Assembly (NCBI GenBank): GCA_951406725.2 | Contig: OX597815.1 | Span: forward strand, 129,394,001-129,458,000 | From: Octopus vulgaris | Taxonomy: Eukaryota | Length of the DNA stretch: 64,000 nt | Direction of reading: 5' to 3' | Part shown: in pieces, positions 1 to 64,000 of the stretch | Position numbering within the stretch: the stretch's first letter is position 1 | Layout of the letters: each line of letters begins with the position of its first letter | The notes under the pieces: model-generated | The model's database searches: none | Told to the model about the DNA's origin: nothing | What the model saw: only the letters and a program-made list of their open reading frames with translations | Program-made: the position numbers and the translations under genes

Positions 1-66
1 GCAAAGTGCTGATCATTGGTGTAGTTGTTATTTTAGAACTGAGAATAGTAAGTAGTATTTATTGTA

Positions 67-255
67 CATCATCATCCTCATTTAATATCTGTTTTCCATG
101 CCGGCATGGGTTGGACATTTTGATAGGAGGTGGCAAGCCAGAGGGCTGCACCAAGTTCCAGTTGTCTGTTTTAACATGGTTTTTATGGCTGGATGCCCTT
201 CCTAATACTAACCACTTTACAGTGTGTAGTGGGTGCTTTTTATGTGATGCCAGCA
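67..255 (-). mobile_element. RTE LINE 3'-tail copy (non-coding)
   Basis: (CAT)n followed by ttttccatgccggcatgggttggac...ggctggatgcccttcctaat; reverse complement of the 3' end of the RTE at 12000-12170. Confidence 0.8.
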
Positions 256-734
256 CTGTAACACCCAGCAAAAATATTATTCTGTAGAAATAGAAGTCAA
301 AACTCCCTCAAGTAACTCTTGTCTTAAAGGAAGGAAAGATGCATTGAGTATTTACTCAATAGATTGTTGTGACTAAAATTCCTTTGACTTTAGATTCGCT
401 TGATCAGAGTTGTCTTGTGGATAAATGAAAACAGATGCAGTTTTTAGTTATTCCACCTTGCTCTCCAAGTTGGGTTTGAATTTAATTTCATCACGCTTTG
501 GTCCATAAAATATCTTTGTCATTTCTTTCAAATTTGTGACCTTGTGAAAAATCATTATGCCAATGTGAAAAGTCATTGCAGACTTGTAGCCTTGGTCAAT
601 TCTGCTCAGTAAATATAGCAATAATATTACTTACTGATCAAATGTGATTGTTAAACTCAATACCTTTTTGATACACAGAAATAAGACCTGCTTCATGTCA
701 ACTGGTTTTGATGCTGGTCACCAGGTTTTATATG

Positions 735-885
735 AAGGTGAATGGCCTAGTGGTGAGGATTTTATACTCAAGATTATAAGATTATCGGTTCACTTTCTAG
801 TCCAGGTGGTACATTGTGTTCTTGAGGAAGACACTTCATTTCATTCTTGCTCCAGTTCACTTACCTGCAAATGAGTTGCAGCAGT
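735..885 (+). mobile_element. Degenerate tRNA-derived SINE fragment
   Basis: tggcctagtggt head followed by gtgttcttgaggaagacactt...ttgctccagttcactt; related to the minus-strand copy at 31400-31860. Confidence 0.55.
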
Positions 886-915
886 AGCTGGGAAGTTAAC
901 TCTGTGAGAGACTGA

Positions 916-1013
916 TGTCACATTCAGGTGTGTGTCAGGTGAATGTCATAGTCTCATTCACTTGTGTCACATTCAGATGTGAGTGGGGGTAAATGTCATA
1001 ATCTCATTCACTT
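916..1013. repeat. Tandem duplication of ~49 bp (2 copies)
   Basis: tgtcacattcag...aatgtcatartctcattcactt occurs twice in tandem. Confidence 0.75.
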
Positions 1014-2289
1014 ACATGACCTGGAAAGTAAGTTTCCAAATTTATATTGTGAGAAAATACTCATCTTAAGATTCTGTCCTCAGATCCTGTGATTTTCAGT
1101 TTAAATTCACTGATAGTTTGTTTAGTTACAATTTAATTACAAGGAGATAAATAAACAGAAAAGGAAAAGAAAGGAACAGGATTAAGCAACAGATGGGAGC
1201 AAAACAGAGGGAGCAAAAGGTGCACACTCTAGAATAAATGGTATGTTTAGTTGTACTCCATAGTCATGACTGCAATAGCACTGTTAAGGAGAATGGTCAG
1301 TGACACTTAATGCAGCAGCCTCTGTACCACACAGGGTTCATTTCTCATTTGTTTAGGGAGATTTGACTGTTGTATTCAGCAGATCAAGCTACACTGTAGA
1401 AAACTTGATATTATGAGCCATTGTAAGTGCTCCAGTTTTCAGTCCAATGTTTGTGTGGACAGGAAAATGGAAACCCAAAACTTCTGATATTTATATATTT
1501 TTTCTGCCATAAAATTCACTGGCAGTAAACGTTTATATGTATACATGGCTAGACACCAAGAAATATCTTGGAATTATTTTTCCTATCTTCTAAATTTTAT
1601 TTTCATTCTATGTTTTTGTCTGCAATATGAAATTTTTTTTATTTAAATGTTGTATCAGAAATTTATTTATATTTCATTATCTCAATTTACTCACAGCATG
1701 CCAAGACACTTCAAATGATTCATCTTAATTAAATGACGGTACCTACATATGAGGTATCAAAAGTTGTATTATTTCTGAAGAAAATTAAGTAAATCTTTAC
1801 TGAACATTAGTTACATCTTGTTTTAACATTTGTGTTTGAATTTTCTCAATTTTTTTTATTGTCATAATAAATTTTACACCTGTTTTATAAGTTGGCATGA
1901 GTATTTGTAGAATTTGTTTTCTCTAATGTATTTTGTTAATGTTTTGATAGCTTGATCTTCTAAACTGTCTAATTATCTTGAAAAAATTATTTATAATATC
2001 CTGTAACCCACTGTATTTATTTTGGGGTACTATCTTTAAGATTCTGTCTTCATGGAGAGATTCTAAGATGTAAAATGACTTAGGCCTATGGGAGGCTTTT
2101 AGTTCAATATTACAAGCCTAATGACTCAGTCATCAATTATACATGGCAAATCTCACCAGCTCATACTAATGTATATGTTCAAGCATGCATGCACACAAAT
2201 ATGTACTCTTCATGTACATAAATCCAGGTATGCAAGCATGCAACAGATTTATACGTGCGTGTGTGTGTATGTATGTACAAGTATGTATG

Positions 2290-2323
<34 letters not shown>

Positions 2324-2357
2324 TGAGCATACATTTATGTTGTGTATGTATATATAG

Positions 2358-2388
<31 letters not shown>

Positions 2389-2463
2389 TGAGCATACATT
2401 TATGTTGTGTATGTACATATATGTATTCATGAACCCCTATGCACATGAATGTCTATACATATA

Positions 2464-2833
2464 GGCACAGGTATGGCTGTGTGGTAGGAAGTTTACTTCC
2501 CAACCACATGGTTCTGGGTTTGGTCCTACTGCATGGCACCTTAGGCAAGTGTCTACCGCTATTTTCCCGAGCTAACCAAAGTCTGGTGAGTGGTTTTGGC
2601 AGATGGAAATGGAACAAAGTGTGTGTGTGTGTGTGTATTTGTCCCTCAACACCATTTGACAACCAATGTTTTTTTTTTATGTCCCTGTAACTTAGTGATT
2701 CAGTATAAGAGATTGATAGAATAATTACCAGGCTTAAGAAAACTGAGTACTGGGTTGATTCGTTTGACTTAACCCCTTGAAGGCAGTGCCCCAGTATGGC
2801 TGCAATTCAATGAGTGAAACAAGTAAAAAGATA
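2464..2833 (+). mobile_element. tRNA-derived SINE, family A (CORE-like; resembles octopus OR-type SINEs)
   Basis: A-box tggctgtgtggt, B-box ggtt(c)agtccc, CORE-like ggcaccttaggcaagtgtct, internal (TG)n, 3' gaaacaagtaaaaag; many homologous copies in the window. Confidence 0.85.
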
Positions 2834-3769
2834 AGATACATGTCCATATGGCACATCATACATAAACATTTATGTTGAAAGTATGTACAAATATGTATCT
2901 TTGTATATATGCATATATATGCAGAAGCATACATGCATAGATGTTCATATGTTTGAAAATGTGCATTGCCGTATGTACAACTCATGTTCTCACATATGCT
3001 CATGAATGCACATTCACTAAGATGCATTTGTGTGCACTGCTTAGTAAAAATAGCTCCACTATGCACATATGTCTCTACTGCAATAATATTGTGTCTAAAA
3101 TTTCATTTGTGATTGCTATAAGGCTGTCACTAACCTACCTACATTATGTATATTTATATATATTCAATCAGTTTGCTAGAAACAAGGACCAAATCTCTTT
3201 CAAATTACACTCTGTTATCTTAAAGGATACACTAGATATTGTGGTTCCTGATATATGAAAAGTCATGTTTGGATCATCTTTGAAGATGAATTTACTTGAT
3301 CAGAATTGACGTAGGTTTGAATAATGCTGCCAAGTGGAATGTACTTAATCTTGCTACATTTCTTAATGTTTATCTATGTCAAAATTAGGTTTTCTTTTAC
3401 ACCTGTAGAAAAGATTGCAGCCACTTAGTCCTGTTTTGTTTTTCTTTCCTTATTTTCTGTAATCACTCCTAATCCATTCACCCCAGCTTAGTTAAATATA
3501 ATGATGATGATTTGGCTAATAAGCCACAAAAGCTCCAAAGCAGACAGACAGACAACATAATAGGACAAAATACAAACATGATGGTGATGGGGAGAAAAAA
3601 AAAGGTAACAAAAATAACAAATTTCTAACAAAAATATTGTCCAATGGGGGTGGGGAAAGCTGCAGGACTAATTAACTCTACAAAAGCCCTCGATGACTGA
3701 CCACCAAGGACAAGTACTCTCTCTCACCTGTAGGTGTCATTTTCTGGCACCTACAGGTGCATACTCAGA

Positions 3770-5580
3770 GTAGATAATTTTCCAATTTTGGATAGTCCGT
3801 TAGATTTTCCTTGCATTTTACCAATGGTTCCTTTATTGATCCCTTGAATAAGAATGGTAAAGTCCTCCTTAGTGGAGTAATTAATATTAAGGTATTTATA
3901 AAATAATTTCTTGCATTGAGAAGCAAAATCATGAATTTGGAAGCATGTTATGTAATTATTTGATCAGTATATGACTAGTTCTTCTTATCACACACCCACC
4001 CTCCACTTGATTTCATATGGCCTGAGAAAATAAAAGGATGTAATTAAATACCACAAGGTATTTAATACTTTTTTTCTTTCTACTGCTGCTCATACCACAT
4101 CAACACCTTAGTGTCAGGAATAGTAATAATCCTTTCTAATATAGGCACAAGGCTTGAAATTATGTGGGGAAGGGGATAGTTGATTGGATCCAGTACTCAA
4201 CTGGTACTTATTAGGTTGACTCCAAAAGGATGAAAGGCAAAGTCAACCTTGGTGGAATTTGAACTTGGAACATAAAGACAGGTGAAAGCATTTTGTATGG
4301 CCTGCTAAACAGTTCTGTGAGCTCACCACCTTAAATAATTCTTTCTACTATAGGCACAAAGCCTGAAAGTTTTGCGGGAGGGGTCTTGTTGATTATATCA
4401 ACGCCAATGCTCATCTGGTACTCATCGATCACAGCAGCATTTGAACCCTGAACATAAAGCTGGAAGAAATGCCAAGCATTTTGTCCAACACAGTTTGCCA
4501 TTTTAATTATAATTATGGTTTCAAATTTTGGCATCAATGGCAACAATATTTGATGGTTGTAGGCCCGTTACATCAACCTCTGTATTCAACCAGTACCTAT
4601 TTTATCAGCTTTGAAAGGTTGAAGGGCAAAGTTAATGTAAAGAGTCAGAAGAAATACCACTAAGATTTTGTCTGGCGCGGAAGCAATTTTGTAAACCTGG
4701 TTTACCTCATGCACATACAGAAGGAGAAGCAAAGTTAGTTAATTTCCAGTATGTTACCAAGACTAATTCCTCCAATTCTGGAAGGATAAAGTCCAAAGTC
4801 AACCCAGACAAGATTTGAACTCAAAAAGATATAGTCAAATATAGCAAAGCATTTTCTCTAAAACTTGGCCAATGCTGCTACTCTGCCTTAGGGTTGTTTG
4901 TACAAGGATGATCATGATCATCAACAACAGAGTTTCTTTAAATTCTTACTTATCTCTTCTCTGTCAAATTTCTGGTACAAAGTAAGAAATTCTGTGAAGG
5001 AAAGAGAACAGGTAATTTGTTGGACCCCACTTCCTGTCCAAGATTCTTTGAAAGTATGAAAGACAAAAGTTGACCTTAGAAGTATTTGAACTCACAACAT
5101 AAAGAACCAAAACAAAACAATTTTCTCTGATGCCTTAAGAATTCTGCTATTGCTTTTAAAAGCCTTAATTATTATTTTAAGGTTATTTTAGAAGGAAATT
5201 ATTAGCTGAAGTAGATTTACTGTTATATATAGAACAGGAGCAAAAAGGAAATATTTACATGGTCAATTGACCTGCTTGACATAGTAAATCACACCCTAAT
5301 GTGTTTGAAAAAGGAAAAGATGCATTAGAAAATGTAACCCTAAATATATCTAAGACAGGATGGTCACAGCTGGAATCAGATTGTAAGCCTGCTCCATCAA
5401 GGTTGACTTAAGGACTAAAAAGACAACTTGTACATACTTTATTGCCTATTAACTGATAGTAAATAAATGAAAGGTAGTTTATCTTTGGTAGGATTTGAAC
5501 TTTGAATATAGCAAATTAGAACTATACACCATTCTAAGACATTTAGATCAACACTCTATGATTTTACACTTAGTCACTTC
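3770..5580 (-). mobile_element. Stack of about 6 same-orientation tRNA-derived SINEs, family B (Nin-domain-like)
   Basis: Repeated motif ggtacttat...aaaggatgaaaggcaaagtcaacctt...atttgaact at ~4200, ~4440, ~4600, ~4790, ~5060, ~5470. Confidence 0.7.
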
Positions 5581-6044
5581 CTTCTGAGATAATAATAGCA
5601 ATAAAAATGATGGCGATGATAATTGTAATAGAAATAATGGGATTAATTGCTTACTCGTGATGTAATTGACTATTTTTAATGCTCTCTTTGTAGTTGCTAA
5701 CTTGAGTCCTTATGGTAGTTTGACCTTGCTATATCAATCAAGCCTTTCTTCAATGTATAAAATTAAATGTGTCTGTGTGTGTATATAGTCATTGTTTTAA
5801 CATTTACTACTCCATGCTTGCATGGGTCAGACAGATTTTGTTGAGGTAGATGTGTTAACCCTCACCTGTTTCCAAGCAATGTAAAAGTCTTAACCTATTC
5901 AAATAATAAATTAGCCTGGATATGGTTTACAAACCTCTTGTTTACAAAAGTCATGCAACATGTCAGAAGGCCCATGCATGCTTTTATGATTGATTGCAAG
6001 TATGCAACACTGCCTATGTTTAATAGAAAGGGTGTGTGTGTGTG

Positions 6045-6322
6045 AAGGTGTATTGCTCTGCAGTTAGCATGTCAGGCTCACAATCATGACATAGTGAGTT
6101 CTATTCCCAGACCAGCTGTAGAAATGAGTTGTGACATCACTGATGCCAAGATGTATCAGCCTTTGCCTTTCCTGTGGATAACATCAGAGGCATAAAGAGG
6201 GGAGGCTGGTAGGCATGGATGATTGCTGGTCTTCCATAAACAACTTTCTCTGGACTTGTGCTTCAGAGGGTAACCTTCTAGGTGCAATCCCATGGTCATT
6301 CATGACAGAAGGGGCCTTTACC
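6045..6322 (+). mobile_element. tRNA-derived SINE, family C
   Basis: tRNA-like head (gagttctattccc), body ending cccatggtcattcatgacagaagggg; second partial copy at ~56210-56395. Confidence 0.6.
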
Positions 6323-9074
6323 ATATATATAATGAAATAAATGGATCTCTTGCAGTCTTGATGATGAAGATTGTTGCTTGCACATGTTTACCCCAGCACA
6401 CTTCCTCAATTATATTACCTAGGCTCAAGTACAGGTCTTAGGTTATTGCTTCCTCTCTGTACTTATGGCATACAAGGCACTCACCCCTCTGTTATAATGA
6501 AAAGCCTGCCCTTCGCACTTAGTGATTAGTGGGTGAGTTGATGTCCCTTAGTCCTGTCTCATTGATGACTTGACAACCTCCTTATGCTGGTGCCACAAAA
6601 ATGCACCAAGTACACATAGGCACAAGGCTAGAAATTTGGAAGGAGGGAAACAGTGGATTATATCACCTGCCCTCCCCTCAGCTAAAAGGAAAGATGACAG
6701 GCAAGATGAACCTCAGTGGAATTTGAACTCAGAATGTAGTATTTCAAATTATGCTGTCCTCAACTTTGCCTCTCAACAATGATGTAAGTGATGGTTAAAA
6801 TTAATTAACACAAATGAGTAGAGAAAGCATAGGGCTGTAAGGTCCCATTAGCCCTGTCTTTCTGAGGACTTATAAAGCTTTCTAGTGCTGGTGCAATGAG
6901 ATAATATGCCATGTACACTTTGTAAAGTGATTAGTGAGAAGAATGTCACCTGACCTTAGAAACAACACCAATATGATATAGACTAGTACCAGTGTATGTA
7001 ACTGCTCCTAATTGAAAGCTGACATAAATTGATGGTAATGATGATAATAATGAGGTATGTATAAAATTAGGATGTGATTGTTTATTAAAACAATAGACCA
7101 TAGGCTGGATAAAAGAACCATAAACTAGTTGATAGTAAATTTAAATTCATTTAAATCTTTGTTGACAAATAGATTGTTTTGTTATGTAGAAACTTTGAAA
7201 AAACATTAGTTTGAATACTGAAATGTGTTTATTTATAGAAATTAAGAATTACAAAGATGAATAATAAGCAAGAAAGGGCAAAGGAGATGAAGTGAAATCT
7301 AATATGAATGTATTTTAGAAGAAACAAAATAAAGACAGATATATTTGAAAACTGAATATGAGAAATAACTCAAGTGTTACATCTGTTAGCAACCCAAATA
7401 TTAACATATACACATGCACACATATGCATGTATACACCTGCACACATACACACACACACAATCTGACTCATGATGTGTCTAGGACTATATTATTTTTCGT
7501 GTGGCTTTGATTAGTACTGAATGACAAATGAAATATTTCATTTACAGTATAATTAGAATGTAATATTCATACATCAATTTATCTCACCTTAAATTTGTTT
7601 TTCTATTATAGCTCATCGGAAAGTAATTTCATAGTAGAATGGAAACTTACTATGCTACAATTCTTCACCAGTTAAGATGTGAACAAATACTTGAAGCAAC
7701 AGGGAATTACACAGTTAGTTTGCAAGCACTTTGCCCACTTAATGGTGAAATTGTTCATATTTATTAACACTTGGAAATAATATATACGATTCCAACTTTC
7801 TCTTTCTTTTTGCGGATAAAAACAATTATTACTTTATTTTGGTAAGTTATACAATATTTTATTTGGCTCTAATTGAAATTGTTTTGAAGTTGTACTTCTT
7901 TTGATTTATAATTTTGACTAGTGGATTAGAATATCTGTGACTAGGCAGTCGCAGATCTACATTGGACAGCCTTTGATGATAATGTGGAATAGTATATCAT
8001 TTGGAACAGAACTTGAAGTAGGTAAAGCTATAAATAATAGCATGTAGAATATTGGTTTTTTAAAAAAAACAAAAAAAAACCATGAGTTGTAAAAGGTCAG
8101 TTGCCGAGAGTTCTACTGTTAAAAATGACTCTTCAAATCCCAGAAAGTTTCTAAATTCTTATAATGTAAAAAACATATCTCAGAGATGTATTTGTCTAGT
8201 AAGCAATTTCAGTGTGATAGACTCATCAACGATTCAAAAAGTGTTAACTGAACTTGAATATTATTTGGTGTTAAAATTTTCATTGCACCATCAGCAACTG
8301 ACACAGTTACACCGAGTTGCAGTAGAATTGTATCACTGACCAGGTCACAGTTCATGCGCTGAAAATTTTGGAACCAAATAGTGTTTATATAAAGTTGTCT
8401 TTATGTACTTTTGAATGGCCATCATGTGTCTTACATGTTGTAAAGATTAGCATAATATTTTGAAAGTATAACAAAAATTAGTATAATGATAAATGTGTGT
8501 TTTAAGTAATTATTATGATTATCATGATGCAAGATGTTATTTTTAATGAAAGAATTCACACAAAAACACTGAATCTTTAGAATCTATTCCTTGCTCATGT
8601 CTTCATTGTAAATGCATCTGGCATTTTTGCTAGCCACCCCTAGGATGTTTTTTTTTTTTGTCTCCCTCTGGATACATAGTGTTTTAAAATGCAGCATGTT
8701 CACAAGAGACTTTATCTCAGACAAAAGCTTCAGTATTTTGCCTGTCAACAGGGTAGATGCAATTAGAATTATAATATCGACTAAAACTAAGTTTGGTGAG
8801 ATTTGAAACCAGCAATGTTGCTGGAATGATAATTTAAAAAGTATTTATTTTGGCACTTTACCATTTCTACCAACTCACCGATCTGAATAATTGCCTCTTT
8901 AGCTTGCAGCACTAAATTCAAATCATCCAATAGACTTGAAGATAATAGGGAAACCATTCCAATGTTTTGTTTTTTTTAATTCTTCCTTTGAATCTTTACA
9001 TGAAGGCTGTTTTCCATAGTGGTAGTGATGCCCTAATGACCTAATATATTCCTGAACATCATTCTCTCTCATCT

Positions 9075-9488
9075 ACTATCTGTCTTTTTCTATGTCTATT
9101 TATCTATCTTTTTCTATGTCTATCTATCTATCTTTTTCTGTCTATCTTCTTTTGTCTGTCTATATATCTATCTATCTATCTTTTTCTGTCTGTCTATCTA
9201 TCTATCTTTTTCTGTCTGTCTATCTATCTATCTTTTTCTGTCTGTCTGTCTATCTATCTATCTTTTTCTATGTCTGTCTGTCTATCTATCTATCTTTTTC
9301 TATGTCTGTCTATCTATCTTCTTTTGTCTGTCTATCTATCTATCTTTTTCTGTCTGTCTGTCTATCTATTTATCTTTTTCTATGTCTGTCTGTCTATCTA
9401 TCTATCTATCTATCTTTTTCTATGTCTGTCTGTCTATCTATCTATCTTTTTCTATGTCTGCCTGTCTATCTATCTATCTTTTTCTATG

Positions 9489-9537
<49 letters not shown>

Positions 9538-9628
9538 TTCTATGTCTATCTATCTATCTATCTATCTATCTTTTTCTATGTCTATCTATCTATCTTTTTC
9601 TATGTCTGTCTGTCTATCTATCTCTGTC
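9075..9628. repeat. Compound (TCTA/TCTG)n microsatellite with TTTTTC spacers
   Basis: Directly visible; source of the spurious ORFs at 9092-9962. Confidence 0.95.
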
Positions 9629-9924
9629 TACCAAGCTGAAAATAGTGCTCCCTCTTCCTTCACATCTGAGTGGTTGCTACTCACATATGTATTCAACTGT
9701 AACACCTTTAACATTCCATTACAGATTTACAAACATTTCAGTACAACTCCTGCAACAGAAGAAAAAAAATGTCCAGCCCACCTATCTACCCATTTACCTG
9801 TCCCGCTTACTTCCCTGTCTGTTTACCTGTCTTCTTGCCTACATATCTACCTGTCTTCCCTTCTACCTGCATGTCTGCCCATCTGTCTGTCCGATAATAT
9901 CTCTAGATCTCTATCTCTCATCAT

Positions 9925-10062
9925 TATCATCATCATCGTTTAGCGTCCGTTTTCCATGCTAGCATGGGTTGGACGGTTCTACTGGGGTCTGTGAAGCCAG
10001 AAGGCTTCATCAGGCCCAGTCAAATCTGGCAGTGTTTCTACGGCTGGATGCCCTTCCTAACG

Positions 10063-10066
<4 letters not shown>
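9925..10066 (-). mobile_element. RTE 3'-tail copy, inverted relative to the adjacent LINE
   Basis: catcatcatcgtttagcgtccgttttccatgctagcatgggttggacgg...tttctacggctggatgcccttcctaacgccaa matches the reverse complement of 12025-12170. Confidence 0.9.
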
Positions 10067-10099
<33 letters not shown>

Positions 10100-10104
<5 letters not shown>

Positions 10105-11845
10105 CCTGCCAAATGTTGACCCAGTAGAGGGACCAGCTACCCGAATAGACAGCTCCCTTGTAGATAAGGCAATTAAGGATATGAAACCAGGCAAAGCCCC
10201 TGGCCTATCAGGAATCACTGCTGAGATGCTTAAAACAGCTGGCTATGTGGGCTATGCCATAGTCACCCGCATTGTAAACCAGGTAGTTCACAATGGAGTC
10301 ATACCCAATGACTGGTGCAGCAGCACCATAGTCAACTGCTACAAGGGTAAGGGTGATGCTCTAGATAGAAATAACTACAGAGGTATCAAACTGTTGGACC
10401 AGGTGATGAAGGTCTCAGAGAAGGTCATAACCAATCTCATTAGGGAGAGAATTTATTTAGATGAAATGCAGTTCGGTTTTGTACCAGGTAGAAGCACCAC
10501 TGATGCTATATTCCTGGTCCGACAACTGCAGGAGAAGTACCTAGCTAAAGATAAACCCCTCTACATAGCTTTTGTAGACTTGGAGAAAGCCTTTGACAGG
10601 GTTCCCCGTTCCCTTATCTGGTGGTCGATGCGGAAACTGGAGATTGAAGAATGGCTAATAAGGGCTGTACAGGCTCTATACAGAGAGGCTGTCAGCAAGG
10701 TTAGGATTGGCAACGAATATAGTGAAGAATTCCGGGTAGAAGTAGGTGTGCACCAGGGCTCAGCCCTCAGTCCCCTTTTATTCATCATAGTCCTTCAGGC
10801 AATAACAGAGGAATTCAAAACGGGATGCCCCTGGGAGCTCCTCTATGCCGATGACCTAGCTCTCATAGCAGAATCACTACCGGAACTAGAAGAGAAATTT
10901 CGGGTGTGGAAGCAAGGGTTGGAATCAAAGGGCCTTAGAATAAATGTAGCAAAGACCAAAGTATTAGTAAGCAGCAAGAGGTACTCAGCACACACCCCCT
11001 CGGGTAGGTGGCCCTGCTCAACCTGTAGGAAAGGTACAGGTAGAAACTCCATAAGATGCACCCAATGTAAGTTATGGACACATAAGAGGTGCAGCAACAT
11101 TAAAGGGAAATTAACAGATAAGATAGCTTTCATGTGCGGCAGATGCACAGGGACAATAGACACAACAGACACTCAGAAAACAGATTCCATCACACTCCAG
11201 AGAGAGAAACTAGAAGTAGTTGATAGTTTCCGCTACCTGGGTGACCAAGTTAGTAGCGGAGGTGGATGCACAGAGAGTATCACCACTAGAATACGAATAG
11301 CCTGGGCAAAGTTCAGAAAGCTCCTACCCCTACTGGCAACAAAAGGTCTCTCCCTCAGAGCAAAAGGTAGATTGTATGATGCATGTGTGCGAACTGCCAT
11401 GCTTCACGGTAATGAAACATGGGCTGTGACTGCAGAAGACATGCGTAGACTTGAAAGAAATGAAGCTAGCATGATCCGCTGGATGTGTAGTGTCAGTGTG
11501 CACGCAAGACAGAGTGTAAGCATCCTGAGAGAAATGCTGGATATAAGAAGCATCAGATGTGGTGTGCAAGAGTGACGCTTGCGATGGTATGGTCATGTGC
11601 TGCGGATGGATGAAGAGAGATGTGTGAAGAAGTGCCACTCCCAAACAGTTGAAGGTATCAGGGGGAGAGGTAGACCCAGGAAGACATGGGATGAGGTAGT
11701 CAAGCATGACCTCAGAGCATTGGGCCTCACTGAGGCAATGGCGAAGGACCGAGATCTCTGGAGGTATGCTGTGACTACAAAGACCCGGGCTGCTTTCTGC
11801 AGCAATTCCACATACCCCCTACCCCATACCCCCTACCCATTCTAA
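10100..11845 (+). pseudogene. RTE reverse transcriptase ORF: 582 codons, one in-frame TGA at 11573-11575, endonuclease missing
   Basis: Motifs KAPG, NYRGIKLL, QFGF, FVDLEKAFDRV, GVHQGSALSPLLF, YADD (10844-10855), GLRINVAKT, FRYLG; ORFs 10100-11575 and 11579-11845 are in the same frame. Confidence 0.95.
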
Positions 11846-11909
11846 GTACCCCGGATCCCCAAAGTACCCTGGATCCCCAAAGTACCCCGATCCCCAAAGT
11901 ACCCCGGAC
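11843..11909 (+). repeat. ~17-bp tandem repeat (aagtaccccggatcccc) x4 in the RTE 3' UTR
   Basis: Directly visible. Confidence 0.85.
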
Positions 11910-12225
11910 CTTGTTGCCCCCGTGCCGCTGACACGTTAAAAGCTCGAACCGATCGTGACCGATGCCGGACCCTCCGGCCCCTGTGCAGGTGGCACGTAAA
12001 AAGCACCCAATCCACTCACGGAGTGGTTGGCGTTAGGAAGGGCATCCAGCCGTAGAAACTCTGCCAGATTCAGACTGGAGCCTGGAGCGGCCCCTGGCTT
12101 CCCAGACCCGGTCGAACCGTCCAACCCGTGCTAGCGCGGAAAGCGGACGTTAAACGATGATGATGATGATATATGGAAAAAAAGTCAAGGTAGAAAATGC
12201 TAAAATAATTTTATAAAAAACATTT

Positions 12226-12261
12226 CAGTACTGGTTTCAGTCATTGAGACTTTTTCAACTG
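12226..12261 (-). ncRNA. Minimal type I hammerhead-like motif in pLTR (U3-A8 core)
   Basis: Minus strand: CAG TTGAAAA AGTC-tcaat-GACT GAAA CCA GTA CTG. Confidence 0.6.
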
Positions 12262-12469
12262 TAAGTATGGAAAACAATTAAATTTTGGAAAAACTAAAAG
12301 AAAAGTTTTTTCAAAGAATATTTGTATAGTATTCAAATACAAATGGCATTTCTCATGTTTTTGCCTGTCTCTGTCTCTTGTGGGTTCAAGATTGTTGTGA
12401 ATTCTTGGTAGGGAAGAAGAAGAACTCCCACAATGAACTCCCACGTCGCATCAAAAAAGAATTCATGAT

Positions 12470-13690
12470 AGAAGGGCTAAAATTCATCCTGAAAAATAAC
12501 TACTTTGTCTTCAAAGACAACTTCTCTCAATAAAAATCGGAGACTGCGATGGGTATGTGAATGGCCCCCTCCTTTGCTAACCTAGTCATGGGATATCTAG
12601 ATGTCTTTATTGAAATGTTCTAGAAAAATACAGCAGCCCATTCTCCCTCTACATAGAAAATAACTGGAAGAGATACCTTGATGACTGTTTCATTGTTTGG
12701 CATGAAAATATAGAGAAACTTAAAGAATTCCAAGTACATATAAATGGACTTGACGTAAACATTCAATTCATGATGGAATATAGCCATCAACAACTTCCCT
12801 TCCTTGACATCCTCATTAAGAAATCTAACAATGTAATAGAAACTGATATATACTATAAGCCCATGGACAGTAATATCTACTGTTCAACTCATGCCACCCC
12901 AGACACACCAGAATGAATATCCCCTTCAACCTAGCAAAAAGGATATGTACTATTGTTTCTAATGCAAACTCCAGAGACACATGGCTACATGAACTAAAGG
13001 ATTAGCTCATCACCAGGAACTACCCACCTTCACTAATTGACATATGCTTTTGTGCCATTCAACTCAACATCTAGGAACTCAGACATCCCAAATTAAAGGA
13101 TTTACAACGAAAAGCCCTACCATACATCTCCACACACAACCCTCTTAATAATGAAGCCTTCGACACCATCCCTCAATACATTCCCCTGCTAAAAAAGGAC
13201 CACAGAATGAATTTAATCCTCCAAACACACACCATCATAAAAAGCAAGAGACAACCCAAATCTATGGAAAGTCTCCTAACACAAGCCCAAACACTCTCAA
13301 TAACAACACAGCAGCCCTCAGTAAAAAAATGCGGAAGACCCGACTGTGGGATATGCATCAATTTAATTGAGTGATCAGAGTTCTCCTTCAAACAGGGACA
13401 ATGTTTCACAGTGAAAAGCAACTTCACATGTGCTTCAGAAAACCTGATATATGCACTAACCTGCTCTGGGTAAATACATAGGCCAAACAAAAAACAGTCT
13501 ACGTAAAAGAATGGCTCTGCACAGATCCCAGATCAAAATTCCCCAAAACAGAAAATAGCATTCAGCTAACTCATCGATCCAAGCTTCAGAATTTTCCCCT
13601 CTACCAAATCAGTGACGATACAACCTGTAGCCAACGAATTAGTAAAGAGACTCTCTTTATTACAAAATACAGACCCCTTTTGTTTGCATC
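12470..13690 (+). pseudogene. Penelope-like RT + GIY-YIG endonuclease remnant (stops and frameshifts)
   Basis: Manual translation: FILKNNYFVF, TAMG..MAPSFANLVMGYL, WKRYLDDCFIVW (YLDD 12674-12685), LPFLDILI, TDIYYKP, SCHP, KCGRPDCGIC linker, NLIYALTC..KYIGQTKNSLRKRM. Confidence 0.9.
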
Positions 13691-14228
13691 TACAACAAAC
13701 GACATATCGCCTTAGAATAAACACAAATACACACGCAAATATTAAAAATGATACACTCAAGAGATTCCCAAGAATTCATTAAAAAACCGTCCCAATCACT
13801 GCTATAATCCATAAGGATCCACTTTTAGGTCACTAGACCATATTCCTACTTATTCTCCCTTCTCTTTCTCCTTCATCTTCTTCCTCTCTGCCACCTCCTT
13901 CCTAACTTTACCACTATTGCTGTTTAGAATAACACTTACGCAAATTTTATAAACAAAGCATTAAAAAAAATGTCTCAAGAATTCAATCACTACTACCATC
14001 CACAATGGGTCACTTTCGGGGCACTTGACCATTTAACATACTATTCTCATGGCACTCCCACATTCTTCTTCTTCCTTACCAAGAATTCACAATGACCTCC
14101 AACTCACAAGAGTAAACAAGAGACAGAGACAGGCAGAAACAAGGAAAATGCACTTTGTATTTGAATACTATACAAATATTCTTCAAAAAAAACTTTTTAA
14201 TTTTTCCAAAATTTGTTTTCCATACTTA

Positions 14229-14264
14229 CAGTTGAAAAAATCTTAATGACTGAAACCGGTACGG
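14229..14264 (+). ncRNA. Minimal type I hammerhead-like motif in pLTR (U3-A8 core, ACCGGT stem III)
   Basis: CAG TTGAAAA AATC-ttaat-GACT GAAA CCG GTA CGG; one mismatch each in stems I and II. Confidence 0.55.
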
Positions 14265-14347
14265 AAATGAATTTATAAAATTGTTTTAGCATTTTCTACA
14301 TTGACTTTTTTCCATATACATCAACTCATATGTTTCTTTTCAACCTT

Positions 14348-14358
14348 GTTTGTATGTA

Positions 14359-14423
<65 letters not shown>

Positions 14424-14646
14424 GTGTGTGGGGGTGATGTGTGTGTGTGGGGTGTATGTAGGTGTGTGGGGGGTGTATGTAGGTGTGTGTGGGGTGTATG
14501 TAGGTGTGTGTGGGGTGTATGTAGGTGTGTGGGGGGTGTATGTAGGTGTGTGTGGGGTGTATGTATGTATGTATGTATGTAGGTGTGTGTATGTATGTAT
14601 GTAGGTGTGTGTGTGTATGTATGTATGTAGGTGTGTGTGTGTGTGT
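14348..14646. repeat. (TG)n / TGTA / GGGG compound micro-minisatellite
   Basis: Directly visible. Confidence 0.9.
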
Positions 14647-15525
14647 CTTTATGCGTCTCTCATCTCCCATTATTTTTGTCAATCTAAAACTGTCTCTATT
14701 TGTCACCTTGTCATTCCCATTCACTCACTCACTCTCTTTCACAGTCTCTTTGTCACTCTGTCTCTGTCTGTTTGTCTGCCAGTTTGTCTATCTGTCTGGT
14801 TATTTGTTTCTGTCTCTTATTGAGCTCCTGTCAACTTTGACCAAACATGTCATCGAAGGCAATCCCACCATGACAGTAATGCCTTTTAGGTAGCTATCTA
14901 GGTGTACATTATTTAATGTGTCCAACTGTCTTTTAAGATGGTGAGGTATAATTTGAGGGAGATTTGGCTGCTGTACTTAGCAAGGTGAATGATTATATGG
15001 AGAACCCTTTGTTGGCTTGTTCCTCACAGTTATTGAAACTGCTGGAAATAGCAAGAGAATTTCCCTCATAATACACCTCTCTATCTTAAATAAATACAGA
15101 CAGATTGGATAATGTAATTCTAGCTATGCTTTGTCTGAAAACAGTTGGGATGATTGTGGTTGGAACTCTTCAAGCAGAGCTAACCCAGAGCAGAACAACA
15201 CCACCACCATCATTTCCACAACCGCTACCAACACTATCATCATCATCAATACCATTACCACAAAATCTAAATTCTAGATCAGTGTTAAGATTACGTACAC
15301 ACACTCATATGTGCAGAGACAAGATAATTGTGGTTGGAACTCATAGTTCCATTCAAGCAGAACTAACCCAGGGCAAAAGAAAACCATCGTTACCACCCCC
15401 AGCATCATCATTACCACCACTGTCCTGTGTCCACTTTACATAATGGCTTAAGTTGAATGGGTTCCTATTCTCCGAGATGTTTACAAATTGGTGATCACAA
15501 GGGAAATACAAACTCCATGCAGCCA

Positions 15526-15603
<78 letters not shown>

Positions 15604-15890
15604 AAATGTAGCAGGGTTCATTAGAATCTAGGTATTTTAACATGTAGGCGGTCTAGATAGGCCAGGTACTGAGCTTACAATATGCTGGAGCAAGTTAAAG
15701 TTCTTGGTTGCTGTATGCTGTAAGTATGCATAGGTACCCAATCCAATATAAACTGTAGATCCAACTCAAGGATGATTCCAAGTGAGACATTATAAAAGAA
15801 CAAAGGACATAAGTGGGGTTCAAAATTTTGAACCCCACTTGTGTTCTTATATCTCAATTAATGAATGCCAAAAGAACAAGAGTCACTCTC

Positions 15891-15975
15891 ATTAGCTTAC
15901 AGCTATTTCTGTTATAAGAAGCAGGAGTTGGAGCTGGGTACTTGTAAAACATCCTATAGCTTCCTCAGAGCCATT
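15891..15975 (-). ncRNA. Type I hammerhead-like motif with long stem II
   Basis: Minus strand: GGCT CTGAGGA [52 nt, AGCTATAGGA..TCTTATAACA] GAAA TAGCT GTA AGCT. Confidence 0.6.
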
Positions 15976-16490
15976 AAAATGAAGTGTATAGGATGTTGCA
16001 CAAGCACTTGACACTGTCACCAACTGTCATGACATTTCATTCGCAAACACTGTATAATCTGCCTTCACTCAGAAAGCTAAATTCTTTATTGCTACCAAAG
16101 ATTATATATCCCTAGTCTGGCTCCTATGCTATCAATATACCCACCTCTACTACTAATTATCTCAACAAGGTAAATGAAAGTTATCAACTACTTTTTGTGA
16201 GCCTTGTAAGTATTTGGTGTAATTTATTATGCTTGTACTGTTACTACTAACTGCTCCAGTACATCTATCACTTATAAAAATCTATGTTCACTGTCAGTCC
16301 AAATCTGGTCCCACTACACATCTTATACATACATAATCTACATTAGATATGCTGTATGGAATTTCTACCTGATACTTTCTCATATCAAGCACAGCATTCT
16401 TCTGATGATAGCAGGGTCCTGTCTTTCTTTTTTACTGAAATTTTAGTATTCTCCTAAGTTTAGTTGATTTTTTGTTTGATAAAAACCTCT

Positions 16491-16504
16491 CTGTTTAAAA
16501 GATG

Positions 16505-16536
<32 letters not shown>

Positions 16537-16634
16537 TTCACTGCTCAGTTCTTTATTAATCACTGAAATGCTGTTTAAAAGATGTATACATACACACATT
16601 CACTGCTCAGTTCTTTATTAATCACTGAAATGCT
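16491..16634. repeat. Tandem duplication (~65-80 bp, 2 copies)
   Basis: ctgtttaaaagatgtata(ca)n ttcactgctcagttctttattaatcactgaaatgct twice. Confidence 0.85.
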
Positions 16635-17064
16635 ATAAAGTCTCATCATAGTATGGCTGTGTGGTTAAGAAATTCCCTTCCTTTTGATTCAGCCTCACTG
16701 TGTGGCACACTGGGCAAGTGTCTTCTTCTGTAGCCCTGGGCCAGCCAAAACCTGAGTGTATTTGATTGCTGAAAACTGAAAGAAACTCTGTGTGTTTGTG
16801 TGTGTGCCTCTGTGCTTGTGTACATTTTCCACTTACTTTGCCTGGCATTCTTCTTGACACTTCTGTTAATAAAACTCCTTTTTTGCTTCATGCATATGAA
16901 AGCACGTGGAATAAGAAAACCTTTATTTGAAACCAGGGAATGGTTAGCATCAGGAAAAGCATCTGTAAAACAAATACTTCAGTAAGATATTTGTCTAACC
17001 TGTGATAGCATGACAAAATGGGTAGGTTTTATACAAAATGGAAAATTATAGTGTGTGGTGGGTA

Positions 17065-17293
17065 ACTGACACTTTCATTACCAACCTGGCCAAAACCGGC
17101 TCTGGCTCTGTAGTACAAATGTCTTGTTTTCATAAGTTTTGCATTAAAATATACCACCAAACCTTAGTCGCAATTTATGTTCCTAACACTAGCTTAATGA
17201 TAACTAAGTTATTTTACTAAATTCTTTGTTATATTTAAAATAATTGAATGAAACATAGAGCATCTCAAAATAAATACAGTAATGAAAGGGTTA
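17065..17293. mobile_element. piggyBac-like MITE (TTAA-CCCTTT ends)
   Basis: Left actttcattac, right gtaatgaaagggTTAA; related copies at 32546-34160 and 61239-63140. Confidence 0.6.
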
Positions 17294-17652
17294 AACAATT
17301 TACTCTGCAGTCTTGAAGGCTAATGATCAACCTTATAGTGTGGCACCTTGAGTAAGTGTATTCTACTATAATCTTGGGTTAATTTAAGCTTTATGAATGA
17401 AAACTGATGGACAAAAATTGTACGGAAGCCATGGTAGTTCTGTTTCAAATGTAGCACCAACCTTGTCCCACACCATGTCAGGTATTTGCCTGCCTGCCTA
17501 CTTGTTTGTCTGTCTTCCTATCTGTCTGTCTCTGTCTTCTATTCATCCACACATACACACACTATCACAGTATCTGCTCCTTGTGTTTAGATGTTTTTTT
17601 TTGAAATCACACAGTTGTCATTTCATCTTTCCATTTTCCTGCATAAATTTAA

Positions 17653-17815
17653 GCAGGAGTGGCTGTGTGGTAAGTAGCTTGTTTACCAACCACATGGTTC
17701 CGGGTTCAGTCCCACTACATGACACCTTGGGCAAGTGTCTCGCGCCAACCAAAGCCTTGTGAGTGGATTTGGTAGACGGAAACTGAAAGAAGCCTGTTGT
17801 GTGTGTGTGTGTGTA

Positions 17816-17861
<46 letters not shown>

Positions 17862-18064
17862 CATGTCTGTGTTCGCCCCCTTCCCCCAACATCACTTGAC
17901 AACTGATGCTGGTGTGTTTATGTCCCTGTAATCTCGTGGTTCAGCAAAAGAGACCAATAGAATAAGTACTAGGCTTACAAAGAATAAGTCGTGGGGTTGA
18001 TTTGCTCGACTAAAGGTGGTGCTCCAGCATGGCCGCAGTCAAATGACTGAAACAAATAAAAGAA
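17653..18064 (+). mobile_element. SINE family A, near full length
   Basis: gcaggagtggctgtgtggtaag...ggttcagtccc...gacaccttgggcaagtgtct...gactgaaacaaataaaag. Confidence 0.9.
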
Positions 18065-19679
18065 TGACTTAATATACTCAAGAATGTATTGCTCAAAGGC
18101 CCTCTTTAATGGGTTGGTTTAATTAATTTTCTGTGATTAGAAAAACAAAAATAATTAAACCCCAAGATTAAATTAATTGAAAGGACTGGCTCATTTTTTT
18201 TACTCCTAACTCCTGCACACCAACCTATGTTTAATTAGTAATTGTTTGCTATTTGGAAAATGTTTGATCATGTATTTATATGTTTATTAATTCATTTGCA
18301 ATTTGATGGAATTTCGTAACTGTCCAAACATTCAGCAAATGGGGAATGTTGACTGTTTGGATCAACAGATAAATATTTGTGAGACTCGATGAACTTAAAC
18401 AATTAAGATCTTCATTTTTCCTTTTTCTTTTTTTTCTTTTTTTTTTCACTTAAAACGATTCAGATCAAAAATATTTCCTTTTAACAATTTCTTGCTGCAA
18501 TTTCCAGGCGTGTGTGTATGTGTGCACATGTGTGTGTGTGTCTTTGTGCAATTGTGTATGCCTTTGTGCAATTCTGTGTGTTTTTGTGCACATGTGTGTT
18601 AGTGTGTGTTTGTGTATCTTTGTGTGTGTGTCTTTGTGTATGTGTGTGTTGTTTGTCCCTAACCACAGCTTGACAACTAACCAGTATTGGTTTGTTTGTT
18701 CCCCTATCCTAGCACTTTTGCAAAAGAGACTAATAGAATACATACCAAACTTTTAAAAAATAAGTACCAGAGTTGAATAACCTTTGGGTGTTTCCTATTA
18801 TCTCCACCTTCCCTCCTTAGATGCCTAGTAGAATATACTTTTAATTTCTGCTGGTAGATTTCTCTACCTCATTAATTTTTTTTCCTTTTGTTTTTTTGGA
18901 TTATATTCTACTTGAACTTTTCCTATGTTTTATTTTTTTTGCCATTCTTGTTGATAGATTGATTTGTTTCATTCACATGGCCATTCATGTGCAATCTGTT
19001 TCTGGAAAGTTATTAGCTGACAAAAATGAATTTGTCAAATGTGAAAATTCCAAAAATGGTCAATCAGTAATATACTGAAGATTCTGTAAATGTGTGAAAG
19101 ACTTCTAGAATAACAGAATTACCCTGAAGTAATGTCTATAATCCAAGGCCATACAACAAGAATGACAAAGATGAGTGTTAAATCTGTTATATAATGAGAG
19201 GTTTTGTTGTTCCTAGACACCAATTAAGGAGACCATAGATGACGTTAAGCAAATTTAATTTTTGATATTCAACAAAGCAGCAATTTTGTTTACTTTTTGA
19301 TCCAAAGTGTTTAAATGCAGTAATTTATTCCAATTATACTCCATTTAATGTGACATTGACTGAATGAACATCCACCATGAATATTTTGTTATTGTCAGCA
19401 TTGATATTTATTTGTGAAAAAAAATAGCAACATTAGTTGTAGGTTTCCATTGAGACAATAATTGTTTCTCTGCATTTCTGATGGTGATGGTGGCAAGAGA
19501 GTGTCTGTGGCTTGAACTTCAGTCACTATGTGCAAGTATTTTGCTGATGAAGGGTGAAAAATATGTGTTTATGTGTGTGTGCATATATGTATGTATGTTT
19601 GTGGATTGTATTGAACCACTTACACCTTTTATCATCTTTGCTTCACTCCTTTAATATTACCATTATCACTGTCATCATT

Positions 19680-20050
19680 GGTTTGAGCTTGCTCACATTC
19701 TCATAACTCCGATCCTCCACCCCTCTCTATTTTTCATAGTATGTGATATTTCCTCTCGATTAAAACCCAACATTTTCTCTTAACTGATCTATGTATCTCG
19801 TTGCACAGCAGCTAATGTGATTTCAACTGTCATGCTGTCCAAAATAAGGTCTCACTAACCAACTCTCTTACTTTTTGAGACATGCCCATCAAAGAAAATT
19901 CTTTCTCTAATGATGTCTGATACTTTAGGAGGCTTCTTGTACAATCTTTCTTTGGTAGTGTTTTTTCCAGGACCTATCCAAAATAGCATGAAGTGTGAGC
20001 ATTGTAGGTGCAGTCTAGCATAGTTTCAAGGCTTTTTGTTTGTGCCAGAT
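19680..20050 (-). mobile_element. Old RTE-type LINE C-terminal remnant (a different family)
   Basis: Minus-strand reading with frameshifts: KALETMLDCTY..AILDRSWKKH..LYKKPPKVSDIIRER..FDGH..RYIDQLRENVG..MKNREGWR. Confidence 0.65.
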
Positions 20051-20673
20051 GGAAGAGACAAAAAAAAAACCCCACAAATTCACCAAACAACTTATTAGTG
20101 ATTTTGGTTAATTACTATTAATTGCAAATAAGCAGTCCATCATCATTTAATGCTCATGTTTTCAAACATGCATGTGTTTGTTGAGGCAGATTTTCTATGA
20201 CTGGATGCTCTTCCTGACACCTGCCAATACCTGTTTGCAAGCAAGATATTTCTCATGGTCAGACATGTTTTCCACAGAAGACTGAAAATCAAACAACCTT
20301 GCTTGTATGAGGATGCTCATTTGCAACTATCACACAGGTTAAGACAAGGGTACAAATGCATACATACAAAACATTTTTCCATTTTTACTTTTTTTTTAGT
20401 TTCAATTCTCTCACAATTCTTTGGTTGGCTTGGAGTCATAGTTGCCATGCAATGGGACTGAACTCAAGGCCACATAGTTGGAAAGCAACCTGCTTAACCA
20501 CAAGTGCTATAGACCTTACCTGTACCTAGCAATGCTTGTGTGGTTTCAAAATTCTAATTCACAATCCCACCATCAAACATATACTGAAAGAATACCAATC
20601 CAGTGGTGTTTTTAATTAATCTAGTCACATGTTTATACAGTTGACACTGTTAATCATGAATTTACAAGACCAA

Positions 20674-21097
20674 TCATCATCGTTGTTTAACATCCGCTTT
20701 CCATGCTAGCATGGGTTGGATGATTTGACTGAGGACTGGCAAACCAGATGGCTGCACCAGGCTCCAATCTGATCTGGCAGAGCTTCTACAGCTGGATGCC
20801 CTTCCCAATGCCAACCACTCTGAGAGTGTAGTGGGTGTTTTTACATGCCACCGGCATGAGGGCCAGTCAGGCGGTACTAGCAACAGCCACGCTCAAATGG
20901 TGTTTTTATGTGCCACCTGCACAGAAGCCAGTCCAGTGGTACTGGCAACGATCTCACTCAAATGTTTTTTCACGTGCCACCAGCACAAGTGCCAGTAAGG
21001 TGACACTGGTAACAATCACGCTCGAATGGTACTTTTTACATGCCACCGGCACAGAAGCCAGTTAGCTGCTCTGGCAGCAATCACGCTCAGATGGTGT
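20674..21097 (-). mobile_element. RTE 3'-tail element with about 5 internal ~55-bp repeats
   Basis: catcatcgttgtttaacatccgctttccatgctagc...; repeated tttt(a)catgccaccggca...gccagt...ggcaac..cacgctcaaatggtg. Confidence 0.85.
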
Positions 21098-23062
21098 GGT
21101 CAATGGTAGCTTGAAACAACTCTTCTACTTTTTACTTGATGACTGTATAACAAGACCAACAGACACATTGAATTCATTCATCTGTCTTTCTCATTCTTTT
21201 TATGTTTCATGCAGAAAGCTTTTTACTAACATCTCTTTTACATCTTTTCCTGAACTGTCATCCTCCTGTAACTCTTTCATAGTAATGCTTACATTTTAAT
21301 TACTAAATTGTATTTGGACATAAAACTGTACTAATATTCTATTTTCTCCACCCACTTGATATCCAGAGGGTCAACATACCTCATCACCACTATTTACCCA
21401 CTCTGGACCTTTTTTTTTTTTCTTTTTTTTTCATGCTTTAACCCCATCTCTTTGGGTTCATAGTCTTTCGAACTGCATAGTAACTTCATTAGTACTGGTG
21501 ACATGAAAAGGCACCCACTACAAGCAGTAAATTAGTTTGTATTAAGAAGGGTATCCAGTTGTAGAAACCATGTCAAAGTAGACACGAAACATGATGCAGT
21601 CCTTGGGTCCCTTCGATGCTGTCAAATAGTCCAGATCATGCCAACATAGAACATGATGATGATACCAAATTACCTGAAATTATCCCTTGTTCTACAAAAC
21701 AAATTCTCTATTTTAAAATTACCTTAAAATCTTCATTGATATTCAAGATTACTATATGTTCCAAATACCAGCTTAAAGATGTGTTATTTTAATAAACTCA
21801 TTTTTTCCAAAATTTATTGAAAGACTTTGTATTTTAGCAAAAACATAGTAATGAAAGGCCTTACTTATTGTCATTCTTTTTAATCCATCAAATACAATAT
21901 TCCTTTTCATTAAATTATACAAAGCTTTCTTGCAAATCCTGATCATTACATTGTGTGAGCATGTGGTGTGTGCACGTGCATCTTTATTCAGCCCCACTCC
22001 ATGCTTACAAATATTTGTACAGACGTTTTGACAGGAATGTTCTAGAAGACAGTTAGGATGAGGAACGTAACCTTTTGGTTGTCTAATTTCAAACTTTTCA
22101 GTATTTTCTGAACAGCTGTCAAGTTTTGCTTTTCAGAATTTGACTTCTTTCATAACCCAAATCATAATCTTTTGAATCCAAACCCCATTATTATTGTAAT
22201 CTAATATTTTTTTGACAATAAAATAAAATATCTATCTATCTATCTATCTTGTTCTCTTTTTATATCTATCCATCTATCTATCTATCCACCCAACCACCCA
22301 CAAAATGAGGAAAATATTAGCCAACACAATGTCTCTTTGTTATATTATGAGTTACAACACATTCTGAAATAGGTTAGGTAGACTGGAAGCTAATTATTTT
22401 CAGATAAAATAATTAGATATAAAGAAAAAAAGAAAGCCATTCAATTGTTTTCCAAGATTACATGTGACATATAACTGCAAATTTTATGTGGTGAGTCCAA
22501 CTTCCTTTGAACACTGTACGTACTGAATGCATATTATAAATTTATATGGTCTTAACGAGGAGAGGTTTTTTTTTATCATTTCTGCTCCCAGCAACCAAAT
22601 CTTCAGTTATCATGGTAAACATTTCACTTCTGACCCACATGCCCTGAGAAAAGAATGAAAACCAAATTTCATTTCCCTTTTCCTATAAATATAAACTCTT
22701 GTTGTGACCTTTATAAGAATTGTCAAATGGTAAAAATTATAGATCATTTATTTGTTCATTTGTTTTTACTTGTTTTTTTTCATGCTAGCATGGGTTAGAC
22801 AAATGGATTCATAAGGTATTGTTTTACAGGCAGATACCCTTTCTGTCATTAACCCTTTCTTGTTTTTCATGTAAGGGATCTCTTATTTCACATGTCTTTA
22901 AAGGCACAAAGCCAGCAGATGATGTGTTAACAGGAAAAATAACTATTACAACTTATAGCTTGGGTTTATTGCAAATGTAAGCAAACACATATGTACATGT
23001 ATAAATACACATATAGCATGTGTACACTTGTGCAATTGCATGCACACATGTACATAAATACA

Positions 23063-23218
23063 ATGGGTTCTTTCACTTTCCATCTATGGAAACCACTCAC
23101 AAGGCTGATTGGCCTAGGGCTACTTTCAAAAACACTTGCCCAAGGTGCTATATAGTTGGACTGAACCCCTAACCACAGGGTTGGTAAGCAAATTTCTTAA
23201 CAATACATGCCTGTGCCT
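23063..23218 (-). mobile_element. SINE family A, 5' half
   Basis: ccactcacaaggct...cacttgcccaaggtgc...ggactgaacc. Confidence 0.7.
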
Positions 23219-23330
23219 AAATGCAAAAGAGCTTTTAGTTTCACCTCTCCACATTCTGAGTTGAAATCCTGCAAGTGTTGATTTTACACTTCGTTTTTTT
23301 TTTTTTAGGATTGATAATGATAAAAAAAAA

Positions 23331-23488
23331 GTGCAGGCATGGCTGTGTAGTAAGAAGCTTGCTTTCCAACCACATGGTTCCGGGTTCAGTCCCACTGCAT
23401 GGCATCTTGGACAATTTTCTTCTACTATAGCCTTGGGTTGACCAAAGACTTGTGAGTGGATTTGGTTGATTGAAGCGGAAAGAAGCCC

Positions 23489-23531
<43 letters not shown>

Positions 23532-23747
23532 TGTGTGTGTATACTTGTGCGTGCCTGTTAGTTCCCCACTCCATCACGTGACAACTGATGTTGGAGTGTT
23601 TACGTCCCCGTAACTTAGCAGTTTGGCAAAAGAGACCGACAGAATAAGTATTAGACTTACGAAGAATGTCCTAGGGCTGATTTGTTTGACTAAAGGTGGT
23701 GCCCCAGCATGGTCACAGTCAAATGACTGAAACGAGTAAAAGAGTAA
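23331..23747 (+). mobile_element. SINE family A, full length
   Basis: Same head, CORE-like block and tail, with internal (TA)n. Confidence 0.9.
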
Positions 23748-25814
23748 GTGTGTAGTTAGTTATTGTAACACTCATTTTTAAATGAGTTAACAATGTGAGA
23801 AATTAATTATGAGGGTTTTCTTGTGAAAGCATTTTGCTTGGTTGGTAACAGCTCCTGTATCACCTCAGAATTAAGTAGTCAGCTGTAAACAGGGAATCCA
23901 GCTGTAAAAATACTAAATCTAAAAGTATGCAAATATCTGAATTTACATAAACCATTTTACACACAACTGTATGAAAATCACTTAACATAAAGAAAGACTC
24001 CTTTATATGTTATTAAGAAGTCTCTTCATAGCTACTTAATCTAGTAGAAACAGCAGCCAGATCTCCCTCATATCTCACTTCATCTAGCTTTTTTGCCCAC
24101 TATTCCCGAGAGGGTTGTTAGGATAGTCTTTAGATGCCTCCTCCATGAAGTCCTATCAGAAGTAACTCATTACATTTTCTTATTCCCAATCACTAATGGT
24201 TGTTCCCTCCTCGACCAGCTTTGGGATTCTGGGTTATGTAACTTTTATACTCCCATGTCATGGCTCCAGAACAAGTTGCAGGTATATTACTAGTTGTATT
24301 GCTATATATCTTTTTTCATAGCTTATGCTTTTTACTGTGGAAAACAGGTATACCACTCAAAATGTTCTTACCTTTAACTGCAGAAAGCTGTTTTATATAC
24401 CAATCTATCTTTTGTTGTGGAATGTCATGTTTGAAAATATTTTATGTTGAGATATGTCAAATTTACTGAAGTAATGTGATTTGCATAAAATACCAATTTT
24501 ATTTTTTGGTAGACATTCAGCATCGTTACTGAAATAACTATGAACTTTTGCAGTAAACGGGTTAGTTTTCAAGTTATTTTACAATGTTCTGTGGCAATGC
24601 ACTTCATACAGCCACAGTAGTAGGGAAAAAAAATTTCCTTATTCTCCACACGACCAAGGTGCCATGCAGTGGGATTGAACTTGAAACCACAAGGTTGCAA
24701 AACACAATTCTTTTAACCACACAGCCACATGCCTAGAGACAACCCTAAATATTGAATGTATTTAATATGGTGCTCTATTGTTCCTACCAACTCTCACAGT
24801 GTTTTAGATGATTATGATGACAATAATGATACATACTTGTTCAGTTAAATTATGCAATTTGTCAAATTAATTTACATTCTTCCTTTTCTCTTTCTAAACA
24901 TGGTGCGTTGACAGTTTAGGAGACAGCATAAATATCATAGAGGAAGAAAAACAAAGTTGAAAGTATAGAAAATTAATGCTGTTGTAATGAGAAAATCATT
25001 GTTATTGTAGATATCAGACAGTTATTATTAGCAATTGCTTAAATAATTTCTAATATTAGAATCATTGAACATATTAAGCAAATAGTTTTAGATCAACTGG
25101 CTACTTTTGTTTTGATAGTTACAATATTGCTTGTTCTTTATAAAAATACTACTATTTCTTTAATATATCAATTCAGAAACAATTATTTTTGTTTTTTGGA
25201 TCATGATTTTGTCCTGTATTTTAATGCATCAGTTTAGCATTTGGTGTTTTACAACCAGATATCAAATTACCATTGACAGTTTTTTCAAAAACAAAAAAAA
25301 AAGTCTGTTGTTATATTAAAGCCCTCAATCAACTGATATTGTTATCAATTAGGAATGTTTGAAATCTTAAGTGGTAGTAGTGGTGGTGGTGGGGAGGGGG
25401 GCGAAGTATGGAAGATAACTGAAAGATCAGTTGATTGAAATTTTTGAACAACATAGAAAATCTAGATTGGAGTGGATTTGATCTTTAAAGCCAATTAGTG
25501 AAAACAATAGACATAATTCACTTTTATTAAATTTCCATAGCCAGAAACTGAGAATAGGACTGGAATATGCCCTGTTGCTTTTGCCATTAGCTTTGAATTT
25601 CAAATCCACTCAATTTACCATCCAAATATTTTAACAACTTAATCTTACAAATGTGATTTGCTGTTTGATTTTTTTTTTTTTTCCGATTTTAGATTTTAAA
25701 CACCCTTTGTGGGACTTGTTGTTTATTAATTGCTTGAATAATTTCTATTAAAGTATCTTGAATAATTTCTGTTAAAATTTCCAATTTACTCCATTACATA
25801 TGTAACACTAACTT

Positions 25815-26011
25815 ATTAGCACACCAGACAAAATGCTTAGCAGCAATCTGTCTGTCTTCATGTTCTGAATTCAAATTCTGCCATGGTCAGCTTAGCTTTT
25901 CATCCTTTCAGGGTCAATAAAATAAGTACCAGTTGAGCACTGGGGTCAATATAATCAAGTATCCCCTCCCCACAAAATTTCAGGCCTTGTACCTATAGTA
26001 GAAAGGATTAT
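25815..26011 (+). mobile_element. SINE family B (Nin-domain-like)
   Basis: gttctgaattcaaattctgcc...ctttcatcctttcagggtcaataaaataagtaccagttgagcactgggg. Confidence 0.85.
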
Positions 26012-27107
26012 TTAATCCTTTAGCATTTAAACTTACCATATCTGTCCCAAATATTCTGTTTTATGTTCAAACCTCTCACTCCTACCCTACAATGTCATTC
26101 TAAAGAAAAACAGTCACATCATTGATGTATGGAAGGTTTGAGATAATGCATGATGAAGCCATTTCTGCCTAAAATGCTAAATACTACGAAATTTTTGACA
26201 GCACATTAAAAAAAATTTTTTTTCAACATTTGAAGTGGAGATTGGTATTTATGTAATTACCAATATGGCTTCAGTATGTAGCAATTCTTACTTGGAAGAT
26301 TTTATACTTAATGACATACAAAATGTAGGGAAAAAATAGAAAATACCAGTGACTTGTCTTTCGGTGAAACAGATTTAGATGTTTCTGAATTCTTGCCCAT
26401 TGAAGATGAGCATTTTGATAGCAGAAGCGATGGCTCTCAGGATACCATTTAAAATATTATAGTGACACAATTAAGCAATAAAATACCAGTACATAAACCT
26501 GATTTTATTGAAAAAAATGTAATTGTAAATCATTGATTCTGAAACACCTGCTGATAATTCTCCTAAGCATGATTAATTCAAAACAAGGTGATTTTTCCAC
26601 TCTCGCCTCCCCCATCTCCCAACACCATCATACCACACCACACATCATATCACAACACCATCACGTACACATCAGCACTGACCACTTCCCAGACCCACAT
26701 TTTCACATCCATATATAGACACACGCACACATCAAGATCACCAGCCCTCTTCCACATGCACATACAAACTCTCTTATACACATGCACACACACCTTCGTT
26801 TTGGGATCACTGCTACTTTATTATCTCCCCTTCTTCCTCGCTCTCTTGTGTGACTCTTCTGTTCAGCATTCGCCATGATAGATCACTAGCAACTATACAT
26901 TCTTTATTTTCTCTCATTGTTTCTTTCTGTGGAAGAGCGTAGGCTCAAAATGTTAAAGACTTTTGCACTTCCCGAGCGTTATACTAATACATTTGTTCAT
27001 CTGTTTGTTGTCTACACCACCTGTCTTCGTCTTTTGTTTTTTTGTGAATTCTTTCCTAAATATATAAGCATTACATTTAACAGAGTAATCTAAATTCTAA
27101 AGAGTTA
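26012..27107. mobile_element. Probable piggyBac-like non-autonomous element with internal insertions
   Basis: Ends ttaatcctttagcattta / taaattctaaagagttaa are imperfect TIRs with TTAA; internal acidic coding-like remnant (~26345-26450). Confidence 0.45.
26600..27065 (+). mobile_element. PLE-like 3' fragment with degenerate hammerhead-like motif (26922-26959)
   Basis: TCTTT CTGTGGAA GAGC-gtag-GCTC AAAA TG TT AAAGA (CpG-type decay of CGAAACG); ends in (TA)n. Confidence 0.45.
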
Positions 27108-29419
27108 AAAACATACTGTCATTTGTCTGTTGGTTTAATGTCTATTTCTGTTTTTTCTTTGTTGGTATTAGTTTGGACTGGGAGTTATATGAAGCAGGAC
27201 TTTACAGCCAGATGCCCCTTAACTGTTTTCAAATGAGGGATAAGGCTTTGAAAACTCAGTTACTGGTGGTGTGAACAAGGAACATCATCTTCATCATCAC
27301 TTCACTCGGGCTGCGAATGCACGCACACACACACACACGTGTATGCATGTATGTGTGGGAGGCTTCCTAAAGTTTCCCCTCTCAAATCTCCTTAAAGGTA
27401 TTCATTGCCTAGTCATTCTTGATATATGTATATACACCCACCCGCAAAATCCATTAAATTCTCATTACTCTATTAATGATGATTCTATTTCATGAAGAAA
27501 ATTAAAGCTACTGGCCGAGAATATTTTTACATGCATACTTATGTGTGTAAATGTAAAATGTGTTTAAATTCCACTTGCTAGTTATTATTGAATCCTTGTG
27601 TATGATTCAAAAAGTGATTATTTCTACATTTTCTGGAAGTGATCTGTACTTTACAGTTTTCTAATTTTCAGCTGTGTATTTTCAAGTATTAGTATCCGGT
27701 TACAGTTGCCAACATCTCAAATCCCTTTCTTTATAAGAACATTTTACTTTGAAATAGATAATTTTACATACGCTCACACACGACATTTATTCTAGTAAAT
27801 GTGTGTGTGTGTGTGAGTGAAATATTTTCTTTGATCACCTGCTTAAAACACTAAGCTTATTTCTCAAAACATGAGCCTTATCCAAGATAATAAACAGCTG
27901 TATAAGATTGTGTTTTAGGGTTTTAGTTAAAATCCTTGGCAAATATAGTACATTTCAGAGAAGACTATTTAATTCTACATTTCCTTGGTTGTCTTAGTTG
28001 TGAAGAATAAATATCAGGGTTTTGTAGGAATGTTGTCTGTTACAGGCTAATGATCTTCCCTCAAAGGGCTTTGCTTCGCATTCCACTTTGCGATATGAAA
28101 ACTGGAGTTGAACATTGGTCTTATGGATGCTTATGATTCACGAAAGGAAATTAGTGGTATGCAACCCCCACTCCAACTGTACACTAATTAAAAAAGTGAT
28201 GGCATGCTTGACGTTTTATTGTTGGTGGCAGATCAAAAAAGGTCATATTGCCTCAGTTGTTGTTACAGTTCTGTTGAAGAATTTGCTTAGATAAATGATC
28301 TTGCTAATAGCTGGATGCTAGAAGTAAGTGGGAAGTAGGTTTTAGGTGTGTGATTGTAGCGGACATGTTACAAATTTTTCTTTTATTACCCATAACAATT
28401 TATCTGAACATGTGCTACACAGATAAATTGAAGCTCTAATAACCTAATGAGTTTTAGAAATGCCTTATTATTACTTGTATTTCATTCTGTTGTTTTCATA
28501 TCTTTACCCTATGCTGTCATGTGTCAAGTGGATTTGAAATCTGAAACATGGCTACTTTTCCTGATCCTGTATTTTGTCTGTGAAGCCTGATGATCTGATA
28601 TTTGATGTTATCTCTTATTTCCGTGTCTATCTTGATCTTCCTTTTGCTATGGATACATTCCACTTGGAACACGTGTCACTCTTTCATCTACCAGTTGTTG
28701 GCAATTCGTATTGTACATATATAACAAAGCAACTAATTACTTTTCTATATACGTGAAGTGATGTTATTAATGCCTTGCTACATTCAGCCTGAGAAGATAT
28801 TTTGTTATTAAACATTCAGATGGTACAGAAATTCTGCGCTGTGAAATCCTGTGTCCACTACTTTAATATTTTAATATATAATTATTTCTGTATTATATGG
28901 CATTCAATAGGCAAAGTCTTGTTAGAGAATTAGAATGTTTTCTGATATTTGTTTCAGCTCTCTGTTCTCTGAATTCAAATCATGCGGATGTGAATCAATA
29001 AAGAAGTATCAGCTAAGTGCTAGTGCAGCCTTCTCTCTCCCTCCAGCTGTGACATCTTTGATATTCTGTTGAGTCAAAGTTGGAGGGGGTCAGTGTTTGC
29101 TTGTGACTACATGGGCATCTAAAACACCTATAGATGCTGGAAAGAAACCAGTTGCATATGATGTTTGGATGTGTGATGTTAAATTACTTGAAATGCAGAG
29201 CAGAAGAGGGTTTAGGAGATCAATAGGTTATATACAAGAGAGATGATGATGTTGATAGAGATGTTGACTGCTGGTTTAGAATGTTCTGGAGTGAGAGTGT
29301 GATGTGTCCATGGCAGAAGAGGCTTGAGAAAAGTGGTCATCTCATCATCTTTGCCCACTTATTCCTGGGAGTATCATGGAAGCTCAGTCCTTAAACACAC
29401 CTGTCAGAAGCAGCTGTCT

Positions 29420-29620
29420 CCAATGGATTCAGCTGGATACCCAAGCAAGATCAACTGAGCTCGTGGATGCTATCCAACCATCTTGCTCATGTTTTACTCT
29501 TGGGGCTCCTGCCTGTTGGTTTTGCCCATAAAACCTGCCCAGTGACTCTTCACTAAGACATTCTTACCATGTGTCCATAGTATTAGAGTTGTGATCTCTC
29601 AATTCAACGAGCACGGCTTT
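29420..29620 (-). mobile_element. Old RTE C-terminal remnant
   Basis: Minus strand encodes YYGHMVRMS..RVTGQVLWAKPTGRSPKSKT..RWLDSI. Confidence 0.65.
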
Positions 29621-31399
29621 TTTTTTCTTGAAGAAAAGTGGTTGCTAAATTTAAGGATGTTGAGCCTTGCAAAAAATTTTCTGAAAGGTTGTAACATTCT
29701 ATGAAAAATCTGTCCAGCTCCTACACAAATGGATATTAAAATGAATTATGATACCAGATTTGGTTGATCTGTTTACTAAAATTGCTAATATCGTCTCAGT
29801 TTTATTAAATGTTTTCAACATATATTTACTCTGATTTTCATTTAAATGCCTCATTTTAAATTTTAGCTAAAGAGATTTTTATTTCCAGCAGAAAATTATC
29901 AAAAGAATGTTAATTCTTGTCTTGTCACTGTAATCACTTTGCCTCAAGTTTTGACTTGCATACCAGTATGAAAAGTTTGTATCATTGCCAGCTAACTTGG
30001 TTAAGAGAATTCTTTACTGAATATTGTAAATTTTATTGCAAACCAACATGGAACTGGTAGAACCCATATTTGGGAATTACTTAGATTGTCTTGGAATGTT
30101 GTTATTTAAACACCATCATTTCAAATTTTGTATTTTTTTTTCTTTTGCATTAAATATTAAGTATATCTATGAGTGTGTGCCTTTGGGTGTCTGCCCAATT
30201 ACTTAATTTATAAAGGGGCCTGGAAAATAGGATACAATAGTGATGATAGAAGAGATAGGTGAGACTGAGAGGGTGTATGAAGTTAGATAGTTTCAAGAAA
30301 CAAAGGTTGTTATAATTGTGGTAATAGATAACACAGCAATGGATGTCCAGGTAGAAATATAATCAAATGATTATCTTGGTTAGATAGATCCATGCTATAT
30401 GTCTGCTTAAACAAGATATTCAACAGCCACAATTACAATTATAGCCACAACACTTGTTCTTTACAGTTAATTTTTAACAAATAATGTCTCACCTGAAAAC
30501 AGAAGGAATCCTGTTGGAAAAGAATCTACAAACTTGGCCTGTAGTCTAAAAACTTACTACACCAGTATATCTTCAAGGAAGCCTCTATATAGTTGTTTGG
30601 ATTATTGGAAATAGCAGCCAAATTTCCCTCAGATCTTATCATTACTGCCATAGATAATGTATGTCATTGGAAAATGCTCTGGGAAAATGTTTTTATTAGT
30701 TTTGTTTGATCAAAACTGACTTTGGATTTAAACATTAAAATACTATTACACTGTTGTAAAGTAAATGGGTGTTATTAATGAGTCTGACTCTGTTAATTGC
30801 CAGACTAGTTACTTTAAGCTGTCTTGCTTGATGCCTCGCACTTTTTTTACATTCAATTTTGTAGAGGATCACTCAGTAAGGTAATATACACTAGGGAAGT
30901 ATACCAAGTAGCTATAATAACTTCCTGTCTAACTGCCTGCCAACCAGCTATATGCTTAAGATGAAAAGAAACTCTGGTCAATGTTATCTGAAGTCTTAAT
31001 GTAATCATTAATGCTAGTTAATTAGTGAAGATATTTGAGATGAATCTTCAAATAACTGAATCATTAAATGAACATATATTCCTCATATCAAACAACTTGG
31101 TAAGTAGTTTGTATTTATAGATTTTATTATAGCAATGCAAATCATTATACTAAGCATCATAACTCTATGGGATATCTAAATACAATCATTATAATAACTG
31201 TGTTTTTTAGTCTTCTGTTTCCCATCCTAATTATCATTTGTTAGTTTCATGCAAATTTACAGCCAACAGATATCATTCATTATTATAACAAGTTCATATT
31301 TGTTCAGTCTTCTGTCATTTCAGCAGTGAATTTGTTGACACTTGATCTGTTTTGAAAGTTCACATTGGAAGCAGATCTCAGTTGTTCAGTGGTGAGAAT

Positions 31400-31860
31400 T
31401 CAGTTGTTTGATCTGTTGAGTTACCTTCTCCTGAATTAACATGTAAGTGGCTGGTCATCCCACAGACGTGTGCTCTTAATGTAATTCTCAGGTAGAATCT
31501 GCATGACACAATGTGACAATTCTATATCTTATGAATTACAAGTAAACTGGCACTTGTTGGTAATGACAAGGAGTCCGGTTGATCCAATCAACAGAACAAC
31601 CTGCTTGTGAAGTTAAGCAAGTGGCTGATTAATCCACGAACACACATACTCTTAATGTAGTTCTCTTGAAGATTCAGTGTGACACAAGATGTGACAAACC
31701 CGATCCTTTAAAATACAGATACTACTCATTTTTGCCTGCTGAGTGAACTGGAGCAATGTGAAATAAAGTAACTTGCTCAAGGACATAATGTACCACAAGA
31801 GATTGAACTCATTACCTTCAGATTATGAACCAAATACTCTAACCACTAAGTCACATGCTT
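31400..31860 (-). mobile_element. tRNA-derived SINE with internal duplication
   Basis: gctgagtgaactggagcaatgtgaaataaag..cttgctcaagg..gattgaactc..ctaaccactaag; duplicated block aagtggctg...cttaatgta...atgtgacaa. Confidence 0.7.
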
Positions 31861-33176
31861 TCACTAAATTACCAGTAAAATCCACCTGACAGGCTTCTCT
31901 ACAATTTCCATCTACCCAGTTTCACTCTCAAGGTGTAGGTTAGCCCAAGGCTGTCAAAAAAAAATAGGAAAATGCATTTGTCCAAGATGCCATGTAGTAG
32001 GTTTGAACCTGGGACCTTATGTTCAAGAAGCAAACATCTTAATCATTCAGCCATACAACACCTACAAAAGCTCACATTACGCATCAAATCATATACTTTG
32101 TCTAAATTTAACTTGACCACATTTTTCAGTTTCAGAAAAACTATTTTATTTTTGTTTTGCTCTGACTACCAGGTCACTTCTAGCTTTAAATATACACATA
32201 CCTTTCTATTCCGCTCCATTCCCACTCTTTTCTTTGTTTCAATTATGCCAGAATATTTCAACTAAATTTTAAATGAATCAAGCATTTTTATAACCTGATT
32301 ATTGGTAATTCCACCAGTGGTGAGTGATGTGTTATCAAGTAGGTAGTAAGGTCCTTTTGAGCTGAACCTTTGATCCAATTTCAATTTCCAGCAATAGCTT
32401 GATTCTCTAATTTATTACAAAAATAATCAAGAAGTGTCTACTTGATTGTTCAAGAAGTAGTTGCAAAATTTCCTAAAATATCACACCACCATCTTAAAAA
32501 GGATGGAAATGTTGAATAACGAAACCTTAGTTCCTTTATTTTGTCTTAAACTTTCTAATACCAACCTATCATAGACTGCTCTTAGGCCTATGATATAAAC
32601 TTCATGTTTTAAAGTGAAATAAATGAAATCCTTCCATCAAAATTTCAGGTTTAAATTATGTTCCAAATACTAGGTTCATAATGAGTCACTTTATTAAATT
32701 ATTCTTTTACTCATTTCAGTCATTTGACTGTGGCCATGTTGGAGCACCACCTTTAGTTGAATGAATTGACCTCATGGCATATTCTTTGTAAACCTAGTAC
32801 TCGTTCTATCGGTTTCTTCTGCTGAACTGCTAAGTTATGGGGACATAAACACACCATCAGTTGTTCAGCGATGGTGAGGGAACAAACACAAACATATATA
32901 TACATACATATATACATGTCAAAGGGAAATGGAATTTAATTAAAATTAAAACATTCAATCAAAATTTACATTTCCAGTGGTCTAACGTGCAAAAAAAATT
33001 AGTCAAGAAGACTATATATTAGTCATACGATATAGTGTATATTTAAACACATAAGGAATCCACCTATAGGGAACTCAACACGCTAGAGAGAACAGCTAGG
33101 TTCTGTAAACCACAAAAATAACAGATAAAATTTGACAGGAATAAATTTGTAAATGAAAAACATTTACCATCTAGTA

Positions 33177-33253
33177 CTCTGGACCAATTGGTTTTTGATC
33201 ATCTTTTAGCAAGTCAAGGGGAACTCACAGGTCTGATTTTCTTCAGCAAGGTC
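33177..33253 (-). ncRNA. Degenerate type I hammerhead-like motif (GAAA mutated to AAAA) in a ~490-bp insert
   Basis: Minus strand: CCTTG CTGAAGA [AAATCAG..TGATCA] AAAA CCAATTGG TC CAGAG. Confidence 0.5.
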
Positions 33254-33415
33254 CAACCTAGGGTTAAACATATCCAACACAAGACAAACAAGGATACTTG
33301 TCTCCTGTTTATACGAACTAACTTTTCAAATTTTACTGCGCAGACAGTCTTTCGCTGGCTACAATGAAAAACCGCCAACTTTTAACCAAAAATTATCCAA
33401 AAACTTACATATATA

Positions 33416-33937
33416 CCATAAATCCTCGAGTATAATCCGCATTTTTTCCCCAAAATTTAAAGGTCAAAATTCCAAGTGCGTACTATATACGAGGTTAAAA
33501 ATGAAAAATATTTTCTAAGCAATGTCCAAGTCTCTATTTGCTGTCCGGCAATGTTTATTCAAACGCATTTTGTGATGTCAGGCCTGAAAATACCTTAAGC
33601 TAAACCTGAAAGCAAAGAAGTCATAAAAGAATCATCCATAACTTGCAGTAAGCAACATTTATTAAAATAAAAGTATTCAGAACACAGAATAACATGTAAC
33701 AAAAACAATTTGCAAACATATTTACATTCCCATATAACAGTTAAGAGCATCATCATTATTGTATTACGCATGCACGGAAGTGTTTGTTCGACTTGTTGCT
33801 GCTGGCTTAATTACGCACGACTCAAGTTAGAGAAGGGGTGCATATTATACACAAGGTTTGGGTTTTTCAGAGGTACAGCCCCCTAAAAATTCCCTGTGTA
33901 TTATACTCAAGGGCAGACTATACTCGAGGATTTACGG
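33416..33937. mobile_element. Tc1/mariner-superfamily (Tc2/pogo-like) MITE
   Basis: TIRs CCATAAATCCTCGAGTATAATC / GACTATACTCGAGGATTTACGG flanked by TA. Confidence 0.85.
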
Positions 33938-34811
33938 TATATATATACATATACACACACAATGGGCTTCTTTCAGTTTCCATCTACCAAATCCACTCAC
34001 AAGGCTTTGGTCGGCCCAAGGCTATAGTAGAAGTGGGACTGAACTCGGAACCATGTGGTTGGGAAGCAAGCTTCTTACCACATAGCCATGCCTATTCATT
34101 ATTTTAAAAATTAATTGAAAGTTAGTGTATTTCAGCAGAAATATGGTAACAAAAAGGTTAAATACCTTTGATTGGATTATAGATTTTCTCAATCAAAGCT
34201 AAGCTGGCACTAAACCACTTATTTTAGAAAAACTTCATTTATGCTCATAATGTCCTTGTGTAGCTGCATACTTATCACAACCTCAATCTTCTCTACTAAA
34301 ATCTATAGGGTCAGTCACCCTTTCAAGTAATTTGAGTCTCATACTGTTGTGGTGGTGGGGCAAGCAAGAAAAGGCAGCTCATAATCAGATGGAATGTGTT
34401 CCATGACATTTAGAAAACTCTGCTTTGTTTGTGTACTTTTGTAATGTAGAGTATAGCATAAAACAGATATTTTATACATATTTCTTCTGTTGACACAAGA
34501 TATATTAGCAAAACATTCTTCAGTTTTCTTCAAGGTTATTGAATGTTCTGTAGTTAAATATAAGTTAAACTTTACAAAAATAAATAAATAAAAATGCAGT
34601 AATTTGATAGAAATTAATACAAAGTAAGTTAGCAGTCTTCAAAGAAAGCTGTAATAAATAAATTTTGGTATTTGGGAATATATTTAGTGTTACTTTCAAA
34701 GAATTTTCTAAGTTAAAAGCATTGTAATGAGCAACTAGAGAATCACAAATTTGATTTAACTTGCTGCCAACATCAACTTTTGATTTATTAAAGTCACTTT
34801 TTGGCTAATTG

Positions 34812-35190
34812 ATTCTCTTTTCACTTCACTCTCTCTCTCCCTTTCTGTTCTCTCTTCTTACCCTCACTTTCTTTCTATTCTTTCTGCCTTACCCTCTCTT
34901 TCTCTTCTCTGTCTTACCCTTTCTTTCTTTCTATTCTCTCTTACCTATTCTCTCTTACCTATTCTCTCTTACCTACCTTTTCTCTCTTACCTTTTCTCTC
35001 TTACCTTTTCTCTCTTACCTTTTCTCTCTTACCCTTTCTCTCTTTCTATTCTCTCTTACCCTTCCTTTCTTTCTATTCTCTCTTACCCTTCCTTTCTTTC
35101 TATTCTCTCTTACCCTTCCTTTCTTTCTATTCTCTCTTACCCTTCCTTTCTATTCTCTCTTACCCTTTCTCTCTATTCTCTCTTACCCTC
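34812..35190. repeat. Polypyrimidine minisatellite (tctctcttaccctt units)
   Basis: Directly visible; source of spurious ORF 34809-35414. Confidence 0.9.
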
Positions 35191-35701
35191 ATATTGTTTC
35201 TCTCTTTTCCCCCTCTCCTATCTTTAACTCTCACACCGCCCTTTGTTTTTCTCCCTTTTTCTTTCATTTATCTCTCTCTCTAATTCAGATTTCTTCACAG
35301 CAATTGTATATATTTCCTACACTGAACATCTCTCTGATTGCATACATACGCATGCATGAGTGTGCATGTGTAAAATTCCATTATTTTATAAATCTTTTAT
35401 CTTTAAAAACATAAAAGAAACCATTTTATATGTTTCTCACAATATATTTGTGCTTAAAGTCATACTGAAATAGAAACAAGTACGTTGCATAAGATTCATG
35501 TTAGCCATTTAAAACAATCAGCAACAACATTGCATTAACATCTAGTTCTTCATGCTGGCATGGATCTAGTGAAATTTTTTGAGGCAGATTTTCTATGGTC
35601 AACCTTTTTGTTGCCAACCCTCACTTGTTTCCAAGTGAGTAATATTCTTCACAGACAGAGCAATGATTAGACACGATTGCATAAAGGAGTGCAAACAAAT
35701 T

Positions 35702-36073
35702 GGCCCAGGAGTGGCTGTGTGATAAGAAGCTTGCTTCTCAACCACATGGTTCTGGGTTCAGTCTCATTGCGTGACACTTTAGGCAAGTGTCTTTTACTAT
35801 ATCCTCAGGTCAACCAAAGCCTTGTGAGTGGATTTGGTAGACGGAAACTGAAAGAATCCCATTATGTGTGTGTGTGTGTGTGTGTGTGTCCATCACCATC
35901 GCCTGACAACTGATGTTGGTATGCTTGTGTCCCTGTAACTTAGTGGTTCGGCAAACAAGACCGATAGAATAAGTACCAAGCTTACAAAGAATGTCCTGGG
36001 GTCGATTTCTTTGACTAAAAGGCAGTGCTCAAACATGGCCACAGTCAAATGAATGAAACAAGTAAAAGAGTAA
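35702..36073 (+). mobile_element. SINE family A, full length
   Basis: Same diagnostic motifs as 17653-18064. Confidence 0.9.
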
Positions 36074-36487
36074 ATGATAATGCTTGTATGATGGTGACAT
36101 TTGTTTGCAATTAGTGCTTAATGTCAAGATAAGGAGATATGAATGCATGCATGAATGTGCGCACACGTGCATAAATGCAATTGGCTTCTATCAGCTTTCA
36201 GCTACCAAAGTTACTCACAACACTCTAGTCAGCTCAAGGTTATAGTCAAAGACATATGCCTAAAATACAGTGTAGTGGGGACTAAACCACGTGAATGTGA
36301 AACAAACATTTTAGCCATGCAGCTTTGCCTGCATCTATAAACAGTTATATTCACTTGTCTTCTTTTTAGTTATAGCAGACTGGCAACCACGTGGTACATG
36401 TACAATAAGGAAATGCTTTAGTAATAAATATATAATGTTAGTAAGGCAGTAATATTTAATGTTAGTAATTAATATATAATGTTAGTA

Positions 36488-36670
36488 GCAGAATCGTTAG
36501 CTTGCTGGGCATTTTCTCTGTCATTGTTCTGAGTTCAAATTCTGCCAAAGTCACCTTTGCTTTTCATCCTTTTGAGGTTAATAAAATAAGTACTAGATGA
36601 ACTCTGGGGTTGATGTAATCATCTTACACTTGCCCCTGAAATTGCTGGCCTTGTGCTAGAATTTGAAATT
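36488..36670 (+). mobile_element. SINE family B
   Basis: gcagaatcgttagc...gttctgagttcaaattctgcc...catccttttgaggttaataaaataagtac. Confidence 0.8.
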
Positions 36671-37499
36671 GATATGTAATGATAATAAAACGTAAAATGT
36701 GAATATCTCAGTAAGTTTTAAGGGGTTCTTGCAATGACCACAATGTAACTGCTTTTGTTGTATTGTTTTTTTTTGTTTGTTTTTTTGTTCTAAGAAGAAA
36801 GATATTGAATTGAAATCAACTTTGTTGCTTCCAACACTAAATTCTTCTATATGGATATTTCATTGACACATTTTTAACCATATTGCTGAATTGTCAAATA
36901 TACACCCCCACACCTAGTTTTCATGCAGAGTATGATGTCAAGTTTTTGAAATTCAGGGTGAGCAAGTACTTTACCTAATATTTTTTCTCCCTTTCATTCT
37001 AATATTTTTCATTCCATTAACACCTCATTTTATTTTATTAGCTCCTTTGTTATTTCATTTACTGTCAGTTCTTTCATCTGTTTCTCTCATTTTATTAGCT
37101 CCTTTGTTATCTCATTCTCTCTATTTTATTGCAGTCAATATTCTTATTACCTTTTCATTATATTTTTTTAAATGTTATATTTTATGTCCCTTTTATATTC
37201 ATTTTATATAGCCATACACACTCACACACACACACACACACTCTTTTATTCTTTTACTTGTTTCAGTCATTTGACTGTGGCCTTTAGTCAAGCAAATCAA
37301 CCCCAGGATTTATTCTTTGTAAGCTTAGTACTTATTCTATCGGTCTCTTTGCCAAACTGCTAAATTACAGGTCGTAAACACACCTGAGGTTTCCCATCCA
37401 TAAAGGGTCTTGGGATCTGGCGATACACCATAAAGCTAAACTCTTTAGGGACAGGAAACCTAGGGTAATCCCATAAATTGACCTTCCCCATTTTCTGAG

Positions 37500-37738
37500 G
37501 GGAAGACCCATCAAGCTGAGCAAAATCACAGTTGGGGTAGATACCAGTGTCATGCAAATGGCAGCTATGCTGGTGGCACTAAAGAGCACCCATTACACTC
37601 TCTGAGCAGTTGGCATTAGGAAGGGCATCCAGTCATAGAAAACCATGCCAAATCAGACTGGAGTCTGGTGCAGCAGGCTAGCCCAGTCAAACTGTCCAAC
37701 ATATGCCAGCATGGACAACAGATGTTGATGATGGTGAT
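37500..37738 (+). mobile_element. RTE 3'-tail copy
   Basis: ttggcattaggaagggcatccagtc...ccagcatggacaacagatgttgatgatg. Confidence 0.8.
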
Positions 37739-37763
37739 TATATATATATATATACACACACAC

Positions 37764-38217
37764 ATATTAATAGTTATTCGCCAAGCTAACATGGCAGTCC
37801 AATCGATTAACTTCAAGAGGCCATCGCCTCTAGCTAGCTATGTGACACACAAACCTGTGTCTGAGAGATTTAGAAATATTGATATTTCTATTTTCTAAAA
37901 CCAGTGGATGTATTCCACTGAATTTTGGTAAATAATCCTTCGAACAGACAGTCAGCACATTGATAAGGGGCAACTACCCCGAAACTAGTCTGTGGATGCC
38001 TACCCTGCAAAGGGAAGCTGCTGACCTCTGTTTGAAGGTTATAATGGACACAGGTTTTATGTGTCACCTAGCTAGCTAGAGGCGATGGCCTCTTGGAGCT
38101 AATCAACGGCAGCATTCGTCCTATTTTCGTGGTCTGCCATGTTAGCTTGGCGATAACTATTAATATCCAGTACCGCCGCCATAGTCTCCTTTAGAGAGAT
38201 TGAGAAATATTGATATA
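37764..38217 (+). mobile_element. Retrozyme-like / PLE-dependent non-autonomous element: inverted 5' segment + 331-nt unit + 23-nt terminal redundancy
   Basis: 37764-37861 is the inverse of 38047-38166; gagagatt(t/g)agaaatattgatat at 37863 and 38194; internal hammerhead; flanked by (TA)n. Confidence 0.75.
37956..37994 (+). ncRNA. Minimal type I hammerhead ribozyme (U3-A8 core)
   Basis: CACA TTGATAA GGGG-caacta-CCCC GAAA CTA GTC TGTG; predicted cleavage after 37990; palindromic ACTAGT stem III. Confidence 0.8.
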
Positions 38218-39034
38218 TATATATGACAGGTATCCATACAGTTTCTTTCTACCAAATTCTCAAGCAAAACATTAGTTTACCCAGGGCTATAATCTGATAC
38301 TTGCCCAAAGTGCTATGCAATGAAAATGAACTAGAAAGCAGAGGGTTGCAGAGTAAACATCTTAACTGTATAGTCATGCTTGTGCCTATACTTAATGATT
38401 TTATAAAATAAGCATTAGACTAAAGTATTGGGGTTGTTGTTACCAAGTAAAACCCTTGGAGGCATGTTCCAGTTTAGATGCAGTCAAGTGACTGGAACCA
38501 GTAAAAGTAGTGACACAGTTTTTCAATATAATATCTTTCACAACCTTTCTTTTGTTTTTAAAATATTCTATTGTTTTTCTTTTTAAATATGAGGACTACA
38601 TGAACAAATGAAGACAAAAAGGATAACTATTCTAGAATAATTGCTGACAAGAAACCCTCTACATGGCTTCTCAGTCTACTAGAAATGATAGCGAAATTTC
38701 TGTTGAATCACAATCTACTATTTTAAAAGATGTTGTCCTTCCAGATACATTGTCTGGATAAAAAGTTGGGATGATCATAGCTCGAATACATTTCTAGCCA
38801 TGATCATCAGGGTGGTCTTTGGTCCAGACAACAATAATCATAAAAAAAAAACCAAAGTTTTTTGAATAGCTACAGCAATGACGAGGGACAGTGTATGACT
38901 CTGCAACTCTGTAAATCTATGTCAAGAAAGGAGGTCAAGAAGCTTCCTGATATTCTGCTAGAGAATGCTTACCAATTCTCTTTTAGCTGTTGGTAAATTT
39001 AATTTAGTGATGACATCTATGTTTTATTTTAACA

Positions 39035-39287
39035 TAGTGGCTCTCAACCATTTTTTGCCTGTAGGCCCCTTTGATTCCTATTATATTCTGCTGGACCCTA
39101 ATAAACATTCAATGTTTAAAACATTTCCATTATATCTTTATAATTAGATATTATTAGAAATTGTATAAAAATATTTTAAATATTCTGTGTATTGTAGAAG
39201 TATAAGTAATTTATTGCACATAAATATTAACAGCAAAATCTTAAGTGGACTCCCAAGGGCCATGTGGATCCCAGTTGAGAACCACTG
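39035..39287. mobile_element. hAT (Charlie/Buster-like) MITE, degraded
   Basis: TIRs tagtggctctcaac / gttgagaaccactg; TSD not preserved. Confidence 0.7.
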
Positions 39288-39619
39288 ACTTGGCAGGATA
39301 ATGGCACAGCCATGTGTGTAGGACACTATTAATATGCTGATAACAGGAATCAGTGTGTTTGCAATAAAGAAACAATGTTGATTTACTCAAATTAGAATTT
39401 AAATATATCAATGAGATCTGTTTGACTTTACATTTTCTTTTTATCAAATATGAACATAAATTATTTTGTTACATATTTATTTGTATATATTTGGTATAAC
39501 TGAAGTAAATTAAAACCGTTTTTCATATTCAACTTTCTCTTTCTTCAACAACATCCAACAAATATGAAAGGATACTGGAACCAACATAATTTGGTTCATG
39601 CTGGATTAAACTTATGCAT

Positions 39620-40004
39620 ACTCTTTACTTGTTTCAGTCATTTGACTGCAGCCATGCTGGAGCACCATTATGATTTTAGTTGAGCAAATTGACATCAGGA
39701 CTTATTCTTTGTAAGCCTAGTACTTATTCTATCAATTTCTTTTGCCGAAACGCTAAGTTACGGGGACATAAACACACCAGCATCAGTTGTCAAGTGATGT
39801 TTGGGGGGGGGGGACAAACACAGACACACAAACATATACACACACATACATATATACGACGGGCTTCTTTCAGTTTCTGTCTATCAAATCCACTCACAAG
39901 GCTTTGGTCGGCCCAAGGCTATAGTAGACTTGCCCAAGGTGCCACGCAGTGGGACTGAGCCTGGAACCATGTGGTTGGTAAGCAAGCTACTTACCACACA
40001 GCCA
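39620..40004 (-). mobile_element. SINE family A, full length
   Basis: Reverse complement of the family A pattern. Confidence 0.9.
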
Positions 40005-41580
40005 GGAAGATGACTACGTTACAGTGAATAAAAATTAGTTTTGTGATCAAATGTTTTTGTTGAAATCTTCAATGAAAAAAAAACAAAAAAAAACTGAAAA
40101 TCGCATCTTAATTAAAAACCCTATCAGAATTTTCTAGTTAGTGGTAGACTTTAATAATTGCTTTTTTTTTTTTTTTTTTTTTTTTAGTAAAAGTTACATA
40201 TTCCAAACTAAGAAATAAACAGCTTTCTTTACTATAGTTGTCTGTTTGTTGCAGTGTGGTATCGATCCTTAAAATGTAGTTATTGTCATTATATATACGT
40301 CACCATTTTCATACTTTGTGAAAGTCATGAACCACACCACAGCTGTCTTGACTATATCACAGCCCTCCTTTCTCCAGGGGGAAAAGCAATGCATTGTGGC
40401 CTCTATAAATGTAATCACATTACACATGGATTAAAAGTGGGCTAAACCTGTGCACCATCCAAGCTTTAAATTATCTAAAATTGATTTTCTTATAAGTAAG
40501 TACATGCATGGTCATATAGTTAAGAAGTATGCTTTGCAAGCCTACTATTTGAGTTTCAATCTCACTGTGCAACACCTTGAGCAAATGTCTTCTTTTATAA
40601 CCCAAGGCTAACTAATACATTGTAAGTAAATTAGGTAGATGGAAACTATGCAGAAACCTGTTGTGTGTGTGCACACAGGCATGCATGTGTGCACACAGGC
40701 ATGCATGTGTTTCTCTTTTTGGTTGGCAACTGGTATTTATTTACATTCCCCATAATTTAGCATCACACAATCTCTCCCTCTCTCCCCTGAATGTCTGTCT
40801 GTCTCATATATATATATATATATATATATATGTCTGTGTGTGTGTGTGGCTGTTTCTTGTGAGACAATTAAACCTGTTTTATATTAAACATATTCATAGA
40901 GGTGTATGTCATTTTGTGTCTACATAGGAAATCAATAATATATGCAGCAGACGTTGTCAGATTTATCACATTCTTGATGTACGATGTCAAGAAAACTGTT
41001 ATAACAACACATATAAAAAGAAGGTGGTAATGGTTTAAAGTTGTTTGCCTGGATCTTCTAGATAGCAGAAGCTGCTTTAGCACTTGAATTGTTTTTATTG
41101 TTGTTTTTCAGCACTCTTAGTGAAACCAAGATATATTTTTTAGTAATATGAAGCCATGGCTATGGTACTACAAATTTGGTAATGGCAGTAATAAATCAAC
41201 AATAATCTGGTGAAGGATAGTTTATACCAGTCTAGTGGATTTGTGGCTGAAAGATAGTTTACAGAACTTTTTCATTCATACTGTGATAAACATTTTGTTA
41301 TTAAATATCAATAGTCTCACACATATGTTGTATTTATGAACAATTTGGTGTTAAAAAGATTTAAGTCACTACAAGTTTGCCAAATACAAGAGTGAAAATG
41401 ATAGATATATAGGAGTGAGGTGGGATGTCTCAATAGCCAATCAAATCTTGTGTAGATGTTTTAGTTCACTGGGAGCTTATCACTGTTGTGTTTGCCATTA
41501 TTGTATTGCATGCGTGTGTGTGTGTGTGTAAACATTATTAATCACATATATACTATTTTAATTTTATGCACACACACAGA

Positions 41581-42032
41581 GTTTTACTTGTTTCAATCCT
41601 AGGATTGTAACCATGCTGGGGTACCACTTTGAAGGGTGTAGTCATTCAAATTGACCCTGGTTATTATTCCCTTTTCGTATCTTTTTTTAAGCTTGTTTCT
41701 TCTATTTCTTTTTGCTAAACTGCTGCTTTAGTGGGAATGTGAACTAATCACCACTGGTTGTTAAGCATTGAAACAAATACCAACATGCATGCACAAACGT
41801 GTGTATGTGTCTGTATACATGTGTATATGTGTGGGCATGTATGTATGTATGTGTGTGTACACAAAAACATACACATAGCAGGCTTCTATTATATCATGTC
41901 TGCCAACAATTCACAAAGTATTGCTTGTCCTTAGGCTGGACAAGACACTTGCCTAAGGTGCTGCACAGTGAGACTGAACCTGGCACTATGTGGCTGCAAA
42001 GTGAACTTCTTAACCACCTAACCATGCTTGTG
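41581..42032 (-). mobile_element. SINE family A, diverged
   Basis: ttttacttgtttc...gacacttgcctaaggtgctgcacagtgagactgaacc. Confidence 0.7.
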
Positions 42033-42072
42033 CTGATTCTAAAAAAAAAAAATAATGAATTTTGAATATAAT

Positions 42073-42445
42073 GGCACAGGAGTGGCTGTGTGGTAAGAAA
42101 ATTGCTTCCCAACCACATGGTCTGGGTTCAGTCCCACTGCATGGAACCTTGGGCAAATGTTTTCTGCTATAACCTCGGGCCAACCAAAGCCTTGTGAGTG
42201 GATTTGGTAGACGAAAACTGAAGGAAACCCATTGTGTGTGTGTGTGTGTGTGTGTGTGTCTCCCCACTGTCATGTGACAACTGATGTTGGTGTGTTTTTG
42301 TCTCTGTAACTTAGTAGTTCAGCAAAAGAGGCCAATAGAATAAGTGCTAGGCTCACAAAGAATAAGTCCTGGGATTGAATTGTTCAACTAAATAAAGGTG
42401 GTGCTCCAGCATGACTGCAATGACTGAAACAAGTAATAAAAACTA
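42073..42445 (+). mobile_element. SINE family A, full length
   Basis: Same diagnostic motifs. Confidence 0.9.
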
Positions 42446-42458
42446 AAAAAATAATTCT

Positions 42459-42690
42459 CATCATTCAACGTCCATTCTCCATGCTGGCATGGGTTGGACA
42501 GTTTGACCAGAGCTGGAGAGCTGGAGAGCTGGACCAGTCTCCAGTCTGCTTTGGCTTGGTTTCTATGGCTGGATACCCTTCCTAATGCCAACCACTTTAC
42601 AAAGTGTGTTGAGTCCTTTTTATGTAGCACCATGCAAGTGCTCTTACGCAACACTGGCACGAGTGCTTTCTACTTGGTACCAGCACAAGA
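42459..42690 (-). mobile_element. RTE 3'-tail copy
   Basis: catcattcaacgtccattctccatgctggcatgggttggac...ggctggatacccttcctaatgccaacc. Confidence 0.8.
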
Positions 42691-43869
42691 CTCTTGCATG
42701 CCAATCTTCATCGGGGAAGCAGGCTTAATTATTTTAAAATTCCCAATCTGACAGGAAAAACTTAACCAAACAGCCATGCCTGCACCTGGGGTTATTGTTC
42801 TTATGCTTCACTTGGATTCATTAGATTCACTGCATGTCTGATGGTTCTAAAATACAGTATGGCAAGCCATAACTAATGAGTGAATATGTTTGATAACATG
42901 TACCATCCTTTCACTAATTTTTTGCTTGAAGTGCCTGTGTAGCCATGAACAGACATACTCTCAGAAGTTCACTTCTTGAAACCTTAAAGAATTCCTCACA
43001 GCAAACCAATTTATTAAACTTATGAACTGTTCACTGAATTCACTTGCATTTATTATTATATTCTTGGTAATTCCAACCCAGGGCCAGCAATTTCAAGGGA
43101 AGGTGGAAGCCAATTACATGAACTCCCATGCTGAACTGCTACTTAGCTTATCCACCTCGAAAGGCTGAAAAGCAAAGTTTATTTCAGCTTTTGCACTCAG
43201 AATGTAAAGAGCTGGAAGATATACCGCTAAGCATTTTGTCCAGTAAGTTAACTATTCTGCCAGCTTGTCACTTTTGTCGTGCTTATCATATTAACTGCTA
43301 TCATAGAAACTTCTTGATTTCCCGCCTAACAATAAGACTGTTTAGTGAGTCATCAACTTGGGCGGAATAATAGCTCTTAGTATTACAATTTTTAAGTATT
43401 GTATTATTCATGGTGTTGGATTGGCAAAACTGTCCAGTGTCATAGACAAAATGTCTTTTGGTATTTTAGTTCTGTTCAAGTTGTTAGTTCAAATCCTGCT
43501 GGAGTTAACTTTGCCTTTTAATCACTCTGGCAGGTCAATAAATTGAGTACAAGTCAAGTGCTGGTAGAGGATATAATTAACTATACCCATCTCTCAAAAA
43601 TTTGTGACAGTGTGCTTGTATATGAAACTGTATTTTTTTTTACTGCTGAATCATAACTACTGTTTCATGTCATTCTTTTTGTTATCTTTTATATTTATCT
43701 TATAGGAAACTGACTTGTTACAGTTTTGTAGTGATTTAATAGATATTCTTGCTATAAAACCATGCTAGTTACTGATTAAATATTATAAGGTCTAGCATTT
43801 CTTTTAGTCTGCTCACTTCAATGCTAATAATACTGACACACTTTATAATATATATATATATATATATAA

Positions 43870-44203
43870 CCAGCGTTACCTTACTGGTGCTTGTGCTGGT
43901 GACACATGAAAAAACATTCAAGCGAGGTTGTTGCCTGTGCCACTGGACTGGCTTCTGTGCAGGTGGAATGTAAAAAACACCATTTGAATGTGGCCGTTGC
44001 CAGTACTGCCTGACTACCCTTGTGCCATAAAAGCATCCACTACACTCTCGGAGTGGTTGGCGTTAGGAAGGGCATCCAGCTGTAGAAACTCTGCCATGTC
44101 AGATTGGAGCCTGGTGCAGCCATCTGGTTCGCCAGTCCTCAGTCAAATTGTCCAGCCCATGCTAGCATGGAAAGCAGACGTTAAACGATGATGATGATGA
44201 TGA
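43870..44203 (+). mobile_element. RTE 3'-tail element
   Basis: gagtggttggcgttaggaagggcatccagctgtagaaac...gttaaacgatgatgatgatg. Confidence 0.9.
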
Positions 44204-44221
44204 TATATATATATATATAAT

Positions 44222-44385
44222 ATAAGACAAGGTAGAAAATGCTAAAATAATTTTATCATGTACATTTTAATACTGGTTTCTGTCTTTTAGACTTGTTCAA
44301 CTAAGAGTAAAATAAGAAAAACAATTAAATTGGAGAAAAAAAAATTTAAATGTTTTGTAAATATTTCCATTGTCTTCAAATAGTC
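44222..44385 (-). mobile_element. Solo PLE pLTR fragment (same family as 12171-12424) with hammerhead-like remnant
   Basis: caaggtagaaaatgctaaaataattttat...tactggtttctgtcttttagacttgttcaact aligns with 12186-12261. Confidence 0.75.
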
Positions 44386-45139
44386 AGTCTGTCTGTCTGT
44401 CTTCCTTTGTGAATGCTTGATAGGTAGGTAGGTAAGTAGTAAATTTGAGGGAATAGTTTTGAGTATAGAGAATTGATGGTTTAAGCAGGCATAGCTGTGA
44501 TGAGAAGTTTGCTTCCCAACCACATGATGTTGTGTTCAGTCCCACTGGGTGACTCTTTAGATAAATGTCTATTACTATAGCCATGGGCCAACCAAAGCCT
44601 TGAAAGTGGATTTGGTAAATGGAAATTGAAAGAAACTTGTTATGTGTGTGTTACTGTTCACTTGCCTGTATATTGCATGATAGTTGCAAACGAGTGTCAC
44701 TGCCATACAAGTGGTTTCTTTTGCTTTCATTCTTCTATGAGAACATGGCTGAGCCTGGGAAGTGTTACCTTGCTTGGAAATGGGTATGAGTTGATGATAG
44801 AAAGGTAGCTGGCTGTAGAAAATCTGCCCCTCAAATTCTATCTGACTCATTCAAGCATGGAAAAGTGAATGTTTAGACAATGAGGTATGTATGCATGTAT
44901 GTATAATCTTTTTACTGGTTCCAACAAGCAAGCTATAATGATGCTGGGGCACTAATATCAATCCTTCTGCTGATTTTGTTTTAGTTGGTATTTGAGGGGT
45001 ATGAATACCACTACTGCAACATGTCAAACTACAATTTAGGTTCATTCAGTACCTTAGATAATGCATGTTTCTAATGCAAAAATATCTACACCATGATTGA
45101 TCTAACCTGTTTGAGAATCATGGAGGCGATGATTTGTCA

Positions 45140-45405
45140 TATGCTGTGCTTGAGAAGACCCATCAAGCCAAGCAAAATCATAGTTGTGGCCAGTGCCAGT
45201 GTCATATGACTGGCACCTGTGCCAGTCACACGTGAAAGGCATCCATTACAGTCCTGGAGTGGTTGGCATTAGGAAGGGCATCTAGCCTTAGAAACCATGT
45301 TGAATCAGACTGGAACTTAGTGCCACTCTCTGGATTGCCAGTTCCAGTTAAACTGTCTAACCCATGCCAGCATGGAAAGCAGATGCTAAATGATGATGAT
45401 GATAA
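45140..45405 (+). mobile_element. RTE 3'-tail element
   Basis: gaagacccatcaagcc...ggttggcattaggaagggcatc...aaatgatgatgatg. Confidence 0.8.
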
Positions 45406-45982
45406 TGAAGTGCAGTTTTTAGTTACAATCTAGGAGGAAACCAGAAGTTATATCTGTTGGCAGGAGAAAAGGAAAGAGATGTTGGGTAAGAACTCAGTAC
45501 ATAAGACTCTGTGTGGGTGGGGTGTAATTGGCTATAAAGTTACATAAATGACTCGAGGGGTAATAGTTTTGTGCATGGCATATACCAGACTGATAAGTGC
45601 CATGCTCTTGAAACTCTTGGTTCTTGATTCACTTAGGTAATTATAGGGTTCAGTCCCACTGTGTGGAACCTTGGGCAAGTACCTTCGTTAGGTCCAGGCT
45701 AATCAAGCCTTTATGAGTGTGTGTTCCTTGCCACCACTTGACAACTGATGCCAGTTTTGTTCGTCCTTTTTACTTAGCAGTTCAACAAAAGAGATTGGTA
45801 GAATAAGCACCAGGCTTAAAAACAAAGTAAGTACTGGGATTGATTTGTTTGACTAAACCCTTCATCAATGCCCCAGTATGGCCAGTCCAATGATGGAAAC
45901 AAGTAAAACATAAGATACATATAACATTATATATATACCTTAGAATAGGTCTCTACATCCTATTTACTTATATATATATATA

Positions 45983-46262
45983 TCATCATCGTTTAACATC
46001 TGTTTTCCATGCTAGCATGGGTTGGACAGTTCGACCAGGGTCTGGGAAGCCAGGAGGCTGCACCAGGCTCCAGTCTGATCTGGCAGTGTTTCTACATCTG
46101 GATGCCCTTCCTAGTGCCAACCACTCCGTGGTGCTTTTTATGTGCCACCAGCACAGGTGCCAGGCGAGGCTGGCAACGGCCACAATCAGTTGGGGCTTTT
46201 TACGTGTCACCGGCACAGAAACCAGTTAAGGCGGTGCTGACATTGGCCATGTTTGGATGGTA
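45983..46262 (-). mobile_element. RTE 3'-tail element
   Basis: catcatcgtttaacatctgttttccatgctagcatgggttggac... Confidence 0.85.
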
Positions 46263-46336
46263 CTTATATATATATATATATAGTTATATGTACATTGTAA
46301 TTTACTTGAAGCATTGTAGAATGTATTTGTTTGTGT

Positions 46337-46531
46337 GTGCTGAAAAGTTCCTGGCTTTGGGTAAAAGGAAATACAAGAGGATCGGTTAATTATGATTTTA
46401 TTCAACATATTCCCCTCTCAGATTCACACACTTCAGTTTTTCTAAACCCTGTAAAAGAACTTGGAAGGTTGGGCCTCTAACCAGGCCTTTCACAATACCC
46501 TTAAAGCCAGGAACTTTTCAACTCCCCCTTG
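46337..46531. mobile_element. mariner-type MITE
   Basis: TIRs gtgctgaaaagttcctggcttt / aaagccaggaacttttcaactccccct. Confidence 0.75.
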
Positions 46532-47014
46532 TGTGTGTGTGTGTGTGTGTGTGTGTATCATCATTCAACTATTTTTATCTTAACTTTTGAATAAAAATAC
46601 CCTTTCACAATGAGGGAATGGGGACAGGAGAATATATCTGAATTCAAACTGAATATGGTAGTAATATCATATGTGGACAAAGTGAGATCAAATATGATAT
46701 TGTATGAGAACAAGGAACAGTGGGGAATGGGTAGATTATAACCACATGTTGTTGAAGTGTAGAGAAAATGGGATCAAATGCTGCACTGTATGGGTGTTGG
46801 ATATCTTCTCCATGTTGTTACTCTTTAAGACGAAGTATTTTATCATAAAATAATCTGATCATTAAATCTTGAAGGTGAAAATTTAATATTTGTTTACATT
46901 TAATATTTTCCCAAAAACATTGGTGCAGCTTTCTTCATTACAGTTTTATATAAATATTTGTCTATTTTAACAGGTATTCACTTATATTTAAACATAATTG
47001 TTTATAAGTTGAAA

Positions 47015-47053
<39 letters not shown>

Positions 47054-47229
47054 TAAAAATTTATTTATACATAAATATATTTATTTAAACATTTTTATAT
47101 CTAAGCATACATATATTTTGTTTAAACATACATATTTCTGTCTCCCCCATCTCTCTCTCTCTCTACACTCACACACAGTTTTTGGTCTCGCACACTTAAG
47201 CCAATTCTTCTTACATTTAGTTTTTTCTC

Positions 47230-48680
47230 TCAGTTTACTTGTATTCCATCATTTATGCATACTAACATTACATGTACATTAAATCATGCTTGCCTCATTT
47301 CTTTCTAGTCTTTGCAAATCCTCTGCATACATGGCCCATGTCTTACTACCATGCTATATTGCTCTTTCTATACGAACATCATACTATCTATAGTCACTCA
47401 AAGGAGAAACCTTCAGTAGAAGTAAGAGCTCCCTGAATTTTCCCCACCCAATTTACTTTGGTTTCCTGTGCACCCACCTTCACTGATAATTAGATCACTG
47501 TACTATGAAGAAAAATTCTCTCACCTTATCTTGAGAATGACTTTGAAAAGGACTCCTCAATCATTGAAGCTATGATTTCATTCGTTCCAGCTTTTAAAGA
47601 AAGCTCATGGAACATTCCTGCATGGAATTTACTTTAGAAAGGAAGCATTTGTGCCAGGCCTGGGACTTGCAAGCTGGAGTACAGTGTTTTGAAGCTGCAG
47701 AATTTATCTTTTAGTTGTTCCTGTCATCAGATTGTGGGCATGCTGGAGCATTGCCTTGAACAAATAACACTCAACATTGCCATGTTGAGTATTATTTACA
47801 GTCAGCTTTGTATTGCTTGATTCTTCCTGCAAAGACCTGGAATATTAATGACTTGATCTTAACTTTATCAGAAACTAGAATGTGCAGAGACTCTTATTGC
47901 AGGTCTGTTTTAACAAACCCCACTCAATCTCAAAAGAGGCCTCTCAAATTTCCCACTTCTTCTCCTGATAGTCAGGTTCCTCAGTTGAGCCCTTCCATCC
48001 TTGGAGCATGACCCACTCTGTCACAATCATCTAGGTAATGAAAGTTGTTAATCACTATGGAGTCTGCTGAGAATTGGAAGAAATTTATGTATTTTTTACT
48101 TTTAACTATTCTTGTATATTTGTTTCATATGACGTCTGCCTCCTTTCTTAGCCTACCTGGGAACCCATTATACTCTTTTGTATATCCATAGTTTAGGAAG
48201 GATACACCATATGGAATTTCTACATACCCTTTGTCTGCATATCAAGCTTAGCGATATCCTTGATTGTAGTAGTTTTCTTTTTGGTGTTTACTAACACTTC
48301 AGTTTTTGCTAACTTTACTTTGAAGCCTCTCAATTCTAGACTTTACTCTCAGGGCTAGAATTTCTCTAAATCTTCTCTAGATTCAGCTTCAAGAACTAGG
48401 TCATCAGTATACTGTTATGGTTTAATTTATTATGTTTATTATAAGAATTGGACTGAGGATTGAGCCTTGTTGAACCTCTGCCTACATGTTAAATTCCTGA
48501 CAGAATTCACTGCTCTCAACTGGCTGACTGTGCCTCAGTACAGGGCTTGTATGACCCTCACAAATCATTCATCTATCTCTATTTCCCTTAGCAATCACTG
48601 GATAACAGAATATGGAACTGTATCAATGCTTACTCCAGATTACTTTTAGCTAAGTACTTCCCCTGCAGTTATTTCACTTG
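47230..48680 (-). mobile_element. Old fragmented RTE LINE (same family type as 10100)
   Basis: Minus strand: YTDDLVLEAESREDLEKF..LELRGFKVKLAKTEVLV (~48290-48411) and IGWGKFRELL...HGSKTWA (~47330-47455). Confidence 0.7.
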
Positions 48681-49620
48681 GAAAATGACGTCAGTAGTAC
48701 ATCTTAGATGCACTTTTGTATATTTTTCTGTTGTATGCTTTGAAAATATTTACAATTTGAAGCAGAAAACAAGTATCAAAGTAATATGAAATCTGATTAT
48801 GTAATCTTTTAAAGATGAAGAAACGAATATTGTTTATTTATCTTTATCACATTCCTGCTTCGAAGAATTTTGGTACATGTTATTTCAATTTCATTTTTTT
48901 TCCCCTCCACCTAACTCGAAATATTGCTAATTGCTAGATTTACTGTAACATCTACGTTGCTGTTTCAAATTCTGTTTGTTCAGCTGAGATGTACTTTGAA
49001 AGCAAACAAAACTTGTTTGAAATGTCTTCTCCATTTAAATGTAATTGATCACTGAAAATATGAATTATCACATTTGATAATATATCATATACTCATGCAT
49101 GAAGAAGTCACTTTGGTAATATATATAATTTAAACAAAAATGAGCTAAGAGAAATAGGTCAGAGTAGTCAAGGCATGTATTTGAACAGCGTAGACAAATA
49201 CAGGTATATGAAATACCATACAACATATAAAATAATTTATTAAATTTATCTCTGTCTCCTCAGTTTAATTTTGCTTAAATTATGCATATTAAGTAGGCCA
49301 TAAATGTGTTCTACTCCTTTTTGTATAAGTCTGAGTCCCTTGGCTATTGAAGATACTGTCAGACCATTGTTGTACTGATGATGGTTATTAAGCATATGAC
49401 GGTCATCTAATTTCCAATTCTTTTTCTTAATGACATCTCAACTTTGGAGAATTCTTGATTCTATCTACTCATCTCAAGTAGAGCAGATCTTAATTTCCAT
49501 TCAATAATTATAACACATCCTCTACAGGCACAGATAATTTTAATAAATCAAGAATCTTTTGTATGGTATTTAATTTACCTGTATTTATCTGTTTTAGTTG
49601 TGTGTGTGTGTGATCATCAT

Positions 49621-49825
49621 CTGGCACACTGGGTGAAATGCTTGACGGTATTTCGTCTGCTACTCTGTTCTGAGTTCAAATTCCGCCGAGGCTGACTATA
49701 CCTTTCATCCTTTCGGGGTCAATTAAATAAATACCAGTTACGCACTGGGGTCAATGTAATCGACTTAATCCCTTTGTCTGTCCTTGTTTGTCCACTCTGT
49801 TTAGCCCCTTGTGGGCAATAAATAA
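49621..49825 (+). mobile_element. SINE family B
   Basis: gttctgagttcaaattccgccgaggctgac...tttcatcctttcggggtc. Confidence 0.85.
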
Positions 49826-51094
49826 ATATCATCTAACATCCATTTTCTATGCTGGCATGGGTTGGATGGTTTGACAGTAGCAGACTAACTGGAGATTTAT
49901 ACCAGGCTCCAAATATGTTTTGGTGTGGTTTCTACTGGTGGATGCCATTCCAGTGTTATGAGTGCTTTATACGTGGCACTGATACAGGTGCTCTTTATGC
50001 AGAATGTCATTTCTAGCATATAGTGTGACTATTCAGAAGTTTTCTCATTTTCTCATATCTCTAACATTGAAAAGATATAGTATTCTTTTAAGCCCTTTGC
50101 ATTTTGGATACCGGCTTCATTTATATGCAAACTATATAATAGACATATAAACAGTGCTGATTTAGTGATTTCTCCATAAATTGCAAACATGAAGACCTTT
50201 AATCATTTTTTGAACCTTATTGGATTCTCATCAAAGGTGTCTACATTTTTTTTATGCTATATGTACTTCTCTTATCTTAGGTTTTTTTTTTATATTTCTA
50301 TTACTCTTTAGCTTCTGTAACTATATAGTACATTGAAATATCTAAATAAATAAATGAATAAAATAGAATATAAATAAATTTAAAAAAATAAAAAAAAACA
50401 TGTCATAAAAGAGGATAAGTATGACTAAGAAACCAGTAGCTGGAGTTATATTTAATTTTAGTCTGCTTTCAGGTAATCCAGTTGCTGTTGAGTCTGAAAA
50501 TAGTTTTGCACTCTTGTATTATTTCCATGCTTTTCCTTATTCCCCATTTCTACTTTAAAAAATTGCTTGGTTACAGCATACATAAAACACAGACACACAT
50601 AGAAAAAAAAAAGGTGGATCAGTAATTTTCTTTATTCTCTTGTGTGACTTTTTCCCTTCAACATTTTTGCTTTTAATTATAATTCATGTTTGAGATATCA
50701 GTTGTGTCAGAGAAGGGATCAAGCAGATTATATATATATATATGTATATATATATTATCTTGTTATAGACACAAGCATAGCTTTGTGGTTTAGGTGTTTG
50801 CTTCACAACTGTATGCTTTCAAGTTCAGTCCCACTGTGTGGCATCTTGGGCAAGTGTGTCTTCTGCCTTTTGAGTGAAATTAGGTCATTAAAATTTAATC
50901 CCCACCATGGGCACAACACATCTCAGGTGACCTTTTAGTACATTACTGACCTTGATATACATTACTCTAATGTAAAACTAGGGATATTTTCCCCAGTGAC
51001 AATAGGTTACTAGTGGCTAGTCTGTAATATTTTGATATGGTGTTGATTAATGCTATAACGACTATTTGCTGTAATGCTTATTTATTTATCTCTT

Positions 51095-51352
51095 ATCTTG
51101 TTTCAGTCATTAGACTGTGGTCATGCTGGGGCATTGCCTTGGTGAATTTTTAGTTGAATCAACCCCAGTACTTTTTTTTTAACATGGTACTTATTCTATC
51201 AGTACCATTTTCAGAACTGCTATGTTATGAAGGTGTAAACACATCAACATTGGTTGTCAAGAGGTGGTTGGGGACAGACAGATACAAAGACACATTGACT
51301 GATCTTAGAACCATGTAGTTGAGAAGCAGACTTCTTACTACATAGCCACGCC
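51095..51352 (-). mobile_element. SINE family A, internally deleted
   Basis: cttgtttcagtcattagactgtggtcatgctggggc...accatgtagttgagaagc. Confidence 0.7.
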
Positions 51353-51630
51353 TACACACACACACACTCACTTGTAGCTTACCATAGAAAGTTTGATTTC
51401 ATATGCAAACTAAACCTTTGTGAAACACAATCATTATTTTGATGCTAAACACCAGTTATTGTTGCACTTCTTCTGAACACTCCATCAGCTTAGGTACTCA
51501 ATGAAGCTAAATATACCAACAACCTAATTGGATTGCCAGTCTTGAGTTCAAATCTGCAGATAGCATATTGTTGTATTTGGGCACCTCACTTAATTTTTTA
51601 TGGCTCAGTCAAGTTAGCTGTTGATAGCAT

Positions 51631-51726
51631 ATGCTAGGCTGCCCAGGAATGGATGCTAGGCTGCCCGGGAATGGATGCTAGGCTGCCCAGGAATGGATGC
51701 TAGGCTGCCCCGGGAATGGATGCTAG
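51631..51726. repeat. 22-bp tandem repeat x4 (atgctaggctgcccaggaatgg)
   Basis: Directly visible, head-to-tail with no spacers. Confidence 0.9.
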
Positions 51727-51747
51727 AGATGTTAGCTTGATGCTACT

Positions 51748-52048
51748 GTGTTGTTGTTTGTTCCTTCTTGAACCATGCCTGGCTCATCAGGGCTGGTTTC
51801 CCAGTTTCTTTGGCATATAGGTTCCCCACCTGGACAAAACACTGGTCTGTTGGAGGAGAGCTGCTAGATGCAGGAGAAAAGAGTTAGAGAAAGTTGTGGT
51901 GAAAGAATTAGAAGTTTACCATTACCTTCTGCCAGAGCCGCATGGAGCTTAGGTATTTCGCTCATAAACACACACATCACTCAGTCTGAGATTCGAACAT
52001 GAGATCCCTTGACTGCAAGTCCACTGCACTAACCACTAGGCCATGTGC
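51748..52048 (-). mobile_element. tRNA-derived SINE, family D
   Basis: Minus-strand head gcacatggcctagtggttagtg...gttcgaatctcagac; (caa)n-type tail. Confidence 0.7.
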
Positions 52049-52816
52049 TACTAGAGGTAGTTATATTTTTTTGATCTCTTACAGGTACCTGGTGACTGTA
52101 TTGGGTTTAATGACAAAGTAGTGCATCTGATAACTGGTGAAGGGGGTCAATGGTTTGTAGCCTGATGCTGCATTGTGTTCATGATCAAAGCCCTTTTATT
52201 TTCACTATCATCATCATCATCAGCTATAAATAATCTGTACAAGTATTGCTCTCATCTGCAACAAGTGGAATCACTGTATAATTGTTTTGTTAGCTTGTGT
52301 TTCTGAGTTTATAATCATCAAAGTGTATCTTGGCCAAGATAGCATCGTTCATGTCATGACTCATTTTCAACCAATTCTAACACCATTGGTGAAAGAAATG
52401 ATGAAGATGAGTGTGGAAGGAAATAGAGGTTGGGGAGGAATGAGTGAGAGGGGTTTTGAGGATAAAGGAAAATGGAAAATGTCATGAGCAACTCTCGCTT
52501 CACTTTAGCAGGGAAAGTGGCCTTAAAAGAAACATTTGTTTAGGTTGACTGATCCCCATTAAACTTTATCTCAAACCATGTGTATAGTACAAGTAAAATA
52601 TGCTTCTGTGGTTAAGTTTATTTTGTAGTCATATGATTTTGGATTGAGTCCTATTGTGCAACCTTTTAGACAAATATCTTCTATTATAGCCCTAGGCCAA
52701 CCAAACCTATGCAAGTGAATTTGTGAGACAGAGACTGAAAAGCATGTTCTAGTGTTTTCATATATACATTATTTATCATCCTATTCTGTGTTGGCATTGA
52801 CTGGATAACTTTACAG

Positions 52817-53081
52817 CAGTGGTTCCCAAACATTTTCAGGCTGCTACCCCCTTAATACCCAGGCCACATTCCAAGCACCCCCACTCCAGCTAACTATCAC
52901 AAGTATAGACTTCTTTCTGAAGCAAATTCAAAGCAACGATTTCACAAATAAAACTTAACTTAATGAACTAATTTTGTTGTTTTTACATGAAACACTACCC
53001 CATTATCACCCCACTTCAATGTTCCCTTCGAACTTTTCACCACCACCAGTAGGGCAATACTGCCCACTTTGGGAACCACTG
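52817..53081. mobile_element. hAT (Buster/Charlie-type) MITE with 8-bp TSD
   Basis: TIRs CAGTGGTTCCCAAA / TTTGGGAACCACTG; TSD CTTTACAG at 52809-52816 and 53082-53089. Confidence 0.92.
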
Positions 53082-53233
53082 CTTTACAGGATCCAATACA
53101 TCAGAGGACTGCATCAAACTCCAATTTCTATTTTGGTATGGTTTCTATGACTGCCCTTCTTAATACCAACCACCTTATAACATATATAATCTCAAAAAAG
53201 GAGATCGGGAAACATATTTAGTCTTATTTATTC

Positions 53234-53329
53234 ACTATTGCATGTGTTTCATTTGCTAATAGGAGTTACAGAATTATTCATGTAAGAGAAACACACAAGA
53301 TCACTCCTACTAGAAATTCTTCAGATAGT
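53234..53329 (-). ncRNA. Type I hammerhead-like motif with long stem II (cleavage triplet decayed)
   Basis: Minus strand: ACTAT CTGAAGA [ATTTcTAGTAGGAGT..ACTCCTATTAGcAAAT, 67 nt] GAAA CACATG CA ATAGT; lies within a (TA)-flanked insert ~53182-53410. Confidence 0.65.
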
Positions 53330-54057
53330 AGTACTGGAATAAACAGATGTACTTCAACAAAATGCAGCATGAATTTTAACCCTATCAACATACTAATATA
53401 TATATATATAATCTTAGAAGGATAGCAGGATCCTTAAACAGATGCTATATGAGTAACTTGTTAAGGACTGTCAAGTCCCCATTAATGGCCTTTTTGACTG
53501 AAGACTTTGATGGTAGCTGCACCAGATATCAGACAAGGTGTAGGTGCTTCTATCATAGTTAAGAAACAATAAACTCTTATAATATGGTCATTTAAGGCTA
53601 ATGAAACAAATTACTTAGTGACTCCACTTCTTACAGGAGAAAGTTGTAGCTATACATTATTTATAGCTGAACTGATTGTGAAAACTAAATGTCTTCACCA
53701 TGGACAGTCCAGCATGTGTATGGAAACCACTGACGAATTCACCAGGAATCAGTAGACATAAGTGTACAATCTTTTAATTTTAGAATGACAGTTATAAACA
53801 TATACCAGAAGCAAAGTACTCTATAGTTTGTTTTTATTTCATGATACATGTGACTTCTTGGAGACAAATTGGTAGTCTTGTTAACATTGGATAGAATGTC
53901 TGCACTGTGTGTTCAGATTCTACTAATGCCAACTTTGCTTTTCATCTTTTTGAGGGTAGGCAGAAGATGATGTTAATAAAATAGTACGAATCTAGAGCTG
54001 TGGATTGATGGGAGTGTTAGAGAATTGGGTGGATTTCCACAAATTGTATATGTTCCA

Positions 54058-54267
54058 TGGTGGTGCCATGTAAAAACACCTGTGCGACACCACATAAAGG
54101 CACCCACGTGGTGCCACGTAAAAGCACCCAGCACACACTGTGGTTGGCATTGAGAAGGGCATCTTGCCATAGAAACCATGCCAGATCAAACTGGAGTCTA
54201 GTGCAGCTTGCCAGCTCTAGTCAAACCTTCCAACCCATGCTAGCACTGACAACGGACATTAAATGAT

Positions 54268-54268
<1 letters not shown>
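54058..54268 (+). mobile_element. RTE 3'-tail element
   Basis: gccacgtaaaagcaccc...ggttggcattgagaagggcatc...ggacattaaatgat. Confidence 0.8.
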
Positions 54269-54303
<35 letters not shown>

Positions 54304-54435
54304 ATATTTCAGCAAAACAATTTAGATTCAAAAGAATATGGTACTTAGATGCACCAGAATTTTTTTATGGTATTAACCATAAAATGATGTGGGGTGATTA
54401 TAACCAAAAAATAAGCAACAAGAATGGATCAGTAG

Positions 54436-54521
54436 TTTAGTACAATTGTTTCATACTATAAACATTTTATTAAAGCTGCAAATATTACAGCAAATATAAT
54501 GTCAAGTACTCTTCAGCTAAA
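54436..54521 (-). ncRNA. Type I hammerhead ribozyme, intact core
   Basis: Reverse-complement copy of 54931-55016. Confidence 0.8.
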
Positions 54522-54930
54522 TTTCATATAGGTTTTCCAAACATCTTAGAGAGTGTAAATATCCTTATAAAGTTATAGAAGTGAGTGCCAGGAACTTGAA
54601 GTAAGATTCCAAGCAGACTATATATGTTTTCCAACAATACAAAGTTATTAAATTAATTATTGACATCTCAGAGAAGATGTGGATATAAATTTCAAGAAAC
54701 ATGAGGAAAGATGCCGATCAGACCACGGTTAAGTTCGCATCTAACTGTTATCCACATCTTTATGAGTAGATTTACCTTCTCTGAGATGTCAATAATTAAT
54801 TTAATAACTTTGTATTGTTGGAAAACATATATAGTCTGCTTGGAATCTTATTTCAAGTTCCTGGAACTCACTTCTATAACTTTATAAGGATATTTACACT
54901 CTCTAAGATGTTTGGAAAACCTATATGAAA

Positions 54931-55016
54931 TTTAGCTGAAGAGTACTTGACATTATATTTGCTGTAATATTTGCAGCTTTAATAAAATGTTTGTAGTATG
55001 AAACAATTGTACTAAA
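54931..55016 (+). ncRNA. Type I hammerhead ribozyme, intact core, long stem II
   Basis: TTTAG CTGAAGA [GTACT..AGTAT, 57 nt] GAAA CAATT GTA CTAAA; predicted cleavage after 55011. Confidence 0.82.
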
Positions 55017-55975
55017 CTACTGATCCATTCTTGTTGCTTATTTTTGGGTTATATATATATATATATATATATATGTTTATGTTTATTTAGAAAGTGCATA
55101 GCTCAGTGGTTTAAGTGTTGCACTTATAATTGCGTGATCATGTGTTTGATTCCCAGACTGGGTGTTGCATCTACTATGATTTTTAAGAAATGTGGTGAAA
55201 AACTAGCTCAGGAAGGTAGGGACACTACTCCCTGAGACCCCTTTCAGAGCCCCACTATATATATATTCTTTTACTTGTTTCAGTCATTTGACTGCGGCCA
55301 TGCTGGAGCACCCTTTAAGCAATGAGTGCAAAAAAACAACACTGGAGGGACAAGTTTTAACAAATTTTGAATTAGTTTAATGCTTAAGAGGGGAAAGAAT
55401 TGTAACATTTTGGAGACTATGCTTTCAATAGAAAAAAAGGTGATGGGAGAGTGAAAAAGAGGAATGATTTAGGGGTCAGGTAGGAATGCAGTTCTCTGTA
55501 GTTAGGGAGAAAATGCTAGCATGGGTTGGATGGTTTGATAGGATCTGACAAGCCACAGGACTGAACAATACTTCAATGTCAGTTTTGGCATGATTTCTTC
55601 AGTTGGGTGCTCTTCCTAATGCCAATCACTTTTGCAGTGTGTATTGTGTAACTTACAAGAAACGAAAAGGGAAAAAACCCTCGTCTGAGTGGGAATGTAT
55701 TTGTGGGGAGGTGGCTATGATAGAGATTCAAGCACAGGTATCTTGATTTAAAGGAAAAATATGTCTACTCTGCATTATATAAGGCATGGGGATACCTGGG
55801 AAGAATATAAAGTTGGTAATAATATAGTACCAGAGTGAACTCTGAAGGTTCAAGAAGGTCAATATAAGAGAGAATATAGACAGTAGAGGGAGATGGAGGT
55901 ACAGAGAGGGTGGATAATTTCATAAGAGTGTGAGGAGTTGAATTTATTGTTTAGAAGAAGGAAGTTGAAATAGAA

Positions 55976-57193
55976 TGAAATTTATATATTTTTGTCAGTT
56001 AATTACTGTTGAGAACTGACAAAATAAATTACTTTTCAGACTTTTAACTTTGTTTTCTGTTTCATAAAAATGCTACATTTCAAATGGTTTGATTTAATTT
56101 CGTTATCAAGAATTTTATTTACTATGTAGCCTGAGCCTTTGTTTAATCGCTTGATGACCTAGTAAAGAAGAACACTGTAACCATTGTCAGTGTATTCATT
56201 CTAGTTCCTGTGATGATGCTGGTCCCAAGCTTTATTGGCTGTTGACTTTCCCTTGGAAATTATCAGTGGTGTAGAGAGGAGAAAGCTTGAATGAATGGAT
56301 AGTTGATAGAATCCCTTTATTAAAAATTCTTTCCTTGGCCTGCATCTTGTTGAGAAACAGAAAACCCATGGTCAATCATGACGGAAGGAGTCCCTAAGCA
56401 ATATGCCATGAGAAGGTATTGATTTGGTTTCAGAATGATATTTCTTTTAGCTGGACCTGTGAATTGTTCTTAACACAACAGCTGGTAGCTAAGCACTAGA
56501 TGCTGAATCACATATCCACACACACACACAAACACATGTATACTCACACACACACACCAACATACACACACACACCTGCATACACACGTACACACATGTA
56601 CGTGCACATGCACGCATGCACATGTACACATGCACATAGACACACACATGGACACACAAACGTACATGCACCTGCACACACGCACCTACGTATGCACATG
56701 CACATACATGCATTACACACATGCATGCACATGCACACACATGTACACACACACACACACACTCACTGAGTAAATGGTGAGCTGGATTATTTCTCATGAA
56801 ATAATAAATGGTGGCAGATGTAGATACCAGATTTATTATATTGTGTATACAGATGGCAGTTTGATTGCTATAAACATTTGTTCAGTTTGAGGTAATTGCT
56901 TATACCGCAAAACTAGAATATCAATAAAATACAACAGAATTAGATGGTATATTTGTGTGTGTACATGAGCATGCACATGTCTACACATGCACACACATAA
57001 TTTTAATTGGATTTATTAGTTGTTGAAGGGAAGGAAGTCGAAAAAAATGAAGTTTATATATATTTGCCAGAGAATTGCTGAGAACTGACTAAATAAATTA
57101 CTCTTCAGGCTGTTAACTTTTTCTGTTTCATAAAATTTCTACTTTTCAAATGGTTTGATTTAATTTCATTATCAAGAACTTTATTTGCCATGT
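55976..57193 (+). repeat. Pair of ~150-bp direct repeats (55976-56127 and 57049-57193)
   Basis: Shared tgagaactgac.aaataaattact...ttttctgtttcataaaa...ttttcaaatggtttgatttaatttc.ttatcaagaa. Confidence 0.8.
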
Positions 57194-60100
57194 CTTGTTA
57201 TGTACTTAGGCTAGGATTGAACTAAAAAAGCCTTTATTTAATGTGATGCTGCTGAGTACAAATTCATAAGCATATCAGATATGGTAATTGAAAGTGAACA
57301 GAGTTGCTCTTTGGGACTATAGCATGTGAATAAAGGTGTTGGGATCCTGTATGAAATAAAAAGCTCATGAATTCAATTCTAGATAAAATTACATTGTACA
57401 TAAACATGGTAATTATGATAACTGGCAACAAATTGTGATTGTGGTGTTTTCCAAAGCAGGAAAGGAGATTTGAGAGGTGTTATTAGCAAAGTAATGGAGT
57501 AACTTGTTCAGACAACCATTGGAGTGGTTTAGGCTATGGAAATATTAAGTCCAACATTCATGCTACTATCTGTTTTATTGTCTCTGCTGTGATCAGTGAG
57601 TATGTTACATTTGTATAGCAATAGTCACATTTAATATAACACAAAAGTTGTTGCATTCACTTTCTAAAAATATTCAGTATTGCGTAGATTACCAAACATC
57701 AAAGTCTTTTGTCATGCATTTATGACCTGATCACTGATTCTCTATTCCAACCATAAATTGTAGATCTATGTGGAAAGACTTTGATATTTGATAATCAATA
57801 TGTTGTGTCATAAATGAAACAAAATGCATGTAATTATGTTTGTGTGTTTTTAAATAGTTTTACTCTGACACCATGCAATTGTTTTAGCTCCAACACATTT
57901 CGGATGAAATGGTTTGCTAAACTGATTAGGCAGATTGAACAAAGGAATTATATATACATTTTGATAAGATTTATAGCAATTTTAGTCAGGTATAGATAAT
58001 ATATATGCATTTATGTATGTGTTAAAATATATCTTCCACATACCACAATTGCTTGACAGCTTTAGAACACTGCTCTTCCACATGATAGTGTACTTATCAA
58101 CACTACAAAGCTAGCATTTTGTATAAGATCTCTTATTTAGTTATTTAATATCCTTGTCCTTTGTGCTGTATGCATGCATGCATGTAATGTTTGCAGGTAC
58201 AAAATGCATGCATTGTAGTATTGTATTGTCATGTATGGTATAGACTTTATTTTTCTTCTAAAAAAAAATCTGAGTTTTTTCCTGAGTACCTTTCATGGCC
58301 TTTGCAGCACCCATCCAGGGGCCTACGAAGATAGATACAGCTGAGACACCTTTAATCATTAGCACTTAGTTAAGCATGGTTGACTAAATAAAAACATTTA
58401 GTAATATTGTGCAGGATTGCATCATCACAATCAGGTTCAGCAGATAAGATTTTTTTCATTCTTCTTTTCCTTGTTTCAGTTAATGGACTATGGCCATACT
58501 GGGGCAGTATCTTGAAGGGTTTAGCCAAAGAAATTGATAATTGATAAGGTTGAAAGATGGCATTTCAGATAAATGACATTCTGGGGAAGGATTAAACATA
58601 GTGGTTAATTCAAGGTCAAGGAACAGGTGGGTGAGTGGGTGGGGTACAATATTGGTTGAAAGGAGGAGGGGGTAATGAGTTGAGTGGTTATAAATGTAAA
58701 TGACACAAGGTCAGATACCTAGATCAGGAGATGGGGGTGGCAGGATTGGCAGGTGTGAGGCAAACTGGACAAAATACTTTAAAGTATTTAGTTCCATTCT
58801 ATATTCTGAGTTTAAATCCTCTCCAAGGCTGTCTTTGTAATCTCTTTAGAAATGATTAAATCAAATAGCTGACAAACAATTCAACTGATTTTATCCATCC
58901 ACTTTGAGGCCATGTAGCAATGTAAACAAATCAATATTGTTTATTAAGACTGAATAAAAGACAGGATAGTCACAGCTGAAATGTCTTGGTTATTAGTCTA
59001 CTTGATCAGAGCTGAATTGAAACTAAGCTATGACATGGATGTTGTTTGTGTAAATGTCAAGTACCATAGAACAAGGGATCATTTCATAGTGAACCAATAT
59101 TACTGAGGGGTTTTGATTTTTTTGTATGAAGAAATATAACTTCACTGTTAATCCTCCCTGAGAAAGACATTAACTTTGCAATTTGCCATTTTCTCTTCCA
59201 TTAAAATACAGACCATTTTTGTTTTCATCAATAGAAAAATACAAGAAACTTTGTTCTTAGATATTTGGGTAAACAAAATATGAAGTATGTATTGCTTTCA
59301 GTGGAAAAATTCAGCAAATATTGATGATTTTGATATCATTTTAATGTCCACTTTTCTCTGCTTGCATGAGTCAGGTGGAGTTTATTGTGACTCGGTGCCC
59401 TTCCTGTCACCAACCCTAAACTGCTTCTAAGGATGGTAATAGTTCCTCATTGTCAGATATGATTTTGCTGAATATTTGAAATTACACTTATTTGCAACAT
59501 CAAGGCAAGCAGAAAGAGAGAGACACATACACACATGGGTTTCTTTCAGTACCAAGTCCACTCACAAGGCTTTGCTAAGTCTGGGGATATAGTGGAAGAA
59601 CATGCCCAAGGTACCACACAGTGGAACTGAATCCTAAACCATGTAGTTATGAAGTAAATTACTTAACCACGCCATCCATACCTGCATCTCCATAACTAAC
59701 ATGTCACCGATTTTCACTTACATTTTTCCTTATATACTGCCCAATTTTAATTTCCTACTATTTTAAACTCTTCAAACTTTGTTGTTCTAGTTTCATCAGT
59801 TCACTACTCATGAGTGGATATTGTGAATAAGTCAGTGACCTGGTCACAGAACTGCACTGAAACATTTTATTATTTTATGATACATTGTACTATTAAGAAA
59901 TGAGTTGAAAATGAAGAAAACAAGTTTTATGTGTTTCTAATTAGACTGGTTCCTCCATTATGTAATTATTGTTGTTTTGTTTTTAAGATAACTTTGTTAA
60001 TTTCCTTAAGTTAAGAGAATGTAATGAAAGTGATTGTAATTTTTATTATAAATTTTTACAACAAACTTGTGGCTATTTTTTATGGCTCTTTTACTGCTCA

Positions 60101-60275
60101 CTTTTCTGTCTTTATGTGCTTTACCCTGTGTACTATGTAATGAACTTTTGCTTATTCATTGCTGTCTTCCTTTACTTGACTTTTTAACATCTATCCTTCT
60201 CTTTTTATCCTTTTCCAGTGGATTGTAGTGTACCTAATCACTGTATGCAATAAGCTCATTATCATTATATTTGTG

Positions 60276-60492
60276 AAGGTAGTCAGCTGGCAGATTCATT
60301 AGCATGCCTAACAAAATGTTTAGTGCCATTTTGTCCCTCTTACATTCTGAGTTCAAATTCTGCTGAAATTAACTTTGCCTTTTGCCCTTTTGTGGGTTGA
60401 TGAAATAAATACCAATCAAGTACTAGTGTTGATGTAATCAATTAGTTCCCTCCCACCAAATTTCAGGCCTTGTTACTATAACAAAGGATTAT
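60276..60492 (+). mobile_element. SINE family B
   Basis: gctggcagattcattagcatgcc...ttctgagttcaaattctgc...aaatttcaggccttg. Confidence 0.8.
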
Positions 60493-61393
60493 TATTAGAT
60501 TTGTTATTCTTCATACTCTTTGCTCAATAAATTTTTTGGAAGTTTTTTAATCAAAACTAAACAAGGAAGAAAAAAACTATAGTTGGAATTTTTTGTGAAT
60601 CTTTCCTACAAACTTGAGTCAGGTTCCTTTTTATGAAAGGATAAACATTTTGATAAGAGAGCTGATATCTATCAGCATCAGCTGTTTTTTTTTTTTTTTT
60701 TTCACATATGTTGCTGTATATATCTGCTTCAGGGAAGAGAGAAATACCCACAGGTATTGTTGAACAGAGACACAACAGACATGCTAGTTTATTAACATGA
60801 CATACCTCTGATTATCATCATCATCATCACCACTTTAGCGCTCGCCTTTCACTGACATATTTGGAATAGTCTTACAAGACATATACCACACTGAGCATCT
60901 TATTTCTGTATCATGTTATCTATCAGGCCTAACATAATTTCTACAACTGTTTAGGAAATGTACTTTTTTTTTAATACTACTGTTTTATATTTTAATAACA
61001 CTAGTTATTATTCTTGTTACTCTGAATTCAAAATAGAATTCCATTCCAAACTGTTCTTTTGTAAACACCTGCAAACATTGTTTTATTTTATAATACTTGA
61101 CAGAATGAATATGAGATGTAGGCAAAAATTTCATACAAGCATGAACTTTTCTAATATTACCAATCATTCATCACTGAAGGAATGTTATCTTGGGTGGTCT
61201 ATTGTTATAATCAGTTTGGTAATAGATAAAGCAGTAGATTAACCCTTCAGATATTAATCCACCTGAAACTACCCTTGATTCTGTAATACAAATACCATGT
61301 TTTAAAGTGATTAAAATTAAGACTTTCCTTTAAAATTTTATGTTAATTTACACTCCAAACACCAGCTTAATAATGAGTTATTTTTATTAAGAA

Positions 61394-61788
61394 CTAGCAG
61401 TATCGCCCGGCGTTGCTCAGGTTGTAAGGGAAATAACTATATAAGCATTTTTAGAGAGTTATAGCCAAAAAAATAGCAAAAAAATGCATTAAAAATTGAA
61501 AAAAAATTAAGGTAAATTTTTTTTTAAATCGTTGACACATCGTAGATATTTTTAGAGAGTTACTTCCCTTATATAAAAGCGAAAAAAATGCATTAAAATG
61601 GAAAAATATGATGGTAAATTTTTTTAAATCGTAGACTCATCGTAGATGCGCGCTAATACCCAGAAGGGCTCGATATGAATCACGACTATAAGATACCCGC
61701 TTTTGGTTAAACTGCACCGCAAAATGTGGGAGTAGTTAGGAATCTAAATCGTAGGAGACAGATACACAACTTCACTCTTATATAAAGA
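61394..61788 (-). mobile_element. Non-autonomous Helitron
   Basis: Minus strand starts A^TCTTTATATAA and ends with hairpin cctgagcaacgccggg + cgatactg + CTAG^T; internal ~100-bp tandem duplication. Confidence 0.8.
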
Positions 61789-61789
61789 T

Positions 61790-62118
61790 GCTTTTTTTTT
61801 TCAGTCATAGAGTTAGATTTATGAAGGTCTTCAGTAGAAAATCCTTCGAATTCTGACTCGCTGCTTGATATAATGAAATTCGTATCCACTTTTTGTCAGA
61901 ATTACAAATTTTGAAAACACAATAGGAACAAATTTCGGAAAAAAATCTCCCATAATTCACGGAATTAAAATTACACTTCGATTTTTGTACAAAACTGTAG
62001 TTGAAGTGTTTACGAAGTATAATACGTGTTTTCACGAATGTACTAAAGAGATTTGCTCTGATATTCTCATTTAAATATGAATAGGTAAATTCGGGCGGTT
62101 TGGTAACGAAAGGGTTAA
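61790..62118 (-). mobile_element. piggyBac-like terminal fragment
   Basis: Minus strand TTAAccctttcgttacc followed by an acidic peptide MDTNFIISSSESEFEGFSTEDL, then truncated. Confidence 0.5.
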
Positions 62119-62138
62119 ACGGATGCATACATTTATTA

Positions 62139-63028
62139 ATCTCTTATTATAATAACTATATATAAGTGTCGTCTGTTTATACATAAACACTGTTTCATAC
62201 TGCAATTATATATACATATATCTATATATAATATTATATAATAAAATATATACAGAGTAAAATAAAAACCAATTTACCTTTTCTGTATTGTTATAGCAAT
62301 TCCACCGTCCGTGTGTCTTTGCAAATGTGTTGGAATGATAAGTGAGTTGTGTTTTGGCGCCTTTTTTACTAATAACAAACACACACGTGTTTGTATGTAG
62401 TTGTTTGAAACGTTTGTGTTTGCCACTCTCATATATGTATGTGTATGCGTGTGTGTGAGGAATGACACACACACACTCACGCACGCACACATGTACATCA
62501 ATGCTTTCGGAGTGATATGTTAAAATATTGAGTTTTCTCGAATTTTGTCTTAATTGGTGGTAAAATTGAAAGAAATTTTTTATGGCATCACCCACTGAAG
62601 TACTCTGAAAAATCATGGGTACACTCTAATTGAAGAAATTGTGTGAGGAGTAAATCGTTATGTATTTATTTGTTTCTGTTTGCTGTGTTTTTTTATTTTT
62701 TGAGTAGTGGTTTAAATACTTTCAGTTTAGTCTTCCTCAAATCACTCTGTCGCTATTTACTTTCATTTCATTCGTTGCACACTGTGTGTGTGCGTGTGCA
62801 TGTGGTGTAAACCACATTAAGAAAAGCATTTGACATACACACCAGTATGTGAGTTTTCTGTAAATTTTGCTTAATTGGAGTTTAAATTTTAAAAACTGGA
62901 CCTGGCATGACCCGATGCATTCTACTCTTAAAAATGTTAGGTAAATTGTAATTGAAGAAATCCTATATTGTAGATTTCTATAAGTTACAAAGGAAGGCAG
63001 ATAAAATCTGCCTTTTATAATAAGAGAT
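62139..63028. mobile_element. Helitron-like segment bounded by two opposed ATCTCTTATTATA ends
   Basis: atctcttattata at 62139 and tataataagagat at 63016-63028; subterminal hairpin aaggcagat-aaa-atctgcctt; internal ~110-bp direct repeat. Confidence 0.55.
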
Positions 63029-64000
63029 ACACTATCATTTTAATTTGTAGAAACAAAGGCAGTATATTTCAGTGTAAATCATCATCAGTAAATGTCTGCC
63101 TTCCATGCTGGCATGGGTTATATGATAACAAAAAGGTTAAACATAAAAAAATAGAGCACTACAATAGCCTAAACATCGAAATATATACAATATAAAGGTG
63201 AAATAGCAATGGATGATATACTGGACTGCCATCTCTTGTGTTTTATGTTCAAATCTACATAAACTTCCCAGACTGCATACAGAAAAGAATCATCTGATTG
63301 GTTGTCTTAAAGGTGCTCAGACATACTCCAGCCCCTAGCCTGCAACTCTTTGCTTCAGTGAATCCTTTCTGATCCATGCATGTATGAAAAAGTATATTAA
63401 AATGAAAACAATGATATTAAGAGTGGAGAACTGACCAAATTGTATTTGGTAAACTATGTGACAGTATTAAACAGCTACATAGCCATTGTTCAATATTATT
63501 GTAATTTCTGCTTTTTAAATATTTTGTTAATTGTCTTTATTAATGAAAGTTCAGACACAGACTGTTATAGTGAATGTTTTATTATCCAGTTTGTAAACTG
63601 TAATTGTAGAGTCCTGTTCCTGTTAGTGGTAATAAAGTATAACCAATCATTTTCTTAGAGACAAGTCAATCATTTCTACACATGCCCTACAAATTTGTGG
63701 TCCTGTGCCAAGTTAGAAATTACTGTTGCATTACAAAACAGAAAGATTAAAGTAAAAATTACATTAACATAAGCACAGGTTTTTTTTTCCTCTCTCTCCC
63801 AACTGAATATCACTACCCAGGCTGTAAAAAAAATATGGCAAACAATTATCTTGCTTTTACAATAAGTTCTTTGACTGCATCTTGAATTAACATTTTAACA
63901 AGAGGGTAGAAAGATAGGCAGACTACTTCTTTTTTTTTTTTTGCTCTTTTAACTTGTAATAAAATAACCCTCAGACAAGATATACTGAAGTGGCCAACTA

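What the first reader, a model, noticed from the sequence alone, without database searches (positions are those of the whole stretch)
12226..55016. Hammerhead ribozyme collection: each family has its own palindromic stem III
Seen: nine hammerhead-like motifs (12.2, 14.2, 15.9, 26.9, 33.2, 38.0, 53.3, 54.5, 55.0 kb) plus a remnant at 44.3 kb, with apparently unrelated flanks. Stem III regions are different palindromes: ACCGGT, ACTAGT, ACAATTGT, ACCAATTGGT, and near-palindromes ATAGCTGT and ACACATGC. Known: minimal PLE/retrozyme hammerheads with palindromic stem III can cleave as dimers. Inference: each palindrome may be a family-specific pairing code, so that only like copies activate each other. 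The density implies a very large self-cleaving RNA repertoire in this genome, able to cut any host pre-mRNA spanning the region.
Basis: partly seen in the sequence, partly recalled or inferred. Interest (0 to 1): 0.8.

Follow-up and report, generated by a model that had tools for sequence, protein, structure and literature searches.

The report
Penelope retrotransposon hammerhead ribozyme relics
These are mostly decayed copies of the small self-cleaving RNA motif that Penelope-type retrotransposons are known to carry at their ends and likely use as dimers; the palindromes are shared between families rather than being a private code, but the genome's commonest such family carries an unusual A6U core that may still work.

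Summary
All ten motifs are real minimal type I hammerheads, but they are seven repeat families and eight insertions: 12.2/14.2 kb are the inverted ends of one truncated Penelope element (RT + GIY-YIG between them) and 54.5/55.0 kb are one 278-nt inverted repeat. Each family has hundreds to thousands of candidate copies. Palindromic stem III is real and general (74 of 100 listed 8-mers, 6% by chance), as published for Penelope-like elements. It is not a family-unique code: ACAATTGT alone has 1,865 matches outside its window family (control 15), 8-mers are shared more than uniform expectation, and single lineages switch palindrome. Predicted like-with-like pairing comes from stems I and III together. 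Only 3 of 10 sites are intact, no strand carries two intact like copies, the intact pair is buried in its own antisense arm, and copies decay neutrally after insertion, so cutting of host pre-mRNA is unlikely. The one surprise: the most abundant family (17,383 exact matches) has A6U fixed while N7 and H17 vary as in a working core. Cleavage was not testable.

The parts
12229..12258 (-). Family A hammerhead C3..H17 (U3-A8 core); stem III broken to ACCAGT; in the inverted 5' copy of a Penelope insertion
   Evidence: inverted arm 12164-12424 vs 14063-14323, 83%
12432..13682 (+). 5'-truncated, frame-broken Penelope-like ORF: RT C-terminal half, linker with CxxxxCxxC, GIY-YIG endonuclease
   Evidence: tblastn to P0002 44-60% identity, E 5e-95; P0002 carries RVT_1 and GIY-YIG
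14232..14261 (+). Family A hammerhead in the sense 3' terminal repeat; ACCGGT intact but stem II (G10.1>A) and stem I broken
15898..15968 (-). Family B hammerhead; ATAGCTGT is a decayed ACAGCTGT; stem II has a mismatch
26927..26954 (+). Family C hammerhead with lineage-wide A6U core (CUGUNGA) and ACGT stem III; this copy has lost G12 and the palindrome
33182..33246 (-). Family D hammerhead, ACCAATTGGT; this copy has lost G12
37960..37990 (+). Family E hammerhead (U3-A8 core, ACTAGT); intact core and stems, upstream deletion relative to family
44271..44300 (-). Family A remnant; core, stem I and palindrome broken
53239..53324 (-). Family F hammerhead; ACACATGC, U16.1>C, decayed from ACACGTGT-type
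54399..55053 (.). One short family G insertion: 278-nt inverted repeat, 99% complementary, 99-nt spacer
54441..54516 (-). Family G hammerhead, intact, ACAATTGT (left arm)
54936..55011 (+). Family G hammerhead, intact, ACAATTGT (right arm)

Best explanation
The ten sites are terminal-repeat fragments of seven dispersed repeat families, shown for three and likely for all to be Penelope-like retrotransposons, each carrying a minimal hammerhead that likely cleaves the element's own tandem transcript as a dimer and then decays neutrally once inserted. Shown: family membership, inverted-pair layout, RT/GIY-YIG linkage (A, C, G), palindromy, neutral decay of copies, depletion of inherited core changes. 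Inferred: in a tandem precursor two like copies swap strands so that stems I and III both form between molecules; any AC..GT palindrome serves, so palindromes drift by double changes and recur in unrelated families; predicted preference for like partners is a by-product of ordinary two-arm hammerhead recognition, not a selected address code. The window's copies are predicted to be inert in read-through RNA.
For: Hundreds to thousands of first-look candidates per family (440, 389, 2856, 577, 1138, 1161, 2017 for A-G). GIY-YIG in sense upstream of the ribozyme in 6 of 30 A loci, 2 of 30 C loci and 1 of 30 G loci; inverted partners in 0-9 of 30 loci per family, the known Penelope layout (bioRxiv 2021.04.23.441226, passages). 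Palindromic inner 4-mer in 74 of the first 100 listed matches (1 in 16 by chance; 12 of 16 possible types) and inner 2-mer in 57 of 100 (1 in 4; all 4 types), counted by eye. Monomer stem III costs +2.4 to +6.0 kcal/mol for A, B, E, F, G while homoduplexes give -4.8 to -11.1. Private mutation rate, non-CpG: core 28/1757, palindrome 20/1334, flank 359/20425 (p 0.70, 0.59); inherited changes 1 in core vs 176 in flanks, p 3e-4. Sharing: 1,865 ACAATTGT matches with short stem II, which excludes family G (control 15); 18 of 120 pairs of 8-mer clusters share a palindrome vs 7.5 under uniform draw. Published: PMC4209133 describes the same motif class, palindromes, U3-A8 variant, opposite-strand pairs and weak dimer activity.
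Against: No RT or GIY-YIG was found within 1.5 kb in any of 30 loci for each of B, D (sense), E, F, so their Penelope membership rests on motif and layout. No full tandem source element was recovered. The palindrome showed no significant depletion of inherited changes (6 events, p 0.39). For 6-mers sharing was 1 of 10 pairs vs 2.5 expected, and one ACGCGT variant was left out of the representative set by my filter. 0 of 42 ordered pairs of window families match in both helices and only 12 of 596 in the wider set, so like-with-like preference is predicted to be real. Family D can form a 3-bp monomer stem III (-0.9 kcal/mol). The 30 loci per family are the best matches to the window copy, a biased sample.
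Confidence: 0.85

Rival explanations
1. Palindromes diversify under selection as a self/non-self code, so that co-active sister families avoid cleaving or being cleaved by each other.
For: Seven of seven window families differ; double changes that keep the palindrome occur inside lineages: ACTAGT 21, ACATGT 2, ACGCGT 1 in cluster F3, and a G relative (L278) has ACGATCGT with two double changes in stem I. Cross-duplexes of the seven palindromes are mostly far weaker than homoduplexes.
Against: Sharing of 8-mers exceeds uniform expectation and 12 of 44 ordered pairs that share a palindrome also cross-pair 3 or more bp in stem I; at least six other stem II types use ACCGGT (by eye). Proximity in a tandem transcript already supplies the partner.
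Confidence: 0.1
2. Solo genomic copies are an active repertoire that cuts host pre-mRNA and has been kept for that.
For: About 14 strict intact motifs per Mb in the sample, roughly 40,000 by extrapolation; 3 intact sites in the window.
Against: Core and palindrome mutate at the flank rate after insertion; 7 of 10 window sites broken; no two intact like copies on one strand; antisense arm precedes and buries the G ribozyme on either strand; low in vitro activity even as dimers (PMC4209133).
Confidence: 0.04
3. Some families (B, D, E, F, or the A6U family C) are non-autonomous derivatives in which the hammerhead no longer cleaves and persists as a protein-binding end signal.
For: No ORF near B, D, E, F copies; family C multiplied most despite a change at A6, where changes give low activity (PMC3088659, passages); its stem II loop is as invariant as its core; Naiad elements multiply without hammerheads (bioRxiv 2021.04.23.441226, passages).
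Against: In the U6 lineage N7 takes all four bases (30/15/12/10 of 67) and H17 is U, A or C but never G (35/29/3/0), the pattern catalysis allows; GIY-YIG remnants lie upstream of C copies.
Confidence: 0.25

Closest known systems
Minimal hammerheads of metazoan Penelope-like elements (Cervera and de la Pena 2014, PMC4209133)
   Same: Type I layout, short stem I, palindromic stem III, U3-A8 variant, extra base before stem II, many families per genome, mostly solo copies, opposite-strand pairs a few hundred bp apart, location in terminal repeats of RT + GIY-YIG elements.
   Different: Palindromes here reach 8-10 nt; stem II loops reach 50-60 nt; family C has A6U, outside their consensus CUGANGAH. 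No octopus row in the 2 supplement files searched (one file not searchable).
PLE-associated dimeric hammerhead variants (Lunse, Weinberg, Breaker, RNA Biol 14:1499)
   Same: By its title and the review PMC6765202: small stem III variants tied to Penelope-like elements that cleave as dimers.
   Different: Paper not held; I could not check whether it covers heterodimers, octopods or A6U.
Non-LTR retrozymes of animals (PMC7229834)
   Same: Type I hammerheads in thousands to 126,247 copies per genome; dimer-dependent forms with palindromic loop 3 in axolotl.
   Different: Retrozymes are 150-450 bp tandem arrays with canonical ribozymes; here direct partners were seen in 0-3 of 30 loci per family.
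A6C core variant of phage Bcep176 (PMC3088659, PMC7151607)
   Same: Natural change at core position 6.
   Different: A single phage ribozyme with C6, slow in Mg2+ and favoured by Mn2+; here U6, fixed in a lineage of tens of thousands of copies and untested.

Membership tests
PLE minimal hammerhead | Core CUGANGA...GAAA or the U3-A8 covariant | tested here: met
   Commonest form in families A, E (U3-A8: 27/30, 25/30) and B, D, F, G
PLE minimal hammerhead (family C only) | A at core position 6 | tested here: not met
   U6 in 96 of the first 100 listed of 17,383 matches (by eye); family C is filed as a variant
PLE minimal hammerhead | Palindromic positions 15.1-16.1 including loop 3 | tested here: met
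   A 23/30, B 15/30, C 12/30, D 25/30, E 26/30, G 29/30; F 0/30 in the column count but intact in L202 on a second copy; 74/100 genome listing
PLE minimal hammerhead | Short stem I (3-6 bp) and NUH cleavage triplet | tested here: met
   Self stem I 3-7 bp in 25 of 25 representatives, partly by descriptor design; H17 not G in 205 of 210 family copies or better
PLE minimal hammerhead | Unpaired base before stem II and G10.1-C11.1 pair | tested here: inconclusive
   Both seen in A, B, C; E has G-C without extra base; G has G-U
Endonuclease-bearing Penelope-like element | RT followed by C-terminal GIY-YIG upstream of the ribozyme, same strand (families A, C, G) | tested here: met
   A: RT and GIY-YIG in window and 5 more loci; C and G: GIY-YIG part only
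Endonuclease-bearing Penelope-like element | Same, families B, D, E, F | tested here: inconclusive
   0 of 30 loci each within 1.5 kb; copies are short truncations
Endonuclease-bearing Penelope-like element | Tandem or inverted pseudo-LTR arrangement | tested here: met
   Inverted ends at 12.2/14.2 and 54.5/55.0; 0-9 of 30 loci per family with inverted partner
PLE minimal hammerhead | Self-cleavage as a dimer | not testable with these tools
   Needs an assay; only contigs were available for RNA runs
Non-LTR retrozyme | Head-to-tail 150-450 bp arrays with canonical hammerhead | tested here: not met
   Direct partner in 0 (A, B, F, G), 1 (C), 3 (D), 2 (E, one locus seen twice) of 30 loci; no Rfam hammerhead hit

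The most novel reading that the evidence does not exclude
The most successful Penelope-like lineage in this genome runs on a hammerhead with A6U, a core change not found in the papers searched, kept through several waves of amplification while N7 and H17 varied within catalytic rules; it would be an active, deliberately slow or differently ion-dependent natural core that standard searches miss, and sister families may have diverged in stems I and III so as not to cross-cleave.
Probability: 0.35. Interest if true: 0.55.

Novelty: new member of a known kind. Interest (0 to 1): 0.3.

Why it matters
As given, the finding re-describes a published class in a new, ribozyme-rich genome. Its use is as a test bed: dozens of natural families with matched and mismatched palindromes make homodimer-versus-heterodimer specificity directly testable, which I did not find addressed in the held literature. 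The A6U lineage, if active, widens the natural hammerhead core and means descriptor counts miss the largest family here; if inactive, it shows that these elements can multiply without cleavage, bearing on the open question of what Penelope hammerheads are for.

Tried and rejected
Rfam scan: no hammerhead family, only microsatellite-driven miRNA hits. A strict CTGANGA..GAAA regex missed six of the ten sites. A weak Sec5 hit at 8064-8336 (E 0.003) was rejected: the family's genomic matches lie on C20. Pfam on 120 further unmasked frames of the 166 listed found nothing, so no host gene is shown, which does not exclude an intron. RNA runs: no RNA holder listed; four guessed-RNA contig sets laid on 52.5-56.4 kb cannot show ends or strand, so they are used neither for nor against. 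Earlier findings: none held. Retrozyme reading rejected for lack of arrays. 'Unusual density' rejected. In one search the family D representative carries a private stem I change and scores 0 with itself; the family's common arms pair 6 bp and do not alter the cross result. Loci for could not be cut, so stem I was not examined for those matches and their tallies are by eye on the first 100 rows (start of C1).
Full report
Setting. The window is G000:C2:129394001-129458000 of a 2.8 Gb animal genome; the named homologs of its retroelement come from an octopod. It is about 35% G+C and rich in microsatellites and short repeats.

Observation. All ten sites are present and read as stem I - core - stem II - GAAA - palindrome - H - stem I. 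A descriptor gives 3 strict palindromic hits in the window versus 0.0 in 20 shuffles, and 17 in 120 evenly spaced 10-kb stretches (1.2 Mb) versus 0, 0, 0 in three shuffles. Rfam misses them. Searching G000 with each site gave 389-2,856 first-look candidates and 30 loci per family. Profiles from these place the ten sites in seven families: A (12.2 minus, 14.2 plus, 44.3 minus), B 15.9, C 26.9, D 33.2, E 38.0, F 53.3, G (54.5 minus, 55.0 plus). The 12.2 and 14.2 sites are 83% inverted arms around a broken ORF at 12432-13682 matching an RT + GIY-YIG protein: one truncated Penelope insertion with an inverted 5' copy. The G pair is one 278-nt inverted repeat. So the flanks are not all unrelated and there are eight insertions.

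What they are. GIY-YIG coding sequence lies upstream in sense in 6 of 30 A loci, 2 of 30 C loci and 1 of 30 G loci, none for B, D, E, F within 1.5 kb. PMC4209133 (parts 1-2 of 4 read, supplement searched) describes this class: minimal hammerheads in Penelope terminal repeats, many families per genome, palindromic stem III, a U3-A8 variant, opposite-strand pairs 100-700 bp apart, no activity as monomers and low activity as dimers. Families A and E carry U3-A8 (27 and 25 of 30). PMC6765202, PMC7229834, PMC3088659, PMC7151607 and bioRxiv 2021.04.23.441226 were seen as passages only. Lunse et al. was not held.

Palindromes. Within families the palindrome is the commonest form: A 23, B 15, C 12, D 25, E 26, G 29 of 30; F has decayed through its CpG. 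Genome-wide, a pattern that leaves the inner four bases free has 18,763 matches (reversed control 1,711); 74 of the first 100 are palindromic, using 12 of 16 types (by eye). The 6-mer pattern has 7,939 (control 3,344), 57 of 100 palindromic, all four types (by eye). Monomer stem III is unfavourable for A, B, E, F and G, cannot close for C, and is marginal for D; homoduplexes are favourable. Palindromy is thus selected, as the dimer model predicts.

Is it a family code? No, not as stated. ACAATTGT with a short stem II, which excludes family G, has 1,865 matches (control 15) from visibly different stem II types. Among 23 clusters from all DNA held, ACAGCTGT occurs in 5, and ACAATTGT, ACATATGT and ACGT in 3 each; 18 of 120 pairs of 8-mer representatives share a palindrome against 7.5 under a uniform draw, though 6-mers gave 1 of 10 against 2.5 and some sharing may be old common descent. 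One lineage holds ACTAGT, ACATGT and ACGCGT. By the geometry of a double hammerhead (inference), stem I also forms between the two molecules, so recognition uses both arms. On that basis 0 of 42 ordered pairs of window families and 12 of 596 wider pairs are cross-compatible. Like-with-like preference is therefore predicted, but as a by-product; selection for exclusivity is not shown.

Can they cut host RNA? Unlikely. Seven of ten copies have lost G12, U16.1, a stem or the palindrome. The intact ones are E and G on plus and G on minus, so no strand has two intact like copies. On either strand the antisense arm is transcribed before the G ribozyme, and a fold pairs 85-86 of its 86 nt to that arm. 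Across 7 x 29 copies, private changes hit core (28/1757), palindrome (20/1334) and flanks (359/20425) equally, while inherited changes avoid the core (1 vs 176, p 3e-4) but not significantly the palindrome (6, p 0.39): selection acts on source elements, not on inserted copies. No host exon was found. Density is not special: 3 hits from 2 insertions versus about 0.9 expected; the sample extrapolates to roughly 40,000 intact motifs, within the published range (about 3,300 in Schistosoma mansoni, 9,000 in Xenopus tropicalis per PMC4209133; 126,247 in axolotl per PMC7229834).

The unexpected part. Family C is the most abundant of the seven (34 of 46 profile hits in the sample) with 17,383 exact matches to stem II plus GAAACGT, control 0. 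In the first 100, position 6 is U in 96, A in 2, C in 1, G in 1, and N7 is U 39, A 25, C 22, G 10 (by eye). Among 67 aligned U6 copies N7 takes all four bases and H17 is U, A or C, never G, while the other core positions stay fixed apart from CpG decay; a sister clade of 16 copies has canonical A6 (tree supports rough, two A6 rows nest among U6). The stem II loop and many flank columns are also invariant, so the evidence is moderate. Searches for a natural A6U found none; A6C is known, slow in Mg2+ and favoured by Mn2+ (PMC3088659, PMC7151607). Unseen supplements and the unread Lunse paper may bear on this.

Verdict. Real motifs of a known class; the pairing-code idea survives only in a weak, two-arm form; the host-cutting idea is not supported; the A6U lineage is worth one assay. 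Interest 0.3.

Noticed in passing
window 26927-26954 and genome-wide: Family C: A6U hammerhead core fixed in the most abundant family, N7 and H17 free; canonical A6 sister clade exists.
   Followed up: partly
window 10061-12170: RTE-like LINE fragment with a 504-aa open RT frame bearing a PHD-like insert, ending in GAT repeats directly against the family A arm; the 44.3 kb family A remnant also abuts such a tail at about 44.2 kb.
   Followed up: no
listings: Near-palindromes ACGATTGT and ACGTGT recur; they stay self-complementary through G-U pairs and could be stepping stones between palindromes, or simple CpG decay.
   Followed up: no
L187, L200, L205-L208: A family F subgroup sits as inverted pairs about 1.2-1.4 kb apart around a mariner-like stretch (label from recall), with ACATGTGC stem III shared by 10 of 30 copies: likely copied as part of another element.
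   Followed up: no
G000:C1:20002278-20004542: Seven identical short hammerheads (ACCGGT) about 360 bp apart, two minus then five plus: a retrozyme-like or tandem terminal-repeat array.
   Followed up: no
window 55267-55312: A very abundant short repeat dominates the laid contigs by orders of magnitude; one of several SINE-like families in the window.
   Followed up: no
window 15803-15848: 46-nt near-perfect palindrome just downstream of the family B ribozyme.
   Followed up: no
L224:8376-9998, L275:3507-5784: Long, less decayed relatives of the family A ORF in the random sample.
   Followed up: no
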